Of a stretch of DNA of 64,000 nt, positions 1 to 64,000 are shown one piece after another. Made by a program: the position numbers and the translations under genes. How positions within the stretch are numbered: position 1 is the stretch's first letter; each line of letters opens with the position of its first letter. The notes under the pieces are model-generated. The model worked only from the letters and a program-made list of their open reading frames with translations. It was not told the DNA's origin and ran no database searches. The DNA comes from a virus (taxonomy: Duplodnaviria > Caudoviricetes): IMG/VR virus record IMGVR_UViG_3300027782_000030, positions 128,001 through 192,000 of that record; one strand, given 5' to 3'.

Positions 1-299
1 ACTACAATGTTAGTTATAATAGATACGACGATAATCATTATGAAGTATGTAATAGCAACGAAGTGATTGTTGCGGGTAATAATTATTTTAGCGGTTGGAA
101 CTGCAATGTAGGTGATGCTATTTTTATCAATCCAGTAGGCGAGGTCAGTTTAGCAAGTTGTGGTATGGGTGGTAATGTGGGTCATATATTAAAGGATATT
201 TCTCGTGTTGGACCTAAACAAATCATTTGCAAAAAAGAACATTGCCATTGTGGCACAGACATTATAATCCCTAAATTTATAAACAATGGCAATTCTTAA
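1..299 (+). CDS. 3' part of a probable radical SAM protein (SPASM/twitch-like Cys-rich C-terminus), truncated by the window edge
   Basis: The frame of ORF 63..299 is open back to position 3. It contains WNCNVG...SCG...CKKEHCHCGTD, a Cys pattern typical of radical SAM C-terminal domains. The CxxxCxxC motif is not in the window. Confidence 0.5.
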   Translation, partial: YNVSYNRYDDNHYEVCNSNEVIVAGNNYFSGWNCNVGDAIFINPVGEVSLASCGMGGNVGHILKDISRVGPKQIICKKEHCHCGTDIIIPKFINNGNS

Positions 300-1515
300 T
301 AGAGACTCTTATCCTAAGATTCATACTAGTTTTGAAAAAGTAGGTACACCGCATTGGACAGCACCTGTTAACAAGACTGTTACAGAAGGAAATGTAACTT
401 TTCAAGTATATTACTTTGATGAAAATAAAGATTATTGGTTCATTGACATATATAACGGAAATGCATTTGAATGTTACCCTATAGAAACTATTCTTCCTGA
501 AGAAATATTAAGAAAAGTTTACAATAAGGAAGTAATATTATTAATTTCAAATACTCATGAAACTTATCACAGTTGTATTACTGGAATATATAGAGATTTG
601 GTAGTTAGGGCTAATATCCCTATAGAGCAGATAATATTTCTAACCGAGTCTGCTGATATAATAGAAGAAGTAGACATTGTAAGACAAAAATATAATTTAG
701 AACGAATCAATGTTGAATGGATAAGAACATTTGAGTTCAACGCAAAAAGTCAATTTTTACATATGTTTACTAATCCACCATTAACTCTTGAAAATAAACA
801 TTATGATAAAAAGTTTCTAAGTTTTAATCGCCATATGATGACTCACGGTAGATTGCATAGAGGCGGTTTAATAGCATTATTATGTGCTATGAACTTATTA
901 GACAATGGATTCGTTAGTGCTGGAATGTTTTATGAATATCCAACTTGGAATGACATTTTAAATGAGTTAAAACGTTACCATAATGACAGTGAAGAATTCA
1001 TTCAGTTATTAATGGCTAACGAACAACGAATTTTAAATATTGGCGACTTGACTGTAGATGTAGATAGCACTGTTTTAAAAGAGCGTGATAATGCTTATCT
1101 TTTACCTTCTATAGCTAAATTTTATGAAGATTCTTATTTTAGCGTAGTTACTGAAACAAATTGTTTTGCTAAAGGAATAATGCAGGGTGATATAACTCCA
1201 CCTGGTAGATTACTAAGTGAAAAAACATTTAAAACGATTGCTATTAAACATCCCTTCATTATAGTAGCTAGAGCTAAAACACTTGAATTGCTTAGAGAAA
1301 TAGGATATAGAACATTTAGTCCATGGATAGACGAAAGTTATGACAATGAATTAAATGAATCAGCTAGAATGTTAATGATAGTTAAAGAAATAAAAAGATT
1401 GTGTGAATTATCTTCTGACCAGTTAGTTGAGTTTTTAAACAATACTAGAGAGATTTGCGAATACAATCATCAAGTATTATTGAGTAAAAATAAATGGACA
1501 ACACAACTAAATTAA
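286..1515 (+). CDS. Glycosyltransferase-like protein (GT10/GT-B-like), paralog 1
   Basis: Motifs KKFLSFNR...HR, SYFSVVTET, SEKTFK..HPF and GYRTF..IDESYD are shared with four other domains in the window. Confidence 0.55.
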   Translation: MAILNRDSYPKIHTSFEKVGTPHWTAPVNKTVTEGNVTFQVYYFDENKDYWFIDIYNGNAFECYPIETILPEEILRKVYNKEVILLISNTHETYHSCITGIYRDLVVRANIPIEQIIFLTESADIIEEVDIVRQKYNLERINVEWIRTFEFNAKSQFLHMFTNPPLTLENKHYDKKFLSFNRHMMTHGRLHRGGLIALLCAMNLLDNGFVSAGMFYEYPTWNDILNELKRYHNDSEEFIQLLMANEQRILNIGDLTVDVDSTVLKERDNAYLLPSIAKFYEDSYFSVVTETNCFAKGIMQGDITPPGRLLSEKTFKTIAIKHPFIIVARAKTLELLREIGYRTFSPWIDESYDNELNESARMLMIVKEIKRLCELSSDQLVEFLNNTREICEYNHQVLLSKNKWTTQLN

Positions 1516-1625
1516 AATGCGATTTAATATATTTTGTAGGTGACAGTGTAACATTTGCGATGGATCAACTTTATATAGCAGATAAAATTTTAGAACATAT
1601 TGAAAAATTTAATATATTAAATTAA
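1494..1625 (+). pseudogene. 43-aa internally deleted SGNH-like remnant
   Basis: Translated by hand: MDNTTKLKCDLIYFVGDSVTFAMDQLYIADKILEHIEKFNILN. A GDS block is joined directly to a C-terminal-like helix. Confidence 0.45.
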
Positions 1626-1969
1626 CCATACTTCTTCATTTCTCTTACTGGGTCATTTAGTTTTTCTGCCATACTATTTTTTAAATCGTACCGTTTATGC
1701 ATTACATCTCTGACATGCAATGCTCTACGACCCACTTCTGCTAAATCGTATAAATGTTCAACACGGAATTTTTTAAAATCATCTTCTAAATCCCACACTT
1801 CCGCGTGTACTTCATATAATTGATCAAGTTCGTCCTTTATTAGTTCAAAATCAATGTCATGTAATTGTTCAGTGTAGAAGTCTAGTTCTTCTTTATTATT
1901 GCCTAATTTTGCAAATTTTAATTTGGCAATGCAATAACGGTCTACTAATTCTATTATTGGGAATTTCAT
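1622..1969 (-). CDS. Hypothetical helical protein
   Basis: 115-aa ORF, last gene of the minus-strand operon, overlapping the upstream gene by 4 nt. Confidence 0.7.
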   Translation of the reverse strand: MKFPIIELVDRYCIAKLKFAKLGNNKEELDFYTEQLHDIDFELIKDELDQLYEVHAEVWDLEDDFKKFRVEHLYDLAEVGRRALHVRDVMHKRYDLKNSMAEKLNDPVREMKKYG

Positions 1970-2670
1970 AAGTTATCTTTAATTAAATTTAAAATTTCAA
2001 TCTGCTGCTGAGGTGAGGTATGATAATGGGCATCACCGAAGATATCAACATAATTCTGTTTATATGTGTTACCGGTAATACATTCATACCATGGTACTTC
2101 AGTAATTGGCATATTAAGTAAATCAATGACTAATATAGCAGGTATATTACTTACATATAATTTATGTAATACTGCTTGCATACACCATAAATCTATTTTT
2201 CTTTTCATCATGGGTGAATACATATGCATGAACCATTGTTTTATAGCATCGTCCTTTTCTTTGGGAGCATGAGCTTTAGGGAATTTTGTTATAATTGGCT
2301 CATGTAATAACGACATAAGATTCTCACTAATTAAGGACGGCGAAGTATTATTATTTAATATCCTAGGATAATATGATATATCGAATAAGCTAGCACACCT
2401 ATTTACATATCTATTATCATTGTCTTCACCTGAAGTAGTGCTTAATTCTATGCGGTCAATGACCGTAGTCCCAAATAATATTAGATCAGGTTTATCTAAT
2501 ATGGCCTGTTCAATTTGCAGTGCGATTCCACCGTTACTCATTCCCCCGCGAGCATATGTAACAAGGTCATATCCTAATTCCTTAGCAAACAATTCTGAAA
2601 AATGAGTATTTTTATAATTATTATAATCTGGTGTCATCCAACTATCACCGCATACTATTAATTTTGGCAT
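1966..2670 (-). CDS. SGNH/GDSL-like hydrolase or acyltransferase
   Basis: N-terminal LIVCGDSW, RGGMSN block and a late DAHYH motif. Confidence 0.6.
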   Translation of the reverse strand: MPKLIVCGDSWMTPDYNNYKNTHFSELFAKELGYDLVTYARGGMSNGGIALQIEQAILDKPDLILFGTTVIDRIELSTTSGEDNDNRYVNRCASLFDISYYPRILNNNTSPSLISENLMSLLHEPIITKFPKAHAPKEKDDAIKQWFMHMYSPMMKRKIDLWCMQAVLHKLYVSNIPAILVIDLLNMPITEVPWYECITGNTYKQNYVDIFGDAHYHTSPQQQIEILNLIKDNL

Positions 2671-3866
2671 ATTTCTACCTTAGGAAAATATTTTAAGAAA
2701 ATGTCTTGCTCAATATTACGCACAGTTTTAATTCTTTTACTAATCTCTGTAAAAAAGTTCCAAGCCAATGGCATAAACACAAGCCGATCATTTGAACTAA
2801 ACTCTTTGATAGCATCAGGTCCTTTTATAAGAATATTTGTTCCTGGCGTATACAAATTATGCTTTAATGGGTTGTCATCTATAATCAAATCTAACTTCAT
2901 ATCTAAGAAATTCAATAGTGTATTACCTTTTGCGGCTGCACCGTAGCCAATTATTTTATAGCCGTTAAACTTATAGGACTCTATAGTACGCTTTAACTCG
3001 TCCATATTACTTTTGACATTTTTTTCCCATATAGTATACGTTTTTATGTTTAGTAAGGCTTTCTCTGTTTTGATTTTGTCATCGATGGTCGATGAATCAT
3101 CCTTAGTACTTAATATGAATAAGTAACTGTTACCGTGTACAGGAGTTTTGATAGCGTCAATCAAGTATAGCCCTGCTCTTTTGGCTAACTCATACAGACT
3201 GTTGATATTAAAGAAATTAATATGCTCATGGTATATAGTATCAAACTCATTATTCAGAACCATATCTGCTTGACTAGTCTGAATGAATAATAGTGTATGG
3301 TCACGCATCAACTTTTTACAAGTTTGTAAGAATTCTAGTGGGTTAGGATTATGTGCAAAAACATTTTGGGCAGTTATAGCATCAAATTCATATTTAATTT
3401 TATCTACCACATCAGGACCAAAAAAGTCACATATGACATTATGTTTTGCTGAACTAGTAGGATATATATTTTCTGCTGGATCTACACCAAACGTGTTAAA
3501 CCCTCTAGACTTGAAAGAATCTAATTGAGTTCCGTCATTGCATCCAATATCTAATACATTGGATGTTTGTTTGTTTAGTTTTTCAATGACATAATTAGCA
3601 AACCATTCGCTATAATCTTTTAGGGTTTTGCTAGTACCGCTTACATACAAGTAGTTTTTATAGATTGTTTTTGGATCAACCGTATGAGTTAATTGAAGAT
3701 GATAGCAGATTCTGCATAAATTTACTGCTAGAGGATACCGATCTTCAATCCCATCTTTAAGATTGAGATAACTGTTAGCCAATGGTTGAATACCTAGGTC
3801 AAGCGCCAATGACAAATTTTTATTACCACACGCTAAACACGCATGATTGTATTCTATTTTACTCAT
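2658..3866 (-). CDS. NDP-hexose C-methyltransferase (TylCIII/NovU-like; Zn-binding N-terminus, class I SAM core, C-terminal domain)
   Basis: CLACG...CRIC Zn motif, YLYVSGTS, VLDIGCNDG, NVFAH, IYHEH and GYGAAAKGNTLLN. Confidence 0.85.
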   Translation of the reverse strand: MSKIEYNHACLACGNKNLSLALDLGIQPLANSYLNLKDGIEDRYPLAVNLCRICYHLQLTHTVDPKTIYKNYLYVSGTSKTLKDYSEWFANYVIEKLNKQTSNVLDIGCNDGTQLDSFKSRGFNTFGVDPAENIYPTSSAKHNVICDFFGPDVVDKIKYEFDAITAQNVFAHNPNPLEFLQTCKKLMRDHTLLFIQTSQADMVLNNEFDTIYHEHINFFNINSLYELAKRAGLYLIDAIKTPVHGNSYLFILSTKDDSSTIDDKIKTEKALLNIKTYTIWEKNVKSNMDELKRTIESYKFNGYKIIGYGAAAKGNTLLNFLDMKLDLIIDDNPLKHNLYTPGTNILIKGPDAIKEFSSNDRLVFMPLAWNFFTEISKRIKTVRNIEQDIFLKYFPKVEICQN

Positions 3867-4764
3867 ATGGTATGAACTGGTTTCTATTGCTAAAGGTTGT
3901 CTGATCTATCTTAGATACAATATCATTGACAATTGAGTCAATAGTCTCTTTAAACTGAAAGTTATAAGTATGCTTAAATTTTTGAGTGTTCATAATAAAA
4001 TCATAAACGCCTGTTACGCTAGGTTGTATTTTTATATTTGAAGTAGTTAAACTACTAACCATTAGGCTAATGTTATCAACAGTGTCATAGAAGCTAGCCA
4101 AGTTGTATATTCCAACTTTTGGATTCTGTAGTACACTATTAACTGCAAGACCAATATCAGCGATACCCAATATTGGTCTTGTTATTTCTTTATTATTAAT
4201 AAAAATGGTACCCAACTCAATTGATTTTTTAGTCATTGAATTAATCATTAGGTCTTCCCGCATGTTTGGACTCCATCCATTCACTGTTCCAAATCTAAAT
4301 CCAATTATATTATACCCATCTTGAATAAACTTTAGTGCATGTGTATCAAGCGTGTATTTGGTTAGATCATAGTTGTTTATGGGTTTAAATAGCAAGTTAT
4401 TATCTTCGCTCGTTTCTTTGGCAGAGTTACCGTACACACTTCCGCTGCTTGCATAAATCAATGTTTGTTTTTTGTCAATCATTGATACCAAATTGACAAA
4501 GTTATTAACATTGTTGTTAAAACTTGAAGTAATATCGCCGTTACACATATTCACTGAACTATGACCGGCAAGTAGAATTATGGCATCAAACTTACCTAGG
4601 AATTCTTTGGAAAGAGTATTGTAATCCTGTGTAATACTAGTACCTAGATTTCTTTCAAACCAACAAAGGTCAACACTCTGCATTTGGTATTGATATTGAA
4701 GGTCATGTATTAGTCTAGATCCTATATATCCATTGCCTCCCAAAATTAAGACTGTTTTAGCCAT
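3859..4764 (-). CDS. NAD-dependent epimerase/dehydratase (extended SDR)
   Basis: GGNGYIGS Rossmann motif, YASSGSVYG, YDLTK (YxxxK) and RFGTVNG. Confidence 0.9.
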   Translation of the reverse strand: MAKTVLILGGNGYIGSRLIHDLQYQYQMQSVDLCWFERNLGTSITQDYNTLSKEFLGKFDAIILLAGHSSVNMCNGDITSSFNNNVNNFVNLVSMIDKKQTLIYASSGSVYGNSAKETSEDNNLLFKPINNYDLTKYTLDTHALKFIQDGYNIIGFRFGTVNGWSPNMREDLMINSMTKKSIELGTIFINNKEITRPILGIADIGLAVNSVLQNPKVGIYNLASFYDTVDNISLMVSSLTTSNIKIQPSVTGVYDFIMNTQKFKHTYNFQFKETIDSIVNDIVSKIDQTTFSNRNQFIPYE

Positions 4765-4771
4765 TGTGATT

Positions 4772-4803
4772 TATTTATATGGTAATATAGTCTACAATAA
4801 ATA
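4772..4803. promoter_or_regulatory. Divergent T4-type late promoter motifs
   Basis: TATAAATA on the minus strand (4772-4779) and ATAAATA on the plus strand (4797-4803), each a few nt before a start codon. Confidence 0.6.
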
Positions 4804-4808
4804 ATGTA

Positions 4809-5951
4809 ATGATTGTGAATAATCTTAAATTCTATTATATAGATACTGTATCTGCCTCAGATAATGAAGTCCCTTCAATTAGGTACGCCAGTGCTTATCA
4901 ATCGTTGCCGATATATTCTAACCATAATTATTATTACATAGAATTTAAACGGTCTCTTTCTAGTTTATCTGAATGTTTGATTAAGGACAATGTATTACAT
5001 CAGCTAGTACACGGTGACTTATACCTTGCGCTATGTAATAGTCATGAAGCCTTTCATTCTGTAGTTGATGAAGTATATGAACACGCTGTAATAGAATTAG
5101 CCATTCCTGAACATAAGATTATATTAATAAGCGAATCAGCGGATATAGTCACTGAAGTTAACGATGTGGCATTACAATTGGGTAAACATCCTATTAAAAC
5201 TCTTTGGGCTAGAATTTTTGAATGGGCAGGTAATAGATATATTAATTCCGTTTTAAACGGTAAAACTAATCCCAAATTAATAGACAAATCTTTTGGTAAA
5301 GCTTTTTTAAATTTTAATAGGAGATGGAGAACACACAGACCTGCTTTAGTAGCATTATTATTTGCTAATAATTTATTAGATAGGGGTTATGTAAGTTTGG
5401 CTCCGGTAGAGGGAACGAATTGGGAACTGATTTGGTGGTCATTAGTATCGTATCATAATGAAGAGATATCTACATTGTTAACAATGTACAAAGACGATAT
5501 ATGCAACATACCTCCTTTATTTTTAGACGCCGAAAATATGGAAGTCAACCGAGTTGAACATAGTGAGTCAGTAGCATATTTGTATAATGACAGTTATTTT
5601 AGCATAGTGACTGAAACAAATTATTATGCCAATCAACCGGGACGATTCTTCAGTGAAAAAGTTTTTAAACCAGTTGTTATGGAACATCCATTTATAATAG
5701 TATCTAGGCCACATTCACTAGCAAAATTTAAAGAATTGGGCTATAAATCATTTAGTCCATATATTGATGAATCATACGATGAAGTAGAAGATGACTCGGA
5801 AAGATTACTAGCGATAGTAAACGAAATAAAAAGATTGTCTCTTTTATCCCCTACAGAATTGTCAGAATTTTTAATCAATGTAAAGCCTATATGCGATTAT
5901 AATTTTAAAATTTTGTTAACTAAAAAAAATTTTATTACCCATTTAAATTAA
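4809..5951 (+). CDS. Glycosyltransferase-like protein, paralog 2
   Basis: KAFLNFNRRWRTHR, SYFSIVTET, SEKVFKP..HPF, GYKSF..IDESYD. Confidence 0.55.
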   Translation: MIVNNLKFYYIDTVSASDNEVPSIRYASAYQSLPIYSNHNYYYIEFKRSLSSLSECLIKDNVLHQLVHGDLYLALCNSHEAFHSVVDEVYEHAVIELAIPEHKIILISESADIVTEVNDVALQLGKHPIKTLWARIFEWAGNRYINSVLNGKTNPKLIDKSFGKAFLNFNRRWRTHRPALVALLFANNLLDRGYVSLAPVEGTNWELIWWSLVSYHNEEISTLLTMYKDDICNIPPLFLDAENMEVNRVEHSESVAYLYNDSYFSIVTETNYYANQPGRFFSEKVFKPVVMEHPFIIVSRPHSLAKFKELGYKSFSPYIDESYDEVEDDSERLLAIVNEIKRLSLLSPTELSEFLINVKPICDYNFKILLTKKNFITHLN

Positions 5952-5953
5952 CT

Positions 5954-6763
5954 ATGACAGATTTATCTAACATTGATTTTGGTAAATATAAACGCTTCTT
6001 TGCGTTTGGATGCAGTTTTACTTCATATCATTGGCCTACTTGGGCTGATGTATTAGCATCTGAAATGCCTAATGCTGAATTTTACAATTTTGGACATTGC
6101 GGTGGTGGTAATTCAATGATATCTAATCGCATTGCTGAAGCAAATTGTAGATATAAATTTACCGATACTGATTTAGTTGTGCCGATGTGGACTACATTTT
6201 GTAGAGAAGATAGGTATAGAACTGGTCAATGGATGAGTACTGGTAATATGTTTAGCCAAAATGAATTTGATGAAGAATTTGTGAGAAAATATTGCGACCC
6301 AATTGGATATTTGTTAAGAGATTTAGCAATAATTACTGTTACAAGTACCTATCTTAAATCCTTGCCTTCTGATTCATTCATGTTAAATGGAGTACCTTAT
6401 ACTTATCAAATGGATATTGAAACCGCACCATATCCAAAATTAAAAGAAATTTTGGAATTATATAAAGACACTATTAGCTTAACTCCACCTGCATTAGTTG
6501 ATTTAGAATTAGGAGGTGAATTTAAACACGGTCATGAATACTCAAGGATGCATAATGGTGATTGGTACTTAGACTATCATCCAAACACATTGCATTATAA
6601 TGGATACCTTAAAAAAATAGGTCTACCGTTAACATCTAAATCTTCAATGTATACAGAACATTCAATGACATTGTTAAAATCAACTAAAACAGAAGCACAA
6701 TTGATCATCGCCTTTAATAAAATGGTTGACGATAGAAATACAAAATTAAAAAATCTTTTTTGA
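5954..6763 (+). CDS. SGNH-like protein (GCS variant)
   Basis: FFAFGCSFT, NFGHCGGGN and DYHP resemble SGNH blocks I, II and V. Confidence 0.5.
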   Translation: MTDLSNIDFGKYKRFFAFGCSFTSYHWPTWADVLASEMPNAEFYNFGHCGGGNSMISNRIAEANCRYKFTDTDLVVPMWTTFCREDRYRTGQWMSTGNMFSQNEFDEEFVRKYCDPIGYLLRDLAIITVTSTYLKSLPSDSFMLNGVPYTYQMDIETAPYPKLKEILELYKDTISLTPPALVDLELGGEFKHGHEYSRMHNGDWYLDYHPNTLHYNGYLKKIGLPLTSKSSMYTEHSMTLLKSTKTEAQLIIAFNKMVDDRNTKLKNLF

Positions 6764-6777
6764 ACTTAGGAATATTA

Positions 6778-9132
6778 ATGAAAAAAGTAACAATGATTGG
6801 AGTAGGCAAATTAGGACAAGACTGTGCTGAGGTAATGGCAGACGCGGGCTATGATGTAATCGGTTATGATATAGAACCTAGGTCACCTAAGTTTCCTATG
6901 ATGAATACTATTAAAGAAGCAGTCATTGACCGTGATATTATTTTTATTGCTGCACCAACACCACATGATCCTATATACGGCGGTGAAACTCCTACTAGTC
7001 ATTTACCTAATAAAGACTTTAATTATAATATAGTAATCAATATACTCAATGAGGTAAACATATTCGTTAATAAAAAGCAACTAGTTGTACTTATAAGCAC
7101 CGTGTTACCCGGGACAGTTCGTAATCATTTAGAACCTTGTATTACTAACGCTAGATTCATTTACAACCCATACTTGATTGCAATGGGCACGGTCAAATGG
7201 GACATGGTAAACCCTGAAATGATTATCATTGGAACAGAAGATGGTAGTATTACAGGTGATGCACAAGAGTTGATTGATTTTTATAATGTGTTTATGAATA
7301 ATAATCCTAGGTACGAAGTAGGTACTTGGGATGAAGCAGAATCAATAAAGATTTTTTATAATACTTTTATTAGTACTAAGTTAGCACTAGTGAATATGGT
7401 TCAAGACGTAGCCGAAACAAACGGCAACATTAATGTAGACATTGTTACCAAAGCATTAGCAAATAGTACACAGCGTATTATGGGCCCTGCATATATGCAA
7501 GCTGGCTTAGGAGATGCAGGAGCGTGTCATCCTAGAGATAATATTGCATTAAGGTATTTAGCCGATAGATTAGACTTGGGCTATGATCTGTTTGATTGCA
7601 TAATGACCGCTAGAGAAGTACAAGCAGAGCGTATGGCACTCAGATGTTTAAAGAATGGTAAGAACGTCACTATTATCGGTAAAGCATATAAACCTAAAGT
7701 ACCTTACACAAATGGTAGCGCTAGCATGTTGGTCGGTTATTATATTGAAAAACATGGAGGCTATATTAATTATTACGATGAAAATACAGGTGATTTAGAT
7801 TTAAAAACAGAATGGACTGAAGTATATTTAATTGGATATTGGGAAGATTGGGTGCATCATGCATTAAATAATATTCCATGTGATTATAGGTCAGTAGTTA
7901 TAATTGATCCATGGAGGAAGATTTCTGACCATAATGCATCTTATAAGTTTGAAACTATCGAATACGGTAACACTAGACCAAAAAATATATATGGGGTAGA
8001 AAACTCTCAATATCTAATTTATCAAACCGGTCATTTAAAGAATTTGTTTGGGTTATGGCCTGAAATGGAAAAACATAAAGATATTATTCATCTCATTGAT
8101 GCTGAATCAGGTCTAACAAAATTTCATTTGAGACCCACGGAATTGATTGTAGAAGAAATATTAGAGGCTTCTAAGAATGGAAAAATTAAATTTTTATTTA
8201 ATAATTTAGCTGAAGGATATCAAATTCCAGCAGTAGACAAAATTCACCGCATTGCAAATATATTAGAAAATCAAATTGATTCCAAGAATCTTATATATTT
8301 GACATCTTCGCCCGGAGTAGAACAAATATATGAAGATTTGTTTTCCAGTAAAAAGAATAAAAATTGGAAAAATAAAATTTCAATATTGTCTGCCCATGCT
8401 TTTCATTTATATACTCAGTGGAGTATGTTAGAGCTTAAAGAGTTAACTAATTATATAATTAAAGAAAAATCTAAAGATTTTTTATGTTTCAACAAAGTTC
8501 CTCGTGAGCATCGAATCAGACTACTTAATAGAGTGCTAGAGCATAATATGCTAGATAAAGGTTATTATTCGTTTGAAGGGTTACCAAATTGGTTAGACTT
8601 TTTACCCGAAGAATTCAACAGCATCAAATTAAATGAAAATAAATTTCCAATAAAATTAAATATAACCCCTGAAAGACCAAATCCGTTAATGGTAGAAGTT
8701 CAGGATCTTAAATATTTTGATGATAGTTATTTTAGTATAGTTACCGAAACAACTTTTTATAATAATGACCATCCGCGTATTGTTAGATATGGGACCTTAG
8801 ATAATATTTTTATTACTGAAAAGACTTTTAAATGTTTTCCTGCAATGCACCCGTTCATTGTATTTGCTTATCCTAATTTATTATCTGAATTAAGAAAACT
8901 TGGGTATAAAACGTTTGCACCCTTTATAGATGAATCATATGATACTATTATCAATGATGATGATAGATTTGAAGCAATATGGAAAGAAATAACTAGATTA
9001 TTACATAAAACACCTGAAGAATGGATTCAATGGCAATCTGGCATCAAAGAAATCGTTGAATTTAATAAAAATCATTTTTATTCAAATACAAATTATTCTT
9101 CTACCCCTATTGACGATATTTTTGGAGACTAA
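6778..9132 (+). CDS. ugd: UDP-glucose/GDP-mannose 6-dehydrogenase fused to a C-terminal glycosyltransferase-like domain (paralog 3)
   Basis: IGVGKLG, NPYLIAMG, KIFYNTFISTK and GACHPRD (catalytic Cys), then FLCFNK..HR, SYFSIVTET, TEKTFK and IDESYD. The ATG at 6778 is preferred over the TTG at 6760. Confidence 0.8.
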   Translation: MKKVTMIGVGKLGQDCAEVMADAGYDVIGYDIEPRSPKFPMMNTIKEAVIDRDIIFIAAPTPHDPIYGGETPTSHLPNKDFNYNIVINILNEVNIFVNKKQLVVLISTVLPGTVRNHLEPCITNARFIYNPYLIAMGTVKWDMVNPEMIIIGTEDGSITGDAQELIDFYNVFMNNNPRYEVGTWDEAESIKIFYNTFISTKLALVNMVQDVAETNGNINVDIVTKALANSTQRIMGPAYMQAGLGDAGACHPRDNIALRYLADRLDLGYDLFDCIMTAREVQAERMALRCLKNGKNVTIIGKAYKPKVPYTNGSASMLVGYYIEKHGGYINYYDENTGDLDLKTEWTEVYLIGYWEDWVHHALNNIPCDYRSVVIIDPWRKISDHNASYKFETIEYGNTRPKNIYGVENSQYLIYQTGHLKNLFGLWPEMEKHKDIIHLIDAESGLTKFHLRPTELIVEEILEASKNGKIKFLFNNLAEGYQIPAVDKIHRIANILENQIDSKNLIYLTSSPGVEQIYEDLFSSKKNKNWKNKISILSAHAFHLYTQWSMLELKELTNYIIKEKSKDFLCFNKVPREHRIRLLNRVLEHNMLDKGYYSFEGLPNWLDFLPEEFNSIKLNENKFPIKLNITPERPNPLMVEVQDLKYFDDSYFSIVTETTFYNNDHPRIVRYGTLDNIFITEKTFKCFPAMHPFIVFAYPNLLSELRKLGYKTFAPFIDESYDTIINDDDRFEAIWKEITRLLHKTPEEWIQWQSGIKEIVEFNKNHFYSNTNYSSTPIDDIFGD

Positions 9133-9135
9133 TAA

Positions 9136-11385
9136 TTGGATTTTAACCTAACGTCATTAGCAGTAGATAAGTTAGTTCCTAAAGAACGGCCTACAGAAGA
9201 TATTGCCGATGCCCGACATCGTAATATGATGGAGGCTATAGCGCCCTATGCAAAGAAAACAGAACAAAAAAATCTAACACCTGTATATGTTAATTATAAA
9301 ACCCGCAATACTAAATTAGTATTGGTATTATGTCCTGAATGGAGTCCGTATATGCCGCCCTTTAGTCTAGCTAGACTAAGTGGTATAGCAAAAAGTGCAG
9401 GATATGAAACTACTATTATGGATTTGAATGTTAGAGCCTATAACGAATATCGTAACGATTGGCAACCTAATAAAAAACTCCCATTCAGACTATGGGATCC
9501 TAGTAGCAGTTGGCACTGGCTAGGCGAGACTTATATGAATGATATTCATCCCGTATTAGAGCCTGTACTTAGTAAAGCAATAGATGATATAGTTGAACTA
9601 AATCCTGAAGTAGTTGGCTTTAGTATATATTATATTAGTGAAGAGCCAACTAAGTGGATGTGTAAAGAACTCAAACGTAGACTGCCCAATGTAAAAATTG
9701 CAGTAGGTGGACCCAACGTACACAAGAGTTGGTTTAAAGTAGAACCATATTATGATTATGCAGTTGTGGGTGAAGGTGAGGCAAACTTATTAGTATTACT
9801 TGAAGAAGTAGAAAACGGTATCAACCACAGTGAACCTAAGATTCTAGATCAACCCGAAGAGCAGCGTATCAACATAAATGGCTTGCCTATGCCAGACTAT
9901 GAGTCTATAGATTTTAGTCAATATGAATTGCCTAACGGAGTAAACACAGAAATTAGTAGGGGCTGTACAGCAAAATGTACTTTTTGCGAAGAGACACATT
10001 TTTGGCGATATCGTCAGCGTCAATCTGTTGATTTGATTACGGAAATCGAATGGCTATACTATAATAAGGGTACAGATGTTGTTTGGTTCATTGATAGTTT
10101 AGTCAATGGCAACTTAAAAGAGTTGAGGGCTTTTGTCAAAGGAGTCGCCGCTAAAGGTCTTAAGATTAAGTGGACAGGATATGCCCGCTGTGACGGCCGA
10201 ATGGATCTAGAATACATGAAAGATTTAGCTGCCGGTGGTTGTATCATGTTTAACTATGGGATAGAATCCGGTAGTCAAAAAGTATTGGACGATATGGCTA
10301 AAGGCGTCACGATTGCAGAGATGGAACAAAACTTCATCGATGGTAAAAAGGTGGGTATATGGGCTGCTACAAACTGGATTGTAGGATTCCCCACTGAAAA
10401 TTTTCAAGACTATGCCGATAGCATGACACTACTATGGCGTATGCGTAATAATAATATTAATAACGCCGGCTTGGGAGTAGGTTATGGCTTGGGCCCAGAA
10501 ACTATAGTAGGTCAAAACCCGCATAAATTTAATATTAGTTGGCACAAGTATCAAGGACATTGGATTACAAAAGACTTGACAATGGGTGGAACTCATGTAA
10601 TGACTAGAGTAAAAACTTTTCACATGTTTGCCGATTTTATACAGGGGTGTAGTGAAGTCCCGATTAGTTATCCAGTGAGACACGGTTTAGCAAGAGAACA
10701 TTATAAAATAGAATTGAATGATCCTAAGTGTATCAAAGAAATTGAATATGAAAAATTTGATTATAATATTATTAAAGTAGATATTAATCCATTTGCTAAT
10801 ACATTAGTAAATGAAATGTGGCCATTCTTTCGAATGCTTTGGAAAACTAGAGGTGGATATAAAGCTGTAGTGAAATTTCATCCTGACATTGATTTAAAAG
10901 AGTTTGGCAGTCAGTTTGGACCCGGCATGTATTATGCTACTTATAAGTTTGATATCACGGATGACGGCAAGTGGGATGCCGATTTTGATATTATTTTTAA
11001 TCAAGTAGATAATATATTTGACGATAGAGAACGTCCGCCTCTAGGTAGAAAAGGTCCTTTTTACGCACAAGACTATAGTAGAATTCAAGCTAATACAGCC
11101 AAACGTGCCCGTAAATTAGCAAAGCCAACATGGAGCGATGAAGAAGGTAGAGATGGACAAGATTTTACAGACTTGTTAAATGAAGAACAAATGTTAAATG
11201 AAACTATTGACTTCTCATTTAAGCTACATTGGGTTGAGTCAGGTGATTGGGGCAACTATGCCGACTATGAAGTTAAAGTTTCTAATACTACTATCGTTGT
11301 GATTCCTGAAAAGAAAGCAATGTCGGCTACAGAATTTGCTACAATTGACGTAACATCTATTAAAAAACGTGAACCCAATACTTGA
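9136..11385 (+). CDS. Cobalamin-binding radical SAM enzyme (class B methylase-like) with a long C-terminal extension
   Basis: PPFSLARL, GGPNV, VVGEGE, SRGCTAKCTFC (CxxxCxxC), GIESGSQKVL and IVGFPTE. Confidence 0.85.
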   Translation: MDFNLTSLAVDKLVPKERPTEDIADARHRNMMEAIAPYAKKTEQKNLTPVYVNYKTRNTKLVLVLCPEWSPYMPPFSLARLSGIAKSAGYETTIMDLNVRAYNEYRNDWQPNKKLPFRLWDPSSSWHWLGETYMNDIHPVLEPVLSKAIDDIVELNPEVVGFSIYYISEEPTKWMCKELKRRLPNVKIAVGGPNVHKSWFKVEPYYDYAVVGEGEANLLVLLEEVENGINHSEPKILDQPEEQRININGLPMPDYESIDFSQYELPNGVNTEISRGCTAKCTFCEETHFWRYRQRQSVDLITEIEWLYYNKGTDVVWFIDSLVNGNLKELRAFVKGVAAKGLKIKWTGYARCDGRMDLEYMKDLAAGGCIMFNYGIESGSQKVLDDMAKGVTIAEMEQNFIDGKKVGIWAATNWIVGFPTENFQDYADSMTLLWRMRNNNINNAGLGVGYGLGPETIVGQNPHKFNISWHKYQGHWITKDLTMGGTHVMTRVKTFHMFADFIQGCSEVPISYPVRHGLAREHYKIELNDPKCIKEIEYEKFDYNIIKVDINPFANTLVNEMWPFFRMLWKTRGGYKAVVKFHPDIDLKEFGSQFGPGMYYATYKFDITDDGKWDADFDIIFNQVDNIFDDRERPPLGRKGPFYAQDYSRIQANTAKRARKLAKPTWSDEEGRDGQDFTDLLNEEQMLNETIDFSFKLHWVESGDWGNYADYEVKVSNTTIVVIPEKKAMSATEFATIDVTSIKKREPNT

Positions 11386-11953
11386 GTTTGAAACGGTTAT
11401 AAAAGAATATTATAACAGCCCATATGCGGTTACAACTGATTGTTGTACCCACGCTATTGAACTATGTATTAGGTTATTAAAGCCAACTGAGGTATCATGT
11501 CCAAAACACACCTACCTAAGTGTTCCAATGACATTTGAAAAATTAAATCTAGATTGGAGATTTAAAAATTTTAAATGGAATGATTATTATTATATAACTA
11601 ATAATATTATTGATGCGGCAGTATATTGGAAGCCCGATGGATATATCCCTAATACATATATGTGCTTGTCATTTCAATTTAAAAAGCATTTAAATGTGGG
11701 TAGAGGTGGCATGATATTAACCGACGATTATGAATCTTATAAAAAATTAAAAAAGATGAGTTATGATGGTAGGCTTCCCGATATTGCATGGGCTGAACAA
11801 GACGTAGACACATTGGGTTATCATTATTATATGACACCTGAAACTGCTGAGTTGGGTTTAGATAGATTTCACGAAGTAAAGGACATTGAACCTAGACAAT
11901 GGTCTTGGAAAGACTATCCCGACTTAACAACAATGAGTGTATTCAAATGCTAA
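11369..11953 (+). CDS. Compact DegT/DnrJ/EryC1/StrS-family PLP aminotransferase
   Basis: CTHAIEL, IIDAA, SFQFKKHL (PLP Lys), GRGGMILTDD and GYHYYM. Only 194 aa. Confidence 0.75.
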   Translation: MNPILEFETVIKEYYNSPYAVTTDCCTHAIELCIRLLKPTEVSCPKHTYLSVPMTFEKLNLDWRFKNFKWNDYYYITNNIIDAAVYWKPDGYIPNTYMCLSFQFKKHLNVGRGGMILTDDYESYKKLKKMSYDGRLPDIAWAEQDVDTLGYHYYMTPETAELGLDRFHEVKDIEPRQWSWKDYPDLTTMSVFKC

Positions 11954-12909
11954 GTAAAAACGAGTGGGATCCACTTAAAACCGTGATTGTTGGTATAGCA
12001 GATAATGCTACTAGACCAATTATATCTACAAGCGTTAGGACTGTTAACTATGCTGATGTAAAAGATGTGAGTACGATTGAATGTGGTCCATATCCTGTAC
12101 AAGTCATAGAAGAAGCGAATCAGGATTTAGAAACACTAAGTGATTTTCTTAAGAAAGAAAACATTAAGGTATTACGCCCTGAAGCAAATCATCCTAGGTA
12201 TTATAACTATTGCCCAAGAGATACGGTATTAATACATGATGAATTAGTATTGGCTACACCAACTGCACTAAGTGAACGACGCCATGAATGGACTAGTTCT
12301 GCGAAGCATTTAAATATAGTTACAGTAGCACCTATACCAAATGATGATATAATTTATAATACTGAATGTATAGGTAATCCTGATATTTTAGCATTAAATG
12401 AAATAGATCCTTGTTTTGATGCTGCTAATATTATTAGAGCAAATGAAGACCTTTATTATCTAGTTAGTAATACTGGTAATAAAAAAGGTGCAGAATACTT
12501 AAGGTCATTGGGCAAAACTGTACATACTATTGAAAACGTATATAGTTATATTCATATTGATAGTACTATTGCATTTTTGCGTGAGGGTTTAATGTTGTTA
12601 AACCCAAAAAGAATTACGAATGTCAAAGAACAATTACCCAAATCATTGCATAATTGGGATATAATATGGGCTACTGAGCCAATAGATATTGGACATTACC
12701 CCGGTATATGCAATGCTAGTGTTTGGATAAATGTAAATTTGTTATCTATCAATCCTAACTTAGTAGTTCTAGAAGAACACCAACACAATTTACGAATAGA
12801 ATTAGAAAAATACGGTATTGAATCAGCAATGTTACCAATGCGTCATGCTAGAACATTAGGTGGTTGTTTTCACTGTGTGACATTAGATTTAGTTAGAGAT
12901 GATAAATGA
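11947..12909 (+). CDS. Amidinotransferase (AGAT/StrB1-like)
   Basis: NEWDPLK, YCPRD, FDAAN, HIDST and GGCFHCVTLD. The ATG at 11947 overlaps the upstream stop. Confidence 0.85.
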   Translation: MLSKNEWDPLKTVIVGIADNATRPIISTSVRTVNYADVKDVSTIECGPYPVQVIEEANQDLETLSDFLKKENIKVLRPEANHPRYYNYCPRDTVLIHDELVLATPTALSERRHEWTSSAKHLNIVTVAPIPNDDIIYNTECIGNPDILALNEIDPCFDAANIIRANEDLYYLVSNTGNKKGAEYLRSLGKTVHTIENVYSYIHIDSTIAFLREGLMLLNPKRITNVKEQLPKSLHNWDIIWATEPIDIGHYPGICNASVWINVNLLSINPNLVVLEEHQHNLRIELEKYGIESAMLPMRHARTLGGCFHCVTLDLVRDDK

Positions 12910-14627
12910 GTAAATGGCGTCGAGGACATGTTGGTAGATTTTGGTATACTGAAGAGGTTAAAAATCTTAATTATACTAAACAACCTATAACTCAAGATGA
13001 AGTTGACCAATGGGTATCTAAAGGTTATGATTACGTAAAGAGCTTTACGGGCAGCATGTATGATAATAAAAACCCAATGCCTGAATTTATTAATAGACTT
13101 AAAGATATCTTTTACAACTATAAAAATCTTACGTTTACTTTTTATAAAATGAGTACATTGGAAATTATGCCTGAGCATTCTGATCACTATAATACATATA
13201 TGAAATTATATGGGGCAGATTACAAAAATGTACACCGCATCTTATTAATGTTAGAAGATTGGAAACCCGGGCATTACTTGGAAATAGATGGCACTGGTAT
13301 TATTAATTGGGTAGCAGGTGATTACTTTATTTGGGAAAATGATTGCAAACATGCTGCTGCTAATATAGGTGTAGAAGATAGATATACTTTACAGATTACG
13401 GCTGAAATACTTAGCGACAACTCAACTGACTATAAACTACATTGGTATAATATTCCTGATAGAGAATCAAAAACCGAATCATCTCAATACTATATGAATA
13501 GGGTACTAAACGGAGTAACTGATAATATAAGAAATGAACCATTGTATATTTACATGCTTAATCAACAAATTGTTGAACTAGAAACAATAATACATGATCA
13601 AAGTACAGTACAGTATTTAAATGAAAAGGGTATTACATTTTATCTAACAGAACCATTATGCGGCTATACAAGATTACCTAGGAAACATACACTATCAATT
13701 TATTCAGAATTTAAAGGTGATGAAGATTCTTCTGCTTTACGGGCAGACGAGTTAGATAGCATTAAAGAATATGTTATCAGAAATAAATTAACTAATGTTA
13801 ATGTTTATACATGTGATTATGACGCTAAAACATATTATCCTTACTATAAATCTTTTATGAATATAGAAACAGATGATTTGTTTATTAGAACCATACCACA
13901 AAAAACAGTATTCCATACCAATGTCAAAGCTGCTTTTAATAAAAAATTTATTTGTTTAAATTGGAGATTTACTCCTCATAGGCAATTATTAGCCGCATAC
14001 TTGTCTCAAAAATCTAGCACTATTAGTTGGTATTTTAGGGGAGATTTGCCTGTTGTAGGGCACTATAATTGGATTAGTATTTTTTCACTTAGAGACCCTA
14101 AATATTTTAATACTTTAATAGATGGCATCACATATCTAAATGCTAACGCACCTCTGAGTGTTGACTTACCTGATGTAGAATCTATCTCTTTATATGATAC
14201 TGCTCATGGCGAATTTATTCCTAATAGTCAAATACTGAATAATAGTTCCAATGAGATAATAGAAAATGCTTATTTGAATGTGTTTTGTGATATAGTTACT
14301 GAGTCTAGATTCGCTCAGCCAACTGGTAACTTTAGCGAAAAGGTATTTCACCCTATATGGTATAAAAAGCCTTTCGTATTGGCAGCGCCTCCTCATACAC
14401 TAAAATATTTAAAAGAAGAAGGGTATAAAACCTTCAATGAATTTTGGGATGAAAGTTATGATGACTGTGAAAATCATGAAGAAAGATTAATGAAAATATT
14501 TGATGTAATAGATTTCATTGATAGTAAATCTATAGACGAATTGCGTGAAATGTATGAGCAAATGAAGCCAATACTAAAACATAATTATGATTTAATAAAG
14601 CAAAAACTGCCCACAGTAGAAAAGTAA
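12906..14627 (+). CDS. 2OG-Fe(II) oxygenase/cupin (Asp/Asn hydroxylase-like) fused to a glycosyltransferase-like domain (paralog 4)
   Basis: N-terminal MPEHSDHY (HxD) and HAAAN. C-terminal KKFICLN..HR, DIVTES, SEKVF..KPF and WDESYD. Confidence 0.7.
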   Translation: MSKWRRGHVGRFWYTEEVKNLNYTKQPITQDEVDQWVSKGYDYVKSFTGSMYDNKNPMPEFINRLKDIFYNYKNLTFTFYKMSTLEIMPEHSDHYNTYMKLYGADYKNVHRILLMLEDWKPGHYLEIDGTGIINWVAGDYFIWENDCKHAAANIGVEDRYTLQITAEILSDNSTDYKLHWYNIPDRESKTESSQYYMNRVLNGVTDNIRNEPLYIYMLNQQIVELETIIHDQSTVQYLNEKGITFYLTEPLCGYTRLPRKHTLSIYSEFKGDEDSSALRADELDSIKEYVIRNKLTNVNVYTCDYDAKTYYPYYKSFMNIETDDLFIRTIPQKTVFHTNVKAAFNKKFICLNWRFTPHRQLLAAYLSQKSSTISWYFRGDLPVVGHYNWISIFSLRDPKYFNTLIDGITYLNANAPLSVDLPDVESISLYDTAHGEFIPNSQILNNSSNEIIENAYLNVFCDIVTESRFAQPTGNFSEKVFHPIWYKKPFVLAAPPHTLKYLKEEGYKTFNEFWDESYDDCENHEERLMKIFDVIDFIDSKSIDELREMYEQMKPILKHNYDLIKQKLPTVEK

Positions 14628-14648
14628 ATACTTATAAGGAGCACATTT

Positions 14649-14747
14649 ATGTTTATATTTAAATGGATTAAGAATATTATCCGAGAATACAAATACCGTA
14701 AAAGAATTAAAGAATTACGCAAACGGGATCCTTTCATATACAAATGA
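14649..14747 (+). CDS. 32-aa basic peptide, missed by the ORF track
   Basis: MFIFKWIKNIIREYKYRKRIKELRKRDPFIYK. AGGAG SD and a TAAATA motif lie upstream, and the stop overlaps the next ATG. Confidence 0.7.
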   Translation: MFIFKWIKNIIREYKYRKRIKELRKRDPFIYK

Positions 14748-16225
14748 ACTATGTAGGCATATCAGCAGGGTTTCATGACGCTGCAATCAGTGTAATAGAC
14801 AATGCAGGCAACCTATTATTTGCTGGGCATAGTGAACGTTATAGTAAGAAAAAACACGATAAAGACTTATGTGAAGAATTATTAGCCGACGCATTAAGTT
14901 ACTGTAATTCAGAATCATTAGAGTATCACTACTACGAAAGACCTTGGTTGAAAGCACTTAGACAGGTGCGTAGTGGTGAGGGTTTTGTTTGGCCAAGTTG
15001 GAAAAACTTATTAGGTCCCATCTATAATCAAATGGGTAAACCAAAGATACATGTACATGGTCATCATCTATGCCATGCAGCAGCAGGATTTCAAACCAGT
15101 CCTTATAGTGACGCCACAGTTGTAATAATTGACGCTATAGGTGAGTTTGACACTATGACGATTTGGGATGCTAGATATGACCTTATAACTGGCAAGGCTA
15201 CCTATGAGAAACTATGGAGTATGCAATATCCAAACAGTGTTGGATTATTTTATTCAGCAATGACTGAGCGAGTCGGGTTGCGTCCACTAGATGAAGAATA
15301 TATTCTTATGGGCATGGCTGCATATGGTCATCCTCATCATGTTGATGATATGTTTGATGCGTTAATAGATGATGATGACATATTGACCTTTAAGCAGAAT
15401 TTACATGTTGGGGTAAGTAAAGAATTTTTGAAAAACGCCAAAGATACAGACATTGCCAGCAGTAGTCAAAATATAGTAGAATATATGATTACTCTAGTTG
15501 TTAGTAAGGCCAAAAGTCTAGGTAGAAGTAGAAATCTAGTCTACGGTGGTGGGGTGGCATTGAATTGTTTAGCAAATAGATTATTAGGAAATATATATGA
15601 AAATATTTGGATTATGCCGAACCCTGGTGATGCAGGTAATAGCCTTGGTGCAGCATGTCTTGGCTATGGCACTAAACTTAATTGGAGTAATGCTTTTCTT
15701 GGGCATGATATTACTGGGGATTATCCTGTTCATCGGTTACTTGATGTTCTACTTACTGATCGGATGGTTGGTGTTGCGTCCGGTAGGGCAGAATTCGGAC
15801 CGCGGGCCTTAGGTAATCGTAGTCTGTTGGCAGATCCTCGCGGAGATGATATCAAAGACAGAGTAAATGAGATTAAGCGTAGACAAAAGTTTAGACCATT
15901 TGCTCCTATTATTCTTGAGGAATATGTGCATGATTATTTTGACATGCCAAGGTCTTGGAAAAATAGTAGATACATGCAAGTAATTGCTAACTGTAAATTT
16001 CCTGATCGGTTTCCTGCTATCGCTCATGCCGACAAAACTAGCAGAGTACAAACTGTACCAAAAGATGGCTCGGGTATTAGAGAGTTATTAGAGAAATGGT
16101 ATGTAATAACCGAATGTCCTATGTTGTTGAATACTAGTCTAAACATTCGTGGCGAGCCAATGGTCAATGACAGGGCCGATGCTGACAGATTTGAAAAACT
16201 GTATGGGGTTAAAGTTCTGTCATAA
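14744..16225 (+). CDS. Carbamoyltransferase (NodU/CmcH/TobZ family)
   Basis: FHDAA, HHLCHAA, DAIGE, GGVALN, GRAEFGPRALGNRS, FRPFAP and LNTSLN. Confidence 0.92.
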   Translation: MNYVGISAGFHDAAISVIDNAGNLLFAGHSERYSKKKHDKDLCEELLADALSYCNSESLEYHYYERPWLKALRQVRSGEGFVWPSWKNLLGPIYNQMGKPKIHVHGHHLCHAAAGFQTSPYSDATVVIIDAIGEFDTMTIWDARYDLITGKATYEKLWSMQYPNSVGLFYSAMTERVGLRPLDEEYILMGMAAYGHPHHVDDMFDALIDDDDILTFKQNLHVGVSKEFLKNAKDTDIASSSQNIVEYMITLVVSKAKSLGRSRNLVYGGGVALNCLANRLLGNIYENIWIMPNPGDAGNSLGAACLGYGTKLNWSNAFLGHDITGDYPVHRLLDVLLTDRMVGVASGRAEFGPRALGNRSLLADPRGDDIKDRVNEIKRRQKFRPFAPIILEEYVHDYFDMPRSWKNSRYMQVIANCKFPDRFPAIAHADKTSRVQTVPKDGSGIRELLEKWYVITECPMLLNTSLNIRGEPMVNDRADADRFEKLYGVKVLS

Positions 16226-16236
16226 GTAACTACATC

Positions 16237-19200
16237 ATGAGAGATGTATTTTATTACGGTAAAAAACCCAACGTTCACCCAAAAGAAAAATTTGCGACTT
16301 CAATAGAAGATGCCAGGAGTCAATGTACCACTGAACATTTTTGGATAATCAATGAATACTGTGATTATCGCAATCTAGATTGGGACTTTGATTTTGAATT
16401 CTTACCCGATGAAGATGTATGGGCAGAAGACCATAACAATGTATGGCCCAGCCAACATCAAAAAGACAGTGGCACTTGGCTATGTCCAAAGAAAAACAGT
16501 GATATAATTATCTATCGTGCTGATGTTGACCCTGTTATTCGTAAGAATATAAAGAATGACAATTGGGTAATATTATATGAAATTGATGAAATTAACTTTG
16601 ATTTTAGTTGGCATCCTGATCCAACTGATCCTTCCTATACTTATGTATGGGGTAACCAATGGCACTCTGGTAAGATTATGCCTACGGTTAAATATTCCGT
16701 ACTTGGTTCGTTAGAAGTAAAATATATTGAAAATAATATTGCGATATTAGCACAATTGCCTGAAAACTTTGATATTTTTGAAGAAGTTGAGAATTTTGAT
16801 TTTAGTTGGCATCCTAATCCAACTAGTCCTCCTTACATATATGTTTGGGGTAATCAATGGAATATCCCTCAGGACAAAATATCTATTCAATATAAAGTTG
16901 ATGGTGCGACCGAACATAATTATATGGCCGAACGTGCGATTCGTAAACCATGTACAGGTAATTGGATAATACCTGATAATGTTGATACAATTGGGTTTGA
17001 CTTTAGTTGGGAACCTAGCCCAGCGGATCAACCTTATATTTACCAATTTGGCACTCAGTGGCAAAAGACAGGTGGTCCACAATATTTAACACCAGGCGTA
17101 CATAAAAATAGTGACATTAAGTATATTGATTTGCAAAAAGTAAAAATATTGCCTAATAAAGATAACTTTATTATCTTAGACAATATTATTGTAGATGATT
17201 TTGATTATAGTTGGCATTCTGATGAAACAGAAGAACCATACATATACGTATTTGGTAATAATTTATATGCGGCTGAAATTATGCCAACTATCCAGTACGT
17301 ACCTAAAAACGCAGTTAGATTAACATCAGGTAAACCAATTGAACAAATAAAATATGTCAATGACTTAGTTGCTAAATTAGGAGAGAATAGAAATAATTGG
17401 GTTATTCATCAGCCAATAGATGAAATTAAATTTGATTTTAGTTGGGTGCCTAATCCTAAAGATCCCCCTTACATATATGTTTGGGGTAACAAATATATTT
17501 CAAACATATATAAACCAACGGTTGAATATATAGTTGAAGGTGCAACTGAAATAAAATACATGGATGACAGTGTTGCTGTATTACCCGAGCTTGATCGATG
17601 GTATATACCAAATAATATTGATGATACTGGTTTTGATTACACATGGAGACCTGATCCATTAGAACCTGTATTAATTTGGCAATTTGGCACTCAGTGGCAG
17701 AAGACAGGTGGACCTAGATATACCATGCCTAGCGCTATTGAAATCAAATATATTGACAGTCAAAAAGTAAAAGCACTGCCTAACAAAAATTGGACTATAC
17801 CTAAAAATATTGATGTATCTGAATTTGATTTTAGTTGGCACCCAGATGACACTTCACCTTCTTACATATATAGATTTCCTACACAGTGGGCAATGAGTGG
17901 TGGTCCAATTTACACTGTAGTTGGAGCAACAGAAGTAAAGTATATAGATATCTTTAGGGCTAAAGCGCTACCTAATACAGACAATTGGGAATTCGATTCT
18001 AACAATATTGATTCGTCTATCTTTGATTTTAGTTGGCACCCATATGCTGAAGATGAGCCTTTCATATATCAATTTGGTACTCAATGGCAAAAGACAGGTG
18101 GTCCTAGATATTTAACTCCAGGAGTTCATAAAAATAGTCCTGTAAAATATATTGATACACGAATTATAAAAGCAAAAAGATTGCCGAACAAAAATAATTT
18201 TGTTATTTTAGATGACAATGTTATATCTGATTTTGATTATAGTTGGCATCATGATGATACTGAAGAACTTTTTATATATGTATTTGGTAACAATTTATAT
18301 TCTGCTGAAATTATGCCAACTATCCAGTACGTACCTAAAAACGCAGTTAGATTAACATCAGGTAAACCAATTGAACAAATAAAATATGTTAATGACTTAG
18401 TTGCCAAGTTAGGAGAAAATAGAAATAATTGGGTAATATATCAACCAATAGATGAATCTAAATTTGATTTTAGCTGGGTCCCCAATCCCAAAGACCCAGC
18501 TTACATATACTGTTGGGGTAACAAATTTATTTCCAATGTATATAAACCAACCATTGAATATATAGTTGAAGGTGCAACTGAAATCAAATACATGGATGAC
18601 AATGTTGTAGTAGTACCTGAAAGCGATCGGTGGTATATACCAAGTAATATTGATGATACTGGCTTTGACTATACATGGAGACCTAATCCATTAGAACCTG
18701 ATTTAATTTGGCAGTTTGGTACTCAATGGCAAAAAACCGGCGGCCCAAGATATATTATGCCCGGTGCTATTGAAGTCAAATATATTGACAGTCAAAAAGT
18801 AAAAGCACTTTCTAATAAAAATTGGACTATACCTGAAAATATAGATGTGTCTGAATTTGATTTTAGTTGGCATCCAGATGATACAAGTCCACCGTATATT
18901 TATAGATTCCCAACTCAATGGGCAATAAGCGGCGGACCTAATTATATAGTTGAAGGTGCTACTGAAATAAAATATATTGATAAGCTTAAGGCTAAAGCAC
19001 TTCCTTGTAAAGATTATTGGGATTTTAATTCTGCTATAGTTGATGAAAATAGTTTTGATTTTAGTTGGCATCCATATGCAGAAGACGAGCCTTTTATATA
19101 TCAATTTGGAACACAATGGCAGAAAACAGGTGGTCCTAGATATTTAACTCCAGGTGTTCATAAAAACAGTCCCATAAAATATATCGATACACGAATTATT

Positions 19201-22200
19201 AAATCAAAAAGATTGCCAAACAAAAATAATTTTATTATCATTGATAATAACATAATTGACAGTTTTGATTGGTCATGGCACCCTGATGAAACAGAAGAGC
19301 CATTTGTTTATATATTTGGTAATAATCAGTACTCGGCTGAGATAATGCCAACTATAAAATATGTTGTAGAAGGTGCTGCTGAAATAAAATATGTTAACGA
19401 TATAATTGCTACTTTAGGTGAAAACAAAACCTATTGGGAAATGCCTGAAGGTGTGAATATTATCAACTTTGATTTTAGTTGGGTACCTAACCCTAAAGAC
19501 CCTGCTTACATATATGAATTTGGTACTCAATGGAATGATAGAGGAGGACCAAAATATGTTCCTCCTAATAAAGGGCTTAGATTAGCATCAGGTAAACTTA
19601 TCGGTCAATATAAGTATGTCAGTGATCAAATTGCTACAGTAGGGGAAAATAAAACAAATTGGATCATACCTAATAATATTGACATTACAGGTTTTGATTT
19701 TAGTTGGGTCCCACATCCCGATGATCCGCCATATGTATATGAATTTGGTACCCAATGGCAGCAGACAGGAGGGCCCAAGTATATAGTTGAGAATGCTACT
19801 GAAGTTAAATATGTAGATATATTTAAAGTTAGAATGTTACCCAATAGTGATAATTGGGAAGTACCTGATAATATAGATAGCACTAAATTTGATTTTAGCT
19901 GGCATCCAAATTCAACTGAAGAACCCTACACATATAAATTTGGAACTCAGTGGCAAAAGACTGGAGGTCCTAGTTATTTAACACCTGGTATTCATAAAAA
20001 CAGTCCGATAAAATATATTGATAATCAAGTACTTAGTAGTATTAGATTACCCAACAAAGACAATTTTACTATATTAGATAATATTATTGTTGCTGATTTT
20101 GATTACAGTTGGCACCCTGACGAAACTGAAGAGCCGTATGTGTACGTATTTGGTAATAATTATTATCCAGCTGAGATAATGCCAACTATTCAATATGTAC
20201 CCGAAAATGTAGTCAGAGCAGCATCAGGGATACCAATTGAGCCAATTAAATATGTTAATAATGTGGTTGCAACATTAGGACAAAATAAAACTAATTGGAT
20301 AGTACATCAGCCGATAGATGAAAGTAAGTTTGATTTCAGTTGGGTACCTAATCCCAAAGATCCTCCTTATATCTATGTTTGGGGTAACAAGTATATTTCA
20401 AACATATATAAACCTACATTGGAATATGTTCCTTCTGAAATTCCTAGACTAGCAACAGGTAAACCAATTGGTCAAATTAAGTATATGGATGATGACGTTG
20501 AAGTTCTTCCCGAATGGGATAATTGGATTATACCTGAAGATATAGATAAAAATAGTTTTGATTTTACATGGAGACCTGATCCACGTGAGCCTGATTTTAT
20601 ATATCAATTTGGTACACAACATCAAAAAACAGGTGGTCCTCAGTATATTACCTTAGGTATCCCTAGACTAGCAACAGGAAAACCAATTGGCGGTCAAGTT
20701 AAATATGTTGATGGTATAAAGGCTAAAAAGCTACCTAATAAAACTAATTGGACTAATCCTAGCAAAGCGGATGTTAGTACATTTGATTTCAGTTGGCACC
20801 CGGACGATACGTCACCTCCTTACATATATCAATTTGGTACATTATTAGATAGAGAAGATGGACCTAGGTATATGACTCCAAAGACTAATGGAGTGATTGT
20901 TTATTTGGAAAAAGTTGAAAAAGAAATTGAGGAAGTTATAGAAGAATTGGTACGAGGTGATTTCCCTAAATATTATATTTCTACTACCCTTGAAGATTTG
21001 GTAAAAGAACACCCAAATGAAATGTTTTGGGCATTAAATCCTAATTTAGATTATAGTGATTTTGATTTTGATTGGAGACCTAATATTGACCGATCACAGT
21101 ATGAATCAGAATATGTTCATGTGTTTGGATCTAGTGAAAGTGAAAAAACACAGACATATCTAGTTAATAGTATAATGTGGGAGAAAGGTTTTAGAGAATT
21201 AAATTGGGTCGTTGACAAAAAACTTGATGATGTAACATTATTTAAAATGTTCAAAAAATCCGATATGTTCTTTGTAGATAGAAGTAACCTAGAATCTCAC
21301 GCAAGATTTGAACAACTTAAAGTTAAATTTCCTAATATACAAAAGACAAGATACCTAAATAGTTGGGTTGATACTATTAATCGTTGTATAAATCGTGCAA
21401 GTAGTAATTTATGTTGGATATTAAACAGTGAATTAGATTATAGTAATTTTGATTTTGATTATTATCCTAATCCTTGGCAAATGAAAATGGTCCATGTATT
21501 TGGAACACAATGGAGTCATTGGGGGTCAACATTCATGGTCAACCGAGAATCATTTGCTGAAGATACTAAATGGATTAAAATTATAGAGCATTTAAGTAAT
21601 CTTAACTTTGTAAAAGATAGAATTGCTATAGCTGATAACAATGTATATGACATATATGTTGTAGACCACGGTAATAAAGAAACAGCCACTGTGGTTGATC
21701 AATTGACTAATAAAGCGTGTGGTAAATCAGTTAATACTATTAAATATACCGAAAATTATTTACTTACATTTAGAAATCTATTAAGACAATTACCTGAAAA
21801 GAAAGAACATTATATTTGGTTATGTAGTAGCATATGTGACTATAGTAATTTTGACTTTAGTTATATATGCGATCCTTTTGCCCGTGAGCAATTGCATGTA
21901 TTTCCTAGTGATACTCAAAAATTAGGTGATACCTTTTTAGTTAATATTAATAAGTTTCGTGAATTAATTAATAATATGACTTTATTAAATGAATATAATA
22001 AAATCAATTATAATCAACATCAAAAAGTTAAAAGATTAGAACCGCCCACTATTATTACTAATTACGATTCTCATGTATTAAGTGTAATGGAAGACTTTGA
22101 TTTCCCATATGCTGTGTTTTTATCTGAAGATAATAAAGATTTAAAAGTCAATGACGAAGAGCCGATTAGTTTATGGAGCAGTGACACTAAAAACATTGTT

Positions 22201-22986
22201 GTTACTAGCACAGGTGGAACAAGAATAGTAGTTCCCAAAGAGGCTAAAAATTATGTAGATACGCAATTGTATGATTACCCCTACATTAAAAAGGCTAGTA
22301 GACTTGTGCCTAGTAATGTTTTAGACATTGTGTTTTTAAGTAATGGTGAGCCCAATGCAGATGAAAACTATGAAAACTTGTTAAAACTAACTCGTGGGTT
22401 ACCAAATAAAGTTACTAGAATAGAAGGCATAAATGGTAGAGTAGCCGCTTATCATAAAACAGCAGAGGCTAGTAATACTAACTGGTATTTTGTTGTTTGG
22501 GGTAAACTATTTGTTAATCCAAAGTTTGATTGGTCGTGGCAACCTGATAGATTACAAATACCTAAGAACTATATATTTCATGCAAAAAATCCATTGAATG
22601 GATTAATATATGGCCATCAAGCAGTTGTTGCGTATAATAAAAAATTAGCATTATCTACTAAAGGTAATCAATTAGACTTTACTATGGAAAGTCCACATCA
22701 GGTAGTACCTATATTATCAGGGACCGCTAATTATAATAGTGATGCATGGACTACATGGAGAACTGCATTTAGAGAGTGTATTAAACTTAGATATGATAAT
22801 ACTGAAGAAAGCAAAAATAGATTAAAAATTTGGTTAACTAAAGCCGATGGAAATTTTGCAGACTTTAGTATTCAAGGCGCTAACGATGCTATAGAGTATT
22901 TTGATAGTGTGGATGGTGAGTATTCTAAACTCAAACTAAGCTACGAATGGGCTTGGCTGAGAGAAAAGTTCCAAAAATTTGACTAA
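16237..22986 (+). CDS. 2249-aa repeat protein with many FDFSW.P repeats and a C-terminal glycosyltransferase-A-like region
   Basis: Units of about 70 aa (W..P..ID...FDFSW.P....PYIY.FG.QW..TGGP.Y) organised in a 344-aa super-repeat. The C-terminus has DIVFLSNGEPNADENY...WRTAFRECIKL. Confidence 0.7.
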   Translation: MRDVFYYGKKPNVHPKEKFATSIEDARSQCTTEHFWIINEYCDYRNLDWDFDFEFLPDEDVWAEDHNNVWPSQHQKDSGTWLCPKKNSDIIIYRADVDPVIRKNIKNDNWVILYEIDEINFDFSWHPDPTDPSYTYVWGNQWHSGKIMPTVKYSVLGSLEVKYIENNIAILAQLPENFDIFEEVENFDFSWHPNPTSPPYIYVWGNQWNIPQDKISIQYKVDGATEHNYMAERAIRKPCTGNWIIPDNVDTIGFDFSWEPSPADQPYIYQFGTQWQKTGGPQYLTPGVHKNSDIKYIDLQKVKILPNKDNFIILDNIIVDDFDYSWHSDETEEPYIYVFGNNLYAAEIMPTIQYVPKNAVRLTSGKPIEQIKYVNDLVAKLGENRNNWVIHQPIDEIKFDFSWVPNPKDPPYIYVWGNKYISNIYKPTVEYIVEGATEIKYMDDSVAVLPELDRWYIPNNIDDTGFDYTWRPDPLEPVLIWQFGTQWQKTGGPRYTMPSAIEIKYIDSQKVKALPNKNWTIPKNIDVSEFDFSWHPDDTSPSYIYRFPTQWAMSGGPIYTVVGATEVKYIDIFRAKALPNTDNWEFDSNNIDSSIFDFSWHPYAEDEPFIYQFGTQWQKTGGPRYLTPGVHKNSPVKYIDTRIIKAKRLPNKNNFVILDDNVISDFDYSWHHDDTEELFIYVFGNNLYSAEIMPTIQYVPKNAVRLTSGKPIEQIKYVNDLVAKLGENRNNWVIYQPIDESKFDFSWVPNPKDPAYIYCWGNKFISNVYKPTIEYIVEGATEIKYMDDNVVVVPESDRWYIPSNIDDTGFDYTWRPNPLEPDLIWQFGTQWQKTGGPRYIMPGAIEVKYIDSQKVKALSNKNWTIPENIDVSEFDFSWHPDDTSPPYIYRFPTQWAISGGPNYIVEGATEIKYIDKLKAKALPCKDYWDFNSAIVDENSFDFSWHPYAEDEPFIYQFGTQWQKTGGPRYLTPGVHKNSPIKYIDTRIIKSKRLPNKNNFIIIDNNIIDSFDWSWHPDETEEPFVYIFGNNQYSAEIMPTIKYVVEGAAEIKYVNDIIATLGENKTYWEMPEGVNIINFDFSWVPNPKDPAYIYEFGTQWNDRGGPKYVPPNKGLRLASGKLIGQYKYVSDQIATVGENKTNWIIPNNIDITGFDFSWVPHPDDPPYVYEFGTQWQQTGGPKYIVENATEVKYVDIFKVRMLPNSDNWEVPDNIDSTKFDFSWHPNSTEEPYTYKFGTQWQKTGGPSYLTPGIHKNSPIKYIDNQVLSSIRLPNKDNFTILDNIIVADFDYSWHPDETEEPYVYVFGNNYYPAEIMPTIQYVPENVVRAASGIPIEPIKYVNNVVATLGQNKTNWIVHQPIDESKFDFSWVPNPKDPPYIYVWGNKYISNIYKPTLEYVPSEIPRLATGKPIGQIKYMDDDVEVLPEWDNWIIPEDIDKNSFDFTWRPDPREPDFIYQFGTQHQKTGGPQYITLGIPRLATGKPIGGQVKYVDGIKAKKLPNKTNWTNPSKADVSTFDFSWHPDDTSPPYIYQFGTLLDREDGPRYMTPKTNGVIVYLEKVEKEIEEVIEELVRGDFPKYYISTTLEDLVKEHPNEMFWALNPNLDYSDFDFDWRPNIDRSQYESEYVHVFGSSESEKTQTYLVNSIMWEKGFRELNWVVDKKLDDVTLFKMFKKSDMFFVDRSNLESHARFEQLKVKFPNIQKTRYLNSWVDTINRCINRASSNLCWILNSELDYSNFDFDYYPNPWQMKMVHVFGTQWSHWGSTFMVNRESFAEDTKWIKIIEHLSNLNFVKDRIAIADNNVYDIYVVDHGNKETATVVDQLTNKACGKSVNTIKYTENYLLTFRNLLRQLPEKKEHYIWLCSSICDYSNFDFSYICDPFAREQLHVFPSDTQKLGDTFLVNINKFRELINNMTLLNEYNKINYNQHQKVKRLEPPTIITNYDSHVLSVMEDFDFPYAVFLSEDNKDLKVNDEEPISLWSSDTKNIVVTSTGGTRIVVPKEAKNYVDTQLYDYPYIKKASRLVPSNVLDIVFLSNGEPNADENYENLLKLTRGLPNKVTRIEGINGRVAAYHKTAEASNTNWYFVVWGKLFVNPKFDWSWQPDRLQIPKNYIFHAKNPLNGLIYGHQAVVAYNKKLALSTKGNQLDFTMESPHQVVPILSGTANYNSDAWTTWRTAFRECIKLRYDNTEESKNRLKIWLTKADGNFADFSIQGANDAIEYFDSVDGEYSKLKLSYEWAWLREKFQKFD
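16990..20900 (+). repeat. Intragenic tandem repeats with a 1032-nt super-period (boundaries approximate)
   Basis: 17272-17357 is identical to 18304-18389 (86 nt, offset 1032). The flanks differ mainly at synonymous positions. Confidence 0.85.
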
Positions 22987-23007
22987 ATATATAGAAGGTG
23001 ATATACT
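22979..23007 (+). promoter_or_regulatory. sigma70-type promoter containing a TAAATA motif
   Basis: TTGACT-17 nt-TATACT, with TAAATA at 22984-22989. Confidence 0.65.
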
Positions 23008-23037
23008 GTAGTCATCGGTAACACAACGGAGGTTGAT

Positions 23038-23292
23038 ATGAAACGAGTTCTTGGTCTTGTCGTAGCGTTAGGTCTTGGTGCAAGTGCTACTGGTTGCGCC
23101 AGTCATCAGGTTGCCCCCGCAATTGTAGGGGCAGTAGTTGGAGTAGCGGTTGCAGATGCGGCTTACCGTCGTCCTGTAGTGGTTCAGGGTCCTGTTGTTA
23201 TTCAGCAACGTCAGTATCCTACAAATTATAATCGTCAGCCGGTTTATGTGTGTGACTACTATACTATCCCTAACCGTTGTTCTTGGCAATAA
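23038..23292 (+). CDS. Small predicted lipoprotein
   Basis: Signal peptide ending in a lipobox-like ATGC, with a GGAGG SD. Confidence 0.65.
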   Translation: MKRVLGLVVALGLGASATGCASHQVAPAIVGAVVGVAVADAAYRRPVVVQGPVVIQQRQYPTNYNRQPVYVCDYYTIPNRCSWQ

Positions 23293-23306
23293 TAGGAGAT
23301 CGTAAA

Positions 23307-23627
23307 ATGAAAACAAAAATTCTAGCTGCCGTGCTAGCCATGGCTCCATTAAGTGGCATGGCCCAACACCATCAAGGGTTCAGACATTTTGACCATCATC
23401 AACACTACAGAGGTGGATTGGGATGGGTAGCACCTGCTGTAATCGGTGGTGCTGTAGTATATGGACTAACCCGCCCTGCACCAGTAATCGTTCAACAACC
23501 GCCGGTTTATATTCAACAACCTATTATAGTAGACTCATCACAGGTTGTAATCATTGATGGAGTATCTTACATTAAACAGGCCATGATTATTAATGGAGTA
23601 ACACAAGAGGTATTGGTACGCCAATAA
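23307..23627 (+). CDS. Small secreted or membrane protein, His- and Pro-rich
   Basis: ATG at 23307 after AGGAG. Signal peptide MKTKILAAVLAMAP, and a PVIVQQPPVYI motif resembling the upstream gene. Confidence 0.6.
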   Translation: MKTKILAAVLAMAPLSGMAQHHQGFRHFDHHQHYRGGLGWVAPAVIGGAVVYGLTRPAPVIVQQPPVYIQQPIIVDSSQVVIIDGVSYIKQAMIINGVTQEVLVRQ

Positions 23628-23633
23628 TAAACA

Positions 23634-23783
23634 ATGTTTAAATTTAAATTATGGGTTAGGATTAATCCCTATCAAACTGCTCATACTGTAGTTTGGGCCA
23701 GCAACGCACTGGAGGCCAAACAATTAGGTGAGACTCAGTATGGTGTAGGCAATGTGCTTAACTATACGCAAATAGATGAATAA
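23634..23783 (+). CDS. 49-aa hypothetical protein, missed by the ORF track
   Basis: MFKFKLWVRINPYQTAHTVVWASNALEAKQLGETQYGVGNVLNYTQIDE fills the gap exactly. Confidence 0.55.
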   Translation: MFKFKLWVRINPYQTAHTVVWASNALEAKQLGETQYGVGNVLNYTQIDE

Positions 23784-23789
23784 CCTATA

Positions 23790-24941
23790 ATGAATAATTT
23801 TATAGTTTATAACCCATCATCTTTGGATGGGACAGTATACAATATATTTTTTAATATTTTTGGTAGATATACAGATATCGTAGAAGATGTTAAACTGTTT
23901 AGTGGTATTTCAGTCTTAACATTAAGAGAAGATTTATTGTTAACAAAAAATCCACTAATGTTTAATTATTATGAAATTTACATGTACAGAAAATCTAAAG
24001 GGTTACCTACAAAAATTATCATTGATTGGTCATTAGAGGGTCAATGTCATAATTCAAGTTTATCAACTTTATTCAAGGAAAACGAACTTAATATTGATAA
24101 AGATATATTATTTGTACATAATGATTCTTCTAATAGAATTTGGGTTCCGTTTAATATTGGACAACAGTTAACTATTGATTACCATGCATTAGATGCATAT
24201 AAAAGGTGTATTATTACCTCTAGCAATTTGACTGACAGAACCTTAGTAAAAGACAGAAAAAATGGATTAAATTTATTAATAGGTAAATTAAAAACAAAAC
24301 ATTCTAGATTTTTGGCAGCATATTATTTTTATAAATATGATTTACTTGATAGTGCTGTATTAGGTTTGCATGTACTACCAGAAGATATTGTCACAAGGAT
24401 GAAACTACATCCTGCATATTATGATATGAACTTTTATAATAAAATTGTACCATTATTAGGACCAGCGGATTCAGTTTCTAAACTACACGATACGAATGAA
24501 GGGTGTACAGCAGAAGATGGCGGGTGGCCATTTGATCCAAACATATTTAAAAATTCTAGTATAAGCTATGTTTGTGAAACCTATGATATTGACAAAGGAA
24601 TTTTTCCATACTTAGTGACAGAAAAATTTTATAGGTCTATTATTAATAAACATCCGTTTGTAGTGCAAGCCGGTTCAGGTCAATTAAACACTGTTAAATC
24701 TTTGGGGTTTGAAACCTTTTCATCTATCATTGATGAAAGTTATAATGATTATGATGTTCTTGATTATTCACATGTTGAAAAAACTGTATTAGCCGCAAAG
24801 GATTTTTTATCAAAACTATCTAATAATGCTGATAAAATACAAGAAATTGTAGACTATAATTATAATCGTTGGCTATCAAGAAGTAAGGATGAATATGATA
24901 AGACTACTGATTTTTTTATCAGATTTATAAATAATCAGTAA
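23790..24941 (+). CDS. Glycosyltransferase-like protein, divergent paralog 5
   Basis: SYVCET, VTEKFY..HPF and LGFETF..IDESYN. Confidence 0.5.
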   Translation: MNNFIVYNPSSLDGTVYNIFFNIFGRYTDIVEDVKLFSGISVLTLREDLLLTKNPLMFNYYEIYMYRKSKGLPTKIIIDWSLEGQCHNSSLSTLFKENELNIDKDILFVHNDSSNRIWVPFNIGQQLTIDYHALDAYKRCIITSSNLTDRTLVKDRKNGLNLLIGKLKTKHSRFLAAYYFYKYDLLDSAVLGLHVLPEDIVTRMKLHPAYYDMNFYNKIVPLLGPADSVSKLHDTNEGCTAEDGGWPFDPNIFKNSSISYVCETYDIDKGIFPYLVTEKFYRSIINKHPFVVQAGSGQLNTVKSLGFETFSSIIDESYNDYDVLDYSHVEKTVLAAKDFLSKLSNNADKIQEIVDYNYNRWLSRSKDEYDKTTDFFIRFINNQ

Positions 24942-24949
24942 ATAAAAGT

Positions 24950-25260
24950 ATTGTTGTAAAAGCCGTGAGGAAAGAAGCAAGTCAAAAGACGGGCAAGACG
25001 GGGGTGCGAATCCCCCCACCTCCACCAAAAGCATACTAGAGTGACGCTGGGGAAGAGTAATAGGCAGCGGTCGATAAATCTTCCAAGTATGCTTCTGATG
25101 GGGGTGACTAGAATCGATTGACGGATGAGTAGATGAGTGGACAACACGAGAGGCGATGGACGTAATCCAAGCAAAATCTATAAATGCCAACGATGAGGTA
25201 TTTTCTTTAGCCGCATGAGGCTGAGACGGAGTAGGACAGACTCTGTAAAATAACCAACCT
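24950..25260 (+). ncRNA. ssrA: Circularly permuted (two-piece) tmRNA gene (outer boundaries approximate)
   Basis: The acceptor piece comes first: T-arm GGGGG-TGCGAAT-CCCCC (25000-25016) and CACCTCC-ACCA (25017-25027). The 5' piece GGGGGTG (25100-25106) pairs with it and forms G3:U70. Tag ORF at 25186-25218 reads ANDEVFSLAA*. Confidence 0.92.
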
Positions 25261-25261
25261 G

Positions 25262-25290
25262 TAATAGGCCCGCAAGGGCCTATTATTTTG
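25262..25290 (+). terminator. Rho-independent terminator of the tmRNA gene
   Basis: TAATAGGCCC-GCAA-GGGCCTATTA followed by a T-rich run. Confidence 0.85.
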
Positions 25291-25316
25291 TTGTTTTTTC
25301 GCAACAAACCCAAAAT

Positions 25317-25345
25317 TTGACATTAATTCGGCATAAGCGTATACT
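25317..25345 (+). promoter_or_regulatory. Early sigma70 promoter
   Basis: TTGACA-17-TATACT. Confidence 0.85.
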
Positions 25346-25354
25346 ATATCTATA

Positions 25355-25747
25355 GTGAGAAACAAGGAGAGCGAAATGAGCGAACTGACTTACAAGACTT
25401 GGGAAGAGTACACTCCGCTTGAGCAGGCCGCAATGACCTACTGGGACATGTACAAGGACGCTTACAATTTCCGCCCCCGTAGTGTAGACACGTCCACATG
25501 GACGCTGGCCGACTTCCAAAAGGAGTTCGAAACCCTTCAGTTTATCATCGACCGTGATGAGGCCCAGCGTATCGAGGACGAGGCTGCGGCCGTGACTCGG
25601 TTCGAAGCCCGTATTGCTAGCATCATCCAACTTGGTGCTAGGGACCGTGCAATGGCACTGCGTTGGATTCACGAGGCTGAGGACACCGGCGGCGACGATG
25701 AGTACCTCTGCTACACGGTTGGCATCCCTTATGGATACTTCAAATGA
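25355..25747 (+). CDS. Hypothetical early protein
   Basis: 130-aa ORF with GC-richer codons. The ATG at 25376 after AAGGAG may be the true start. Confidence 0.7.
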   Translation: MRNKESEMSELTYKTWEEYTPLEQAAMTYWDMYKDAYNFRPRSVDTSTWTLADFQKEFETLQFIIDRDEAQRIEDEAAAVTRFEARIASIIQLGARDRAMALRWIHEAEDTGGDDEYLCYTVGIPYGYFK

Positions 25748-25857
25748 CATTCACTTTAACTACCCCAACTGGTAAGGTTATGCAGTTCTATTTGCAGGCT
25801 ATGGCTGAAATGTATCAGACACTTTACCAAGGCACAATCACTAAGGTTTCTGCTTGA
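25744..25857 (+). CDS. 37-aa hypothetical early peptide
   Basis: MTFTLTTPTGKVMQFYLQAMAEMYQTLYQGTITKVSA, with an ATGA overlap with the upstream gene. Confidence 0.5.
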   Translation: MTFTLTTPTGKVMQFYLQAMAEMYQTLYQGTITKVSA

Positions 25858-25882
25858 CATTAATTCAGGCAGTTGCTATAAT
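25854..25882 (+). promoter_or_regulatory. Early sigma70 promoter
   Basis: TTGACA-17-TATAAT. Confidence 0.85.
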
Positions 25883-25916
25883 CTTTTTATCGTAGTTTTT
25901 TCAACAGGAGTAAGAA

Positions 25917-27017
25917 ATGGCTCAAGTATCTGACAATCTCACCGTTACTAGTGTTCAGGCCCGTAAGGCAATTCTCAAGGCGTTCAAGGTCAAACGTCCC
26001 GTGTTTCTTTGGGGTCCTCCCGGAATCGGTAAGAGTGAGGTTGTTTCCGAAATCACCGAGGAGCTCGGTGGTTTCATGATTGATTTGCGTATGGCGCAAA
26101 TGGAACCCACTGACATTCGTGGTATTCCCTTTTTCAACAAAGACAATGGCAAGATGGACTGGGCGCCCCCGGTTGATCTTCCTGACGAGGAACTTGCTAG
26201 CCAGTATCCTATCGTCTGTTTGTTCTTGGACGAGATGAACTCGGCTGCCCCTGCTGTACAGGCTGCAGGATATCAGTTGATTCTCAATCGCCGTGTTGGT
26301 AAGTACAAACTTCCTGATAACGTGGTGATTGTCGCGGCAGGTAACCGTGATAGCGACAAGGGTGTTACTTATCGTATGCCGATGCCCCTTGCTAATCGGT
26401 TCTTGCATATTGAAATGCGCCCCGACTTCACTTCGTGGCAGAACTGGGCAGTTAACAAAGGTATCCACAAGGATGTGGTTGGTTATCTGTCATTCGCTAA
26501 ACAGGATCTCTATGACTTTGATTCAAAGTCCTCTAGCCGCGCATTTGCTACTCCCCGTACTTGGTGCTTTGTCAGCGATTTGTTGAATGATGAAGAGGAT
26601 ACTGATTCCGATACCCTGTTCAACTTGGTTGCAGGTTCTGTTGGTGAAGGTCTTGCTGTTAAGTTTATGGCACACCGTAAGGTTGCGGGTCAGATGCCCG
26701 AGCCTAGCGACATTCTCGCAGGTAAGGTCAAGGAACTCCGTGTCAAGGAAGTGTCGGCAATGTACTCCCTCACGATTAGCCTGTGCTATGAATTGAAGGA
26801 TGCGCTTGACAACAAGCGTGTATCTAACAAACAGTTCCATGAAATGGCTGATAATTTCTTCAGTTACATCATGGCTAACTTTGAAACTGAGTTGGTCGTA
26901 ATGGGTGCAAAGGTCGCTCTGAAAACTTATCGTCTTCCGATCGAACCCAGTCAGTTGAAGCATTTTGATGACTTCCACAAGAAATACGGCAAGTACATTG
27001 TAGAAGCAGGTAACTGA
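25917..27017 (+). CDS. MoxR-like AAA+ ATPase
   Basis: Walker A GPPGIGKS, Walker B LFLDEMN, VAAGN and LANRF. Confidence 0.88.
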   Translation: MAQVSDNLTVTSVQARKAILKAFKVKRPVFLWGPPGIGKSEVVSEITEELGGFMIDLRMAQMEPTDIRGIPFFNKDNGKMDWAPPVDLPDEELASQYPIVCLFLDEMNSAAPAVQAAGYQLILNRRVGKYKLPDNVVIVAAGNRDSDKGVTYRMPMPLANRFLHIEMRPDFTSWQNWAVNKGIHKDVVGYLSFAKQDLYDFDSKSSSRAFATPRTWCFVSDLLNDEEDTDSDTLFNLVAGSVGEGLAVKFMAHRKVAGQMPEPSDILAGKVKELRVKEVSAMYSLTISLCYELKDALDNKRVSNKQFHEMADNFFSYIMANFETELVVMGAKVALKTYRLPIEPSQLKHFDDFHKKYGKYIVEAGN

Positions 27018-27019
27018 TC

Positions 27020-27045
27020 AAAGGGGAGGCAACTCCCCTTTTTTC
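27020..27045 (+). terminator. Rho-independent terminator
   Basis: AAAGGGGAG-GCAA-CTCCCCTTT followed by a T run. Confidence 0.85.
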
Positions 27046-27047
27046 AT

Positions 27048-27076
27048 TTGCAATTAAATACGGTATATGTTACAAT
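27048..27076 (+). promoter_or_regulatory. sigma70-type promoter
   Basis: TTGCAA-17-TACAAT. Confidence 0.6.
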
Positions 27077-27104
27077 ATAGCATATATACGATAAAGGAGT
27101 AGGT

Positions 27105-28388
27105 ATGAGTGATGTAGTCGCCCCAACTAAAAAACGCAAGCGCAGTAAAAAATTTGAGAACTTGGTCGGTCCTACCGACGCTAAAGTAGACTTCAATGCC
27201 CGTGAGCGGTTGGTAACTGCCCGCATTGGTCTGCTTCTCCGTCATTCATTCTTTGGTAACCTTGCGACCCGTATGCAACTGGTTAACGCCGATGAATGGT
27301 GTAGTACAGCCGCTACCGACGGCTTGAAATTCTATTACAATTCTCGGTTCATTATGATGCTAAAGCCCAAGGAAGTTGAATTCTTGGTTGGGCATGAAGT
27401 GCTCCACGTAGTCTACGATCATATCGGTCGTCGAGGCAATCGTGATCCCCAACTTTGGAACATTGCTGATGACTACGCCGTTAATGCCGATCTAAAACGG
27501 CACAAGGTCGGTGAGTTTATTAAAACCGTTCCTTGCTTGTACGAAGCAAAATACGACGGGAAGTCTGCCGAAGAAATCTATGATGACCTTTACGAAAAGG
27601 CAGAAAAGATTAACGTCGAGGATTTGATCGACCAAATGATTGATGATCATATGGAAGGTGAAAGTCAAGGTGAGAGTGACGGCGAAGAAATTGACGGTAG
27701 CGGTAAGGGCAAAGGTCGTCCTAAGATGAGCCCTGAGGAGCGTGAGCGTGTACGTCAGGAAGTCAAGCAGGCTATCATCAATGCCGCACAAGGTGCAGAA
27801 GCAGGTTCTGTTCCTAAAGGTGTTGAGCGGTTGATCAAACATCATACTAATCCAGTAATGCCTTGGCGTGAGTTGATTCAAACTAACTTGACCAGTTCTA
27901 TTCGTACCGACTTTAGTTTTATTCGCCCTAATCGTCGCGGTTGGCACATGGATGCTATCATGCCTGGTATGACCCCGGGTGAAGAAATTGATGTTGTGGT
28001 TAGCCTTGATATGTCAGGGTCTATCACTGATAAACAAGGACAGGCATTCTTAGGTGAGATTGCAGGTATGATGGATGCCTTTGACGGATACAAAGTACAT
28101 GTATTCTGTTTTGATACAGAAATCTACAATCCACAAGACTTTACCAGCGAGAACCTAGATTCAATTGATTCATATGAACCAGTTGGTGGCGGTGGTACTG
28201 ACTTTGATGCTATCTTCGGCTATCTTAAAGAAAACGCAATCGAACCAAAACGTTTGATTGTATTTACAGATGGTTATCCTTGCGGTAGTTGGGGAGATCC
28301 TGACTATTGCGATACGACTTGGATCATTCATGGTGATAAGGATCCGAACCCCCCGTTTGGGACTTTCGCTATCTATGACGAGAAGTGA
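27105..28388 (+). CDS. Metallopeptidase-like plus VWA domain protein (DUF2201-type), partner of the MoxR ATPase
   Basis: TAATDG, HEVLH (HExxH), MIDAS LDMSGS, GGGGTDF and VFTDG. Confidence 0.88.
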   Translation: MSDVVAPTKKRKRSKKFENLVGPTDAKVDFNARERLVTARIGLLLRHSFFGNLATRMQLVNADEWCSTAATDGLKFYYNSRFIMMLKPKEVEFLVGHEVLHVVYDHIGRRGNRDPQLWNIADDYAVNADLKRHKVGEFIKTVPCLYEAKYDGKSAEEIYDDLYEKAEKINVEDLIDQMIDDHMEGESQGESDGEEIDGSGKGKGRPKMSPEERERVRQEVKQAIINAAQGAEAGSVPKGVERLIKHHTNPVMPWRELIQTNLTSSIRTDFSFIRPNRRGWHMDAIMPGMTPGEEIDVVVSLDMSGSITDKQGQAFLGEIAGMMDAFDGYKVHVFCFDTEIYNPQDFTSENLDSIDSYEPVGGGGTDFDAIFGYLKENAIEPKRLIVFTDGYPCGSWGDPDYCDTTWIIHGDKDPNPPFGTFAIYDEK

Positions 28389-28620
28389 CCTGATATATGA
28401 ATCCCCCGATAAGGGGGAAACTATATATGCTAGGAAAGCAGGATCCACTGAAAGAGTATTACTATCGATGAGTGAAAAGGCTTGGTCCCGTATCAATGAA
28501 CAGGAACAAGCCGAAGTTTGGAAAGATATTAGAGCATTGGCAAAGACTAATCCATCATTGAATGATGTTTTGGATAGATTGTTAGTAGTATATAACCTTA
28601 TCAAAAAAGAAAACTTATGA
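28375..28620 (+). CDS. Hypothetical protein
   Basis: The ATG at 28375 gives MTRSDLIYESPDKGETIYAR..., an in-frame part of ORF 28258..28620. Confidence 0.6.
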   Translation: MTRSDLIYESPDKGETIYARKAGSTERVLLSMSEKAWSRINEQEQAEVWKDIRALAKTNPSLNDVLDRLLVVYNLIKKENL

Positions 28621-29024
28621 TGTATATTGGTAATAGTTTGGGTGGTTGCTTGCAGAGTATCCTACGCGGCGAAGTGTCCGAGGACCAAGTTTTGATGATT
28701 ATTACTAGGACTAAGTGTGAAACCTATGAGCAGTATATTGGGGTAATTAAGTTGTATTATGATGAAGGTAATCAGTACGCTAGGAATTCCCAAAGATATG
28801 ACTTCTCAAAATTTGATTTTGAAACCGTTATGGAGTTGGCTTCCAAACTTTATAATTCAGGCAGGATCCATCAACCTAGATTGTACTCAGAGAGTAAGTA
28901 TTTGCCTATTACCTTTGCTTTTAAAGACCTTTGGTTAGAAGTAGTGCCAACCAATAATAACTCTTCACCCGCAGTAGTAGATGCGTATGAAAAATATAAA
29001 ATGCTAGCCACACTAACTCAATGA
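28617..29024 (+). CDS. Hypothetical protein
   Basis: 135-aa ORF with ATGA overlaps on both sides. Confidence 0.7.
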   Translation: MMYIGNSLGGCLQSILRGEVSEDQVLMIITRTKCETYEQYIGVIKLYYDEGNQYARNSQRYDFSKFDFETVMELASKLYNSGRIHQPRLYSESKYLPITFAFKDLWLEVVPTNNNSSPAVVDAYEKYKMLATLTQ

Positions 29025-29254
29025 CATTCCTTGATCCCATAACTTGGTTTACTTACCGTCGATTAGAGTTTAAGCCAACACATTTTGTATTGGCTAAAAC
29101 CCCGGTAACTGCTAAGTCTATGGCATGGATAGCTACCACGCTTAACGGTAGGTATTCACTAGTTACTATAATGGATGAGGATTATCAAAAATTTCAAGTT
29201 CCTGCGTTTGAAGATCCAGGAGAAGCAGTATTATATGAACTAACTTGGTCATAA
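29021..29254 (+). CDS. Small protein of the C-terminal F/Y-x-L-x-W family
   Basis: Ends AFEDPGEAVLYELTWS. Confidence 0.65.
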   Translation: MTFLDPITWFTYRRLEFKPTHFVLAKTPVTAKSMAWIATTLNGRYSLVTIMDEDYQKFQVPAFEDPGEAVLYELTWS

Positions 29255-29311
29255 TAAATTTTTACTATACAACAGAAATCAATTAAATAATTACATAATC
29301 AGGAGATTAAT

Positions 29312-29983
29312 ATGAGTTTCTTAAGACATGTAGGCAAACACGGTGATCGTAAAATAGCAGTTATCTTTAGGGAGGTCCCTGGAGAGCCACATATGTGTTT
29401 GGTAACATACACTGAAACATTGAATATGCACGTTCATGATCCTATGATTCAATGCATTGAAAGTGATATTGGGCAATCAAGTCAAAACCTAGCAGACGCA
29501 CTAAATAGGACTTATACCAAAGATGGTAAACCTATTCTTCATGTACTTCACCATGAAGGTCAACTTAAAAAGGTTAATACAGAACAAATTGTAATGACCC
29601 CTCAACCTAATACTAGAATCAAACTGAATGAATTAAACAAGATTCTAAACGAAATGCAACAAGGTGAGGATGCTGTTCGTAGATTAGCCGAAATGGATAA
29701 GAGCATGGGATTGCAAGATCCGGCTGATGTAGTCCGTAGAATGCGTGGTCCACAACCTGGTGTTCAAGGATCAGGTGATATTTTAGGTGATACATCATTA
29801 GCACAACAGAGAATTGAACAAGCACAAAAAATGGAACGTGAGGCACAGGGGCTATTAGCTGAATCAAAGCGTTTAATGGATGAGGCTAAATCATTAGATC
29901 CAAGTGTTGGTACATCAACCATGCCAGTCATTGAAACTAAACCAGTTAAAGCAAGAAAACCAAGAGCGAAAGTTAGTGCATAA
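29312..29983 (+). CDS. Hypothetical protein
   Basis: 223-aa ORF with a TAAATA motif and AGGAG SD upstream. Confidence 0.75.
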   Translation: MSFLRHVGKHGDRKIAVIFREVPGEPHMCLVTYTETLNMHVHDPMIQCIESDIGQSSQNLADALNRTYTKDGKPILHVLHHEGQLKKVNTEQIVMTPQPNTRIKLNELNKILNEMQQGEDAVRRLAEMDKSMGLQDPADVVRRMRGPQPGVQGSGDILGDTSLAQQRIEQAQKMEREAQGLLAESKRLMDEAKSLDPSVGTSTMPVIETKPVKARKPRAKVSA

Positions 29984-30285
29984 TGTCACCTGAATTTATA
30001 TCCAAATGGGAACACATCCTTGAGGATGTTGAAAAGCAAAAAATACCCGTGCAATTTATTAAAAAAATAGTTATTAAATTACAAGGCATGGGTAGAAAAC
30101 AGCAAACAATCAACATTGAGAAGTTTTTAAATCAAGGATTGGACCCAGATCAAATTGAAGAAGCGGTAAGCAGGAAGCTTCAAGAACTAGACGATACTAT
30201 TACCAGTGTAGAGTTTATTCTTAATGTTCAAAGCATTGCCGATACGGTTCAACCTACTACAGATGAGTTATTGAAAAATTTATGA
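29983..30285 (+). CDS. Hypothetical protein
   Basis: 100-aa ORF coupled to both neighbours. Confidence 0.7.
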   Translation: MSPEFISKWEHILEDVEKQKIPVQFIKKIVIKLQGMGRKQQTINIEKFLNQGLDPDQIEEAVSRKLQELDDTITSVEFILNVQSIADTVQPTTDELLKNL

Positions 30286-30755
30286 ATTTGATTGTGGCCT
30301 GTGATCCAAAAGGTGGTATTGGATATCTGAACAAATTACCCTGGAGTAAAATCGAGGGTGATTTGCTACGCTTCAAAAGACTAACACAAGATAAAACCGT
30401 TGTTATGGGCCGTAATACTTGGGATAGTCTTCCAATGAAACCATTACCTAACAGGTTTAATGTTGTAGTAACTACCAAACCAATCCAGTTACCTGCCAAT
30501 GTTAAAACTATTTCAAATTTAAATGATTTAAAATATTTTCACGAACCATGGATAATGGGTGGTGCAGCACTAATCAGATCCTGTTGGGAAAAAATTAATA
30601 AAATTCATTTGACTAAAACCTTTGTTGAATATGCCTGTGATACTTTTATAGATTTAAGAAAATTACACGGCGAGTTTAGAATTTCGCATGAAGAGATTCA
30701 TAGCGATCATGTATATGAAATTTGGGATAGAGATTATCCCGACTATTGGAAATAA
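30282..30755 (+). CDS. folA: Dihydrofolate reductase
   Basis: IVACDPKGGIG, LPWSKIEGD, VVMGRNTWDSL, PLPNRFN and IMGGA. Confidence 0.95.
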   Translation: MNLIVACDPKGGIGYLNKLPWSKIEGDLLRFKRLTQDKTVVMGRNTWDSLPMKPLPNRFNVVVTTKPIQLPANVKTISNLNDLKYFHEPWIMGGAALIRSCWEKINKIHLTKTFVEYACDTFIDLRKLHGEFRISHEEIHSDHVYEIWDRDYPDYWK

Positions 30756-31600
30756 ATGTGAAATTATACTTAGAGTTACTTAAAGATATACTAGATAACG
30801 GTGATGATAAAGACGATAGAACTGGTGTAGGAACTATATCGGTATTTGGTAGACAATTACGATTTGATTTACGCAAGGGATTTCCCGCTGTTACTACTAA
30901 AAAACTAGCATGGAAAGCCTGTGTAGGTGAATTGCTATGGTTTATCGAAGGTAGTGGGGATGAACGCAGATTAGCAGAGATAACACATGGTACTAGAGAT
31001 GGCACTGTTACTATTTGGACTCCAAATGCTTTGGCATCTTATTGGAAACCTAAAGCCAAGTTTGAAGGGGATTTGGGTAGAGTATATGGAGTACAATGGC
31101 GAGATTGGGTAACCAATTCAAGGCATATTGACCAATTGACAAATTTGTTAGAAGGATTGAAATCAGATCCTAGTGGTCGCAGACATATTCTTAGTGCATG
31201 GAATGTTGGTGAATTAGATCAAATGGCATTGCCACCTTGTCATATTATGAGTCAATATTATGTGAACAAGAACCGTGAATTGAGTTGTCATATGTATCAG
31301 AGGTCAGTAGATGTTTTCTTGGGTCTACCTTTCAATATTGCTAGTTACGCTCTACTAACTCATTTGATTGCCCATCATTGTGGTTACAAAGTTGGTGAAT
31401 TAGTTATTAGTACAGGGGATACACATATCTATAAAAACCATGTAGAACAAGTTAAAGAACAATTATCTCGTGATCCATTACCCTTACCTACATTAATGCT
31501 ACCAGTAGAAAAGAAAGATATTTTTGAAATGACTATGAATGATATACACTTAGAAGGATATAGTAGTCATGGTCCAATCAAAGCGGAAATGGCTGTATGA
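30746..31600 (+). CDS. thyA: Thymidylate synthase
   Basis: DRTGVGT, GRVYGVQWR, LPPCH, YQRSVD and GLPFNIASY. The GTG at 30758 may be the real start. Confidence 0.96.
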   Translation: MEINVKLYLELLKDILDNGDDKDDRTGVGTISVFGRQLRFDLRKGFPAVTTKKLAWKACVGELLWFIEGSGDERRLAEITHGTRDGTVTIWTPNALASYWKPKAKFEGDLGRVYGVQWRDWVTNSRHIDQLTNLLEGLKSDPSGRRHILSAWNVGELDQMALPPCHIMSQYYVNKNRELSCHMYQRSVDVFLGLPFNIASYALLTHLIAHHCGYKVGELVISTGDTHIYKNHVEQVKEQLSRDPLPLPTLMLPVEKKDIFEMTMNDIHLEGYSSHGPIKAEMAV

Positions 31601-31845
31601 AAGACTATATAGAAACCAAGGTACATTACTTCAGAGTAGGTGATGCAGAAGATCCTGATATCTATGCCGCTCAACCTCTTTGGGAATTCCAACAATCAGA
31701 AAAAGGTAAGTGGATTATGGAAAATTCTATAGAAACACCTACTTGGCATAGACATGTAGATCATAATACATTTGGGTATGGTTATTATGTTACCGCTAAA
31801 TTGCCTAAAGAAAAATATACATTTTTCAAACTTAAGTTTGATTAA
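31597..31845 (+). CDS. Small protein of the F-x-L-x-W/F family
   Basis: Ends KYTFFKLKFD. Confidence 0.65.
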   Translation: MKDYIETKVHYFRVGDAEDPDIYAAQPLWEFQQSEKGKWIMENSIETPTWHRHVDHNTFGYGYYVTAKLPKEKYTFFKLKFD

Positions 31846-31870
31846 TTGATTCCCGTAGATAAATACGGGC

Positions 31871-32338
31871 ATGTGGATCTTATCTGTTTTACCTAGTTAC
31901 GCTATACATGGTTTATTAACTGTTGGTATTATTGGTGTAATTCTAGGCTTTGTATTAGGGTTTATACCACTTGTTGGCAAGTATAAACTCCCTATTCAAA
32001 TTATCAGTATATTCGTACTAACACTTGCCTTATACTTAGAAGGTGGGTTAGAAAATGAACGCATATGGCAATCGAAAGTAAAAGAAGTAGAAGCTAAAGT
32101 TGCTGTATCAGAAGTCAAAGCTGTAGAAAAAACTGTAGAAATACAAGAAAAGATTGTAAACAAAACCAAGGTCATCAAACAAAAGGGCGATGATATAATA
32201 AAATATATTGATAATGAAATAATTAAAAAAGAAGAGATTATCAAGTATATAGAAAATTGTCCAGTGCCACAAGAAATCATTGAACAGCATAATAAGATTG
32301 TAAACTTATCTAGTCAATCCTCAGGAGAGAAGAAATGA
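31871..32338 (+). CDS. Probable inner-membrane spanin (Rz-like)
   Basis: N-terminal hydrophobic segments followed by a coiled coil, immediately upstream of a lipoprotein gene. Confidence 0.65.
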   Translation: MWILSVLPSYAIHGLLTVGIIGVILGFVLGFIPLVGKYKLPIQIISIFVLTLALYLEGGLENERIWQSKVKEVEAKVAVSEVKAVEKTVEIQEKIVNKTKVIKQKGDDIIKYIDNEIIKKEEIIKYIENCPVPQEIIEQHNKIVNLSSQSSGEKK

Positions 32339-32604
32339 GGACGTTAATACCAGTAATATTATTGTTATCTGCTTGTGCTACCGCCCCTGTTCCAATAGAG
32401 CGTAAATTTCCTCCTTATCCTAGCGCATTAGCAGAAAAATGCGAACCGTTAAAACCTATTGAGCCTGGTGATAAAGTACCTATTACAGACATGTTAAAAG
32501 TTGTAGTAGAAAACTATGTGAGATATTATAATTGTGCAACCAAAGTTGAGAGTTGGCAAGAATGGTATACTGAGCAGAAAAAAATATTTGAAAGCGTGAA
32601 ATAA
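32335..32604 (+). CDS. Probable outer-membrane spanin lipoprotein (Rz1-like)
   Basis: Lipobox LLLSAC and a Pro-rich segment, overlapping the end of the Rz-like gene. Confidence 0.7.
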   Translation: MRTLIPVILLLSACATAPVPIERKFPPYPSALAEKCEPLKPIEPGDKVPITDMLKVVVENYVRYYNCATKVESWQEWYTEQKKIFESVK

Positions 32605-32662
32605 TTCTCAGTTTACAAAAGCCTACTGTGTGATAAATACTATATAGATTTGGAACATAGAT

Positions 32663-33193
32663 ATGGCCACAATTGAAGTCATTAATGTAGGGGCAACAGC
32701 CAATGATGGCGACGGTGATCCTTTACGCACTGCCTTTCAAAAGGTAAATAATAACTTTGCGAATATTAATGCAGTAAATTTCTCTACTCTACAAAGTATT
32801 ACTGTTGGTGTAGATCCGCAATTAATTTTAAGTACGCCTGCAAATGCTTTTACACAAGCCACTATGCAGATTAACTCTAGTAATGTTCTTAATGATGATA
32901 GTCAAAATATCATCATATATTCTGCTATTAATAATAGTTTAACTGATGTTAATTGGACCGATCAAAGTCAGCAATATTTTGGAAATCTTGTAACAGAATA
33001 TGATATGATAGTGGAAAATGGTAATGTTAATTTATATGTTCTTCCATTAGGCAATTCAGCAAATACAACTTTAGTTCATTTTATTTCTTATCAGATAACA
33101 TTCAATGCTATAGTACCTGGAAGCATATTAACTCTGACACAAGATACTGATTATGAGTTAGTAACCAACAATGGATTAATAATTACCACATGA
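32663..33193 (+). CDS. Virion structural protein (baseplate or tail-fibre-type N-terminus)
   Basis: INVGATANDGDGDPLRTAFQKVNNNF, a motif typical of T4-like gp9/gp10 and fibre N-termini. Confidence 0.65.
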   Translation: MATIEVINVGATANDGDGDPLRTAFQKVNNNFANINAVNFSTLQSITVGVDPQLILSTPANAFTQATMQINSSNVLNDDSQNIIIYSAINNSLTDVNWTDQSQQYFGNLVTEYDMIVENGNVNLYVLPLGNSANTTLVHFISYQITFNAIVPGSILTLTQDTDYELVTNNGLIITT

Positions 33194-33594
33194 GAGCAAA
33201 AGAATTTATTACCGAGCAACGGTTAGATCAAGTTCACGATGGTTTGGACGTAGCATCCATGGCTCTTCCTAATACATATGTTATTCCAAAGTTAAAAAAT
33301 AGTGACTTCTATGATTTATATCGTTTTGGTGTAGCAATTGCCGCAGTAAGAGGCGAAAGCGGTACTGACAATGTACAAAATAGTTATAAGCCTGATTTTA
33401 GAGCAGAAAGCAGTTGGGGAGAACATCAAGTAGTATCCTCAGAGTTTGATAAAGACATTGGTAAAACTATTGACCAAGCATTAAAGAAAGTTGGCAAATC
33501 CGGCAAGAAATTAGTAAGTACTCTTGGAAGTGATGAGATGGATGATACTGAATTCAACTCTCCAATTAAAGCCTTTAAGGGATATAAAAAATGA
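33190..33594 (+). CDS. Putative head-internal protein, paralog A
   Basis: N-terminus MRAKEFITE, C-terminus FKGYKK. Confidence 0.55.
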   Translation: MRAKEFITEQRLDQVHDGLDVASMALPNTYVIPKLKNSDFYDLYRFGVAIAAVRGESGTDNVQNSYKPDFRAESSWGEHQVVSSEFDKDIGKTIDQALKKVGKSGKKLVSTLGSDEMDDTEFNSPIKAFKGYKK

Positions 33595-33962
33595 GAGCGA
33601 GTGAATTTTTAGCAGAAGGTGATGGCAAATTAAATCATAACCATGCACAAGCATCTAAGGGAATTTATAAAGTTCGTGATCGGGGTGGTTATGATCGTAC
33701 CTATCACATAAACCGTTTAATGATGGCTGCTGCTATGGCTGATGGTAAGAGCCAAGATGCGGTTACAATGGACAACTCTAGTTTTGTTGAAAAATATAAC
33801 TCTGTTCATCCATATACCGAAGAAGAATATAATATGCTTATTTCCGCAACAAAGACTATCCCAACAGAAAAACATGAGGTTGTTCCTTATTCTAAGAGCC
33901 AAGAACCTGAAGATACTAATACCAAAAGTATTGCTGTAGGATTTAAGGGCTATAAAAAATAA
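33591..33962 (+). CDS. Putative head-internal protein, paralog B
   Basis: N-terminus MRASEFLAE, C-terminus FKGYKK. Confidence 0.55.
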   Translation: MRASEFLAEGDGKLNHNHAQASKGIYKVRDRGGYDRTYHINRLMMAAAMADGKSQDAVTMDNSSFVEKYNSVHPYTEEEYNMLISATKTIPTEKHEVVPYSKSQEPEDTNTKSIAVGFKGYKK

Positions 33963-33992
33963 TTTATCCTGCGTTTGCGAATAAATATATGC

Positions 33993-34232
33993 ATGGAGAC
34001 TGTTGCGTATGTATACAAGTGGACTCATGTACCTACTGGAAAATGGTATATAGGATCACGCACTAGATCGGGCTTTGGAAAAATACAGTCCGATGAATGG
34101 AAACTAAAAAATAGTATAGCCAATTCAGGTAAACCCAAACCACAACTTAATTGCCCACATTGCGGAGTTACAGGTGGTACTGGGGTCATGTCTAGATGGC
34201 ATTTTAATAACTGTAAACAAAAGAAAGACTAA
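33993..34232 (+). pseudogene. Internally deleted GIY-YIG homing endonuclease remnant
   Basis: YVYKWTHVPTGKWYIGSR is joined to a terminal CPHC...RWHFNNCK motif in only 79 aa. Most of the nuclease domain is missing. Confidence 0.6.
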
Positions 34233-34234
34233 CC

Positions 34235-34924
34235 ATGATTGATGTTAACCAAATTTTTGACACTGTTAAACTTAAATTTTATTATGAATATTTAGTAAAC
34301 TGTCATATCTATAGCGAAGGTGAAAGTCAGTTTCATAAACAACTGACTACAGAAGTTACTAAGACTTATATAGACCCATTAAATATTCCCAAAGATGCGA
34401 AAATTTTAGATTTAGGGTGTGGTCCAGGCTATTTCCTAGATGAAATGAAAGAGCGTGAGTATACAGATTTAACTGGTGTAACACTAAGTCCTGAAGATGT
34501 ACAAATTTGTGAAAATAAAGGTCATACTATCAAAAAGTATGATTTAAGTTTCTTACCACAAAAAGATGGGTATTATGATGAGTCAGTAGATTTTATATTT
34601 CTACGCCATGCATTAGAGCATAGTCCTTATCCTATCTTTAGTTTAATGGAATATAACCGTGTACTTAAACAAGGTGGCAAGATGTATATTGAAGTACCTG
34701 CCCCAAACTGTGAAAGACAGCATGAGTTTAACTTAAATCATTACAGTATCTTAGGAGAGGCTCAGTTATTAGCACTATTCATGCGTACTGGGTTTGATAC
34801 TAACATATTCAATAGTATTGAGTTTGATTTAGGTAGTCCTGGCGAAAATGGTGAAATTAAGAACTTTAAAGAAAAGTTTTACTGTATTGTTCTTACAAAA
34901 ACTAGACCCTTAGATATTAAATAA
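34235..34924 (+). CDS. Class I SAM-dependent methyltransferase
   Basis: ILDLGCGPG, RHALEHSP and LKQGGKMYIEVP. Confidence 0.85.
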   Translation: MIDVNQIFDTVKLKFYYEYLVNCHIYSEGESQFHKQLTTEVTKTYIDPLNIPKDAKILDLGCGPGYFLDEMKEREYTDLTGVTLSPEDVQICENKGHTIKKYDLSFLPQKDGYYDESVDFIFLRHALEHSPYPIFSLMEYNRVLKQGGKMYIEVPAPNCERQHEFNLNHYSILGEAQLLALFMRTGFDTNIFNSIEFDLGSPGENGEIKNFKEKFYCIVLTKTRPLDIK

Positions 34925-34929
34925 ACGAT

Positions 34930-34960
34930 AAATACTCACTATGTAGTGAGTATTTTTTTA
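34930..34960 (+). terminator. Hairpin terminator overlapping a late promoter motif
   Basis: AAATACTCACT-ATGT-AGTGAGTATTT followed by Ts. Confidence 0.7.
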
Positions 34961-35004
34961 AGATAAATATTAGTTTGGGAAGACGCCCAAACTAAATAAT
35001 AATT

Positions 35005-36552
35005 ATGAGTGGATCACCATCATTAGTTAAAACTCCTTATGTAAAAACTAAATTCGCAACACAAAAAGAATTAGATGATTTTGTTAAGTGTTGCGACCCA
35101 GTTACTGGTTATCTATACTTTATGGATAACTTCTTTATGATACAACATCCTACCAAGGGCAGCATGGTATATCATCCATGGGATTATCAAAAACGACTAA
35201 TTCATACATACCACAATTATCGTTTTAGTATTAGTTTGATGCCTCGTCAAAGCGGTAAATCTACTAGTGCTGCTGGCTATCTACTTTGGTATGCTATGTT
35301 CGTACCCGACTCTACTATTCTTATAGCAGCACATAAGTATACAGGCGCACAAGAAATCATGCAGCGTATTCGCTACGCATATGAAAATTGCCCTGACTAT
35401 ATTAAAGCAGGTGTTACTACATACAACAAAGGATCATTAGACTTTGAGAATGGTAGTCGTATAGTTTCAGCCACTACTACTGAAAATACAGGTCGTGGTA
35501 TGTCTATCACACTACTATACCTAGATGAGTTTGCGTTTGTTCGACCTACTATTGCTGAACAGTTTTGGACTTCTATTACACCTACACTATCAACTGGTGG
35601 TAAAGCAATTATCACTAGCACTCCGAATAGTGACGAAGATCAATTCGCTCTTATTTGGAAAGGTGCTAATAAAACAGAAGATTCATATGGCAATCAAACT
35701 GAATTAGGTGTAAATGGATTTAGAGCATATAGGGCACATTGGACTGAGCAACCTGGCAGGGATCAAAAATGGGCTGATGAAATGAAAGCCCAACTAGGAG
35801 AAGATAGATTCCGTCGTGAAATAGGCTGCGAATTTATTATTGCGGATGAAACCCTTATCAATCCTAGTACATTAATTGATTTAGAAGGTATTGAACCTAT
35901 CACTCGCATGGGACAAGTTCGCTGGTATAAAAAGCCTGAGAAAGGTAATATTTACGCAGTAGGATTGGATCCAAGTTTAGGCACTGGTGGTGATCCTGCT
36001 GCTATACAAATTTTTGAGGCTAATACTACTACCCAAATTGGTGAATGGAAACATAATAAAACAGATATACCTAATCAGATTAAATTATTAGCACAAATAA
36101 ACAAGTATATCGTAGAGTGTACAGGAGAAACTGATAATCTATATTATAGTATAGAGAACAATTCTATTGGTGAAGCCTCTCTAATATCATTGGCAGAATA
36201 TGGTGAAACTAATATACCAGGTATTTTTTTAAGTGAGTCAGGCAAAAAGCGTAGAGGATACAATACTACACAAAAGTCTAAAATCACTGCCTGTGCTAAA
36301 TTTAAAACGCTATTAGAAAGCAAGAAAATGAAAATTTATAGCAAAAGTTTGATATCAGAATTAAAGACTTTTGTTGCTAGTGGTGGTAGTTATGCGGCTA
36401 AGATAGGTGATACTGATGATTTGATTATGGCTTCATTGTTAACAGTTAGAATGCTACAATCTTTAAGTGATTACTATCATGACTTGGGAGAACAAATTCG
36501 TGACCATGATGAATACATTCAACCATTACCATTCTTCGCCGTCTTAAGTTAA
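35005..36552 (+). CDS. terL: Terminase large subunit (T4 gp17-like)
   Basis: PRQSGKS Walker A, LYLDEFAF Walker B, TSTPN, FRREIGCEF, GLDPS (RNase H-like) and DDLIM. Confidence 0.95.
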   Translation: MSGSPSLVKTPYVKTKFATQKELDDFVKCCDPVTGYLYFMDNFFMIQHPTKGSMVYHPWDYQKRLIHTYHNYRFSISLMPRQSGKSTSAAGYLLWYAMFVPDSTILIAAHKYTGAQEIMQRIRYAYENCPDYIKAGVTTYNKGSLDFENGSRIVSATTTENTGRGMSITLLYLDEFAFVRPTIAEQFWTSITPTLSTGGKAIITSTPNSDEDQFALIWKGANKTEDSYGNQTELGVNGFRAYRAHWTEQPGRDQKWADEMKAQLGEDRFRREIGCEFIIADETLINPSTLIDLEGIEPITRMGQVRWYKKPEKGNIYAVGLDPSLGTGGDPAAIQIFEANTTTQIGEWKHNKTDIPNQIKLLAQINKYIVECTGETDNLYYSIENNSIGEASLISLAEYGETNIPGIFLSESGKKRRGYNTTQKSKITACAKFKTLLESKKMKIYSKSLISELKTFVASGGSYAAKIGDTDDLIMASLLTVRMLQSLSDYYHDLGEQIRDHDEYIQPLPFFAVLS

Positions 36553-36570
36553 TACAAAGATAAATACTAT

Positions 36571-38664
36571 ATGCCCATTAAAACAGACTCATTAAACCGC
36601 GATTTATACAAATTACTCAAGGTAAGGGGTTACGATCCTATACCAAAAGGCAGCGATGGGGAAACAGTACCTGTTCCTGATGAAGCCGAAGTTTTTAAGT
36701 TTACTTTCAAAAAAGAAGGTAAACCGATAGACACTGCTTGGGTAACTATTGACAGTAACCAAGACTTAAAAATATATTATGATGATGATATTACTGACTC
36801 TACTAACGAAGATTTAGAATCAGGATCGTTTGATGATAGTTGGACTGGGTTTTTACAACAGTTAAAGATGTGGAGTCAACGCCGGCAGTTAGGTTTTGAT
36901 ACCGAAAACAAAGACCATTTAGCTAGTGATATGGCACAGAGGGATCATATGAAAAAGAAAGAAAACATAGCAGAAGGATATTATCCAATGGGTAAACAAG
37001 CAAGTTATAGTGACGCTATCCCTAGTGTCAAAATAATATTACAACATAACCGTAAACTTGAAGAAGGTGAACAGCGTTATCGTAATATTTCTAGAATTTT
37101 CGTTGAAAATGCTAATGGCGAACGCTTTTTACTTAACACTACTAAGCCAGGTCTTGCCCGAGTATATGCTAGACATATCGCAGAGGGTGGCACACCATAT
37201 GATGACCGCGCTAGTCATATTCAATCATTGGTTGAAGAATATGAAAAAATGGCAGGATTTGTCCGTGCTACACGCAATGGACAGTTTAATGAAAGTACCC
37301 AACGCTTAGTACTAGAAGGAGCTAATCATTATCAATCATTAAGAGAAACTCTAAGCCGCATGACAGGTCGTCGCGGATACAATATGTATTTTGAAAGTTG
37401 GACTCCTGCTCTAATGGAAGATGATAGTGAAGTTTCAGGTATTAATGAATTATTCGTTCAGGAAACACTAGATCCTAGAATTGAAAGTGCTATGCCAATT
37501 CTTAAGAAATTGCACAAGAAACTTGGTGAGATGAAAGAAGTTACTCAGTTAGAAGAGTGGGCAGATAGTTTAGTAAATGAATATAAGCAGGGTGATGACA
37601 GTGGTTATATTCAGCTATTACAAAGTAAATTAAAAGCAGGCAAGCCACTAACTCCCCAAGAAAAAGAAAAACTTAAAGCATATCTTGCGGCTAAACAGTT
37701 AGGTCTAAAAGAAGAAGGTGATAGTGGTCAAACAGCACTTAATCCAGTTGGTATTCCTGAAGATGAACTTGATGAAGGCAAGGGCGCTATAAGAAAATTC
37801 TTAGCAGGTTTAGGAATCATAGGTGCTTTAGGCGCACATATCAGTAGTGAAGACGAAGCCATAATACAAAGAATGGCTGTAAAGTATGACCAAGCGCAGA
37901 CTCCACAAGAGAAAGCACAAATCAAGCATGACATTGAAAGAGTTACAAAAGGTAGTTTAGTTAAAGAAGAAGATATAGAAGAAAGCGGGCTACAGGCATA
38001 TCTTGGTAATAAGAAATATGGCAAAGAAGGTATGGATGCTTTACGCAAAGCAGGCCGTGATGGTGCTAGTAAAGAAAAGATGGCATCAATTCGTTCTAAG
38101 TATGACAAACTAGATGAAGAACATATGGCGGAAGACTCATTAAATGAATGGGTAGATCCAGGCGCGCCATGTGCTCATTGCGGATTGTCACACGGACAAC
38201 ATCGTGTTCAGTTCAATAAAAAAAATCCAAATGTTAGTTTTATGAATCAAGACGATGAATGGAACGATTTGGAAATGAAAAATGCTGAAGACCACCCCTA
38301 TACGCCAAGTAAAGGTTATCGCCCACTATCGCAGCGAGAAGCAGAGTTGGTTGGATTTGACAATCTAAATGTTGATATACCAAACGATATATATGACCGT
38401 ATTAATAGTGTAAGACAGCGCCTAGCCCGAGTAGGTAAAGATGCCGGCAAACTTACAAGAGTCAAAGAGCAAGGTGTGGAAGAAGACCTTGATGCCAACC
38501 AAAAGCGTGTAGGACAATTAGGCCCAACCGAAAAGGTAGGTAAAAAAGGTGCGGTTGGTAAACTAGTTGGCGCTAGTGAAAGTTTTATCAATACAGTTGA
38601 CCAAGCAGTAACGACTGAAGGTGTAGAAGAATTGGCTGCACTAAAACGATTATTGGGTAAATAA
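36571..38664 (+). CDS. Large acidic late protein, probably virion or prohead associated
   Basis: An ATAAATA motif lies just upstream. A globular-looking N-terminus is followed by Glu-rich linkers (IAE, VKEE, IEES, LDEE). Confidence 0.6.
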   Translation: MPIKTDSLNRDLYKLLKVRGYDPIPKGSDGETVPVPDEAEVFKFTFKKEGKPIDTAWVTIDSNQDLKIYYDDDITDSTNEDLESGSFDDSWTGFLQQLKMWSQRRQLGFDTENKDHLASDMAQRDHMKKKENIAEGYYPMGKQASYSDAIPSVKIILQHNRKLEEGEQRYRNISRIFVENANGERFLLNTTKPGLARVYARHIAEGGTPYDDRASHIQSLVEEYEKMAGFVRATRNGQFNESTQRLVLEGANHYQSLRETLSRMTGRRGYNMYFESWTPALMEDDSEVSGINELFVQETLDPRIESAMPILKKLHKKLGEMKEVTQLEEWADSLVNEYKQGDDSGYIQLLQSKLKAGKPLTPQEKEKLKAYLAAKQLGLKEEGDSGQTALNPVGIPEDELDEGKGAIRKFLAGLGIIGALGAHISSEDEAIIQRMAVKYDQAQTPQEKAQIKHDIERVTKGSLVKEEDIEESGLQAYLGNKKYGKEGMDALRKAGRDGASKEKMASIRSKYDKLDEEHMAEDSLNEWVDPGAPCAHCGLSHGQHRVQFNKKNPNVSFMNQDDEWNDLEMKNAEDHPYTPSKGYRPLSQREAELVGFDNLNVDIPNDIYDRINSVRQRLARVGKDAGKLTRVKEQGVEEDLDANQKRVGQLGPTEKVGKKGAVGKLVGASESFINTVDQAVTTEGVEELAALKRLLGK

Positions 38665-38673
38665 CTTTCTAAA

Positions 38674-38697
38674 AAACCTCACTTTTTAGTGAGGTTT
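38674..38697. terminator. Hairpin, probable terminator
   Basis: AAACCTCACT-TTTT-AGTGAGGTTT. Confidence 0.65.
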
Positions 38698-38708
38698 ACC
38701 ATATTCGG

Positions 38709-38748
38709 CATAAATACACTTGACGCAGCATGAAAGTTGTTATATACT
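38709..38748 (+). promoter_or_regulatory. Tandem late (CATAAATA) and sigma70 (TTGACG-17-TATACT) promoters of the SSB gene
   Basis: Motifs at 38709-38716 and 38720-38748. Confidence 0.7.
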
Positions 38749-38831
38749 TAGTACTGTGTTAGTTGTCTCCTGACAACGACATTTAAATCATATTTAGGCT
38801 CAAATTAGGCACATTTTTAAGGAGAAAACAA

Positions 38832-39812
38832 ATGGCAAGTCTAGCAGAAATCCGCGCTCGCATTTCAGCGCAAGAAAACAAGTCAACCAAGGGCTCTAAC
38901 GCCCAATCAGATAACGCAATCTACCCCCACTGGAACATGGATGAAGGTACTTCAGCTACCCTTCGTTTTCTTCCAGATGCGGAATCAAAGAATGAATTCT
39001 TTTGGGTAGAGCGAGCAATGATTAAACTCCCATTCAACGGAGTTAAAGGCGATTCTAATACTAAACAAATTCAGGTACAAGTCCCATGCGTAGAAATGTA
39101 TGGCGATAACTGTCCTATTTTGGCAGAAGTTCGTCCATGGTACAAGGACGAAAGTCTCAAGGAAATGGCTAATAAGTATTGGAAGAAACGCAGTTATATT
39201 TTTCAAGGGTTCGTTCGCCAAAACCCTATTCAGGATGACAAGACTCCTACGAATCCTATTCGTCGGTTTATTATCAGCCCACAAATTATTCCTATTATCC
39301 GTACTGGTTTGATGGATCCCGAGATCCTAGAACTTCCTACTGATTATGTTCGTGGATTGGATTTTAAAATTATTAAAACCAGCAAAGGTGGTTATGCTGA
39401 CTACAGTACCAGCAATTGGTCTCGTAGGGAAAGCGCACTGACCGAAGCCGAGCAACAAGCAATTGAAGAACATGGTCTTTTCAACTTGGTAGACTTCTTG
39501 CCCAAGAAGCCTAGTGAGGCTGAATTGCGTGTTATCAAAGAAATGTTTGAAGCAAGCGTTGAAGGTCGTCCATACGATAATGATCGTTGGGGAGCATACT
39601 ATCGTCCATATGGTCTAGAAGCACCTGCAGGAGCAACAGCGGCTCAAACACAAGCGACTACTAGTAGCGCACCCGCAACAGCACCCGTAGCAGATTCGCA
39701 TGATGACCATGATGATGAAGCATCAAGTCCAGTTGTAGTTCCCAAAAATGCTCAAAGCGATAAAGCGCAAGACATTTTGGCAATGATCCGAGCCAGACAA
39801 AAATCTGCTTAA
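38832..39812 (+). CDS. gp32: ssDNA-binding protein (T4 gp32-like)
   Basis: ATLRFLP, CPILAE, YWKKRSYIFQG, DFKIIKT and YADYSTS, with an acidic tail. Confidence 0.9.
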   Translation: MASLAEIRARISAQENKSTKGSNAQSDNAIYPHWNMDEGTSATLRFLPDAESKNEFFWVERAMIKLPFNGVKGDSNTKQIQVQVPCVEMYGDNCPILAEVRPWYKDESLKEMANKYWKKRSYIFQGFVRQNPIQDDKTPTNPIRRFIISPQIIPIIRTGLMDPEILELPTDYVRGLDFKIIKTSKGGYADYSTSNWSRRESALTEAEQQAIEEHGLFNLVDFLPKKPSEAELRVIKEMFEASVEGRPYDNDRWGAYYRPYGLEAPAGATAAQTQATTSSAPATAPVADSHDDHDDEASSPVVVPKNAQSDKAQDILAMIRARQKSA

Positions 39813-39855
39813 TAGGAGTTAGGGAGCAAATGCTCCCTTACTTAGGAGAATTCCC

Positions 39856-40092
39856 ATGACATTACCAGACGAAAGGTTTCGTGCCCTTAAGCAAGGCAAA
39901 AAATTACTTGAGGAGTTATGTGATCCCGGTCGTACTCCTCGTGTTCCTAGCTTGGTCAGAGATAAAGCAAGGGCTGCTCTAAGACATTATCCTAGCGATT
40001 ACGAATTGGATCGCATTGCGGATCAATGTCCAGATATCCTTGACAAATTATCATTTGCTGATAAACTATATGCTAGTGGAATACACAAATAA
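39856..40092 (+). CDS. Hypothetical phage protein
   Basis: MTLPDERFRAL...TPRVP...LRHYP, with an AGGAG SD. Confidence 0.7.
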   Translation: MTLPDERFRALKQGKKLLEELCDPGRTPRVPSLVRDKARAALRHYPSDYELDRIADQCPDILDKLSFADKLYASGIHK

Positions 40093-40104
40093 TAAGGAAA
40101 TGAA

Positions 40105-40296
40105 ATGAAATATTTAAACAAATTAGAAAAAGTAAACGAATCAATCACTATTAACCGTTACGACAATGGCTACATGGTTGAAGTAACTGGTCGTGATGAT
40201 GACAATGATTGGAAAACCTCAAAGGTTATCTGTAATACCGAAGAAGAAATGCTTACTGTAGTTAAAGAATGGAACTCAATGGATTTGGATAACTAA
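40105..40296 (+). CDS. Hypothetical protein
   Basis: 63-aa ORF with an AAGGA SD. Confidence 0.65.
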   Translation: MKYLNKLEKVNESITINRYDNGYMVEVTGRDDDNDWKTSKVICNTEEEMLTVVKEWNSMDLDN

Positions 40297-40297
40297 G

Positions 40298-41365
40298 ATG
40301 GCAAAACCATTTGATGTGAGTAAATTTCGCCGTGACATTACTAAATCTATTGAGGGACTTAGTATTGGTTTTAACGACCCCACTGACTGGATATCTACAG
40401 GTAATTTCGCCCTCAATTATCTTATATCCGGTGATTTTAATAAAGGCGTACCTCTTGGTAAAGTTACTGTCTTTGCCGGAGAATCAGGCGCAGGTAAATC
40501 ATTCATCTGCTCAGGTAACTTAGTACGCCATGCTCAACAACAAGGTATTTTCGTTGTATTGATTGATACAGAAAACGCCCTTGATGAAAAATGGCTACAT
40601 GCCCTAGGTGTATCTACCGATGAAGATAAACTTCTGAAATTGAATATGGCTATGATTGATGATGTGGGTAAAACTATATCAGAATTTATGAAGTCATATA
40701 AAATTCTACCTGAAACTGATAAACCAAAAGTATTGTTTGTACTTGATTCATTGGGTATGCTTCTTACCCCCACTGATGTTAATCAATTTGAAGCAGGTGA
40801 TATGAAAGGTGATATGGGTCGTAAACCCAAAGCACTTACCGCACTTGTTCGTAATTGTGTTAATATGTTTGGTAATCATAATGTTGGTCTAGTTGCTACT
40901 AATCATACATACGCTAGCCAAGATATGTTTGATCCTGATGATAAAATCAGTGGTGGTCAAGGTTTCGTTTACGCATCTTCAATTGTAGTTGCTATGAAGA
41001 AACTCAAACTCAAAGAAGACGAGGATGGTAATAAGATTAGTGAAGTACGAGGTATTCGTGCCGCATGTAAGATTATGAAAACTCGCTATGCCAAACCCTT
41101 TGAAAGTGTTCAAGTTAAGATTCCCTATGAAACTGGGATGAGCCCCTATTCAGGAATGCTTGATATGATTGAAAAGGCTGAACTTGTTAAGAAAGAAGGT
41201 AATTCACTTGTATATACTACCCTTGATGGTGAAATTATTAAAAAGTTTCGCAAAGCATGGGAAGCAAATACAGATGGATGCTTGGACAAAGTAATGAATG
41301 AGTATAGTCAAAAAACAAATCGTAAGATAAGTAATGTATTACCTGAGGAGGAAAATACAGAATGA
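40298..41365 (+). CDS. uvsX: RecA-like recombinase UvsX
   Basis: WISTGN, AGESGAGKS, IDTENA, VLDSLG and KIMKTR. Confidence 0.93.
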   Translation: MAKPFDVSKFRRDITKSIEGLSIGFNDPTDWISTGNFALNYLISGDFNKGVPLGKVTVFAGESGAGKSFICSGNLVRHAQQQGIFVVLIDTENALDEKWLHALGVSTDEDKLLKLNMAMIDDVGKTISEFMKSYKILPETDKPKVLFVLDSLGMLLTPTDVNQFEAGDMKGDMGRKPKALTALVRNCVNMFGNHNVGLVATNHTYASQDMFDPDDKISGGQGFVYASSIVVAMKKLKLKEDEDGNKISEVRGIRAACKIMKTRYAKPFESVQVKIPYETGMSPYSGMLDMIEKAELVKKEGNSLVYTTLDGEIIKKFRKAWEANTDGCLDKVMNEYSQKTNRKISNVLPEEENTE

Positions 41366-41619
41366 GTCTAGATATTATTTCATCTGTTTGGGACGCATTA
41401 GTTACGCACATTGACTTAAATGAGCGTAAATATGCAGCAGAAACCCTTGTTGATTTTTTAATTGATAATGATTTTCAACCAAATGAGATTTTAGAACATT
41501 TTCAAGGTGATTCCGAAATGACTCATGCAATTAAAGGTTGGGTTGATCAATATGGTGATAATGATGATGGTAACTACGATTATCCATACGATAATGACGA
41601 TGACGATGATTGGCGATAA
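41362..41619 (+). CDS. Hypothetical protein with an acidic tail
   Basis: 85-aa ORF between uvsX and uvsY. Confidence 0.7.
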   Translation: MSLDIISSVWDALVTHIDLNERKYAAETLVDFLIDNDFQPNEILEHFQGDSEMTHAIKGWVDQYGDNDDGNYDYPYDNDDDDDWR

Positions 41620-42078
41620 ATGAATTGGTATACGAAAATCTCACAAGACCTTTCTGCTATACCTGATTTCATAACATACTACGAATTAGAACTAGTTTCA
41701 TCTAAAAAAGAGGTAACAATATACGGCAATGTTGAAAAAAACATTGCTGGGTTACCTGGTATTACTGAGCATAGATTTAACCAGCTTCAAGAAATTGAGG
41801 CTGTGTTAAATTTCCTCAACATTAAACTTAGGCAAATTCGCCGAAAACATTTTCAAAAATATTTAGAAGCGTATAATAGAGCATTAACTAGCCGTGATGC
41901 CGAGAAGTATGTTGATGGCGAAGATGAAGTTATTGATTTTGAAACTCTTATCAATGAAGTGGCACTACTACGCAATAAATGGTTAGGTGTTATGAAAGGA
42001 TTAGAATCTAAAAACTTTATGCTAGGTCATGTAGTTCGTTTAAGAGCAGCCGGCATGGAAGATATTCAAATAGGATAA
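41620..42078 (+). CDS. uvsY: Recombination mediator UvsY
   Basis: Helical 152-aa protein with YLEAYNRALTSRDAEKYVDGE, near uvsX. Confidence 0.75.
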   Translation: MNWYTKISQDLSAIPDFITYYELELVSSKKEVTIYGNVEKNIAGLPGITEHRFNQLQEIEAVLNFLNIKLRQIRRKHFQKYLEAYNRALTSRDAEKYVDGEDEVIDFETLINEVALLRNKWLGVMKGLESKNFMLGHVVRLRAAGMEDIQIG

Positions 42079-42082
42079 AAAT

Positions 42083-42877
42083 ATGTCAAGTAGTATTAGG
42101 GGACTCACATCCCAGCAAGTGATGGCTTGGAATACAAATTCTAATAATGGATTGAATTTGGCAGGAATTGGAAATATTCCAGCTATTAGTTTAAATGATT
42201 TATTAAAGGTTTATAACACCGACCATGTGAAAAAATACGAAATTATAGAAACTCAGGAAGATGCCCTAGCAGTTAGTGTAGCACATAAGCGGTTAGTTTC
42301 TTCTAAAAATTACAAGAGTTCAACAATTCCACTTAGGAATATGTTAGATTCACAGGTATTTGAAAAAGTAACAGACGAGGATAGGGAAGTTGCTAATAAT
42401 ATACGCACCTACTATGCTCATCAACTTGTAATGTGGACTCTAAAAGATATTAAACTTACTAAATTTAGAGAATGCCTAAATAGTTATATCAACGGTGATA
42501 GTAAACGATTCAAGGAAGAATTTGTTCCGATCATAGCCAAACTACCTTATTTTTATGAATATGATATCCAATTGGATGAAATTAAAAGATTCGTCAATAG
42601 TGATATTGATATTGATAAAGGTGTAAAAATGACAGCACATAATATGATTCCAATTAAATCATTGACTCGTAAAAATAAACGAATTAAATGTGTTGAATAT
42701 TGGTTAAAAGATACAAACGATATTGCTTATAATATACAAATAGAAATTAATAATCCATTGCAACATTTGTGGGATAATATCTTTAGTAAAGAAGAACTGG
42801 TAATTAACGGTTTGGGTGCGCCCAAACGCAGGGATGATTTTAAATATTACCAACTGTTACAATGGACCATGGCTTGA
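42083..42877 (+). CDS. Hypothetical protein
   Basis: 264-aa ORF. Confidence 0.7.
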   Translation: MSSSIRGLTSQQVMAWNTNSNNGLNLAGIGNIPAISLNDLLKVYNTDHVKKYEIIETQEDALAVSVAHKRLVSSKNYKSSTIPLRNMLDSQVFEKVTDEDREVANNIRTYYAHQLVMWTLKDIKLTKFRECLNSYINGDSKRFKEEFVPIIAKLPYFYEYDIQLDEIKRFVNSDIDIDKGVKMTAHNMIPIKSLTRKNKRIKCVEYWLKDTNDIAYNIQIEINNPLQHLWDNIFSKEELVINGLGAPKRRDDFKYYQLLQWTMA

Positions 42878-42902
42878 CAGTAAATCAAGGTTGATCTATA
42901 CT
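42874..42902 (+). promoter_or_regulatory. Early sigma70 promoter
   Basis: TTGACA-17-TATACT. Confidence 0.85.
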
Positions 42903-42922
42903 ACTATTTTGATGGAGAACTT

Positions 42923-43141
42923 ATGAGTAGACTAGCATTTATTGGCCGCCCGTGGGTGGCATTTGAAGCAACCGATCCTCAACACAGAGAATGGTTCGCA
43001 GAGTTTCGCAAGTTAGGCACCTGGGGAAAATGCCCTGTGCGGTTTATCATCCCAGATGACCACGGCGATCTTATCACTATGATTCAACGACGGTTAATTG
43101 ATTTTTATGTTAGCAAAGAATTCGGATCAACACATGGCTAG
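42923..43141 (+). CDS. Hypothetical early protein
   Basis: 72 aa, GGAG SD. Confidence 0.7.
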   Translation: MSRLAFIGRPWVAFEATDPQHREWFAEFRKLGTWGKCPVRFIIPDDHGDLITMIQRRLIDFYVSKEFGSTHG

Positions 43142-43355
43142 GATTATCCTAACTTGCGGACATGAAGTACATGATTTCCCCCGCGCCTATCATATCATGA
43201 CCAAAGGTACAGATCGGTACGGTGAGCGGGCTATCTTATATCAAACTGTTTGCGGGTGTTGTGAGGATATGTACCGTAGAGCCGGGGATATTTTTGATTT
43301 TGAAGAAGTAGCGTATTTTTGGGTTAGTAAAGGTAAAAAAACGGTTATAGACTAA
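43134..43355 (+). CDS. Hypothetical protein with Cys/His motifs
   Basis: TCGH...VCGCCE, starting at the in-frame ATG 43134. Confidence 0.6.
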   Translation: MARIILTCGHEVHDFPRAYHIMTKGTDRYGERAILYQTVCGCCEDMYRRAGDIFDFEEVAYFWVSKGKKTVID

Positions 43356-43366
43356 GGATTATATAA

Positions 43367-43675
43367 ATGGAAAAAGTTATCCGCGATGGTAAAGTTGCTA
43401 TACTCACTAGCCCTGGTTACGGAGCTGGTTGGTATTCGTGGCATATGATTCCTGAATTAATGTATGACCCTACCGTAGTCTCTATGGTGGAGGATCGTGT
43501 TAATTATGAGGCAATTGAGGCTTATTGCGAAGAACGGTGGCCTGACAACTATTTTGGTGGAGCCGAAGATTTGGTAATTACTTGGGTCCCTGAGGGTAGG
43601 GTTTTCATTATTAATGAATATGACGGGGCTGAATACATCCAATTCAGGGATGACATTGAATGGATGGTAGCCTAG
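43367..43675 (+). CDS. Hypothetical phage protein
   Basis: SPGYGAGWYSW...INEYDGAE. Confidence 0.7.
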   Translation: MEKVIRDGKVAILTSPGYGAGWYSWHMIPELMYDPTVVSMVEDRVNYEAIEAYCEERWPDNYFGGAEDLVITWVPEGRVFIINEYDGAEYIQFRDDIEWMVA

Positions 43676-43676
43676 G

Positions 43677-43705
43677 TTGACATTAAATTGCTGGTAGCGT
43701 ATACT
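43677..43705 (+). promoter_or_regulatory. Early sigma70 promoter
   Basis: TTGACA-17-TATACT. Confidence 0.85.
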
Positions 43706-43734
43706 AAGGTATACACTGAAAAACGAGGTGAGCA

Positions 43735-43929
43735 ATGAGTGCAATGGGCAGGCTTTATACAGAAATCCAAGAACTCTTAGAAGACGGAGTATTCCCGACG
43801 GTGATTGCAAGTCGGCTTGAGGTTCCCCTAAGTTGGGTAGATCAGATCCGCATGGATTTGGATGAGCCTGATTTGCCCTATGATAGTGAGGAGCAGTTCC
43901 AAGATTACGATTCAGCCCTAGAAATTTGA
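43735..43929 (+). CDS. Hypothetical early protein
   Basis: 64 aa, GAGG SD. Confidence 0.65.
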   Translation: MSAMGRLYTEIQELLEDGVFPTVIASRLEVPLSWVDQIRMDLDEPDLPYDSEEQFQDYDSALEI

Positions 43930-43954
43930 CAATAATTCGGTTTGGGCGTATAAT
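43926..43954 (+). promoter_or_regulatory. Early sigma70 promoter
   Basis: TTGACA-ATAATTCGGTTTGGGCG-TATAAT, identical to 44259-44287. Confidence 0.9.
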
Positions 43955-43987
43955 CTATACATAGACAGTTAACTAACGGAGCAGAAA

Positions 43988-44254
43988 ATGTTCGTTGTTT
44001 TTCACACTGAATTTCCCCATCAAGACAAGCGTTATTTCACGACCAAGGCAGGTGCCAAGCGTAGTGCTACCTGTTCTAATCGGAACGCAGGTAAGTTTGT
44101 CTACAACTTTGTGGAAGAATCTTGGTTCGAACTCAAGTATGGCCCGGTTGGTACTAAGGTCGTCAAGAACCTGATGACTGGTAAGGATATTGAAATTGCC
44201 GAGGATACTCCTTGGTGTTGTAACCCCGCTAGCGAAGCGTATTGGAGTAACTAA
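43988..44254 (+). CDS. Hypothetical early protein
   Basis: 88 aa, GGAG SD. Confidence 0.7.
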   Translation: MFVVFHTEFPHQDKRYFTTKAGAKRSATCSNRNAGKFVYNFVEESWFELKYGPVGTKVVKNLMTGKDIEIAEDTPWCCNPASEAYWSN

Positions 44255-44258
44255 TTAT

Positions 44259-44312
44259 TTGACAATAATTCGGTTTGGGCGTATAATAGATTCATACACT
44301 GAGAAAACGGAG
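44259..44312 (+). promoter_or_regulatory. Early promoter plus conserved leader/SD cassette
   Basis: TTGACA-17-TATAAT followed by AGATTCATACACTGAGAAAACGGAG. Confidence 0.9.
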
Positions 44313-44317
44313 TTGTC

Positions 44318-44647
44318 ATGAATATGCTAGAAAAAGAAACCCAGTTCAAAAGCGCGGGTTACTATGCATGGTGTGCTTCTAGGGACGCAAGTATGCGTAG
44401 CGCGGTCAACGCTAGCCGGTTCAGTAGTGCCCAAAAACTCAGGGCCGACCGAGTAAAATTGGCCCTAGAGTTGGTCTATACGGCTAAGGAAGTGTCAATC
44501 ACTAACTGTAAAAAATGGATCCGCGTTAAGGTACACGGTGGGACGGTTCGTGACAAAAAAACCCTTCAACAGTTGGAAAGTGGCTGGGCCATGCAAGGAA
44601 TTCAAAAAAACATCACCCCTCAGGGCGTGATTTATCGTGTTGCGTAA
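44318..44647 (+). CDS. Hypothetical early protein
   Basis: 109 aa. Confidence 0.7.
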   Translation: MNMLEKETQFKSAGYYAWCASRDASMRSAVNASRFSSAQKLRADRVKLALELVYTAKEVSITNCKKWIRVKVHGGTVRDKKTLQQLESGWAMQGIQKNITPQGVIYRVA

Positions 44648-44665
44648 AAGCAACAAGATCAAAAT

Positions 44666-44694
44666 TTGACAATAATTGATTTTGGATATACAAT
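44666..44694 (+). promoter_or_regulatory. Early sigma70 promoter
   Basis: TTGACA-17-TACAAT. Confidence 0.8.
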
Positions 44695-44726
44695 CTAATC
44701 TTAGACAGTTAAACAACGGAGAGAAA

Positions 44727-45011
44727 ATGGTAACGATTCAGGACATCAATTCTACTATTATCGCAGGTTTGTTCACAAACGAACAACTGGATTCCATTGC
44801 AATGGCAATCAAGTTTGCCCGCAATCAACTAGCCGCAAAGGCAAAGTTTACCTTGGTTAAGGGTACTAATGTCAAGTTTACATCTAGCCGTACCGGTCAA
44901 ACTGTGCTTGGTACAGTTGAAAAGGTAAATCGAAAGTTCATAATTGTGCGTGAGAATGGCAAGGCATTCGGTACTTGGCGTGTCCCTGCTAATATGCTTG
45001 AAGCCGCTTAA
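44727..45011 (+). CDS. Hypothetical early protein (possibly SH3/KOW-like)
   Basis: ATG at 44727 after GGAG, with a beta-rich C-terminal half. Confidence 0.65.
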   Translation: MVTIQDINSTIIAGLFTNEQLDSIAMAIKFARNQLAAKAKFTLVKGTNVKFTSSRTGQTVLGTVEKVNRKFIIVRENGKAFGTWRVPANMLEAA

Positions 45012-45027
45012 TTGTTCAACCCAAAAT

Positions 45028-45081
45028 TTGACAATAATTGGGCTTGTCTGTATAATAGATTCATACACTGAGAAAACGGAG
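45028..45081 (+). promoter_or_regulatory. Early promoter plus conserved leader/SD cassette
   Basis: TTGACA-17-TATAAT followed by AGATTCATACACTGAGAAAACGGAG. Confidence 0.9.
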
Positions 45082-45087
45082 AAACAA

Positions 45088-45501
45088 ATGGCTTATATCA
45101 ATCAGGAACGTAAAGCGAAATTGGCCCCCACAATCAAGGCAATCTTGACCAAGTATGGTGTCAAGGGTTCGCTAAGTGTTCGTAATCACAGCACACTGGT
45201 TCTGACCCTGAAGTCGGGAAAAATTGATTTCATCGGCAGCAGTAACCGAGTTTGCGGTAATGATTTTTACCAAGTTTCTCGTGGTTTCAAGCCGAACACC
45301 TCGGGCTACTGTGATGTTAACCCGTACTGGTACAAGGATCACTATGACGGCGTTGCACTGTCTTTCCTCAAGGAAGTGATTGTAGCCATGAACGATGGTA
45401 ACCACGACAATTCGGATATTCAATCCGACTATTTTGATGTGGGCTGGTATATTGATGTTAACGTTGGTAAGTGGGATAAGCCTTACACTGTTGAAGCCTA
45501 A
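45088..45501 (+). CDS. Hypothetical early protein
   Basis: MAYINQERKAK...DNSDIQSDYFDVGWY, starting at the ATG 45088 after GGAG. Confidence 0.75.
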   Translation: MAYINQERKAKLAPTIKAILTKYGVKGSLSVRNHSTLVLTLKSGKIDFIGSSNRVCGNDFYQVSRGFKPNTSGYCDVNPYWYKDHYDGVALSFLKEVIVAMNDGNHDNSDIQSDYFDVGWYIDVNVGKWDKPYTVEA

Positions 45502-45523
45502 TCAGGCATACAAGGAGAACACC

Positions 45524-45742
45524 GTGGGTTACAAAGTTTTGGCAGACAAATTTCAGATGGACGAGATGCGTACCAAATATGGTCCTCGCAAGGGACTTGA
45601 GGGACCATTCAACTTCTCGGGTCGGGTGTTGTACTATGACACCAAAGAGGGTCAGTATTACGACCCCAAGACCGACTTCTACGTGGAACAGGCCGAAATG
45701 GATCTGATTCACGCCCGTATCACTGATATCCTGAAAGCCTAA
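45524..45742 (+). CDS. Hypothetical early protein
   Basis: GTG at 45524 after AAGGAG. Contains GPRKGLEGPF...YYDPKTDFY. Confidence 0.7.
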   Translation: MGYKVLADKFQMDEMRTKYGPRKGLEGPFNFSGRVLYYDTKEGQYYDPKTDFYVEQAEMDLIHARITDILKA

Positions 45743-45743
45743 T

Positions 45744-45944
45744 ATGTATAATTTATTGTACATTGTAAATTTTGTGTTTATGGGCACTTACGCCGATTTG
45801 CCCTCATGCCAAAACGCACTATATGAAATTTACGCTACTAAGATGAATATCCCTGGACAGCGGAATCCTGAATTGGATAAGGTTATCCAAAGCCAGTTGA
45901 AATTGGATAGAAGTTTCGTGTGCGTTCCAGTGAAGAAAGGTTAA
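45744..45944 (+). CDS. Hypothetical protein
   Basis: 66 aa. Confidence 0.6.
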   Translation: MYNLLYIVNFVFMGTYADLPSCQNALYEIYATKMNIPGQRNPELDKVIQSQLKLDRSFVCVPVKKG

Positions 45945-45945
45945 T

Positions 45946-46122
45946 ATGGAGTTATATATGAAAGCCGCTTTTTATGTACGATGTGCCGAGTGTCAGGATC
46001 GTCATTATGTAGATGAGGTTGAATTCCTCAATGTTGAAGAAGATTACATGGGCCGAGACATTATGCATTTTGTCTGCCCTAAAACATTGAATGAATCTAA
46101 ATCTTTAGTGTATAAAGAATGA
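45946..46122 (+). CDS. 58-aa hypothetical protein with a CxxC motif, missed by the ORF track
   Basis: MELYMKAAFYVRCAECQDRH...FVCPK. Confidence 0.55.
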   Translation: MELYMKAAFYVRCAECQDRHYVDEVEFLNVEEDYMGRDIMHFVCPKTLNESKSLVYKE

Positions 46123-46188
46123 ACTGCTAATTTAGCGAATTAGCAAAATCGATTTCCACGTAAAATTCCTAGATCATTTTGGAGTTTA

Positions 46189-46653
46189 ATGATGCCTACT
46201 CATTGTTATGAAAATCGCCCTTACTGCATAAATGTTGGTTGCTACAATCTTGCCCATTTGGTACAAGATTATTACAATGGTTGGGCTAACTACCGTAAGG
46301 TCTGTGGTGCCTGTCACAGTAAGGAGGTCGCAGCCAAACACGGCTTAAAAAGCATGGTTCAGGTCCTTGCTAAGAAGCAAGGCAAGACTGTTACTCAGTA
46401 TACCAATCAATTCCATCCTTATCTGCGTTATCGCAAGACCTACTGCGAGAACAATGACAGCCGTTTGGGTTTCCGCTGTACCACTAATATATTCTGGGAC
46501 GGTATGTTGGATGTAGACCATATCAATGGTGATCCTTCAGACAATAGGCCGTGTAATCTACAAACTTTGTGTAAATGTTGTCATGCATATAAAACTAGTA
46601 AGTATAAAGATTATGATACACCAGGTCGAAAAGCATTAGGATTGGTGTATTAA
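46189..46653 (+). CDS. HNH endonuclease
   Basis: LDVDHINGDPSDNRPCNLQTLCKCCHAYKT, with N-terminal Cys motifs. Confidence 0.85.
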   Translation: MMPTHCYENRPYCINVGCYNLAHLVQDYYNGWANYRKVCGACHSKEVAAKHGLKSMVQVLAKKQGKTVTQYTNQFHPYLRYRKTYCENNDSRLGFRCTTNIFWDGMLDVDHINGDPSDNRPCNLQTLCKCCHAYKTSKYKDYDTPGRKALGLVY

Positions 46654-46674
46654 ACAACATTTTGGAGTTGAACA

Positions 46675-46791
46675 ATGAGGTTTAGCCTTACGGAACTTTT
46701 CTCTTGGATGCCGGTTCTGATCGCCGGCTTCATGGTATTTTTTGTAGTCTGTGCAGGTGTTGCGAAAATCATACAACTGTTCACAGGTTGA
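46675..46791 (+). CDS. 38-aa membrane peptide
   Basis: MRFSLTELFSWMPVLIAGFMVFFVVCAGVAKIIQLFTG, with a GGAG SD. Confidence 0.5.
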   Translation: MRFSLTELFSWMPVLIAGFMVFFVVCAGVAKIIQLFTG

Positions 46792-46816
46792 CAATAATTG
46801 GACCTTATAGTATACT
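46788..46816 (+). promoter_or_regulatory. Early sigma70 promoter
   Basis: TTGACA-17-TATACT. Confidence 0.85.
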
Positions 46817-46844
46817 GTATATATTGACTTAAAAGGAAACTGAA

Positions 46845-47006
46845 ATGAATATTAACACTGTTACCGATCTCATCATGGTTGTTGGCCTTGGATTTACCCT
46901 GTTCCAAATGGGCAGGTGCTATGAGATTTTGGTAGAAATGCGTAAGAGCAACGAGGAACACCAGCGTAAGATGGCTGAAATTAGTATCCCTAAGCTGGGC
47001 TATTGA
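46845..47006 (+). CDS. 53-aa membrane-anchored peptide
   Basis: MNINTVTDLIMVVGLGFTLFQMG..., with an AAGGA SD. Confidence 0.55.
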   Translation: MNINTVTDLIMVVGLGFTLFQMGRCYEILVEMRKSNEEHQRKMAEISIPKLGY

Positions 47007-47007
47007 T

Positions 47008-47061
47008 TTGACAATAAATGGGTTTGTGTGTATAATAGATTCATACACTGAGAAAACGGAG
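47008..47061 (+). promoter_or_regulatory. Early promoter plus conserved leader/SD cassette
   Basis: TTGACA-17-TATAAT followed by AGATTCATACACTGAGAAAACGGAG. Confidence 0.9.
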
Positions 47062-47067
47062 CAATAA

Positions 47068-48102
47068 GTGGCACAAGTTCTTATCAAATACGGCGAGTAT
47101 CGCAATCTTCCCGTGATCAATACCCGATTCACCCTTGTCAAAGACTATCAGCAAGGCAAGAAAGGTGCTTACATCACCGTTAAGAACGATGGACAATTTC
47201 CAATCGCTATTAGCGTGGTGAAAGTTAAAGTAAATAACGTTATGAATGTAGAATATCTTGATGGAGAACCTGTGATGGCACAGACTGTAGAATTTAAAGC
47301 ACTAAAAACCCCCGCGGTAGAGACCGAGCAAGAGGCAATGGATCGCATTGCTACCCGTTTTCAAATCCTCGATGACATGTCCAAGGCATGTATCAACGGC
47401 GATATCCGTGCAATGATTGTGTCAGGTCCTCCGGGAGTTGGTAAATCGTTTGGTGTTGAGACACAATTGGAAAAGGCTGCAATGTTTGACAAAATTGCAG
47501 GCAAGCGGGTTCGCTTTGAAATTGTCAAGGGTGCAATGACCCCGATTGGACTGTACTGCACACTGTACAAGTACTCTGATCCAAAGAACGTTTTGGTATT
47601 TGACGATTGCGATTCGGTCTTTCAAGATGACTTGGCTCTTAACATTCTCAAGGCTGCCCTTGACAGTGGTAAGCGTCGGCGCATTTGCTGGAACTCAGAT
47701 AGCTCTATGCTTCGCCGTGAAGGAGTGCCCGAGGCGTTTGAATTCAAAGGTTCGGCAATCTTTATTACTAACTTGAAGTTTGAGAACCTCAAGTCTAAGA
47801 AACTGCAGGATCACCTCGAGGCTTTGCAGAGTCGTTGTCACTTTCTTGACCTGACGATTGACACGGAGCGTGATAAGATTCTTCGTATCAAGCAGGTTCA
47901 TCGTGATTGCGACGGTGGTTTGTTCCGTGACTATGATTTTGACGCTGACGAGGGTGAGCAGATCCTCAACTTCATGGAAGCAAACAAATCCAAACTCCGT
48001 GAGTTGTCGCTACGCATGGCACTAAAGATTGCGGATCTGACTAAAGTGTCTCCGACTAACTGGCGTGTCCTTGCTGAAAGCACGGTGATGAAACGCGGTT
48101 AA
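47068..48102 (+). CDS. AAA-family P-loop ATPase
   Basis: GPPGVGKS, VFDDCD, FITN and ALQSR. Confidence 0.85.
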   Translation: MAQVLIKYGEYRNLPVINTRFTLVKDYQQGKKGAYITVKNDGQFPIAISVVKVKVNNVMNVEYLDGEPVMAQTVEFKALKTPAVETEQEAMDRIATRFQILDDMSKACINGDIRAMIVSGPPGVGKSFGVETQLEKAAMFDKIAGKRVRFEIVKGAMTPIGLYCTLYKYSDPKNVLVFDDCDSVFQDDLALNILKAALDSGKRRRICWNSDSSMLRREGVPEAFEFKGSAIFITNLKFENLKSKKLQDHLEALQSRCHFLDLTIDTERDKILRIKQVHRDCDGGLFRDYDFDADEGEQILNFMEANKSKLRELSLRMALKIADLTKVSPTNWRVLAESTVMKRG

Positions 48103-48120
48103 TAAATGTTCCTGGTTTTC

Positions 48121-48144
48121 AGGGGGAGAAATCCCCCTTTTTTT
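48121..48144 (+). terminator. Rho-independent terminator
   Basis: AGGGGG-AGAAAT-CCCCCT followed by a T run. Confidence 0.8.
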
Positions 48145-48154
48145 GCCTTTTAAC

Positions 48155-48183
48155 TTGATTAATTTTTTGGAATAGCGTATACT
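48155..48183 (+). promoter_or_regulatory. sigma70-type promoter
   Basis: TTGATT-17-TATACT. Confidence 0.6.
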
Positions 48184-48189
48184 TGTAGG

Positions 48190-49206
48190 ATGATAAAAGT
48201 AACTACCAAGGAAGAACTACTATATTTTATGCAATGCGGAATGATGCGGTTAAGTATGAACGACCTTAGGTTCGTACATAATATGCATATGATTTCCTGT
48301 ATTAGAGATAAGGCATTAACTTCAAACCAAATTAAACTGTTTAATCTATTAACAAAGAAATATAAAAAACAATTGGATAAACATAAAATAACGCAGGGTA
48401 TGATTGAACACATGCCATGGGCTACTAAAATTATTTCCAGTACTCCTGAATTTACCAATGCTCAAATTACGATAGAAAATAATCATATCTATTTTAGAGC
48501 ACCGTTCAATAAACATTTCTTGGTAGGATTAAGGAAAGATAATTTAGTTAATACATTTGTATGGAATAAAGATTTAAAAAGATACGAATCACCTTTTAGT
48601 ACCCATGCATTAAAGGTGATAGTATCGGTTTCGCAGGAACATTACAAAGCCATTACTCATTGCGAAGTGACCAATAATTTGTTAAATACAGTTAAGCAAT
48701 ATGACGCATCGTATTGGGAACCTACTCTTGTTCCATTTAATGATCGTTATATAATAGCCGCATCTAATTCTTTTTTAGATGAAGCGATTAAAGATATTGA
48801 ATTGTCTAACGATATTAAATGTCTATCTCAATTAACCGAGCTTGGTGTAAAAATAGATAACAAGATTATTAATGGCAATGAGAAATTAAAATTTGCTAGT
48901 GAATATGAACCTACAATTGACTTTATAAATTTTGATTTAGTAGGACAATGGTTACAGGAATTAGAATGTGACACTGTGTGTTATGCGGGCACAGCAAACA
49001 AAAACTTCATGTATATTACAGAAACTATAGATAGAATATTAAGAAATCTAAACATTCAACTTAGATTATATTCTGCCAATTCAGAACGATCAAAATCAAA
49101 AAGTGTATTATTAATACTAAGTAGTAATTCGCCAACAATGTTGTACAACTATCAATTTAGGAAAATTATTAGAATGAAAAATTCAACTCCAATCACAATT
49201 AAATGA
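48190..49206 (+). CDS. Hypothetical protein
   Basis: 338-aa ORF coupled to uvsW. Confidence 0.7.
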   Translation: MIKVTTKEELLYFMQCGMMRLSMNDLRFVHNMHMISCIRDKALTSNQIKLFNLLTKKYKKQLDKHKITQGMIEHMPWATKIISSTPEFTNAQITIENNHIYFRAPFNKHFLVGLRKDNLVNTFVWNKDLKRYESPFSTHALKVIVSVSQEHYKAITHCEVTNNLLNTVKQYDASYWEPTLVPFNDRYIIAASNSFLDEAIKDIELSNDIKCLSQLTELGVKIDNKIINGNEKLKFASEYEPTIDFINFDLVGQWLQELECDTVCYAGTANKNFMYITETIDRILRNLNIQLRLYSANSERSKSKSVLLILSSNSPTMLYNYQFRKIIRMKNSTPITIK

Positions 49207-50660
49207 AAAAATGTAAAATTATAATTAAGGACGAGGTTAATGTTAAACTGGAAGGACTAGAATTGTCCGACCGTAAAACATTAATGAAGATGTTTGAATA
49301 TGAAGATCCTTCTGCTAGATTTAGACCATCATATAAACTTGGCAGATGGAATGGTAAAATTTCATTTTTTAGTTTAGGTGGAACAACTTATATTAATCTA
49401 CTACCTGAAATTCTTCCTTTATTGGATCGTGCAGGATATGACATTGAATTAGAAGATAACAGGGAATACACTACTACCTTTGCTTTCAACAAAGTAGCCG
49501 AAAACGCATTTGAAACGCATAAATGGCCAACTGGACATCCTAAAGTCGGTGAATCAATTATGTTGCGTGATTATCAAGTAGAGATTATTAATAACTTTTT
49601 ATCCAATCCACAAAGTATTCAAGAGGTAGCAACAGGCGCAGGTAAAACTATTACTACAGCCGCACTAAGTTATAGCGTACAAGACTATGGACGTAGCATT
49701 GTAATCGTACCTAACAAAAGCCTAGTAGTACAAACGGAAGCGGATTATAGAAATTTAGGATTGGATGTAGGGGTTTACTTTGGTGACCGAAAAGAAATAG
49801 GTAAACAACATACAATCTGTACTTGGCAAAGCCTTAATAATATGCTTAAAGCAACTAAGGCAGGTGAAGCGGATATTACTATCGGTGAATTCATTGAGGG
49901 TGTAGTTTGTGTAATGGTTGATGAGGTCCATAGTGCCAAGGCAGATGGACTTAAGGCATTGCTAACAGGTCCAATGGCATGTGTTCCAATTCGTTGGGGA
50001 CTAACTGGTACTATACCTAAAGCCAAACATGAAGCGCAATCATTATTCGTTAGTTTAGGTAATGTTATTGGCAAACTAACAGCCAGTGAATTACAAGATA
50101 AAGGTGTATTAGCAAGATGCCATGTTAATATTGTACAATTGCAGGATGAAGTAGAGTTTACTAATTATCAAAGTGAACTTAAACATTTGCTAGAAGATAA
50201 AAATAGACTTGATACTATTGCTCAATTAATTTTAAAAGTTAAAGAAACTGGTAATACTCTAGTGTTAGTTGATAGAGTAAATGCAGGAAAAGAATTAATT
50301 GAACGATTACCTAATAGTGTATTTGTAAGTGGCGAAACCAAACTAACGGAAAGAAAGGAAGAGTATGATGAAGTGGCAACTGCTACTGACAAGATTATTG
50401 TGGCGACTTATGGTGTGGCCAGTGTGGGTATTAATATTCCTAGGATTTTTAATTTGGTTCTTTTGGAGCCCGGAAAAAGCTTTGTTAGGGTTATACAATC
50501 TATTGGACGCGGAATCAGAAAGGCTGAAGACAAGGACTTCGTACAAATTTGGGACATAACTAGTAGTTGTAAATTTGCCAAAAAACATTTAACGCAAAGA
50601 AAGGTCTTTTATAAAGAAGCCGCATATCCATTTGATATTGAAAAACTTAAGTATAGGTGA
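49203..50660 (+). CDS. uvsW: SF2 DNA helicase UvsW
   Basis: LRDYQ, ATGAGKT, VDEVH, GLTGT and QSIGRGIR. Confidence 0.92.
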   Translation: MKKCKIIIKDEVNVKLEGLELSDRKTLMKMFEYEDPSARFRPSYKLGRWNGKISFFSLGGTTYINLLPEILPLLDRAGYDIELEDNREYTTTFAFNKVAENAFETHKWPTGHPKVGESIMLRDYQVEIINNFLSNPQSIQEVATGAGKTITTAALSYSVQDYGRSIVIVPNKSLVVQTEADYRNLGLDVGVYFGDRKEIGKQHTICTWQSLNNMLKATKAGEADITIGEFIEGVVCVMVDEVHSAKADGLKALLTGPMACVPIRWGLTGTIPKAKHEAQSLFVSLGNVIGKLTASELQDKGVLARCHVNIVQLQDEVEFTNYQSELKHLLEDKNRLDTIAQLILKVKETGNTLVLVDRVNAGKELIERLPNSVFVSGETKLTERKEEYDEVATATDKIIVATYGVASVGINIPRIFNLVLLEPGKSFVRVIQSIGRGIRKAEDKDFVQIWDITSSCKFAKKHLTQRKVFYKEAAYPFDIEKLKYR

Positions 50661-50672
50661 TATAGTATTACC

Positions 50673-51173
50673 ATGAACATATTATTACTAGACAACATTA
50701 AATATAATTTAGAAAATCTACCCGATGAAGTAGATGACTTTAGGTTTGCTATCTTAGATAATAGTAACCCTAGCAATGTAGATTACCATTATATCCCTCT
50801 TATCTTTTTGGAATCATTTAGTGCTCCTGCACTAGTCTTACAGATAGGTAACCATACAATTAAAATGCCCGTAGATTGGCAAATCTTAATTGGAGAAAAG
50901 GATCATGGTGATTTGGAAACTCTACCATTGACTAGTGTCAATGATAGGGGATTTTCAGCATTTGAATTTAATCCATTGACTTCATTTAGACCATCATTTC
51001 AACCAATTGAAATCGTAGATGTTTATCATGATGTAACTTGGTATGCGCCTAGGTTAAAGAACGGGCAGTTTCTTTGTGTACCTATTGAAGACTGTGAGAA
51101 ACCCATGTGCGTTTATTTTGTAAAAGAAATTAGTAGGAATTGTGAAATAGTAGACTATAATCAATCATTCTAA
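50673..51173 (+). CDS. Hypothetical beta-rich protein (possible degenerate Hint-like fold)
   Basis: 166 aa. The fold guess is inference only. Confidence 0.6.
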   Translation: MNILLLDNIKYNLENLPDEVDDFRFAILDNSNPSNVDYHYIPLIFLESFSAPALVLQIGNHTIKMPVDWQILIGEKDHGDLETLPLTSVNDRGFSAFEFNPLTSFRPSFQPIEIVDVYHDVTWYAPRLKNGQFLCVPIEDCEKPMCVYFVKEISRNCEIVDYNQSF

Positions 51174-51763
51174 TGAAAAAAGCCGATATACCTATTGATG
51201 AGAAATTTGAAAATCAAGACTTTGATTTGTTTAATGCGTTAGCCGCATTAGATAAAAAAGACTATGGTTATTATGATAGACTTACACAGGAACAACAACG
51301 GAAGTTTGTTCCGTATATGATGTTGATGTGGATGAGTGCGGTTAAAGGTAATAAAGACTTACAAAACTATTATGTTAGTAGCACTGATTATTATGCCAAC
51401 AAACATATGTTTAATGAAAATGTTCAAAAGCATCCTAAATTACAATGGCTAATGCTTTGTGCGGCTAGTCCAGGTATTGGTAAACAGTTTCATCAATGGA
51501 TTCCTAATATCAGTTCTAATATTAGCAAATTAAAAACGGCAGCAAAAGTAAAAGACATTAAAGACTACTACGCAAAAATATATCCTAAATTAAATAAAGA
51601 TGATTTACAGGAAATGGCTACTGAGTTTGTAGAAAATCAAAAAAGAAAAATGTATCTTAGTCAAGTATATCCTAATATTAAAATTGAAGATGTAGAGGTA
51701 TTGAATCAGTTAATAACAGATATGGATATTGAGCAGTATGAAAAAGACAGAGGAAACGATTAA
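51173..51763 (+). CDS. Probable clamp-loader small subunit (T4 gp62-like)
   Basis: FVPYMM..W, LQWLMLCAASPG..QFHQWI and size, in a replication-gene context. Confidence 0.55.
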   Translation: MKKADIPIDEKFENQDFDLFNALAALDKKDYGYYDRLTQEQQRKFVPYMMLMWMSAVKGNKDLQNYYVSSTDYYANKHMFNENVQKHPKLQWLMLCAASPGIGKQFHQWIPNISSNISKLKTAAKVKDIKDYYAKIYPKLNKDDLQEMATEFVENQKRKMYLSQVYPNIKIEDVEVLNQLITDMDIEQYEKDRGND

Positions 51764-52439
51764 TACTAAATTTGGCTGTGAATTTTGTAAACGGGAGTTT
51801 ATTCGTGAATCCACGGTATTAAAACATATATGTGAATATAAACATCGTTGGTTAGAAAAAGACAAGCAAAGTAATAGATTAGGTTTTCAGGCTTGGTTAG
51901 AATTCTACAAGAAAAATAGCGCATCTAAAAAATATAAAACCTACGAAGAATTTATTCGTAATCCTTATTACACAGCCTTCGCAAAGTTTGGTTTATATTG
52001 TACTGAAGTAAATGTTATCAATGTAAGTAGATACCTAGATTGGTTATTAAAAGACCAAATTAAAATTGATGAATGGTGTCATGATTCTGTTTATACTAGG
52101 TTCTTAATAGAATATTTGCGTAGTGAAGATCCATTTGATGCTATTCATAGAAGTGTAGAAACTACTATGAAATTTGCCGAGTTGGAAAGAATCCAACATA
52201 AGGATTACCTAAGATATGGCAACAAAAACAAAATCTGCTATGCTGTAACCAAAGGTAAAATCAGCCCATGGATGTTGTACCAAAGTGAGTCAGGTGTCCA
52301 TTTTCTAGATACAATAAATCCAGACCATGTTAAACTTATCATTGATTACATAAGTCCCGAGCAGTGGACATTACGATTTAGGCGTGATCCAAAAGTAGTT
52401 GGTGATATTAAGGACTTACTAAATGCGATCGGTTTATAA
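51729..52439 (+). CDS. Hypothetical protein with an N-terminal Zn-finger-like motif
   Basis: CEFCKREF...KHICE. Confidence 0.65.
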   Translation: MSSMKKTEETINTKFGCEFCKREFIRESTVLKHICEYKHRWLEKDKQSNRLGFQAWLEFYKKNSASKKYKTYEEFIRNPYYTAFAKFGLYCTEVNVINVSRYLDWLLKDQIKIDEWCHDSVYTRFLIEYLRSEDPFDAIHRSVETTMKFAELERIQHKDYLRYGNKNKICYAVTKGKISPWMLYQSESGVHFLDTINPDHVKLIIDYISPEQWTLRFRRDPKVVGDIKDLLNAIGL

Positions 52440-52626
52440 ATTTAAGGTTCGTATTCCGTGGCGTAAGAATATGACTGTCACCGATTGGGATCAAGTTTGT
52501 ATTTGGGCGCTTGAAAATTATGGTACGCCGGGCTCTAAATATGTAACCACACTGACGCAAGATTATATGGATTTTTGTTTTCTTGATAGTAAAGATGCGA
52601 TTCACTTTTCCCTACGCTGGGAATAA
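52423..52626 (+). CDS. Small F-x-L-x-W family protein
   Basis: Ends DAIHFSLRWE. Confidence 0.7.
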   Translation: MRSVYKFKVRIPWRKNMTVTDWDQVCIWALENYGTPGSKYVTTLTQDYMDFCFLDSKDAIHFSLRWE

Positions 52627-52643
52627 TTCTTAAGGGATATGAT

Positions 52644-54659
52644 ATGAAATTCAAAATGTTGGCAGCAAGCGTAGCATTGGCCTGTTCTAGTTTGGCTTAT
52701 GCTCAGACTACAGAATATTCACTAAGCCGTAGCCTTGATGTAGTTAAGGCTAGCGCCGCATATGCCCGAGGTTACACAGGTAAGGGCAGTGTTATTGCTG
52801 TACTAGATACAGGCATTGACACCAGTAGTGATGAATTTAAAAACAAGATCCTAGCGATTAAGGACTTCAGCAACAGTGGTACTATCGTTGATAAAGTTGG
52901 CCATGGTACTCATGTTGCGGGAATTGCGGCAGCAGCTAAAAATGGTGTAGGTGTTCAAGGTGTAGCATATGATGCTAGTTTGATCATTGGTAAAATCACT
53001 AACACCGGTGCTATGAATACTCAAACTGTTCTTACAGCCGCTACATGGGCTGCTAGTTTGGGTGCTGATGTTGCTAATATGAGTGTTACATTTCCTATTA
53101 GCCGTAACACACTTGTCCCAGTATTGATTGCTTCGGGTATTTACAAAACAGTGTATACTAATACTGGTAAACTGCCTTATGACTTTGATGCTAAAGCATG
53201 GGCGGCGGCTACTAAAGGTGAAATGGTTATGGTTGTAGCCGCAGGTAATGAGGCTACTGCATGGTCAAGTAGTATTACTCAATTGGCTACCGCTACTGAC
53301 GCAAATGGTAATTTGCTCTTGGGTGGCCGAATGATTATCGCTGGTAATTGGAATAGCATTACTAATAAAACAATTGGTCCTTCAACCAATGGTGCGGCAC
53401 ATCTATGCCAAGTTATGGTAAATTCTATTTGTCAGGACAAGTACAAGGCATATGACTTTTTTCTAATGGCACCCGGTACTAGCATCATTAGCACTGCACC
53501 TAAGACACCTGTTAACCCAACTGGATTGGCTACTATGTCTGGTACATCAATGGCAGCACCCGCTGTTTCAGGTGGTGCCGCTCTTATCCATCAGATGTGG
53601 CCACAGATGACAGGCTCTAACATTGTTAGGTTGTTGTTGGTTACTGCTAATAAGAATCTTCCTGGCTATAGTCTATATACTATGGGTCAAGGTCTAATGG
53701 ATCTTGATAAAGCAACTAGCCCAGTTGGATCAGTTGGTATTCCAACTACAGGTCGATTGTCTGGTACTACTTTAGCAAGCGCAAGACCTCTTGTTTACAC
53801 GGCAACTGGAAGTGCTAGCACAGGTAAACTAAGCGGCATTATGGTAGTAGATAGTTTTGAGCGAGATTTCTATCTGAATGGAAAAGCATTTACCGCACAC
53901 AAGAAAGCCGATCCTTTCAATCATCAACAAGCAATGATGCCTTATGAGTCGCACAACCCCTATACATTGTTCAATACATACTATGACCGTACCAATGTTA
54001 AAGTAGGCTCATATGAGATGAGCATTTACCGCGATACTACTAACATGTTGGAAACATCACCCATGATGTTGGAACTGGCTTACACTAAAAACTTTGGTGA
54101 CACCAGCGTCAAGTTTTCAGGTGGTTTCTTCAATGAAACTAACACTTGGTTGGGTAACAGCGTAGGTAGTTTTGTAGGTGATGGTAAAAACAATAACAGC
54201 ACTACACAATTTGCTGGTGTTGAATTGAACAAAGCATTTGACACTGGTACTAATGTGTATGCTAATTTTATGCATGGTGTTACCAAAACAAACTCTAACA
54301 GCGAGAATATTCAAAAAATCGGAAGTGTCCTAAGTTACGCATGGACGGCAGGAATTGAGCAATCATTGAATTCTACTAACAAAGTAGGTGTTATGGTATA
54401 TCAACCTGTTACTGTCTATCGTGCCAATGCTGATTTGGTTGCTCCTGTTGGACTTGATAGTTCATTCAATGTCATTCAGAACAGTAGTGTCAACCTAGCC
54501 GCAGATGTACATGAACTTAGAACAGGTATCTACCATAAGTTTCAAAACTCTAAAGAGTTTAACACTATGGCATTTGTAGAGGCTCGGCAAAATTATCGTG
54601 GCCAACTGGGACAAAATGACATGGCTGTAGGATTCAAACTTACGAAAACATTTGATTAA
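52644..54659 (+). CDS. Secreted S8 subtilisin-like serine protease with a beta-rich C-terminal domain
   Basis: Signal peptide, catalytic triad motifs VLDTGID, HGTHVAG and GTSMAAP, and oxyanion AAGN. Confidence 0.92.
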   Translation: MKFKMLAASVALACSSLAYAQTTEYSLSRSLDVVKASAAYARGYTGKGSVIAVLDTGIDTSSDEFKNKILAIKDFSNSGTIVDKVGHGTHVAGIAAAAKNGVGVQGVAYDASLIIGKITNTGAMNTQTVLTAATWAASLGADVANMSVTFPISRNTLVPVLIASGIYKTVYTNTGKLPYDFDAKAWAAATKGEMVMVVAAGNEATAWSSSITQLATATDANGNLLLGGRMIIAGNWNSITNKTIGPSTNGAAHLCQVMVNSICQDKYKAYDFFLMAPGTSIISTAPKTPVNPTGLATMSGTSMAAPAVSGGAALIHQMWPQMTGSNIVRLLLVTANKNLPGYSLYTMGQGLMDLDKATSPVGSVGIPTTGRLSGTTLASARPLVYTATGSASTGKLSGIMVVDSFERDFYLNGKAFTAHKKADPFNHQQAMMPYESHNPYTLFNTYYDRTNVKVGSYEMSIYRDTTNMLETSPMMLELAYTKNFGDTSVKFSGGFFNETNTWLGNSVGSFVGDGKNNNSTTQFAGVELNKAFDTGTNVYANFMHGVTKTNSNSENIQKIGSVLSYAWTAGIEQSLNSTNKVGVMVYQPVTVYRANADLVAPVGLDSSFNVIQNSSVNLAADVHELRTGIYHKFQNSKEFNTMAFVEARQNYRGQLGQNDMAVGFKLTKTFD

Positions 54660-54661
54660 TT

Positions 54662-54910
54662 TTGTTTTATTACAATCATGAATCACCAAAGACTTGGGAA
54701 CAATGTAAGCCAGGTTGGTATGAATTTAAAATCTATTTGAATGATTCAGTATCACATGAACTTAAGTATATAGAATCAATTATAGATTGGGTTTACAATA
54801 ATATTGACAAATGTGAAAGACATGCTAGATGGGCTGTAACAAATGAATCCTTTAACATTAAGTTTCGTTACCAACGAGACTATATGATGTTTGTTTTGCG
54901 TTGGTCATGA
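54662..54910 (+). CDS. Small F-x-L-x-W family protein
   Basis: Ends DYMMFVLRWS. The start codon is uncertain. Confidence 0.65.
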   Translation: MFYYNHESPKTWEQCKPGWYEFKIYLNDSVSHELKYIESIIDWVYNNIDKCERHARWAVTNESFNIKFRYQRDYMMFVLRWS

Positions 54911-55119
54911 ATTCTGTTATAATTTATAATAAACACACCGGTGAAATCAGCGGTATAATAAATGAATTAAAAACGCATGGGCTCATTGCTAATGAGCATT
55001 ATGAATTTAGATATTATCCCGGTACTTGGGATCCCATGATAGGTGATGTTCCAAAAAAGTGTGAGTTTACTTTTAAAGATGCTAAACTAGCAAGTTGGTT
55101 TCTATTGAGGTGGGGATGA
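54907..55119 (+). CDS. Small F-x-L-x-W family protein
   Basis: Ends ASWFLLRWG, ATGA overlap. Confidence 0.7.
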   Translation: MNSVIIYNKHTGEISGIINELKTHGLIANEHYEFRYYPGTWDPMIGDVPKKCEFTFKDAKLASWFLLRWG

Positions 55120-55310
55120 AACTACTAAAAGCCGACCAAGCCGATAGTTTAGTAGTCATCATAAGAGATTATGAATTTTTTGATGGAGAGACTACCGAAG
55201 AAATGGATGAGTGGTGTTGGCAAACATTTGGATATCATCCTAGAGAGGGTATGGTTATGACATTTAAAGAGCCTAGTCATACTAATTGGTTTATGTTAAG
55301 ATGGGGATAA
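55116..55310 (+). CDS. Small F-x-L-x-W family protein
   Basis: Ends TNWFMLRWG, ATGA overlap. Confidence 0.7.
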   Translation: MKLLKADQADSLVVIIRDYEFFDGETTEEMDEWCWQTFGYHPREGMVMTFKEPSHTNWFMLRWG

Positions 55311-55592
55311 ACGAATTTAATCACTTATCACCTATCATTGACTGTGTTGACATGGTAGAATACAAAAATCCACGAGACCATACAGGAATTACATTTGTCG
55401 TTAAAGACAAACATAAAGAAATTATTCAATGGTGTCGTAGAAATTTTGGACAGCGTGGTGACGGCTGGGATTTTATGGCTGGAACTCGACATGTTCAAAT
55501 AACTATTTGGTCTAGTAAACTTATTACAATGTACGAATTATGGATGAATTAATTAAACTTCTATGTAATTGGTTTATGTTAAGATGGGGATA
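55283..55592 (+). repeat. 27-nt direct repeat pair (55283-55309 and 55566-55592)
   Basis: TAATTGGTTTATGTTAAGATGGGGATA occurs twice. Confidence 0.9.
55301..55552 (+). CDS. Small F-x-L-x-W family protein
   Basis: IIQWCRRNFG, ends ITMYELWMN. Confidence 0.65.
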   Translation: MGINEFNHLSPIIDCVDMVEYKNPRDHTGITFVVKDKHKEIIQWCRRNFGQRGDGWDFMAGTRHVQITIWSSKLITMYELWMN

Positions 55593-55829
55593 GAGACTAA
55601 ATGCAAGCGGAGAACACCAGAAGATTGGCATACCGTGATTACTGGAAAAGCCAATCACTGGCAGGCCATTGATTGGTGTACTGAACAATTTGGTCGACGC
55701 TGGGGTGTTGTAGATAATAGAGATGGCGTATGGTGTTGCTTTTGGGCTGGTCGAGAACAATTTGGTTCTTATAGATGGTATTTTGAAAATGAGTGTGATG
55801 CTATGTGGTTTACAATGAGGTGGGCGTGA
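55584..55829 (+). CDS. Small F-x-L-x-W family protein
   Basis: AIDWCTEQFG, ends DAMWFTMRWA. Confidence 0.65.
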   Translation: MGIETKCKRRTPEDWHTVITGKANHWQAIDWCTEQFGRRWGVVDNRDGVWCCFWAGREQFGSYRWYFENECDAMWFTMRWA

Positions 55830-55847
55830 AAAGGCCATGAAAACAGG

Positions 55848-55876
55848 TTGACATTAAATTGACATGGCTGTATAAT
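55848..55876 (+). promoter_or_regulatory. Early sigma70 promoter
   Basis: TTGACA-17-TATAAT. Confidence 0.88.
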
Positions 55877-55908
55877 GTATACATACATTGACCAATAGGA
55901 GTTAATTT

Positions 55909-56115
55909 GTGAACAAACGAATTCTTGAACTTGCCTTAAAGTCTGGTAGCACACACAAACAGAATCTTGGTGTGTATCAATTCTATGAAGATGAATTGGA
56001 AAAGTTTGCTGAATTTATTGTGAATGAATGTCTGCGACAGGCAAAGGAAGTGGTAATTCCTATTACAGCCGATGCTATTGAAAGCAAGATTAAAGAATAT
56101 TTTAGAGTTGAATGA
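55909..56115 (+). CDS. MNERI-family small protein 1
   Basis: MNKRILELA...KFAEFIVNEC...YFRVE. Confidence 0.7.
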   Translation: MNKRILELALKSGSTHKQNLGVYQFYEDELEKFAEFIVNECLRQAKEVVIPITADAIESKIKEYFRVE

Positions 56116-56477
56116 TGAAAATCAGATACAGTACTAATTGGATGGGACCAGTCAGTATGAATTGGTATGAACAACGCGGCCTTGTTGAAACTAAAATAGT
56201 CACACTGGAGGAGGACTCTGCTTTCAGTGGCCTTAAGGCTGGCGATCAATATGAATCGCAAGAAATTACCACTCATTATAGTTGTGGTAGAATAGATGTG
56301 AGAGGAACCGATGATCCTCATGGTGATGAAATAGGTGTGCCGCCAATGCAGAGTGATGATTGGGCTAGATTTGGTAATTGGCTTGAAACTTTTGAAACTG
56401 ATGCGGTTTGGACATTGGATCAACTAGTCGAACTATACGAACGTGTTAACCCTAAGATCAAGTGGGATAAACAATGA
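56112..56477 (+). CDS. Hypothetical protein
   Basis: 121 aa, ATGA overlaps. Confidence 0.7.
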   Translation: MMKIRYSTNWMGPVSMNWYEQRGLVETKIVTLEEDSAFSGLKAGDQYESQEITTHYSCGRIDVRGTDDPHGDEIGVPPMQSDDWARFGNWLETFETDAVWTLDQLVELYERVNPKIKWDKQ

Positions 56478-56650
56478 ACGAACGAATCCGAGAACTTGCT
56501 GAACAAGTATATGGTTCATTACACTATGATGATTTGAAGTTTGCCGAGTTGATTATTCAGGAATGTGTCAATGTATTTTTAGGTGCCGACACCAAAAACA
56601 TTCAATTGGCAATGAAAAGAATGAAACAACATTTTGGGATTGAATTATGA
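56474..56650 (+). CDS. MNERI-family small protein 2, missed by the ORF track
   Basis: MNERIRELAEQ...KFAELIIQEC...QHFGIEL. Confidence 0.7.
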   Translation: MNERIRELAEQVYGSLHYDDLKFAELIIQECVNVFLGADTKNIQLAMKRMKQHFGIEL

Positions 56651-56841
56651 ACGAACGAATTAGAATATTGGCTGAACAGGCTGAATTTTCCGAAAAAGAC
56701 TTGCACATTCAAGGTGATAATTTTCAAAGGTTCGCCGAGTTGATTGTGCGGGAATGTGCATTGACTGCTGGCTTGATGGAGCATGAAGGTAGGTCCAATA
56801 TTGGCGCACAAATATTAGATAATTTTGGAGTTGAATCGTGA
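56647..56841 (+). CDS. MNERI-family small protein 3
   Basis: MNERIRILAEQ...RFAELIVREC...NFGVES. Confidence 0.7.
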   Translation: MNERIRILAEQAEFSEKDLHIQGDNFQRFAELIVRECALTAGLMEHEGRSNIGAQILDNFGVES

Positions 56842-57182
56842 GCCTTGATGTATCTCTAATGGTAACTAAACCTGTAGCAGTCTATGTCAACAACATCACC
56901 CATAACTTGGCTAAGATGGCTAGTGAAGTTAAATTGTCAAATGGTTTAACACTGTATGATGTTCTATGGCGTCCTGATGAACAACACGACCTAGTATTGG
57001 CTAAAGATATTGCAGAACTACTAGACGAAGGTTATAAAATTTTGATCAGTGACCCCGACCATTTCAAAAAATTCAATCCAGAGAATGGTTGGGGCAATTA
57101 CGATAATCTTTGTAAGTTTGTTTATGAATACTGGAGTGCTTGCCGAGCCAACTCAGGTGCCGAGGTACAGGTATGTCGATGA
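56838..57182 (+). CDS. Hypothetical phage protein
   Basis: NITHNLAKMA...FNPENGWGNY. Confidence 0.7.
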   Translation: MSLDVSLMVTKPVAVYVNNITHNLAKMASEVKLSNGLTLYDVLWRPDEQHDLVLAKDIAELLDEGYKILISDPDHFKKFNPENGWGNYDNLCKFVYEYWSACRANSGAEVQVCR

Positions 57183-57409
57183 ACGAACGAATTAAAGAAC
57201 TTGCTGAACAGGTTGGCGTAAAATATAGCCTATGGCTTGGTAGTAAACCTGCTGCTTATATGACTTATGGTGAACTAGAAAAATTCGCCGAGTTGATTGT
57301 GAAAGAATGTTTGGACATTGTTAATAGACACGAATACAGTTATCATGAGGCTGACCCACTTTGGGAAACTGCTCAATTGATTAAACAACATTTTGGAGTT
57401 GAAGAATGA
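57179..57409 (+). CDS. MNERI-family small protein 4
   Basis: MNERIKELAEQ...KFAELIVKEC...QHFGVEE. Confidence 0.7.
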   Translation: MNERIKELAEQVGVKYSLWLGSKPAAYMTYGELEKFAELIVKECLDIVNRHEYSYHEADPLWETAQLIKQHFGVEE

Positions 57410-57714
57410 AAACATTAGCAGAAGCTTGGGAACTTATTGATTATTTAAACGAACAAGCACACTCAGATGCTTGGGAGAGTTGGGAAGCCGCAGATGAAAT
57501 GGAAGAATCTGATGATGAGGACAGCGGCGAAACTGCTGAACAACTTAGGGAAGAAGCCAGTAATGAACAAGCCGGTTACTTCCGTGATAGTTACGAGATG
57601 CTAGACGAAGAAGATCAAGCGGCAATTAAACATTGGCTCAAAGAAGATGAATCATTTAAGGATCAATTTGCTACCTGGTTTGGATACGACTACTTTGAAG
57701 ATGAATTTGAATGA
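57406..57714 (+). CDS. Highly acidic hypothetical protein
   Basis: 102 aa, Asp/Glu-rich. Confidence 0.7.
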   Translation: MKTLAEAWELIDYLNEQAHSDAWESWEAADEMEESDDEDSGETAEQLREEASNEQAGYFRDSYEMLDEEDQAAIKHWLKEDESFKDQFATWFGYDYFEDEFE

Positions 57715-57993
57715 TTGTTTGCGTTAATGACAATAATTAAACCTTTTAAGGATTACGACGATGACGATCCTGAAATAGATCGTAGGAAGAATCGTTGGAA
57801 TTATTGGAACGCACTTAAAAAAATCAGAGTAGAATATCTTGATGGTAAAACAAATTTTGACGCATATGAATTTGAAGAATATATAACAAATGTATATGGT
57901 ATTAAAATGCACCTAACCGATGGTAAAATTACTGATGGTTACGAGATAGTGGATGAAAAAAAATATGTCATATTTTTATTAAAGTTTACTTAG
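57715..57993 (+). CDS. Small protein ending in an F-x-L-x-F motif
   Basis: Ends KKYVIFLLKFT. Confidence 0.6.
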   Translation: MFALMTIIKPFKDYDDDDPEIDRRKNRWNYWNALKKIRVEYLDGKTNFDAYEFEEYITNVYGIKMHLTDGKITDGYEIVDEKKYVIFLLKFT

Positions 57994-57994
57994 T

Positions 57995-58684
57995 ATGAAT
58001 GAATTAATAGACGGAAGTGGTTATGTATTAACTAAGAATTTTATTCCTGAACAATTAATTGATAATGTAGTTAATCGTTTAGATGAAATTTCACCAGTCC
58101 GTGCCTCTAGTAGCACAATGGAATATGCTGAAAAAGAAGATATAAAAAACTTACCTGATATAGCGGTATGGTGGTCACAAACTGTTATTAATTGGCCTGA
58201 AGTTTTAGAAATAGAAAAATTATTAAATCCATTAATTAAAAAATACTTACCTAATGCTGAATTTTATTCTAGTGATATTGTAGTAATTGAAAAAGAAAGT
58301 ACTTGGCTAAACCCACATGTGGACACTCCCCACAGATTTAAAAAATATAATTACGATAAAAGACTACTAGGTATACAGTGTATTATTTCACTAAGTGATA
58401 TCAATAAAGATTCTGCTAGCACTGGATTAGTCCCTCAAAGTCAACTAAAGGATTATAATATTAATTTGTGCTATGAGGGTTTATATAATGATTTCTTTTT
58501 AGAACATTGTATTCAACCTGATATGCCCAAAGGATCTGTTCTATTTTATAATTGTAGGGTATTACACAGTAGTATGCCTAATCCATTGCCCAAATCAAGA
58601 CCGGCATTATTGCTTCATTACCTAAATAGTGATATAATTGAAGATGTAAAAGATATTGACAATATTTGGAAAAGCAATAAATGA
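57995..58684 (+). CDS. PhyH-like 2OG-Fe(II) dioxygenase
   Basis: PHVDTP (HxD), KGSVLFYN, LHSS and RPALLLHY. Confidence 0.8.
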   Translation: MNELIDGSGYVLTKNFIPEQLIDNVVNRLDEISPVRASSSTMEYAEKEDIKNLPDIAVWWSQTVINWPEVLEIEKLLNPLIKKYLPNAEFYSSDIVVIEKESTWLNPHVDTPHRFKKYNYDKRLLGIQCIISLSDINKDSASTGLVPQSQLKDYNINLCYEGLYNDFFLEHCIQPDMPKGSVLFYNCRVLHSSMPNPLPKSRPALLLHYLNSDIIEDVKDIDNIWKSNK

Positions 58685-59301
58685 AAATTGAATCGGATGT
58701 TGATATTGATTTTGGAGATAGAGAAAAGATTCTTCAACATATCAAATATATTCCAGCCGCAATGCGTAAGGTTAAGCCACAACGCAAACATGCTACGGGT
58801 GTCCATATTACACAAATTCCATATGATCCCGTTAATGATATGGCTGCTATTGATTATTCAGATGCGGAACAGCGTGGATACTTTAAGTTAGATTTACTAA
58901 ATGTCCATGTATATAACCAAGTTAGGGATGAACTACATTTAGTTGAATTAATGCGTGATCCAAATTGGGACAACTTAAAAGATAAAGGGTTTGTAGAGAA
59001 ACTGATACACTTGGGTAATCATTATCAATCACTTCAAAAAATGCCTGAATCGGTTACTAGTATTCCTAGATTGGCAATGTTTTTAGCATTGATTCGTCCT
59101 GCTAAAAAACATTTAATTGGTAAGACTTGGCGAGAAGTAAGTAAAACAGTATGGGATAAAGGTGATGATGGTTATCAGTTTAAGAAAGCACATGCCATTG
59201 GTTATAGTCAATTAGTGGTAGTACATATGAACTTGTTAGAAGAATCAGGGCATTCTTTTGACAAGAGTGATGCTTCTGCGTTTGCTTCTTCTCTTGTGTA
59301 A
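58681..59301 (+). CDS. Miniature DNA polymerase III alpha (DnaE)-like palm protein
   Basis: SDVDIDF, RKHATGV, GYFKLDLLNV and FKKAHAIGY match DnaE motifs in order, in only 206 aa. Confidence 0.7.
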   Translation: MKIESDVDIDFGDREKILQHIKYIPAAMRKVKPQRKHATGVHITQIPYDPVNDMAAIDYSDAEQRGYFKLDLLNVHVYNQVRDELHLVELMRDPNWDNLKDKGFVEKLIHLGNHYQSLQKMPESVTSIPRLAMFLALIRPAKKHLIGKTWREVSKTVWDKGDDGYQFKKAHAIGYSQLVVVHMNLLEESGHSFDKSDASAFASSLV

Positions 59302-59625
59302 TTCATTCATACTACATACAGGGCCATGTAGTATTATTAAACTTTTATTCGTAAAAGTTCTTAGATAAGGTTTAAAAGGAAGCCAATCTTCCTTTAAGAA
59401 TAAATTAATGGGAATCAATCTATTTGATTCCCACCACCATATATCACCTAATTCTAGAAAACGAGTTTTAGAATTACTATCTACGATTGATCCATAATCG
59501 TATATAGTAGTAACACTATCATCTTTATTTTGAACTATTCCTACATAGTCCTGATTAGCGTAGGAACATACCGTTATAAACGGATGATTGTCACTAAGCT
59601 TTTTAAAAAACTCATTTTGGATCAT
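59245..59625 (-). CDS. Hypothetical protein
   Basis: 126 aa, with a TATAAAT-like motif upstream on the minus strand. Confidence 0.7.
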   Translation of the reverse strand: MIQNEFFKKLSDNHPFITVCSYANQDYVGIVQNKDDSVTTIYDYGSIVDSNSKTRFLELGDIWWWESNRLIPINLFLKEDWLPFKPYLRTFTNKSLIILHGPVCSMNELHKRRSKRRSITLVKRMP

Positions 59626-59716
59626 TATTAAATTTATAAATACATTCTATTTAATCGGGCAACCAAGAAGATAATAATTTAATATTTTGAGACTAAATAC
59701 ATAAAGGAGCTAAACT

Positions 59717-60496
59717 GTGTACTCAACTGCTGTATTTCTTTATACTCAGCGTCAAATTGTTGTACTTTTAACCGGCACATCACCGAGGAGATATATGCCT
59801 GTATACGCAAAACCATTAACTTTAAATAAGGGTGTGGATAATCAAATACAATTTCAATTCATCAATCAGGAACAAAAACCAGTAGACATTACTGGTAAAG
59901 AAATTTCCTGTAGAATTATTAGTTATGATGGTACTCAAGTATTGCTTAGAAAGGCACTAACATTACAACTACCGGCTACAGGCATTGCCGCACTAATATT
60001 AAATGCTGCTGAAATAGAAGATATTCCCGCCCAATTAGGACATTATTCGTTAGAAATACCAGTTGGTGCTTTTAACTTCCCAGTGTTTGTAGACCAAAAT
60101 GCAGGTGCTCGTGGTGACATGAATATTGTCAACAGCGTGTTGCCATCCTTTGTGCCTAGTTCAAATATCACTATTCCTACAGGACAAGCCTTTCCAAATA
60201 TTGATTCTAACAATAGTATACAAAACGCATTACCAAATGCCAATACTTACTATAGTAGCGTAATCAATACAGACTCTAATCCAATATTGACTCTTCAGGC
60301 TCATTACTATCAATTCAATGGTGATGTTACCGTTGAAGGTTCTACTATTGTAGATGCTGATTGGTATCCTATAACTACTTCAACTTATAGTAATGTAACT
60401 GACACTTTTGGGTATACCGTTCGTGGATTCCATCCATATATCCGTATGCAGTTTGTCAGCAACACTGGTGCGGTAACTAACATATTGGCAAGGTAA
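59717..60496 (+). CDS. Probable virion structural protein
   Basis: TAAATA motif and AAGGAG SD upstream of a beta-rich 259-aa ORF. Confidence 0.55.
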   Translation: MYSTAVFLYTQRQIVVLLTGTSPRRYMPVYAKPLTLNKGVDNQIQFQFINQEQKPVDITGKEISCRIISYDGTQVLLRKALTLQLPATGIAALILNAAEIEDIPAQLGHYSLEIPVGAFNFPVFVDQNAGARGDMNIVNSVLPSFVPSSNITIPTGQAFPNIDSNNSIQNALPNANTYYSSVINTDSNPILTLQAHYYQFNGDVTVEGSTIVDADWYPITTSTYSNVTDTFGYTVRGFHPYIRMQFVSNTGAVTNILAR

Positions 60497-60504
60497 ACCT
60501 GCTC

Positions 60505-60533
60505 TTGTATTTTACTTCATATTATGCTATAAT
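60505..60533 (+). promoter_or_regulatory. sigma70-type promoter of the primase gene
   Basis: TTGTAT-17-TATAAT. Confidence 0.6.
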
Positions 60534-60539
60534 CATAAT

Positions 60540-61523
60540 ATGTTTGAAATATTAACTATAGTTCCGGGTAAGAAAAAACTAACACAAAGTGGTTGGCATG
60601 GGTTCAACGCTGTGTGTTGCCATCACCGTGGACATAAAGCAGATAAAAGAGGTCGTGCTGGTTTAAGAATCGATGGGCCAAACTGGAGTATCCATTGTTT
60701 TAATTGTGGTTTTAAGTGTGGATTCACTCTAGGTAAAAGCATTACCCAAAACACAAGAAATTTCTTACAATGGTGTGGGATAGAGGAAACTCAGATTCAG
60801 CGTTGGAGTTTAGAAAGTCTACAGAAAAAGGATATCTTAGATTTTATTAAGCCAAAAAATGATGAGATTATAACATTTAGTTATAGAGCATTGCCTGATG
60901 ATTGTGAAAGCCTTAATATTAGTAATCCAAAACACTTCAGATATATAGAATATTTAGAAAAAAGGGGAATACACTATGATAGTTATCCTTTTAAAGTAAC
61001 TCCTACAGGTACTGGAAGAGTTGATAGTAGAAAAGAACATAGAATAATTATACCATATTTTTACAAATCTAAGATTGTAGGTAATACTAGTCGCTTTTTA
61101 GATAACAAATCGCCTAAATATTTTAATGTACAACAACCTGGATATGTTTTTAATATAGATAAACAAAGTCCAAGTTGGTCCGTATGTATACTTACGGAAG
61201 GTATATTTGATGCGTTATCTATTGATGGTCTTGCTCTTATGCACAATGATATAAGTTCAGACCAAGCCAAGTTAATAAGTACATTAAACAGGCCTGTTAT
61301 TCTAGTTCCAGATAGAGATATGACTGGTCTTAAATTGTGTAACCGAGCTTTAGAATTAGGGTATAAAGTCAGTATTCCAAATTGGGAATCTGATGTAAAA
61401 GATGTTAATGATGCTGTAGTAAGATATGGTAAGTTACCTACATTGTTAAGTATTTTACAGTGTGCAACTACTAGTAAAGTCAAAATAGAAATTCAAAGGA
61501 GAAAACTTGAGCAACGAATATAA
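60540..61523 (+). CDS. gp61: DNA primase (T4 gp61-like)
   Basis: Zn motif CCH...HCFNCG and TOPRIM motifs LTEGIFDA and PDRD. Confidence 0.88.
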   Translation: MFEILTIVPGKKKLTQSGWHGFNAVCCHHRGHKADKRGRAGLRIDGPNWSIHCFNCGFKCGFTLGKSITQNTRNFLQWCGIEETQIQRWSLESLQKKDILDFIKPKNDEIITFSYRALPDDCESLNISNPKHFRYIEYLEKRGIHYDSYPFKVTPTGTGRVDSRKEHRIIIPYFYKSKIVGNTSRFLDNKSPKYFNVQQPGYVFNIDKQSPSWSVCILTEGIFDALSIDGLALMHNDISSDQAKLISTLNRPVILVPDRDMTGLKLCNRALELGYKVSIPNWESDVKDVNDAVVRYGKLPTLLSILQCATTSKVKIEIQRRKLEQRI

Positions 61524-62910
61524 TAGTGATATGCAATTATTCTTTTTGCGTATGATGGTCACAAACGCAGAATTATATACAAGGGTCATGAACATCATGA
61601 ACTCACAAAACTTTGACCGTAAATTAAAACCAGTAGCAGACTTTTTAGTTGAACATAGTAAAAAATATAATATAATGCCGGATCCTGCTCAAATTAAAGC
61701 AGTGACGGGTATAGATGTAGAGATTCTTACTGAATTAGATGATGGTCATTATAATTGGTTTTTAGATGAATTTGAAAAATTCACAAGACGCCAAGAATTA
61801 GAAAGAGCAATTTTAAAATCAGCCGATCTATTAGAAAAGGGTGATTATGATCCTGTTGAAAAATTAATTAAAGATGCTGTACAAATCAGTTTGCAAAAAG
61901 ACATGGGTACAGATTATTTTGCTGATCCTAGGGCTAGGCTTTCGCAACTTAAAAGCAATAACGGACAAAATAGTACAGGATGGCCCTGTATGGATCAGAA
62001 ACTTTATGGTGGATTCAATCGGGGCGAATTACAAATTTTTGCAGGAGGATCAGGATCAGGTAAAAGTTTGTTTATGCAAAACTTGTCAGTAAATTGGGTA
62101 CAAGCAGGATTAAATGGTATTTATGTTACACTAGAACTTAGTGAAGGGCTGTGTAGTATGCGTATTGATAGTATGATGACTGATACTAGCAGCCGTGATA
62201 TCTTTAAAGATATTGATAATGTTGAAATGAAAATCAAGATGCTTGCTAAAAAAGCAGGAAAGTTTCAAATTAAATATATGCCGGCTCAAAGCACAGTAAA
62301 TGATTTGCGAGCGTTTTGTAAAGAATTTCAAATAAAAACAGGTACAAAATTAGATTTCTTGTGTGTAGATTATTTGGATTTGCTTATGCCTGTTAGCGCA
62401 AAAGTAAGTCCTTCAGATTTGTTTGTTAAGGATAAGTATGTCTCAGAAGAATTGCGTAACTTAGCAAAAGAATTAAATGTATTATTTGTAACAGCAAGTC
62501 AATTGAACCGTAGTGCAGTTGAAGAAATTGAATTTGATCATAGTCATATCAGCGGTGGTATTAGTAAAATTAATACAGCAGATAATGTGTTTGGTATCTT
62601 TACAAGCCGCAGTATGCGTGAGCGTGGGCAATATCAATTACAATTAATGAAAACTAGAAGTAGTAGTGGTGTGGGTCAAAAGATTGAATTAGAGTTTAAC
62701 ATTGAAACTCTGCGAATTACTGATCCTGATCCTGAGGCTAGTACATATAGGCCTCCTGCCCCTAGTCCTAATGATCTTATTAATAAAATTAGAACTCAAT
62801 CTACAGTAAATGATGTTGTACATGCTACTGTAGAGCCTGAAAGTAAAAGAGTTATTGCTAGTACTGCTGAATTTAGGTTGAAGGGCATACTCAACGGGTT
62901 AAAGAAATAA
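61507..62910 (+). CDS. gp41: Replicative helicase (T4 gp41/DnaB-like)
   Basis: AGGSGSGKS, CVDYLD, TASQLNR and MKTR. Confidence 0.92.
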   Translation: MSNEYNSDMQLFFLRMMVTNAELYTRVMNIMNSQNFDRKLKPVADFLVEHSKKYNIMPDPAQIKAVTGIDVEILTELDDGHYNWFLDEFEKFTRRQELERAILKSADLLEKGDYDPVEKLIKDAVQISLQKDMGTDYFADPRARLSQLKSNNGQNSTGWPCMDQKLYGGFNRGELQIFAGGSGSGKSLFMQNLSVNWVQAGLNGIYVTLELSEGLCSMRIDSMMTDTSSRDIFKDIDNVEMKIKMLAKKAGKFQIKYMPAQSTVNDLRAFCKEFQIKTGTKLDFLCVDYLDLLMPVSAKVSPSDLFVKDKYVSEELRNLAKELNVLFVTASQLNRSAVEEIEFDHSHISGGISKINTADNVFGIFTSRSMRERGQYQLQLMKTRSSSGVGQKIELEFNIETLRITDPDPEASTYRPPAPSPNDLINKIRTQSTVNDVVHATVEPESKRVIASTAEFRLKGILNGLKK

Positions 62911-62947
62911 TTATATAAACAGCATAAATACTATTAGGATATTATAT

Positions 62948-63196
62948 ATGCAAAAGAAAACCCGTAGCCTTTTAGAAGAGTTAGAATCTATTGGTAGTAC
63001 CCGTGACATGACACATGTTATAGAAAATAGAGCCCATAATATTATCACTAGTGCAATTAATTTAATTGAATTAATTAATAAGCATTATGATAAGGGCACC
63101 TCAGAGGTATTAGAGCGTAAACTTCTAAGTGCGATAAAAGGCAAGGATCAAAATAGATTTGCTAAAAGCATAAGGAAAAATCATGACACGCCGTAA
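62948..63196 (+). CDS. Hypothetical late protein
   Basis: 82 aa, with ATAAATA at 62924-62930. Confidence 0.7.
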   Translation: MQKKTRSLLEELESIGSTRDMTHVIENRAHNIITSAINLIELINKHYDKGTSEVLERKLLSAIKGKDQNRFAKSIRKNHDTP

Positions 63197-64000
63197 TATT
63201 GATAAAAAGGTTCGCAATTTAGAAGAAGCATTAAGTAATTGGATTGGTGATTACGGCGCGGCAGCTGCAAAACAACTAGGAAATAGGTTAACGGGTAATT
63301 CCGAAGGCTCATTGTCTATTCAGGATAAAATGGCTAAAGAAAAGTTTATTCAAAACTTTTTAGGTCGTGCAAGTGCTACATTGAATTCAGGTATTTCTAG
63401 CGGTAGAATCACATCAAACGTAGCACCGCAGACTGCACCACCGGCAGCACAACCTGTAGCACCCGCACAACCTGCAGCGCAACCAACAGCACCTGCTACC
63501 CCTGCAGCAGCAAGACCTTCTATTGCTCCTAATACTGCTCCGCCAAGTAGACCTACAATTGGTAATACTCCAATTCATCCTATGCAAGTAAAGTCTATGC
63601 AAAACAATGTGGCTAGGGACAAACGGGTGGCTAACATGCCTCCGCCGAACAAAAAGACTTTTGCAGCAGATAAGAGAACACCTGCGCAGATTGCACAGAT
63701 GCGCCGAGCAGGGTTTAGTGAAAATTCTACTTATGATAAATTAAACGCAATTTTTGAAAGCATCATGGGTGAGGATACTCCAGCTGCTGCGCCAACTGCT
63801 CCTGCCGGAGTAGAAACAATATCTCAATTTTTGACAAAATGGGTCAAACAATATATGACTGGTACTAGCTTTGGTGATGCTAACTCAATTAACCACATTA
63901 AAAGTTTGATTCAGAATGTAGAAAATACATATAGTAAAGATAAAGGCAAAGCAGCACTTACTAAATTAGCAAATGATTTGTATGCTGTATCATACTCACA
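63183..64000 (+). CDS. 5' part of a protein with an Ala/Pro-rich linker (probably virion associated), truncated by the window edge
   Basis: The ATG at 63183 opens a frame (MTRRNIDKKVRNLEEALSNW...APQTAPPAAQP...) that has no stop before the window end. Confidence 0.7.
   Translation, partial: MTRRNIDKKVRNLEEALSNWIGDYGAAAAKQLGNRLTGNSEGSLSIQDKMAKEKFIQNFLGRASATLNSGISSGRITSNVAPQTAPPAAQPVAPAQPAAQPTAPATPAAARPSIAPNTAPPSRPTIGNTPIHPMQVKSMQNNVARDKRVANMPPPNKKTFAADKRTPAQIAQMRRAGFSENSTYDKLNAIFESIMGEDTPAAAPTAPAGVETISQFLTKWVKQYMTGTSFGDANSINHIKSLIQNVENTYSKDKGKAALTKLANDLYAVSYS

Follow-up and report, generated by a model that had tools for sequence, protein, structure and literature searches.

How far does a phage go in making its own sugars, and on what does it place them? 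The question is raised by a dense block of sugar-tailoring genes in an abundant, uncultured freshwater jumbo phage (PA5oct/Phosso-like, TerL only 49% identical), which we analysed in a window of 64,000 nucleotides (positions 128,001 to 192,000 of the IMG/VR record IMGVR_UViG_3300027782_000030). A preliminary description had set the limits of the cluster at 1-24941. The block is real, but this boundary missed about 10 kb: the block begins ~10.2 kb upstream of the window, with three GT-A-like genes and six radical SAM genes, and 1-24941 is the larger part of an island of ~35 kb and about 30 genes devoted to extensive sugar tailoring. The last of the six tandem radical SAM genes (CxxxCxxC motif; genome 127322-128299) starts 679 nt before the window and has its 3' end at 3-299 (+). 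The island is preceded by a 2229-aa ORF and by a gene whose product has the N-terminus of a virion protein and carries an autoproteolytic domain, Peptidase_G2; both neighbours are probably tail-fibre genes. Autoproteolytic domains of the Peptidase_G2 type occur on tail fibres and spikes.

The genes are packed into tight operons, two of which diverge from 4765-4808. The minus-strand operon opens with an extended SDR of the epimerase/ketoreductase type (3859-4764, -; Pfam Epimerase, 1e-19) that carries GxxGxxG, S and YxxxK, in agreement with the epimerase first proposed. It is followed by an NDP-4-keto-hexose 3-C-methyltransferase of the MtmC/TcaB9/KijD1 type (2658-3866, -; Pfam Methyltransf_13/23/14), with full-length matches to MtmC (4rv9, E 7e-58) and TcaB9 (E 1e-38), which bears out the expected NDP-sugar C-methyltransferase. 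The operon ends with a 234-aa protein (1966-2670, -) and a 115-aa protein of no family (1622-1969, -). The former and a conserved 269-aa protein of the plus-strand core (5954-6763, +) had been called SGNH-type. They do contain suggestive motifs, GDS near the N-terminus of the first and invariant G-C-S, GGGN and D-x-H in the second, but neither has a Pfam, PHROG or PDB sequence match, and they are thus candidates at the motif level only, SGNH-like in the first case and an SGNH-like hydrolase or acyltransferase in the second.

The rest of the plus-strand core is better defined. The presumed UDP-glucose dehydrogenase is an NDP-sugar 6-dehydrogenase (residues 1-366 of 6760-9132, +) fused to a GT-B domain (residues 445-781), the two being separate genes in some relatives. 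Next comes an enzyme with B12-binding and radical SAM domains (9136-11385, +), whose core (residues 134-443) is accompanied by conserved extensions with no fold assigned; no other protein of the block is as well conserved (54-91% identity in colinear loci, mostly 72-91%). The PLP aminotransferase is of the DegT/sugar aminotransferase type (11369-11953, +), though only 194 aa long: it retains the PLP lysine and lacks the C-terminal domain, and the length is constant in relatives and in ORF305 of cyanophage S-SCSM2R. Its best solved relatives, 4zwv and 4xau, are sugar aminotransferases of antibiotic pathways. The amidinotransferase (11899-12909, +), which likely starts at the ATG at 11947, is of the StrB1 type (1bwd, E 9e-54) and keeps the GGxFHC cysteine. 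The 2OG oxygenase (12906-13430) falls under the Pfam threshold (E 0.003), but its HxD...H...R residues (H91, D93, H149, R159) are invariant across 11 homologues, which makes it a motif-level candidate for a 2OG/Fe(II) oxygenase-like cupin; it forms residues 1-170 of a fusion (12906-14627, +) that carries another GT-B domain at residues 344-567. An O-carbamoyltransferase of the NodU/TobZ/NovN/GdmN family follows (14744-16225, +), with Carbam_trans_N and Carbam_trans_C and matches to NovN, GdmN and TobZ.

The core closes with a giant protein of 2249 aa (16237-22986, +). Its repeats, already recognised, number 21 strong copies of ~68 aa (consensus FDFSWxPxPxxPPYIYxFGTQW..GGPxY; super-repeat of 344 aa) and four degenerate ones; what had been overlooked is that the C-terminus carries, behind the repeats, a tandem array of four GT-A-like domains with the nucleotide-diphospho-sugar transferase fold. 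These match Mimivirus R699, heparosan and chondroitin polymerases, LH3 and PBCV-1 A64R. They may be non-catalytic, because none has a DxD, the position reading NPN, NSE, SSI and WGK. At E <= 0.001 it has 596 homologues, counted as 90%-identity clusters; the 60 of them compared by BLASTP share 58-94% identity with it over its last 830 aa (58-65% outside close relatives). In all, the island encodes at least 12 GT-fold domains. Eight core genes (the 5954-type protein, dehydrogenase, B12 radical SAM enzyme, short DegT, amidinotransferase, cupin/GT-B, carbamoyltransferase and giant protein) are colinear, with identities of 36-91%, in 11 of 22 viral loci retrieved. The stretch between dehydrogenase and giant protein keeps its order in many viral contigs. 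Together, the enzyme families, the GT-fold domains, the tight operons and this strict synteny give good support to the proposal that the phage makes a glycan with heavy modification.

We tentatively propose, at a little short of even odds, that the island is a ~35-kb phage-encoded cytoplasmic assembly line whose glycan is placed on a virion protein. The analysis itself shows the enzyme families, folds, paralogy, operon layout and synteny and the lack of membrane segments; substrates, acceptor and sequence of steps are inferred, as follows. Host NDP-sugars would be the starting material, since no phage nucleotidyltransferase was found; the dehydrogenase would oxidise them and the SDR epimerise or reduce them. 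The MtmC/TcaB9-type enzyme would then methylate C3 of a 4-keto sugar, and the B12 radical SAM enzyme probably methylates an unactivated carbon. Transamination by the short DegT, amidination to a guanidino group by the StrB1-type enzyme and hydroxylation by the cupin could follow, and then O-carbamoylation. The units would be joined by five phage-specific GT-B enzymes, the three small upstream GT-A-like enzymes and the giant protein. The acceptor would most likely be a protein of the virion, with the adjacent fibres or the giant repeat protein as the probable candidates, and the product a cationic sugar coat of unusual chemistry, variable between strains and produced late in infection.

Many of these enzymes have their best solved relatives in antibiotic biosynthesis (StrB1, TobZ/NovN/GdmN, MtmC/TcaB9), and they share significant sequence homology with the StrB1, TobZ, GenK-type B12 radical SAM and MtmC enzymes of the streptomycin, tobramycin, gentamicin and mithramycin pathways. 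The product might then be a soluble metabolite resembling an aminoglycoside, which lysis would release as an antibiotic or signal of pseudo-oligosaccharide type, as suggested for cyanophage S-SCSM2R, whose authors name three genes 'antibiotic synthesis genes' without explanation (PMC12801897). Within ORF301-310 these genes encode a DegT that is likewise short, at 195 aa (53% identical), an amidinotransferase of the inosamine type (56% identical) and a small cupin of the 2OG type, and adjoin GTs and a radical SAM gene; the region lacks the B12 radical SAM enzyme, carbamoyltransferase, dehydrogenase, giant protein and GT-B paralogue family seen here. We consider a released metabolite very improbable. 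Unlike the antibiotic clusters, this is a phage island with a dozen GT domains, and no DHQ-synthase-type cyclitol synthase in the record and no exporter or resistance gene were seen; a polymer, or a glycan linked to protein, is what so many GT domains and a giant repeat protein suggest, and the enzyme families are common to ordinary surface-glycan pathways.

The five GT-like domains first noticed form a single paralogous family with no Pfam family: a 409-aa protein (286-1515, +; 40% identical to 4809-5951), a 380-aa protein (4809-5951, +), the two fused domains described above, and, as indicated by paralogy, the C-terminal half (residues 247-376) of a 383-aa protein (23790-24941, +). The 380-aa representative is predicted to fold as GT-B (pLDDT 91), and 50 of 50 VIA rows are GT-B; E283-K284 (SEK motif) is invariant, and E138, R174 and R177 are invariant or nearly so. 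Its top rows are the T4 beta-glucosyltransferase (Z 10.7), the T4 alpha-glucosyltransferase (Z 10.0) and the HY126 DNA arabinosyltransferase (Z 9.7), which raises the alternative of DNA hypermodification, the GT-B enzymes glycosylating a hydroxylated base and the others tailoring the sugar into an anti-restriction shield. The solubility of all enzymes fits this, as does late timing, since group transfer to DNA is known to occur late, before packaging (PMC13326640). Yet the three rows are tied, less than 1 Z apart, with fucosyltransferases and other GT-B enzymes, the T4-Gluco-transf Pfam model does not match, and no base-hydroxylating enzyme was found. The sole thymidylate-synthase homologue is canonical, because it lies above the equivalog cut-off and keeps the dUMP-specifying Asn in PFNIASY. 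The 200 kb examined contain no C5-cytosine methylase or Tet/JBP enzyme, which is weak evidence because the record is only ~58% complete. Nor does DNA modification go well with 12 or more GT-fold domains or with the conserved place behind fibre genes, and it seems quite unlikely.

Should the glycan instead be destined for the host envelope, the phage would alter an O-antigen- or capsule-type glycan on the lipid carriers of the infected cell, e.g., to block superinfection or re-adsorption of progeny to debris. The dehydrogenase, SDR, DegT and GTs are typical families of O-antigen and capsule loci, GT content differs between strains (GT-B genes vary even relative to the closest relative), and two small overlapping ORFs within the block (84 and 116 aa; 23038-23627, +), possible members of the system, show a lipobox or signal peptide. 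Lipid-linked intermediates are also accessible to peripheral GTs that have no membrane segment. But none of the 29 enzyme-sized ORFs of the island has a predicted membrane or hydrophobic segment, no initiating polyprenyl-phosphate transferase, flippase, polymerase or ABC exporter was found in it, late-type promoters fit poorly with exclusion, and in colinear loci the module always ends in a soluble protein of the 2249-aa type. O-chain modification has been proposed for such islands, the 'host recognition clusters' (HRC) or hyperplastic islands of pelagimyophages and cyanomyophages, whose function is untested there (Zaragoza-Solas et al. 2020, PMC7029224). They too are large and variable, lie beside tail-fibre genes in the structural part of the genomes of aquatic myophages of the T4 type, and contain many glycosyltransferases, radical SAM cassettes and LPS-type sugar genes, UDP-glucose dehydrogenase among them. 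The present island differs in lying in a PA5oct/Phosso-like freshwater jumbo phage, the HRC borders VrlC and gp14 were not located around it, and the eight-gene core with its giant multi-GT-A repeat protein is absent from that description. Envelope remodelling is in our view unlikely.

Decoration of the virion, preferred over envelope or DNA from the start on the basis of late-type TAAATA motifs, gains from signals, position and solubility, though the acceptor is still one that we infer. The 44-nt control region (4765-4808), between the SDR ATG at 4764 and the GT-B ATG at 4809, is too short for a Shine-Dalgarno site. TATAAATA at 4779-4772 (minus strand; TAAATA 4777-4772) precedes ATG 4764 by 7 nt, and TAAATA at 4798-4803 (plus strand) precedes ATG 4809 by 5 nt. 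TAAATA at 5-7 nt from an ATG is significantly enriched in the genome (20 observed, 1.8 expected), and sites of the same short-spacer class stand before the terminase gene and before one gene for a virion protein; virion decoration is thus favoured because both divergent operons start behind this shared signal. The motif noted at 14625, in contrast to those at 4772 and 4797, fits neither spacing class, overlapping a stop codon 113 nt ahead of the next ATG. The TAAATA box is also similar to a host -10 element, which counts against a late-type reading.

Virion decoration is also favoured because the genes just ahead of the island encode virion proteins or probable fibres, because all its enzymes are soluble, and because the upstream module directly follows virion structural genes in a cultured phage, Ralstonia jumbo phage RsoM2USA. 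We know of no virion glycan reported for this phage lineage. Mimivirus (fibril glycans) and chlorovirus PBCV-1 (capsid glycan) likewise combine their own soluble sugar-tailoring enzymes with multi-domain GT-A proteins, which the giant protein's C-terminus is predicted to resemble by fold (R699, R655 and A64R), although these are other viruses and hosts without sequence homology, and the virion glycans are proven there but only proposed here. In mycobacteriophages, capsid and tail proteins are glycosylated in the cytoplasm by GTs that the phage itself encodes (Freeman et al. 2023, cited in PMC12619734); reportedly only one or two GTs take part, with host sugars, compared with ~30 genes and extensive sugar tailoring here. 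In RsoM2USA (MG752970; PMC8504454), ORF347-354 include, in the same order as the upstream module, two 265-aa GT-A-like proteins, a 316-aa DxD protein (40% identity) and a 468-aa N-twitch radical SAM protein (35%); they lack the amidino, carbamoyl, B12 and giant-protein core, and all are annotated as hypothetical.

A pathway for a heavily tailored glycan is the only economical reading of this gene block, and we consider it very probable because the enzyme families, the presence of a dozen GT-fold domains, the arrangement in operons and the synteny with relatives all point to it. Nearly all the families named in the preliminary description were confirmed by homology to profiles or to proteins of the PDB. 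The extended SDR (3859-4764, minus strand) has the GxxGxxG motif, the Ser and the YxxxK. The sugar 3-C-methyltransferase (2658-3866, minus strand) has full-length homology to MtmC (4rv9, E 7e-58, residues 9-376 aligned), TcaB9 and KijD1, and its succession of Pfam domains (Methyltransf_13, _23, _14) is the layout of these three enzymes, i.e., an N-terminal zinc-binding, a SAM methyltransferase and a C-terminal domain. Profile matches place an NDP-sugar dehydrogenase in the N-terminal part of 6760-9132 (plus strand). The class B, B12-binding radical SAM enzyme (9136-11385, plus strand) shows PF02310 at residues 147-217 followed by PF04055 at 272-432, and matches 23 NCBIfam B12-rSAM models, none of them above its own equivalog cut-off. 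The StrB1-type amidinotransferase of the pentein fold (11899-12909, plus strand; 1bwd, E 9e-54, residues 20-333), whose further solved homologues are HsvA, AGAT and SxtG, keeps the catalytic cysteine of the C-terminal GGxFHC (GGCFHCVT aligned to GGGFHCAT of StrB1). The O-carbamoyltransferase of the NodU/TobZ/NovN/GdmN (NodU/CmcH/TobZ) family (14744-16225, plus strand) has a Kae1-like N-terminal and a YrdC-like C-terminal domain (Carbam_trans_N 9e-35, Carbam_trans_C 1.5e-46; NovN 1e-45, TobZ 3e-33). The DegT/DnrJ/EryC1-type enzyme (11369-11953, plus strand) is only 194 aa long: it retains the PLP lysine of SFxxxK (LSFQFKKHL lies opposite SFQALKHL of 4zwv) and lacks the full ~360-aa fold-type I architecture and its C-terminal domain, the profile being covered to about position 260 of 360. 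We rejected the idea of a frameshifted or broken gene because this short form is conserved in length and sequence among relatives (53-82% identity).

Two assignments were sustained in part. The N-terminus of 12906-14627 (plus strand) is a cupin with the HxD...H + Arg motif of 2OG/Fe(II) oxygenases; cyanophage S-SCSM2R and several relatives encode this domain as a small gene of its own. It scores below the Pfam threshold (Asp_Arg_Hydrox, 17.8 bits for a cut-off of 22.6), and a PDB profile search with the domain gave nothing significant (only AtsK, E 0.5), but H91, D93, H149 and R159, at the positions of the facial triad and of the 2OG-binding Arg, are invariant in 11 homologues. The two SGNH-type proteins are read as such at the level of motifs, a GDS (SGNH block I) in 1966-2670 and invariant GCS, GGGN and DxH in 5954-6763, the last in place of the SGNH DxxH, but they have no match in Pfam, NCBIfam or PHROG and nothing significant among PDB sequences. 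Among Atlas neighbours, DUF6071 occurs in 13-40% of members and Lipase_GDSL in 11%.

Judging from the families, the pathway would involve 1) the making of a uronic acid or other oxidised sugar; 2) the making of a 3-C-methyl branched sugar; 3) the conversion of an amino sugar into a guanidino sugar; and 4) hydroxylation, O-carbamoylation and further radical methylation of the sugar. A supply of UDP-arabinose through the dehydrogenase was rejected, since the known phage route starts from ribulose-5-phosphate. No sugar nucleotidyltransferase was found within the 200-kb virus record (58% complete). A free aminoglycoside-like product would call for a cyclitol-forming enzyme such as 2-deoxy-scyllo-inosose synthase or inositol-phosphate synthase, and no DHQ_synthase match, the type of cyclitol synthase looked for, exists in this ~58% complete record; we rank this reading as the least likely and think it highly improbable.

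The preliminary description gave the block an extent of 1-24941, which is indeed a block of sugar genes, but one that begins upstream, before base 1 of the window, with a tight operon running from genome 117,789 to window 1515. This upstream module encodes a 101-aa protein, two 265-aa GT-A-like proteins, a 109-aa protein, a 316-aa GT-A-like DxD protein (genome 119998-120948, or 11998-12948 of the upstream stretch L002), and six tandem radical SAM enzymes (genome 120942-128299, i.e., L002 12942-20000 and window 1-299). Five of the six fall in NCBIfam NF033640, whose twitch/SPASM-like cluster domain precedes the radical SAM core; the sixth is a weaker match. An additional member was located at genome 32129-33259, and radical SAM genes total ten in the 200-kb record. 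T4-like environmental genomes with up to 12 such genes have already been noted in the literature. The 316-aa protein is unusually conserved, with at least 83% identity in all 120 listed clusters (at 90% identity), on contigs of up to 335 kb, unlike the variable GT-B genes around it. Further on, two operons diverge from a 44-nt spacer, one on the minus strand from 4764 to 1622 and one on the plus strand from 4809 to 14627, the latter with genes that overlap or lie no more than 3 nt apart. Next come the carbamoyltransferase, a giant protein, two small ORFs for secreted proteins or lipoproteins, and the last gene of the GT-B type. The two small ORFs overlap (23038-23292 and 23277-23627, plus strand); with a lipobox (LGASATGC) or signal peptide, they sit between the giant gene and that GT-B gene in a locally GC-richer stretch and could be envelope-targeted accessory proteins for exclusion or lysis.

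The five GT-like domains noticed initially turned out by BLASTP to be one paralogous family (286-1515, 4809-5951, the C-termini of 6760-9132 and 12906-14627, and residues 247-376 of 23790-24941). No Pfam, NCBIfam or PHROG model matches them, and the family profile has no match among PDB sequences. A library of 1.8 billion proteins contains 8,073 cluster representatives at E <= 0.001, which defines a very large phage-specific GT-B family that has no Pfam model; in the searchable literature, we found no recognition of the five unassigned domains as one such family. In the ESM Atlas, its nearest clusters consist almost entirely of viral proteins (94-100% of members), with fusions to epimerase or methyltransferase domains in some. 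An AlphaFold model of 4809-5951 made from 33 sequences, to which the other four paralogues are tied by BLASTP, has two Rossmann-like domains (pLDDT 91) and matches GT-B proteins in the 50 best VIA rows (50/50, Z 7.1-10.7) and in all Foldseek rows (GT4/GT20/SdgB types). The top VIA rows are T4 beta-GT (Z 10.7), T4 alpha-GT (10.0), a phage DNA arabinosyltransferase (9.7) and several alpha-1,3-fucosyltransferases (9.4-9.7), among which FUT9, FUT11 and HpFucT are tied with other rows. Since these rows are within or near 1 Z of each other, the model settles the GT-B fold for the family, not the subfamily. GT10 is the nearest named Atlas cluster (score 0.78, a lead only), and the invariant SEK motif of the family resembles the TEK motif of GT10. 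The Glyco_transf_10 profile found nothing in the record, nor did it match in the control genomes, and T4-Gluco-transf likewise found nothing in the record.

The structural ties of this model to phage DNA glycosyltransferases raise the possibility that the sugars are put on DNA, and such reactions do occur late (PMC13326640). We nevertheless hold DNA glycosylation to be quite unlikely, given that no base-hydroxylating enzyme was found (DNA_methylase, for C5-cytosine, and Tet_JBP are unmatched in the 200 kb of this 58%-complete record) and that the only ThyA homologue of the record is canonical, which argues for ordinary thymine in the phage DNA. This thymidylate synthase (30746-31600, plus strand) has a TTG start and keeps the Asn of PFNIASY and the Cys of PCH.

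The giant protein (16237-22986, plus strand, 2249 residues) is made of repeats and tandem GT-A-like domains; neither it nor the upstream GT-A-like proteins match Pfam, NCBIfam or PHROG. A repeat profile detects 21 strong copies of a ~68-aa unit (FDFSWxPxPxxPPYIYxFGTQW..GGPxY) and 4 degenerate copies further on, with no copy elsewhere in the genome. There is also a super-repeat of 344 aa, or five units, in which repeats 4-8 equal repeats 9-13 (residues ~302-1055). The protein has 596 homologues (clusters at 90% identity), whose total lengths, for those listed, lie between 1,300 and 3,330 aa, and the last 830 residues show 58-65% identity in more distant homologues and up to 94% in close ones (60 checked). 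The number of repeats thus seems to be free and the C-terminus constrained, and such lengths indicate that the array expands and contracts quickly. The model of the C-terminal part (pLDDT 76) consists of tandem alpha/beta domains with the nucleotide-diphospho-sugar transferase fold. It has GT-A matches by Foldseek and VIA at model residues 254-381, 384-538 and 607-750, and resembles multi-GT-A proteins (Mimivirus R699 and R655, heparosan/chondroitin polymerases, LH3, LARGE1 and PBCV-1 A64R), but no more than it resembles nucleotidyltransferases, which share the superfold. At the DxD position the four domains of the giant protein have NPN, NSE, SSI and WGK, and DxD occurs only in the upstream proteins (DGD in the 316-aa paralogue, and DVD). 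The last domain is homologous to this very conserved 316-aa protein. Since the short repeat is the counterpart of the segment just after the DxD position, the array looks like an amplified fragment of a GT-A-like domain. The giant protein may be catalytic, a scaffold or an acceptor. We also considered that the radical SAM enzymes encoded upstream could act on it as a RiPP-like substrate; these enzymes also accompany the GT-A module in Ralstonia phage RsoM2USA and at L021, the locus of a relative, neither of which shows a giant protein.

The T4-type late promoter is TATAAATA, located at about -10 of late genes and recognised by gp55. The full octamer TATAAATA is not enriched in the window (5 found for 14 expected). 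Genome-wide, 20 of the 184 long ORFs have a TAAATA ending 4-8 nt ahead of the start codon, when 1.8 are expected and 1000 shuffles reach a maximum of 7, and 26 further ORFs have one ending 16-28 nt ahead (4.6 expected), a class with an SD-like GGAG. The short-spacer class, of which we found no description in the searchable literature, leaves no room for a Shine-Dalgarno/ribosome-binding site, and may give rise to leaderless late mRNAs. Among its members are the terminase gene, a virion protein gene and the first genes of both divergent operons (7 and 5 nt); examples in the window are at 4772-4779 (minus strand), at 4798-4803 (plus strand), and before 35005 and 36571. The motif is absent before ThyA, SSB, UvsX, the helicase and DnaB. 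This distribution, at terminase and virion genes and not at replication genes, supports a late-type signal at two of the three TAAATA sites initially proposed, those at 4772 and 4797, but the third, at 14625, coincides in part with a stop codon, is 113 nt short of the next ATG, and belongs to neither spacing class. Scans for sigma-70 promoters and terminators did not exceed shuffled expectation (121 for 114 and 12 for 8.2, respectively).

Synteny in relatives was borne out. In half of the 22 viral loci retrieved with the amidinotransferase (11/22, 36-91% identity), eight genes are colinear: the 5954-type protein, the dehydrogenase (fused to or followed by GT-B), the B12 rSAM, the short DegT, the StrB1-type amidinotransferase, the cupin/GT-B, the carbamoyltransferase and the giant protein. 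From the dehydrogenase onwards they define a compact, strictly syntenic core, and in the searchable literature we found no description of such a core that closes with a giant multi-GT-A repeat protein. The remaining loci have the same genes reshuffled among N-twitch radical SAM genes, and the GT-B complement varies even with respect to the closest relative. A reduced form of the set occurs in cyanophage S-SCSM2R, with a short DegT, a cupin, an amidinotransferase, GTs and a radical SAM gene; its authors describe these as 'antibiotic synthesis genes' of unclear purpose (PMC12801897). The cultured Ralstonia jumbo phage RsoM2USA has the upstream module in the same order, straight after genes for proteins detected in the virion (PMC8504454), which makes part of the question testable. 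Such islands are known as hyperplastic regions or 'host recognition clusters' (PMC7029224), the latter being in T4-type myophages a variable island by the tail fibres, between VrlC and gp14. The island studied here is a candidate for such a cluster: fibre-like genes lie upstream of it, and its gene content varies among relatives.

What, then, is the acceptor of the glycan? We tentatively favour the virion, as did the preliminary description, with much less assurance than we have for the glycan itself. First, there are putative late-type signals, and the genes lie behind probable fibre genes here and in RsoM2USA. Second, all the enzymes are soluble (none in the block has a hydrophobic segment), and lipid-carrier or export functions are lacking. 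Third, giant eukaryotic viruses and mycobacteriophages provide a precedent. Modification of the host envelope, the published guess for such islands (PMC7029224), appears rather unlikely to us, but would be feasible because peripheral GTs are able to act on lipid-linked intermediates of the host. One can go further and suppose, as a speculation that we think unlikely, that the conserved set of eight genes makes a guanidino-bearing, carbamoylated, C-methylated sugar polymer with the giant protein as scaffold and carrier. Its four DxD-less GT-A-like domains, together with the 21 derived repeats, would serve to hold or to prime the glycan as it grows, and the protein, once loaded, would become a cationic glycan fibre of the virion, making the first contact with the host surface. 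We know of no virus carrying such a polymer. Should the virion carry what this gene block makes, no bacteriophage would be known to build a more elaborate glycan of its own, and the finding would matter for host recognition, for the arms races of phages and hosts in lakes, and for the enzymes of guanidino- and carbamoyl-sugar chemistry. Such islands fill a tenth or more of the genomes of very abundant aquatic phages, and the main interest lies in the product and target of a function that is widespread, costly and now testable.

The window is bases 128001-192000 of a 200,570-bp IMG/VR record, estimated by CheckV to be 58% complete. The large terminase has a best identity of 49%, to PA5oct-like Pseudomonas jumbo phages and to Sinorhizobium phage Phosso; UvsX, SSB, helicases and a DnaB-type helicase are also encoded in the window; and the same DNA is present in at least 16 freshwater metagenome runs from ~15 studies. 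From this we take the source to be an uncultured jumbo myophage of the wider T4 superfamily, abundant in fresh water. In the phage collection, neither megablast with the 25 kb nor tblastn with a GT-B protein found a match. Directly after the cluster lies a permuted, two-piece tmRNA (24929-25288, plus strand), scored by Rfam (tmRNA_permuted 111.5 bits, beta_tmRNA 98.2 bits) at a site where ARAGORN finds none; its betaproteobacterial type hints at the host. A second group of glycosyltransferase genes, of the GT2 family, is found outside the window at genome 62.7-65.9 kb, just before the baseplate/tail gene region, showing that the island is not the sole glycosyltransferase locus of the phage.

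Follow-up and report, generated by a model that had tools for sequence, protein, structure and literature searches.

A freshwater jumbo myophage with a circularly permuted tmRNA gene

Does a large lake phage carry a complete tmRNA gene of its own with the two halves in reversed order, and if so, when would the RNA be made and what would it do for the phage? The question arises from a sequence-only reading of a virus record, which had claimed a two-piece tmRNA behind late-type promoter motifs. The window, that is, the whole stretch of 64,000 nucleotides analysed here, comprises bases 128001-192000 of an IMG/VR virus record whose contig is 200,570 bases long and 58% complete by CheckV. We found that the tmRNA gene is real, genuinely circularly permuted and carried by a phage.

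A scan of the 64-kb window with 4,227 Rfam families returned only two matches, both at 24929-25288 on the plus strand. The permuted tmRNA model (tmRNA_permuted, RF04321) matched over the full model (1-213) with 111.5 bits (E 6e-21; gathering score 47), a result repeated on the whole contig. The beta_tmRNA model (RF01850) matched with 98.2 bits (E 1e-28; gathering score 84) and was the best-scoring member of the tRNA/tmRNA clan. Scores on RF04321 were lower for the phage gene than for bacterial genes (111.5 vs 141-176 bits), which marks it as a divergent member. ARAGORN, which the sequence-only reading had proposed as a check alongside the Rfam models, also recovered the tmRNA, though only at a lowered threshold: with default settings it reported no tRNA or tmRNA in the window, at -ps90 it called one permuted tmRNA in 200,570 bases (window 24935-25309, tag ANDEVFSLAA*), and at -ps80 and lower its output was largely noise. 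For annotation, this is a gene that default ARAGORN overlooks and RF04321 recovers. No glutamine riboswitch or other Rfam family adjoined it at gathering scores. Direct reading of the sequence showed that all the elements listed earlier are present at the coordinates claimed for them, and that the gene order is permuted, with the CCA end at 25027 lying upstream of the GGGGGUG start at 25100 and of the tag frame. The parts of the locus are as follows.

24926-24933, plus strand: TATAAATA, an exact match to the T4 late-promoter consensus, within the 3'-terminal part of the 383-aa ORF upstream; its role is doubtful.
24939-24944, plus strand: TAAATA, candidate late-type -10 element, conserved in the related viral contig L099.
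24951-25027 (5' end approximate), plus strand: acceptor piece, the tmRNA 3' half with the CCA end (RF04321 and RF01850 alignments, ARAGORN 3' tRNA domain, alignment with L099).
24952-24957, plus strand: P2a 5' strand UGUUGU of the outer helix joining the two pieces, pairing with ACAACA at 25140-25145 (read by hand).
25000-25016, plus strand: T-arm GGGGG/UGCGAAU/CCCCC, a 5-bp stem and 7-nt loop (sequence, Rfam, ARAGORN).
25017-25023, plus strand: acceptor-stem 3' strand CACCUCC (sequence, cofold).
25024 and 25025-25027, plus strand: discriminator A and encoded CCA (sequence).
25028-25099, plus strand: intervening segment of 72 nt, one long hairpin (predicted fold -19.6 kcal/mol).
25100-25299 (3' end putative), plus strand: coding piece, the tmRNA 5' half running from GGGGGUG through the tag to the terminator (Rfam, ARAGORN, alignment with L099).
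25100-25106, plus strand: acceptor 5' strand GGGGGTG (sequence).
25109-25111, plus strand: D-loop analogue UAG, which covaries with the T-loop.
25180-25185, plus strand: resume context ATAAAT, followed by GCC from 25186 (sequence).
25186-25218, plus strand: tag frame GCC AAC GAT GAG GTA TTT TCT TTA GCC GCA TGA, encoding ANDEVFSLAA* (ARAGORN, RF01850 alignment).
25261-25299, plus strand: intrinsic terminator with an 11-pair stem and GCAA loop (hairpin 25261-25286), then a T run (sequence).

Cofolding of the two halves gave an acceptor stem of seven pairs, CACCTCC with GGGGGTG, in which G3:U70 is formed by 25102 and 25021, and also yielded the T-arm. The minimum-free-energy cofold misses the comparative P2 helices and was therefore left unused for them. 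Read by hand, P2a forms 6 of 6 pairs; the automatic Rfam alignment misplaces this helix and marks mismatches. P2d forms 5 of 7 pairs, with 2 mismatches, and in four of the pairs formed both bases differ from the family consensus. The acceptor piece of the window gene and of its relatives in the viral contigs L050 and L099, a divergent sub-branch, contains an insertion of about 14 nt, to which we attribute the low Rfam scores of this sub-branch. We found no ORF inside the 72-nt spacer, and the layout of relatives with a gene in the spacer is therefore not applicable here.

The contig is that of an uncultured freshwater jumbo myophage. It carries a T4-type Gp23 major capsid gene (PF07068, E 3e-98) whose product is 63-67% identical to the capsid proteins of 287-469-kb myophages, its nearest cultured relatives in this protein being Vibrio phage 2.275.O, Pseudomonas phage PA5oct and Sinorhizobium phage Phosso. 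A gp55-like late sigma factor gene (phrog_12791, E 4e-72; phrog_234, E 1e-21) adjoins a gp47/SbcD-like gene, and ARAGORN finds 21 tRNA genes on the contig. The downstream neighbours of the tmRNA gene belong to phage families (phrog_21968, a MoxR-type ATPase, a DUF2201/VWA protein, DHFR and ThyA); no family was matched by the upstream neighbour genes, and no tyrosine integrase was found in the 200-kb contig. Among DNA runs, 17 contained the stretch; 14 of these carried the label 'freshwater metagenome' and 3 only 'metagenome', and in 12 of the 17 at least half of its sampled words were found. Contigs from DNA run X1 are unbroken across the outer gene boundaries, both upstream (24000-25026) and downstream (25147-25778); none spans the spacer. 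With two Rfam models above cut-off, the ARAGORN call at -ps90, the Gp23 capsid gene and the same layout in other viral contigs, the claim of a permuted tmRNA in a phage is borne out.

The sequence-only reading had also stated that smpB is absent from the window, and we agree: a PF01668 search that admitted E values up to 1 matched nothing, whether in the window or elsewhere on the 200-kb contig, itself 58% complete. Because no smpB was found in the contig, the tmRNA would rely on host SmpB. SmpB could alternatively be encoded in the unassembled 42% of the genome. Phage tmRNAs usually come without their own SmpB, which leaves their RNA-family membership unaffected. A further suggestion, that the tag points to a proteobacterial host, is weak: the RNA does belong to the betaproteobacterial type, yet OM43 phage Melnitz shows that the type of a phage ssrA may differ from that of its host (PMC9004378).

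The gene is kept by selection, as judged from its synteny, an in-frame change in its tag and covariation in its helices. Viral contigs L050 and L099 share the gene layout of the window; their tmRNA gene is 85% identical to that of the window and their flanking proteins are 71-97% identical. In pairwise alignment, TAAATA (24939) is the exact point at which similarity between the window and L099 begins. Between these two, the acceptor piece is nearly invariant, as is the coding piece in its 5' part, and the spacer is conserved, including an A-to-G change that preserves a pair. The tag of L099 is ANDDYFGEVRLAA instead of ANDEVFSLAA; the 9-nt indel between them leaves the frame intact, and the codons that both tags share differ by synonymous changes. 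Past the tag stop codon the sequences diverge; the terminator stem is kept in L099, its loop changed from GCAA to TTCG. The 383-aa ORF upstream of the tmRNA (23790-24941) is absent from L050 and L099.

To place the gene among other viral sequences, we defined a family by an exact 28-mer composed of the T-arm, the acceptor 3' strand and ACCA. This 28-mer was present in 106 IMG/VR contigs, with a coding piece downstream in 98 of these as well as in the window, and ARAGORN called a permuted tmRNA in 83-86 family contigs. All 16 members given to Rfam were assigned to beta_tmRNA, with 90-145 bits. Among 54 unique family genes, GGGGGUG and G3:U70 are kept in 53, the tag is 10 residues long in 51, and Leu at tag position -3 is encoded by four synonymous codons. 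Typical tags are ANDSRFALAA, ANDSQFALAA and ANDERFALAA, but the family has 20 different tags in all, variable at the middle positions and including forms of 12-13 residues. Compensatory changes occur in P2a (CG/TA, TA/GT/GC) and in P2d. Two pattern scans found phage permuted tmRNAs in well over a hundred IMG/VR contigs. Among 50,697 deposited phage genomes, blastn with the window gene and with a typical family member found no close relative; its matches were short T-arm hits and one in Stenotrophomonas phage DLP_6 at 68%. With the 12-kb neighbourhood as query, megablast matched only a thymidylate synthase fragment.

Comparison with bacteria was based on 37 beta-type two-piece genes from GTDB representatives. 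No beta-type genes were found in the order of genome G133, and genomes sampled from the phylum to which a Rhodobacter genome belongs contained alpha-type genes only. All 37 bacterial beta-type genes have a T-loop UUCGAYU with a GG D-loop analogue, whereas the elbow of the viral 28-mer family is UGCGAAU with UAG in 67 of 67 genes, so that T-loop and D-loop analogue covary. The UGCGAAU/UAG combination is that of alpha-type genes, with an identical 31-mer in Rhodobacter capsulatus. Of 185,579 species genomes, only 10 contain the exact 28-mer, none of them betaproteobacterial. Even in its best-conserved part the window gene does not exceed 71% identity to any of the 37 bacterial genes. In trees, which rest on about 200 columns, the 37 bacterial genes formed one clade (99/97), with the window and L050 outside it; when the 28-mer columns were left out, viral and bacterial beta genes together split from alpha genes with 99/97 support. 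Monophyly of the viral genes was not rejected (AU p 0.26), the alternative being a bacterial clade nested inside viral genes, and the viral set in these trees is biased because it was chosen by the 28-mer. The joining of a beta-type body to an alpha-type T-loop/D-loop elbow is a minor novelty. An alpha-like elbow as a general trait of phage permuted tmRNAs was considered and rejected, as viral contigs scanned with the canonical bacterial T-arm contained at least 47 permuted genes more.

A wider reading can be put forward tentatively, although we doubt that it holds as a whole. It would see in the beta body and alpha elbow shared with 98 further freshwater viral contigs a phage-resident lineage, as opposed to repeated borrowing from hosts; a promoter swapped between TATAAT and late-type ATAAATA would set the time of rescue, and phages might be a reservoir or vehicle of permuted ssrA between bacterial classes.

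The promoter motifs bear on when the RNA would be made. In the family alignment, TATAAT stands 7-10 nt before the acceptor piece in bacterial and in many viral genes; at this -10 position the window, L050, L017, L002, L004, L103, L021 and L079 have ATAAATA or TAAATA. Such motifs are concentrated upstream of genes in this phage: 27 of 177 genes have ATAAATA 5-60 nt upstream, where its genome-wide density predicts 1.7 (about 16-fold), and 48 of 177 have TAAATA there, where 6.5 are expected. The sequence-only reading had placed the gene behind late-type motifs, of which only TAAATA recurs in L099, the nearest relative. ATAAATA is enriched and the phage has a gp55-like factor. TATAAATA at 24926 is absent from L099 and as an exact 8-mer is rarer in the window than chance would give (5 vs 14.4 expected). 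The pattern fits a late-type promoter in place of the host-type one upstream of the window tmRNA. Given a conserved TAAATA where the -10 element belongs, and a gp55-like sigma factor encoded by the phage itself, late transcription may be the more likely timing, a judgement that we put at about evenly balanced.

Assembled contigs from lake RNA libraries suggest that the phage tmRNA is probably transcribed in nature, a hint of expression drawn from one run, and DNA may occur in RNA libraries. In the lake metatranscriptome run X19, contigs with 95-99% identity covered 24964-25142 (depth 12.9) and 25113-25256 (depth 33.5), and the flanks 24000-24923 and 25260-26183 had zero contig cover; a separate contig at depth 9 lay at 26240-26380 in the ATPase gene. 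One X19 contig bridges the spacer and therefore represents precursor or DNA carry-over, not processing. Another observation in X19 is a joint in a single contig from 25014 to 25113 with 31 other letters. Adapter-like letters abut 24964 in two contigs of one run, and this position is not readable as a transcript start. RNA runs X18 and X20 yielded no contig of the window gene, X18 containing only a 39-nt conserved part of another family member.

Taken together, we consider it probable that window 24939-25299 on the plus strand is one transcription unit for the permuted tmRNA (ssrA) of a freshwater jumbo myophage, which would provide its own ribosome rescue through host factors. The precursor would fold by pairing of CACCUCC (25017-25023) with GGGGGUG (25100-25106), a pairing that can be read directly in the sequence. 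By homology, cleavage by host RNase P is expected 5' of G25100, with host nucleases trimming back as far as the encoded CCA at 25027; the 72-nt hairpin spacer would be lost, and the acceptor and coding pieces would stay base-paired together. Host alanyl-tRNA synthetase would presumably recognise G3:U70 and aminoacylate the RNA, which host SmpB and EF-Tu would then bring to ribosomes that have stalled on broken mRNAs. There translation would start again at the GCC of 25186, appending ANDEVFSLAA. An LAA end marks proteins for ClpXP-type proteolysis, as is established for tmRNA tags generally, and the end of this tag would be expected to act likewise. The phage would in this way provide its own ribosome rescue during the dismantling of host gene expression.

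Three other accounts of the locus were weighed against this one. The RNA might enter ribosomes for another purpose, competing with host tmRNA and altering the fate of tagged proteins, for instance by a tag that adaptors or proteases recognise differently, or acting as a sensor or decoy of trans-translation. The mid-sequence variation among the 20 family tags, with their 12-13-residue forms, would suit such a role; a mycobacteriophage DS6A tmRNA lacking a tag frame is reported to inhibit endogenous tmRNA in E. coli (PMC11915505), and selective tagging was raised as a possibility by Buchholz et al. (PMC9004378). However, the window tag keeps the AND start and LAA end of bacterial beta-type tags, and ordinary degradation tagging is therefore favoured; nor does the sequence give any pointer to inhibition, and we regard this account as unlikely. 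A passenger gene, that is, a host ssrA captured by recombination and no longer or never used by the phage, would agree with an Rfam score under those of bacterial genes, with a weakened P2d and with the failure to find smpB in the contig. We judge this quite improbable, given the low identity (at most 71%, in the best-conserved part) to any of the 37 sampled bacterial beta-type genes, its syntenic position in diverged relatives, where the changes are of the kind that selection leaves, and the presence of the lineage in 98 further viral contigs.

Least of all do we expect the locus to be the remnant of an integration site (attP or attL), a piece of bacterial DNA or an assembly chimera, which seems hardly credible here. 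Although tmRNA genes are common prophage integration sites (PMC4383910), and a second viral scan found a canonical tmRNA T-arm without a called gene in 42 of 119 contigs, many at contig ends, the window has both halves, the tag and the terminator and not merely a 3' fragment. Phage genes lie on either side, the same junctions recur in the independent contigs L050 and L099, and the X1 DNA contigs run through each outer boundary of the gene. The remnant that the sequence-only reading had named as the outcome that would speak against it is contradicted by the complete gene, by the failure to find a tyrosine integrase in 200 kb and by these shared junctions.

The gene adds a well-documented freshwater beta-type example that is conserved, syntenic and probably transcribed in nature, and large lake phages commonly bring their own ribosome-rescue RNA without SmpB. 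The host-type or late-type promoter element before the tmRNAs of related phages makes the timing of phage-supplied trans-translation testable as soon as a host can be cultured.

Two-piece phage tmRNAs are already known. Buchholz et al. (2022) described a two-piece ssrA in the OM43 (Methylophilales) phage Melnitz and related pelagimyophages and found a total of 53 two-piece tmRNAs, 50 of them aquatic, in 18,146 phage genomes (PMC9004378); the 2025 tmRNA database holds 79 phage sequences (PMC11915505). The window gene resembles those of Melnitz and Pelagibacter phage Mosig in being a complete permuted ssrA in a lytic aquatic myophage with T4-type late-transcription genes and a thymidylate synthase gene nearby (PMC9004378). 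It differs in that Melnitz ssrA groups with alphaproteobacterial ssrA, whereas the window gene is of the beta type (RF01850), and in that the Melnitz gene is described as having an early promoter and has a glutamine riboswitch in its 3' part (PMC9004378), whereas in the window we found a late-type motif and, at Rfam gathering scores, no such riboswitch. By blastn, the window gene had no match with Melnitz, and Mosig matched a typical family member over a 54-nt stretch only. Caulobacter phage CcrRogue (JX100814) and related phiCbK-like phages also have a permuted tmRNA, which matches the T-arm and acceptor 3' strand of the window gene at 94% over 36 nt. The CcrRogue tmRNA, which lacks annotation in the JX100814 record, scored 88 bits on RF04321 and has a 104-nt spacer; its tag is of the alpha type (VAANDNAPFAVREAIAA, vs ANDEVFSLAA in the window), its body is very divergent and its branch in the tree is long. 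Huge phages have tmRNAs too, in some cases with SmpB (Al-Shayeb et al. 2020; PMC7162821), which was not found in the window contig. Together with mycobacteriophages and Streptomyces phages, they resemble this phage in having a rescue RNA beside large tRNA sets, but their tmRNAs are one-piece (PMC11915505; PMC7162821).

The betaproteobacterial two-piece tmRNA corresponds, as cited in PMC9004378, to the 'third lineage' of Sharkady and Williams (2004). With bacterial RF01850 genes the window gene shares the order of its parts, probably also P2a and P2d, AUAAAU followed by GCC, a tag of the ANDExFxLAA type and a terminal hairpin, and its PK1 region, CGAGAGGCGAYGGACGUAAUCC, is nearly identical to that of one bacterial beta-type group. 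Unlike them, it has the alpha-type elbow, a spacer of 72 nt (vs 3-49 nt in bacterial beta-type genes), TAAATA upstream where they have TATAAT, and the acceptor-piece insertion. Because phage two-piece tmRNAs have already been published, the gene is a further example and not a new kind; set against the known systems, its mosaic elbow and promoter swap appear to be small new observations.

Across all genes of the viral contigs that share an exact 28-mer with the window tmRNA (L002-L107) and the bacterial beta-type two-piece genes (L163-L199), we found that the T-loop (window 25005-25011) covaries with the D-loop analogue (window 25109-25111). The bacterial beta-type genes paired UUCGAYU with GG in 37 of 37 cases; the viral family paired UGCGAAU with UAG (67/67 genes), and alpha-type tmRNA genes carried xGCxxxx with (C/U)AG.

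We also observed that the same -10 position upstream of the acceptor piece is occupied by a host-type TATAAT in some members of the family and by a late-type ATAAATA/TAAATA element in others, as seen in columns 1-20 of an alignment that includes the upstream region (A2):

TATAAT: L018, L022, L024, L077, L042, L003, L087
ATAAATA/TAAATA: window, L050, L017, L002, L004, L103, L021, L079

This alternation of elements at one -10 position suggests that a single RNA gene, the permuted tmRNA, has been wired into differing stages of the phage programme.

Two deposited phage genomes probably contain permuted tmRNA genes as well, at loci where the existing annotation reads 'hypothetical protein' or is absent:

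KU682439.2 (Stenotrophomonas phage DLP_6), 102829-103037: probable permuted tmRNA
JX100814 (Caulobacter phage CcrRogue), ~102520-102950: probable permuted tmRNA

One family member (L013:1-4406) has 13 or more tRNA genes in an array, with the permuted tmRNA at its end.

The excised spacer between CCA and GGGGGTG varies within the family. An ORF of 42-52 codons nearly fills a spacer of 141-175 nt in 18 of 99 genes (L006, L008, L012, L014, L033, L045, L048, L055, L062, L067, L078, L083, L091, L092, L093, L096, L098 and L100), and these are three unrelated ORFs; the 72-nt spacer of the window tmRNA lacks an ORF. The 78-nt spacers of L047, L054 and L013 contain GGTTCAAGTCC, which resembles a tRNA T-arm and may be a tRNA-like element within these spacers.

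In a DNA run (X1), contig depth rose from ~20 to 80-137 across the conserved tRNA-like part (window 24924-25091), and loose contig ends within this interval matched the spacer of an L002-type gene. Several phages with the window's tmRNA family therefore coexist in the same lake sample. In a lake metatranscriptome run (X19), two RNA-library contigs start at window 24964, immediately past adapter-like letters (CTTCCGATCT); this position may be a recurrent molecule end within the predicted acceptor piece, or an artefact.

Other features of the window are as follows:

23790-24941, + strand: 383-aa ORF, directly 5' of the tmRNA
25317-25345, + strand: strong sigma-70-like promoter (TTGACA, 17 nt, TATACT; 11/12)
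30282-31600, + strand: adjoining DHFR and thymidylate synthase genes

The 383-aa ORF, which had no match in Pfam or PHROG, is missing from the syntenic viral contigs L050 and L099, and an insertion or deletion therefore directly borders the tmRNA unit on its 5' side. The promoter, which is kept in L099, lies just 3' of the tmRNA terminator and upstream of the phrog_21968 gene (25376-25747). Further downstream, Yersinia T4-like phages match ~100 nt of the ThyA gene at 84% on the nucleotide level, and the DHFR-thymidylate synthase pair has the same gene order as frd-td of T4.

Follow-up and report, generated by a model that had tools for sequence, protein, structure and literature searches.

Gene content of the locus

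We analysed a stretch of 64,000 nucleotides (the window) from an uncultured freshwater giant (jumbo) phage, whose source record spans 200 kb and is 58% complete; its relatives span 350-525 kb. Two public freshwater runs, X1 and X2, contain 97-99% of the words sampled, and the public runs listed for this stretch include no RNA run. On the plus strand, at 58681-59301, we find an intact open reading frame of 206 codons with a clean start and stop, as an earlier note on this DNA had reported, and the in-frame codon preceding its ATG is TAA, so that an upstream extension is impossible. The encoded protein probably represents the C-terminal unit (C-half) of a split minimal Pol III alpha-like polymerase, and the DnaE motifs occur within it in DnaE order. 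The genes and motifs are listed below.

57995-58684, plus strand: PhyH-type 2-oxoglutarate/Fe(II) dioxygenase, 229 aa (Pfam PhyH, 9.2e-9)
58681-59301, plus strand: probable C-terminal (metal- and template-binding) unit of a split minimal Pol III alpha-like polymerase (phrog_11778, profile, AF2, VIA-align, dN/dS)
58696-58710, plus strand: DVDID, first beta-strand, with D6/D8/D10 equivalent to the metal ligands D401/D403/D405 of E. coli DnaE (HMM alignment and DnaE numbering)
58786-58803, plus strand: KHATGV, residues 36-41, equivalent to E. coli 510-515 KHAGGV (H37 to H511)
58885-58893, plus strand: K69-L70-D71, equivalent to E. coli K553-F554-D555, with the third catalytic aspartate (HMM and hhalign alignments)
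59095-59100, plus strand: R139-P140 of LALIRPAKK, equivalent to E. coli R639-P640, start of the fingers (hhalign to DnaE 540-642)
59179-59205, plus strand: FKKAHAIGY, residues 167-175, equivalent to E. coli 756-764 FNKSHSAAY (HMM alignment to DnaE 739-769)
59245-59625, minus strand: small convergent conserved gene, 126 aa (phrog_11637, 7.9e-31)
59717-60496, plus strand: conserved gene, 259 aa (phrog_1084, 2.8e-9)
60540-61523, plus strand: DNA primase (Toprim) (phrog_47, 1.7e-33; weak Toprim_2/DNAG_N Pfam matches)
61507-62910, plus strand: DnaB/T4 gp41-like replicative helicase (phrog_19, 1.5e-69)

The 126-aa gene extends at its 3' end into the final 19 codons of the C-half gene, and its position is also filled in phages 121Q and Atu_ph07, while the positional counterpart of the 259-aa gene in 121Q is gene 18, annotated as 'structural protein'. 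The primase and helicase genes lie just downstream, in agreement with the earlier note, and the place of the C-half gene beside them is fixed in distant phages. The window has T4-type genes for SSB, UvsX, a UvsW-like helicase, primase and helicase, from which a different main replicase had been suggested. A search of the 200-kb, 58%-complete record for family B polymerase (PF00136) and for other DnaE fragments found neither; PF00136 is present in 4/4 complete relatives, which bears out that suggestion.

Upon examining the upstream side, we observe that the ATG of the C-half gene (58681-58683) and the TGA of the PhyH-type gene (58682-58684) share the ATGA overlap that had been described. Overlaps of 4 nt between start and stop are the norm among the neighbouring genes, and the coupling is therefore not special in itself. 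The PhyH gene precedes the C-half gene in the six closest loci only (89-93% identity), and elsewhere the slot is taken by genes for a DEDDh exonuclease, a cytidylyltransferase-like protein or an HNH protein, among others. In most (freshwater) relatives it holds the DEDDh exonuclease, which is missing here. We therefore rejected PhyH as a functional partner of the C-half, given the variable slot and the usual overlaps; the coupling reflects chance gene order in one clade, not a conserved partnership, and should not be over-read.

Homology to Pol III alpha and predicted fold

A Pfam search of the 206-aa protein returned zero domains even at E ≤ 1, single-sequence phmmer against the PDB returned only noise, and phmmer of all open reading frames against E. 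coli DnaE gave no useful signal, the 206-aa protein itself reaching only E = 5. The PHROG match is to phrog_11778, 'DNA polymerase' (3.6e-55), and a profile of 78 homologs matched Pol III alpha chains only in the PDB (2hnh, 7e-6; 2hpi, 6e-5; 5lew, 6e-5), aligning in three collinear segments. Comparison of the family with E. coli DnaE 540-642 by hhalign gave an E-value of 7e-5.

The AF2 model of the C-half has a pLDDT of 92.2 and a pTM of 0.86. The best 15 Foldseek matches of this model are all C-family polymerases, the top one at 2e-3 and none at E ≤ 0.001. When the model was superposed with VIA-align, we obtained Z-scores of 9.6 for PolC 3f2b (197 aligned residues, 3.6 A), 9.0 for Taq 3e0d (200 aligned) and 8.3 for E. 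coli 2hnh (195 aligned, DnaE 397-791), compared to 3.5 for the top unrelated fold. Residues 1-200 of the model cover DnaE 397-791 with only ~195 aligned positions, the thumb segment being skipped. The profile and structure comparisons with DnaE proposed in the earlier note both lead to Pol III alpha.

All four motifs named in that note are present in the protein. It opens MKIES-DVDID, with five residues ahead of the DxD strand, DVDIDF occupies residues 6-11 and KLDLL residues 69-73, and D71 lies 63 residues past D8, where about 60 had been estimated. In E. coli DnaE the active-site residues are D401/D403/D555, and H760 is the presumptive steric gate (PMC8485763). The finger helix FKKAHAIGY provides the presumptive steric-gate histidine H171, equivalent to H760, and K168, equivalent to K758. 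The thumb of DnaE (~80 residues, before KHAGGV) is replaced by a short loop at residues 27-35, and the C-terminal tail of 13-16 residues is non-conserved.

Conservation and selection

Across 78 diverse homologs of the C-half, residues D6, D8, K69, D71 and P140 are found in all 78, D10, H37, R139 and H171 in 77, G40 in 76 and K168 in 72, with arginine in five more. The conservation of the aspartates, which the earlier note had singled out as a check, is thus complete or nearly so, and residue conservation rules out chance as the source of the motif matches. The dN/dS of the gene is 0.07-0.14; it is a real gene under strong purifying selection.

We found 4272 homologs of like size (190-216 aa) and, at 50% identity, 368 clusters. 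Freshwater metagenomes are very rich in this family, with thousands of homologs. A homolog of the C-half occurs in 96 jumbo-phage records, including PA5oct, Atu_ph07 and the RaK2/121Q group, and the cultured phages that have one are all group 2.2 jumbo phages (Atu_ph07, PA5oct, RaK2/121Q/GAP32).

The predicted N-terminal partner and natural fusions

In complete relatives, the first half of the Pol-beta-like palm is carried by a separate protein of 170-180 aa (~173 aa), the N-half, in which the triphosphate-binding loop GVGRGSS is invariant. Its end, ...EFLK in the relatives, coincides exactly with the start of the C-half. A piece of a split polymerase had been offered as one alternative in the earlier note, and it is the one that the separate N-half supports. 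Searched against Pfam, the N-half scores above the DNA_pol3_alpha cut-off (34.4 bits, 2.4e-8), and its PHROG match is phrog_11127. Using PF07733, we detect exactly one N-half-sized open frame in 4/4 complete relatives, of 168-184 aa in three; in Atu_ph07 the match reads through a stop, and the open reading frame itself has 177 aa. In 121Q the N-half has 180 aa and lies 31 kb from the C-half. In each complete relative, a single N-half and a single C-half occur together with a family B polymerase.

The N-half gene was not found in the 200-kb, 58%-complete record with the PF07733 profile, and a regular-expression search for GRGS-type motifs across the record returned unrelated proteins only. A weak top match at genome positions 195874-196200 was rejected as an N-half, its sequence resembling an IscA/HesB-type Fe-S protein. 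In the closest relative, whose C-half is 89% identical and whose flanks are collinear (78-84% nucleotide identity), the N-half gene lies 47.4 kb downstream of the C-half, and the source record stops ~30 kb short of the position expected from it. Since the record has neither N-half nor family B polymerase, the partner in this phage is deduced from the relatives.

We predicted the assembly of the C-half with the N-half of the closest relative, which stands in for that of this genome, and the predicted complex reached an ipSAE of 0.91, against 0.00 for the best of three controls. The mark set for ipSAE is reached by 58/80 solved complexes and by 2/110 mismatched pairs. At least 97% of contacts recur across the three runs, the partner pLDDT is at least 88, and in the predicted assembly N-half residues 138-139, beside the GRGS loop, are paired with the DxD strand (residues 9-11). 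The score may reflect likeness to solved single-chain DnaE structures.

Three clusters of proteins of 375-376 aa contain the N-half and the C-half in one chain, joined by an ordinary linker of ~12 residues, and PF07733 aligns across the junction (4.8e-16). These fused forms came from an exhaustive search of representatives, whereas a word-based search for longer relatives gave none. The fused gene occupies the C-half locus, and homologs of the 126-aa convergent gene and of the 259-aa gene lie beside it. The tree suggests that the fused forms are secondary. In section 3.4.1 of PMC7824862, where the enzyme is described as split, the fused forms are not mentioned.

Proposed function and alternative explanations

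The reading that we favour, with a probability of roughly 85%, is that the gene encodes the C-terminal unit of a two-chain split minimal Pol III alpha of group 2.2 jumbo phages, an accessory polymerase beside the family B replicase. It draws on homology, fold, residue conservation, selection, the co-occurrence of the halves and the natural fusions, while the joining of the two halves is a prediction, and we infer the catalysis, the substrate and the biological role. The C-half would supply the DxD strand, the third catalytic aspartate together with the lysine beside it, and cut-down fingers with the steric-gate helix, and the N-half would supply the first half of the palm with the GVGRGSS loop. 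The two chains would assemble non-covalently, without an intein, completing one beta-sheet and forming a single active site. The assembled enzyme would then add deoxynucleotides to a primer, probably distributively, and may act as an accessory polymerase for repair, gap-filling or primer extension alongside the family B replicase. It is without the thumb, the PHP, HhH, OB and clamp-binding parts and about half of the fingers, including the segment of E. coli R709/R710. With the thumb, half of the fingers and all known DNA- and clamp-binding appendages missing, templated DNA synthesis is plausible, not assured; our literature search turned up no family member tested by biochemistry or genetics.

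A more specific role can be envisaged, which we regard as rather unlikely: the two-chain enzyme could be devoted to primer extension and linked to the adjoining primase-helicase module, taking over RNA primers and passing them to the family B replicase. In this clade it would lack the customary DEDDh editing partner, PhyH now occupying that slot. B. subtilis DnaE is said to hand primers over to PolC in this manner, and eukaryotic Pol alpha has a comparable role. The family may also preserve an ancestral minimal C-family core, although the tree points instead to the fused forms being secondary.

It is improbable that the two-chain enzyme is instead a repurposed non-templated nucleotidyltransferase, such as a terminal transferase, a maker of nucleotide signals or an RNA-acting enzyme. 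The lack of a thumb, of half of the fingers and of DNA-binding appendages would fit such an activity, as would the Rv2179c-like exoribonuclease-type DEDDh domain or cytidylyltransferase-like gene upstream in many relatives, and many Pol-beta-fold enzymes are non-templated transferases (PMC11646218). However, the steric-gate histidine helix, kept in 77/78 homologs, and the retained RP motif would be needless for a non-templated ribonucleotide enzyme, the nearest relatives in sequence and fold are replicative polymerases only, and the gene keeps its position next to primase and helicase across distant phages.

We consider it very unlikely that the 206-aa protein alone is a self-sufficient 'thumbless palm', working as a miniature polymerase or nucleotidyltransferase. 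One chain does hold the three metal-binding aspartates together with K69 and the steric-gate helix, and the record contains no N-half. However, starting five residues before the DxD strand, the C-half is without the helix-loop that bears the G[RK]GS motif, which in Pol-beta-fold enzymes binds the triphosphate. This helix-loop sits in the separate, strongly conserved N-half, which is present once in every complete relative and fused to the C-half in three lineages, and the incomplete record ends before the place where the N-half is expected. The earlier note's thumbless palm without PHP or clamp-binding domains is therefore right in its family C homology and in the parts found missing; as a complete, self-sufficient palm it does not stand, since the first palm half is encoded separately.

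A decaying remnant of a captured bacterial dnaE would explain why only parts of DnaE 397-791 are covered, but it can practically be dismissed given the 4272 same-size homologs, the 368 clusters at 50% identity, the low dN/dS with catalytic residues invariant or nearly so, the clean start and stop, the confident predicted fold, and close relatives in which no frameshifts or relaxed selection were seen.

If the two small chains do form an active polymerase, it would be the smallest known C-family core (~380 vs ~1,160 residues), and would provide a tractable model of the requirements of the bacterial replicase at its catalytic heart, and of the reasons for giant phages to retain a second polymerase in addition to the family B replicase. 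The natural fused forms offer a single-chain construct for biochemistry. For this window, the outcome is mainly a correct annotation.

Comparison with known polymerases

A split minimal Pol III alpha in RaK2/PA5oct/Atu_ph07-type (group 2.2) jumbo phages is described by Iyer, Anantharaman, Krishnan, Burroughs and Aravind (2021, Viruses 13:63, PMC7824862, section 3.4.1). As in the C-terminal unit of that section, the protein studied here is small and stand-alone, with Mg2+-chelating aspartates and what remains of a template-binding part. There, a distant gene encodes the N-terminal NTP-binding unit, an arrangement that is here seen in relatives, and a family B polymerase and T4-type replisome stand alongside, the family B polymerase here being known from complete relatives (PMC7824862). 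This copy differs from those members in its uncultured freshwater lineage, its C-terminal tail of 13-16 residues, its coupling to PhyH and a partner gene that would lie beyond the record. The family is already known from sequence (PMC7824862), and what is added here is the three fused forms and the confinement of PhyH to this clade.

When compared to DnaE and PolC (2hnh, 3e0d and G. kaustophilus PolC 3f2b), the C-half has the same set and order of motifs (triad, K-x-D, KHxxGV, RP, F-x-K-x-H) and the same predicted fold over ~195 residues. In contrast, it has about one sixth of their length, with no PHP, thumb, HhH, OB or beta-clamp-binding parts, the fingers lack ~115 residues between the RP and FNKSH motifs, and the palm is divided between two polypeptides, GRGS being absent from the C-half chain.

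African swine fever virus Pol X is a viral Pol-beta-fold repair enzyme with a nucleotidyltransferase fold and a fingers subdomain (PMC11646218). It differs in being a single chain of family X, not C, with no sequence relationship detected. The likeness is a functional analogy only, which shows that so small a polymerase can work.

Finally, the split-intein DnaE of cyanobacteria (dnaE-n and dnaE-c) is likewise a Pol III alpha made from two distant genes. The cyanobacterial halves carry intein pieces and are spliced to full-length DnaE. In the mini Pol III, the DxD strand is preceded by only five residues and the N-half of relatives ends in ...EFLK, which leaves no room for intein segments.

Homology and conservation of the C-half

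We found that the range 57995-59301 holds two genes:
57995-58684, + strand: PhyH gene (229 aa; Pfam PhyH match, 9.2e-9)
58681-59301, + strand: C-half polymerase gene (206 aa)

The four motifs quoted in the earlier note are all present in the 206-aa ORF (DVDIDF at residues 6-11, KHATGV at 36-41, KLDLL at 69-73 and FKKAHAIGY at 167-175), and the ATGA overlap with the PhyH-type dioxygenase gene, which it also reported, can be read directly, the PhyH gene ending in ...AAT AAA TGA and the C-half gene starting with ATG AAA ATT. Since the in-frame codon directly before this ATG is TAA, no upstream extension of the ORF is possible. The last 19 codons (59245-59301) overlap the 3' end of a convergent 126-aa gene, and the C-terminal tail, modelled with low confidence, is absent from most homologs (190-197 aa).

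A Pfam search of the C-half returned no match and single-sequence PDB searches returned noise only, while in PHROGs the protein belongs to phrog_11778, 'DNA polymerase' (3.6e-55). Searched exhaustively, 1.84 billion representatives yielded 368 clusters of homologs at 50% identity, nearly all of 180-220 aa, and a word-indexed search yielded 4272 homologs of 190-216 aa. When 78 diverse full-length members were aligned (alignment A1), the profile reached significant E-values in the PDB for DNA polymerase III alpha chains only (E. coli 2hnh, 7e-6; Thermus 2hpi, 6e-5; M. tuberculosis 5lew, 6e-5). On E. coli DnaE (numbered from the K-12 gene) it aligns in three collinear segments, 399-418, 538-641 and 739-769, with an hhalign E-value of 7e-5 for DnaE 540-642. 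According to PMC8485763, the DnaE active-site residues are D401, D403 and D555, and H760, which does not vary in Pol III alpha, is presumed to be the steric gate for the sugar. The matching aspartates D6, D8 and D71, whose conservation the earlier note proposed to check, are kept in every member of A1, and the gene is under purifying selection, with a dN/dS of 0.07-0.14 against close relatives.

C-half residues, E. coli DnaE counterparts and conservation in A1
D6, D401, 78/78
D8, D403, 78/78
D10, D405, 77/78
H37, H511, 77/78
K69, K553, 78/78
D71, D555, 78/78
R139, R639, 77/78
P140, P640, 78/78
K168, K758, 72/78, and R in 5
H171, H760, 77/78
Y175, Y764, 67/78

AlphaFold2 on A1 gave a model of mean pLDDT 92.2 and pTM 0.86, with uncertainty confined to the last ~15 residues. 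The best 15 Foldseek matches were all C-family polymerases (best E 2e-3), and with VIA-align the top 15 rows were all DnaE/PolC, led by PolC 3f2b (Z 9.6, 197 aligned residues, 3.6 A) and including Thermus Pol III alpha 3e0d (Z 9.0, 200 aligned residues) and E. coli 2hnh (Z 8.3, 195 aligned residues, chain range 397-791), followed by an unrelated fold at Z 3.5. The superposition that the earlier note called for thus points to a predicted family C fold. That note would have abandoned its reading on finding unconserved aspartates, another fold or a full-length dnaE in relatives; with the aspartates conserved, a family C fold in the model and no full-length dnaE in the complete relatives, none of the three applies.

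A palm divided between two genes

Compared with E. coli DnaE, the 195 aligned residues cover a 395-residue stretch, and the C-half lacks the thumb (DxD region to KHAGGV) and ~115 fingers residues (RP to FNKSH). It starts only 5 residues before the DxD strand, whereas DnaE has a preceding Pol-beta-like palm part, with G-R-G-S at 361-364. The observation made from the sequence stands and its interpretation is supported in part: the C-half is half a palm and not the whole thumbless palm first proposed; the alternative then offered, one piece of a split polymerase, was the right one. Using E. coli DnaE 270-405 as query, we found the other half (N-half) as one small separate ORF in each of two cultured jumbo phages, 121Q (180 aa, 31 kb from its C-half) and Atu_ph07 (177 aa). 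Both carry G-[LV]-GRGS, and their ...EFL[KE] ends fall exactly at the start of the C-half. Iyer et al. 2021 (PMC7824862, section 3.4.1) described such an arrangement: their phage-specific minimal Pol III alpha of group 2.2 jumbo phages consists of an N-terminal NTP-binding and a C-terminal Mg2+-/template-binding protein from distant genes, accompanied by a family B polymerase (PolB).

In Atu_ph07 (MF403008.1, L002:6001-6576), the GenBank C-half CDS AUZ94883.1 begins at an internal Met, locus position 6082, so that the deposited protein is without the DxD motif; the full ORF runs from 6001 and begins MKNIPDIDIDF. Additionally, a small gene (114-136 aa) with a common N-A-R-G-D motif follows the N-half as a conserved neighbour in a freshwater relative, 121Q and Atu_ph07, at these related loci:
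L088:1090-1470, - strand
L005:1792-2136, + strand
L004:1084-1494, - strand

The source record of the window (IMG/VR, linear, 200,570 bp, CheckV completeness 58%) yielded no N-half with PF07733, two N-half proteins as queries, phrog_11127, a local HMM of 22 N-halves or a motif scan, and PolB is absent from it as well. As a positive control, PF07733, which the N-half matches at 34.4 bits (2.4e-8), detected one and only one frame of N-half size, scoring above the Pfam cut-off, in 4/4 complete relatives. Each complete relative examined has one N-half and one C-half, and PolB is present in all four, in line with the earlier suggestion of a different main replicase; in a 352-kb relative (100% complete) the halves lie 43 kb apart and PolB 75 kb from the C-half. 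The closest relative is a 56-kb record; its C-half shares 89% identity with ours, and 47.4 kb further downstream it encodes a 174-aa N-half with the invariant GVGRGSS. The two records are collinear (78-84% DNA identity) from the C-half up to the last base of ours, which maps ~30 kb short of that N-half. The absence of the N-half and PolB from our record is therefore best explained by its truncation.

Just past the window are two ORFs (G000:C1:192103-193317 and 195874-196200, on the same record). Judging from their translations, one has K-W-D-G, a motif that ATP-dependent DNA ligases typically carry, and the other, of 109 aa, resembles an IscA/HesB-type iron-sulfur protein.

Predicted assembly and natural fusions

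Cooperation between the halves is addressed by their co-occurrence in complete relatives, by a complex prediction and by natural fusions. Upon pairing the C-half with the N-half of the closest relative, the predicted complex had an ipSAE of 0.91 versus 0.00 for the best of three controls, passing a mark reached by 58/80 solved complexes and 2/110 mismatched pairs. The runs shared at least 97% of contacts, with partner pLDDT of at least 88. In the model, strand pairing joins residues 9-11 of the DxD strand to N-half 138-139, next to the GRGS loop, which the steric-gate helix also contacts. Because both chains are pieces of a fold often solved as one chain, the pass may reflect likeness to DnaE structures, and the prediction shows compatibility of the halves, not binding.

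Furthermore, three clusters of 375-376-aa single chains from independent contigs (mutual identity 78-81%) combine N-half and C-half, joined by ~12 ordinary residues:
L097:1066-2193 and L185:519-1649, metagenome contigs: fused mini Pol III alpha (proteins P0167, P0272, P0273)

These proteins match both PHROGs, and Pfam DNA_pol3_alpha spans the fusion junction (residues 97-207, 4.8e-16). The fused gene occupies the C-half locus, and after it come homologs of two genes of the window, the small convergent ORF and the 259-aa gene. In a quick ML tree, midpoint-rooted only, the fused forms fall into a single clade (SH-aLRT 100). The supported group that contains it (97) has nine other members, all of them genuine split C-halves whose start lies 4-10 residues before DxD; fusion therefore looks secondary on this tree. 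In biochemical work, the fused forms could be used directly as single-chain constructs.

The two chains would form one active site, in which the N-half would hold the triphosphate and the C-half would supply K69, the steric-gate helix and the ligands for two metals. We favour template-dependent addition of a deoxynucleotide to a primer, since both the steric-gate histidine and the RP motif have been kept; for the two-chain enzyme, a transferase role that is non-templated or does not involve DNA is also conceivable. As the enzyme lacks a thumb and a clamp link, its synthesis would probably be distributive, and it may act beside a PolB replicase in primer extension, gap filling or repair, a role that Iyer et al. 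(PMC7824862) suggest as well. ASFV Pol X is a functional viral Pol-beta-fold polymerase cut to palm and fingers (PMC11646218). Our literature search found no experimental study of the split mini Pol III alpha family, of which the C-half is a further member, described computationally and with a predicted function; to this family we add its natural fused forms, the variability of the upstream slot and the placing of the missing partner beyond the record's end.

Gene neighbourhood

The order C-half, small convergent ORF, structural-protein-like gene, primase and gp41/DnaB-type helicase is common to the window, 121Q and Atu_ph07. Elsewhere the window encodes a terminase, a gp32-like SSB, UvsX and a UvsW-like helicase, which bears out the T4-type context noticed earlier. 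The slot upstream of the C-half is not conserved among related loci. The six closest loci (89-93% identity) have PhyH there. Of ~75 freshwater loci with an ORF upstream, ~45 carry an Rv2179c-like DEDDh exonuclease (PF16473, 6e-33), which shows the same 4-nt overlap. A cytidylyltransferase-like gene (PF01467) occupies the slot in ~17 loci, and HNH, membrane or other genes fill it elsewhere; our own record has no homolog of the exonuclease. Since the small genes in the stretch immediately upstream generally overlap by 4 nt, the ATGA coupling alone says little. We rejected PhyH as a functional partner given this variability; its position is a local replacement, not a functional pairing. Across related loci L012-L085, the slot is a hot spot of replacement, and its occupants usually share the 4-nt overlap.

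At 54901-57409 (+) there are two runs of small paralogs, translationally coupled within each run: the first encodes ~4 proteins of 70-90 aa ending in ...RWG or ...RWA, the second ~5 proteins of 58-89 aa with N-terminal ERI-ELAEQ and central FAELI-EC. Finally, the segment 25917-28388 has a GC content of 0.47 versus ~0.34 and contains an ATPase (phrog_1297, 2e-101), then a 427-aa protein of phrog_1314, labelled HNH endonuclease (8e-108).
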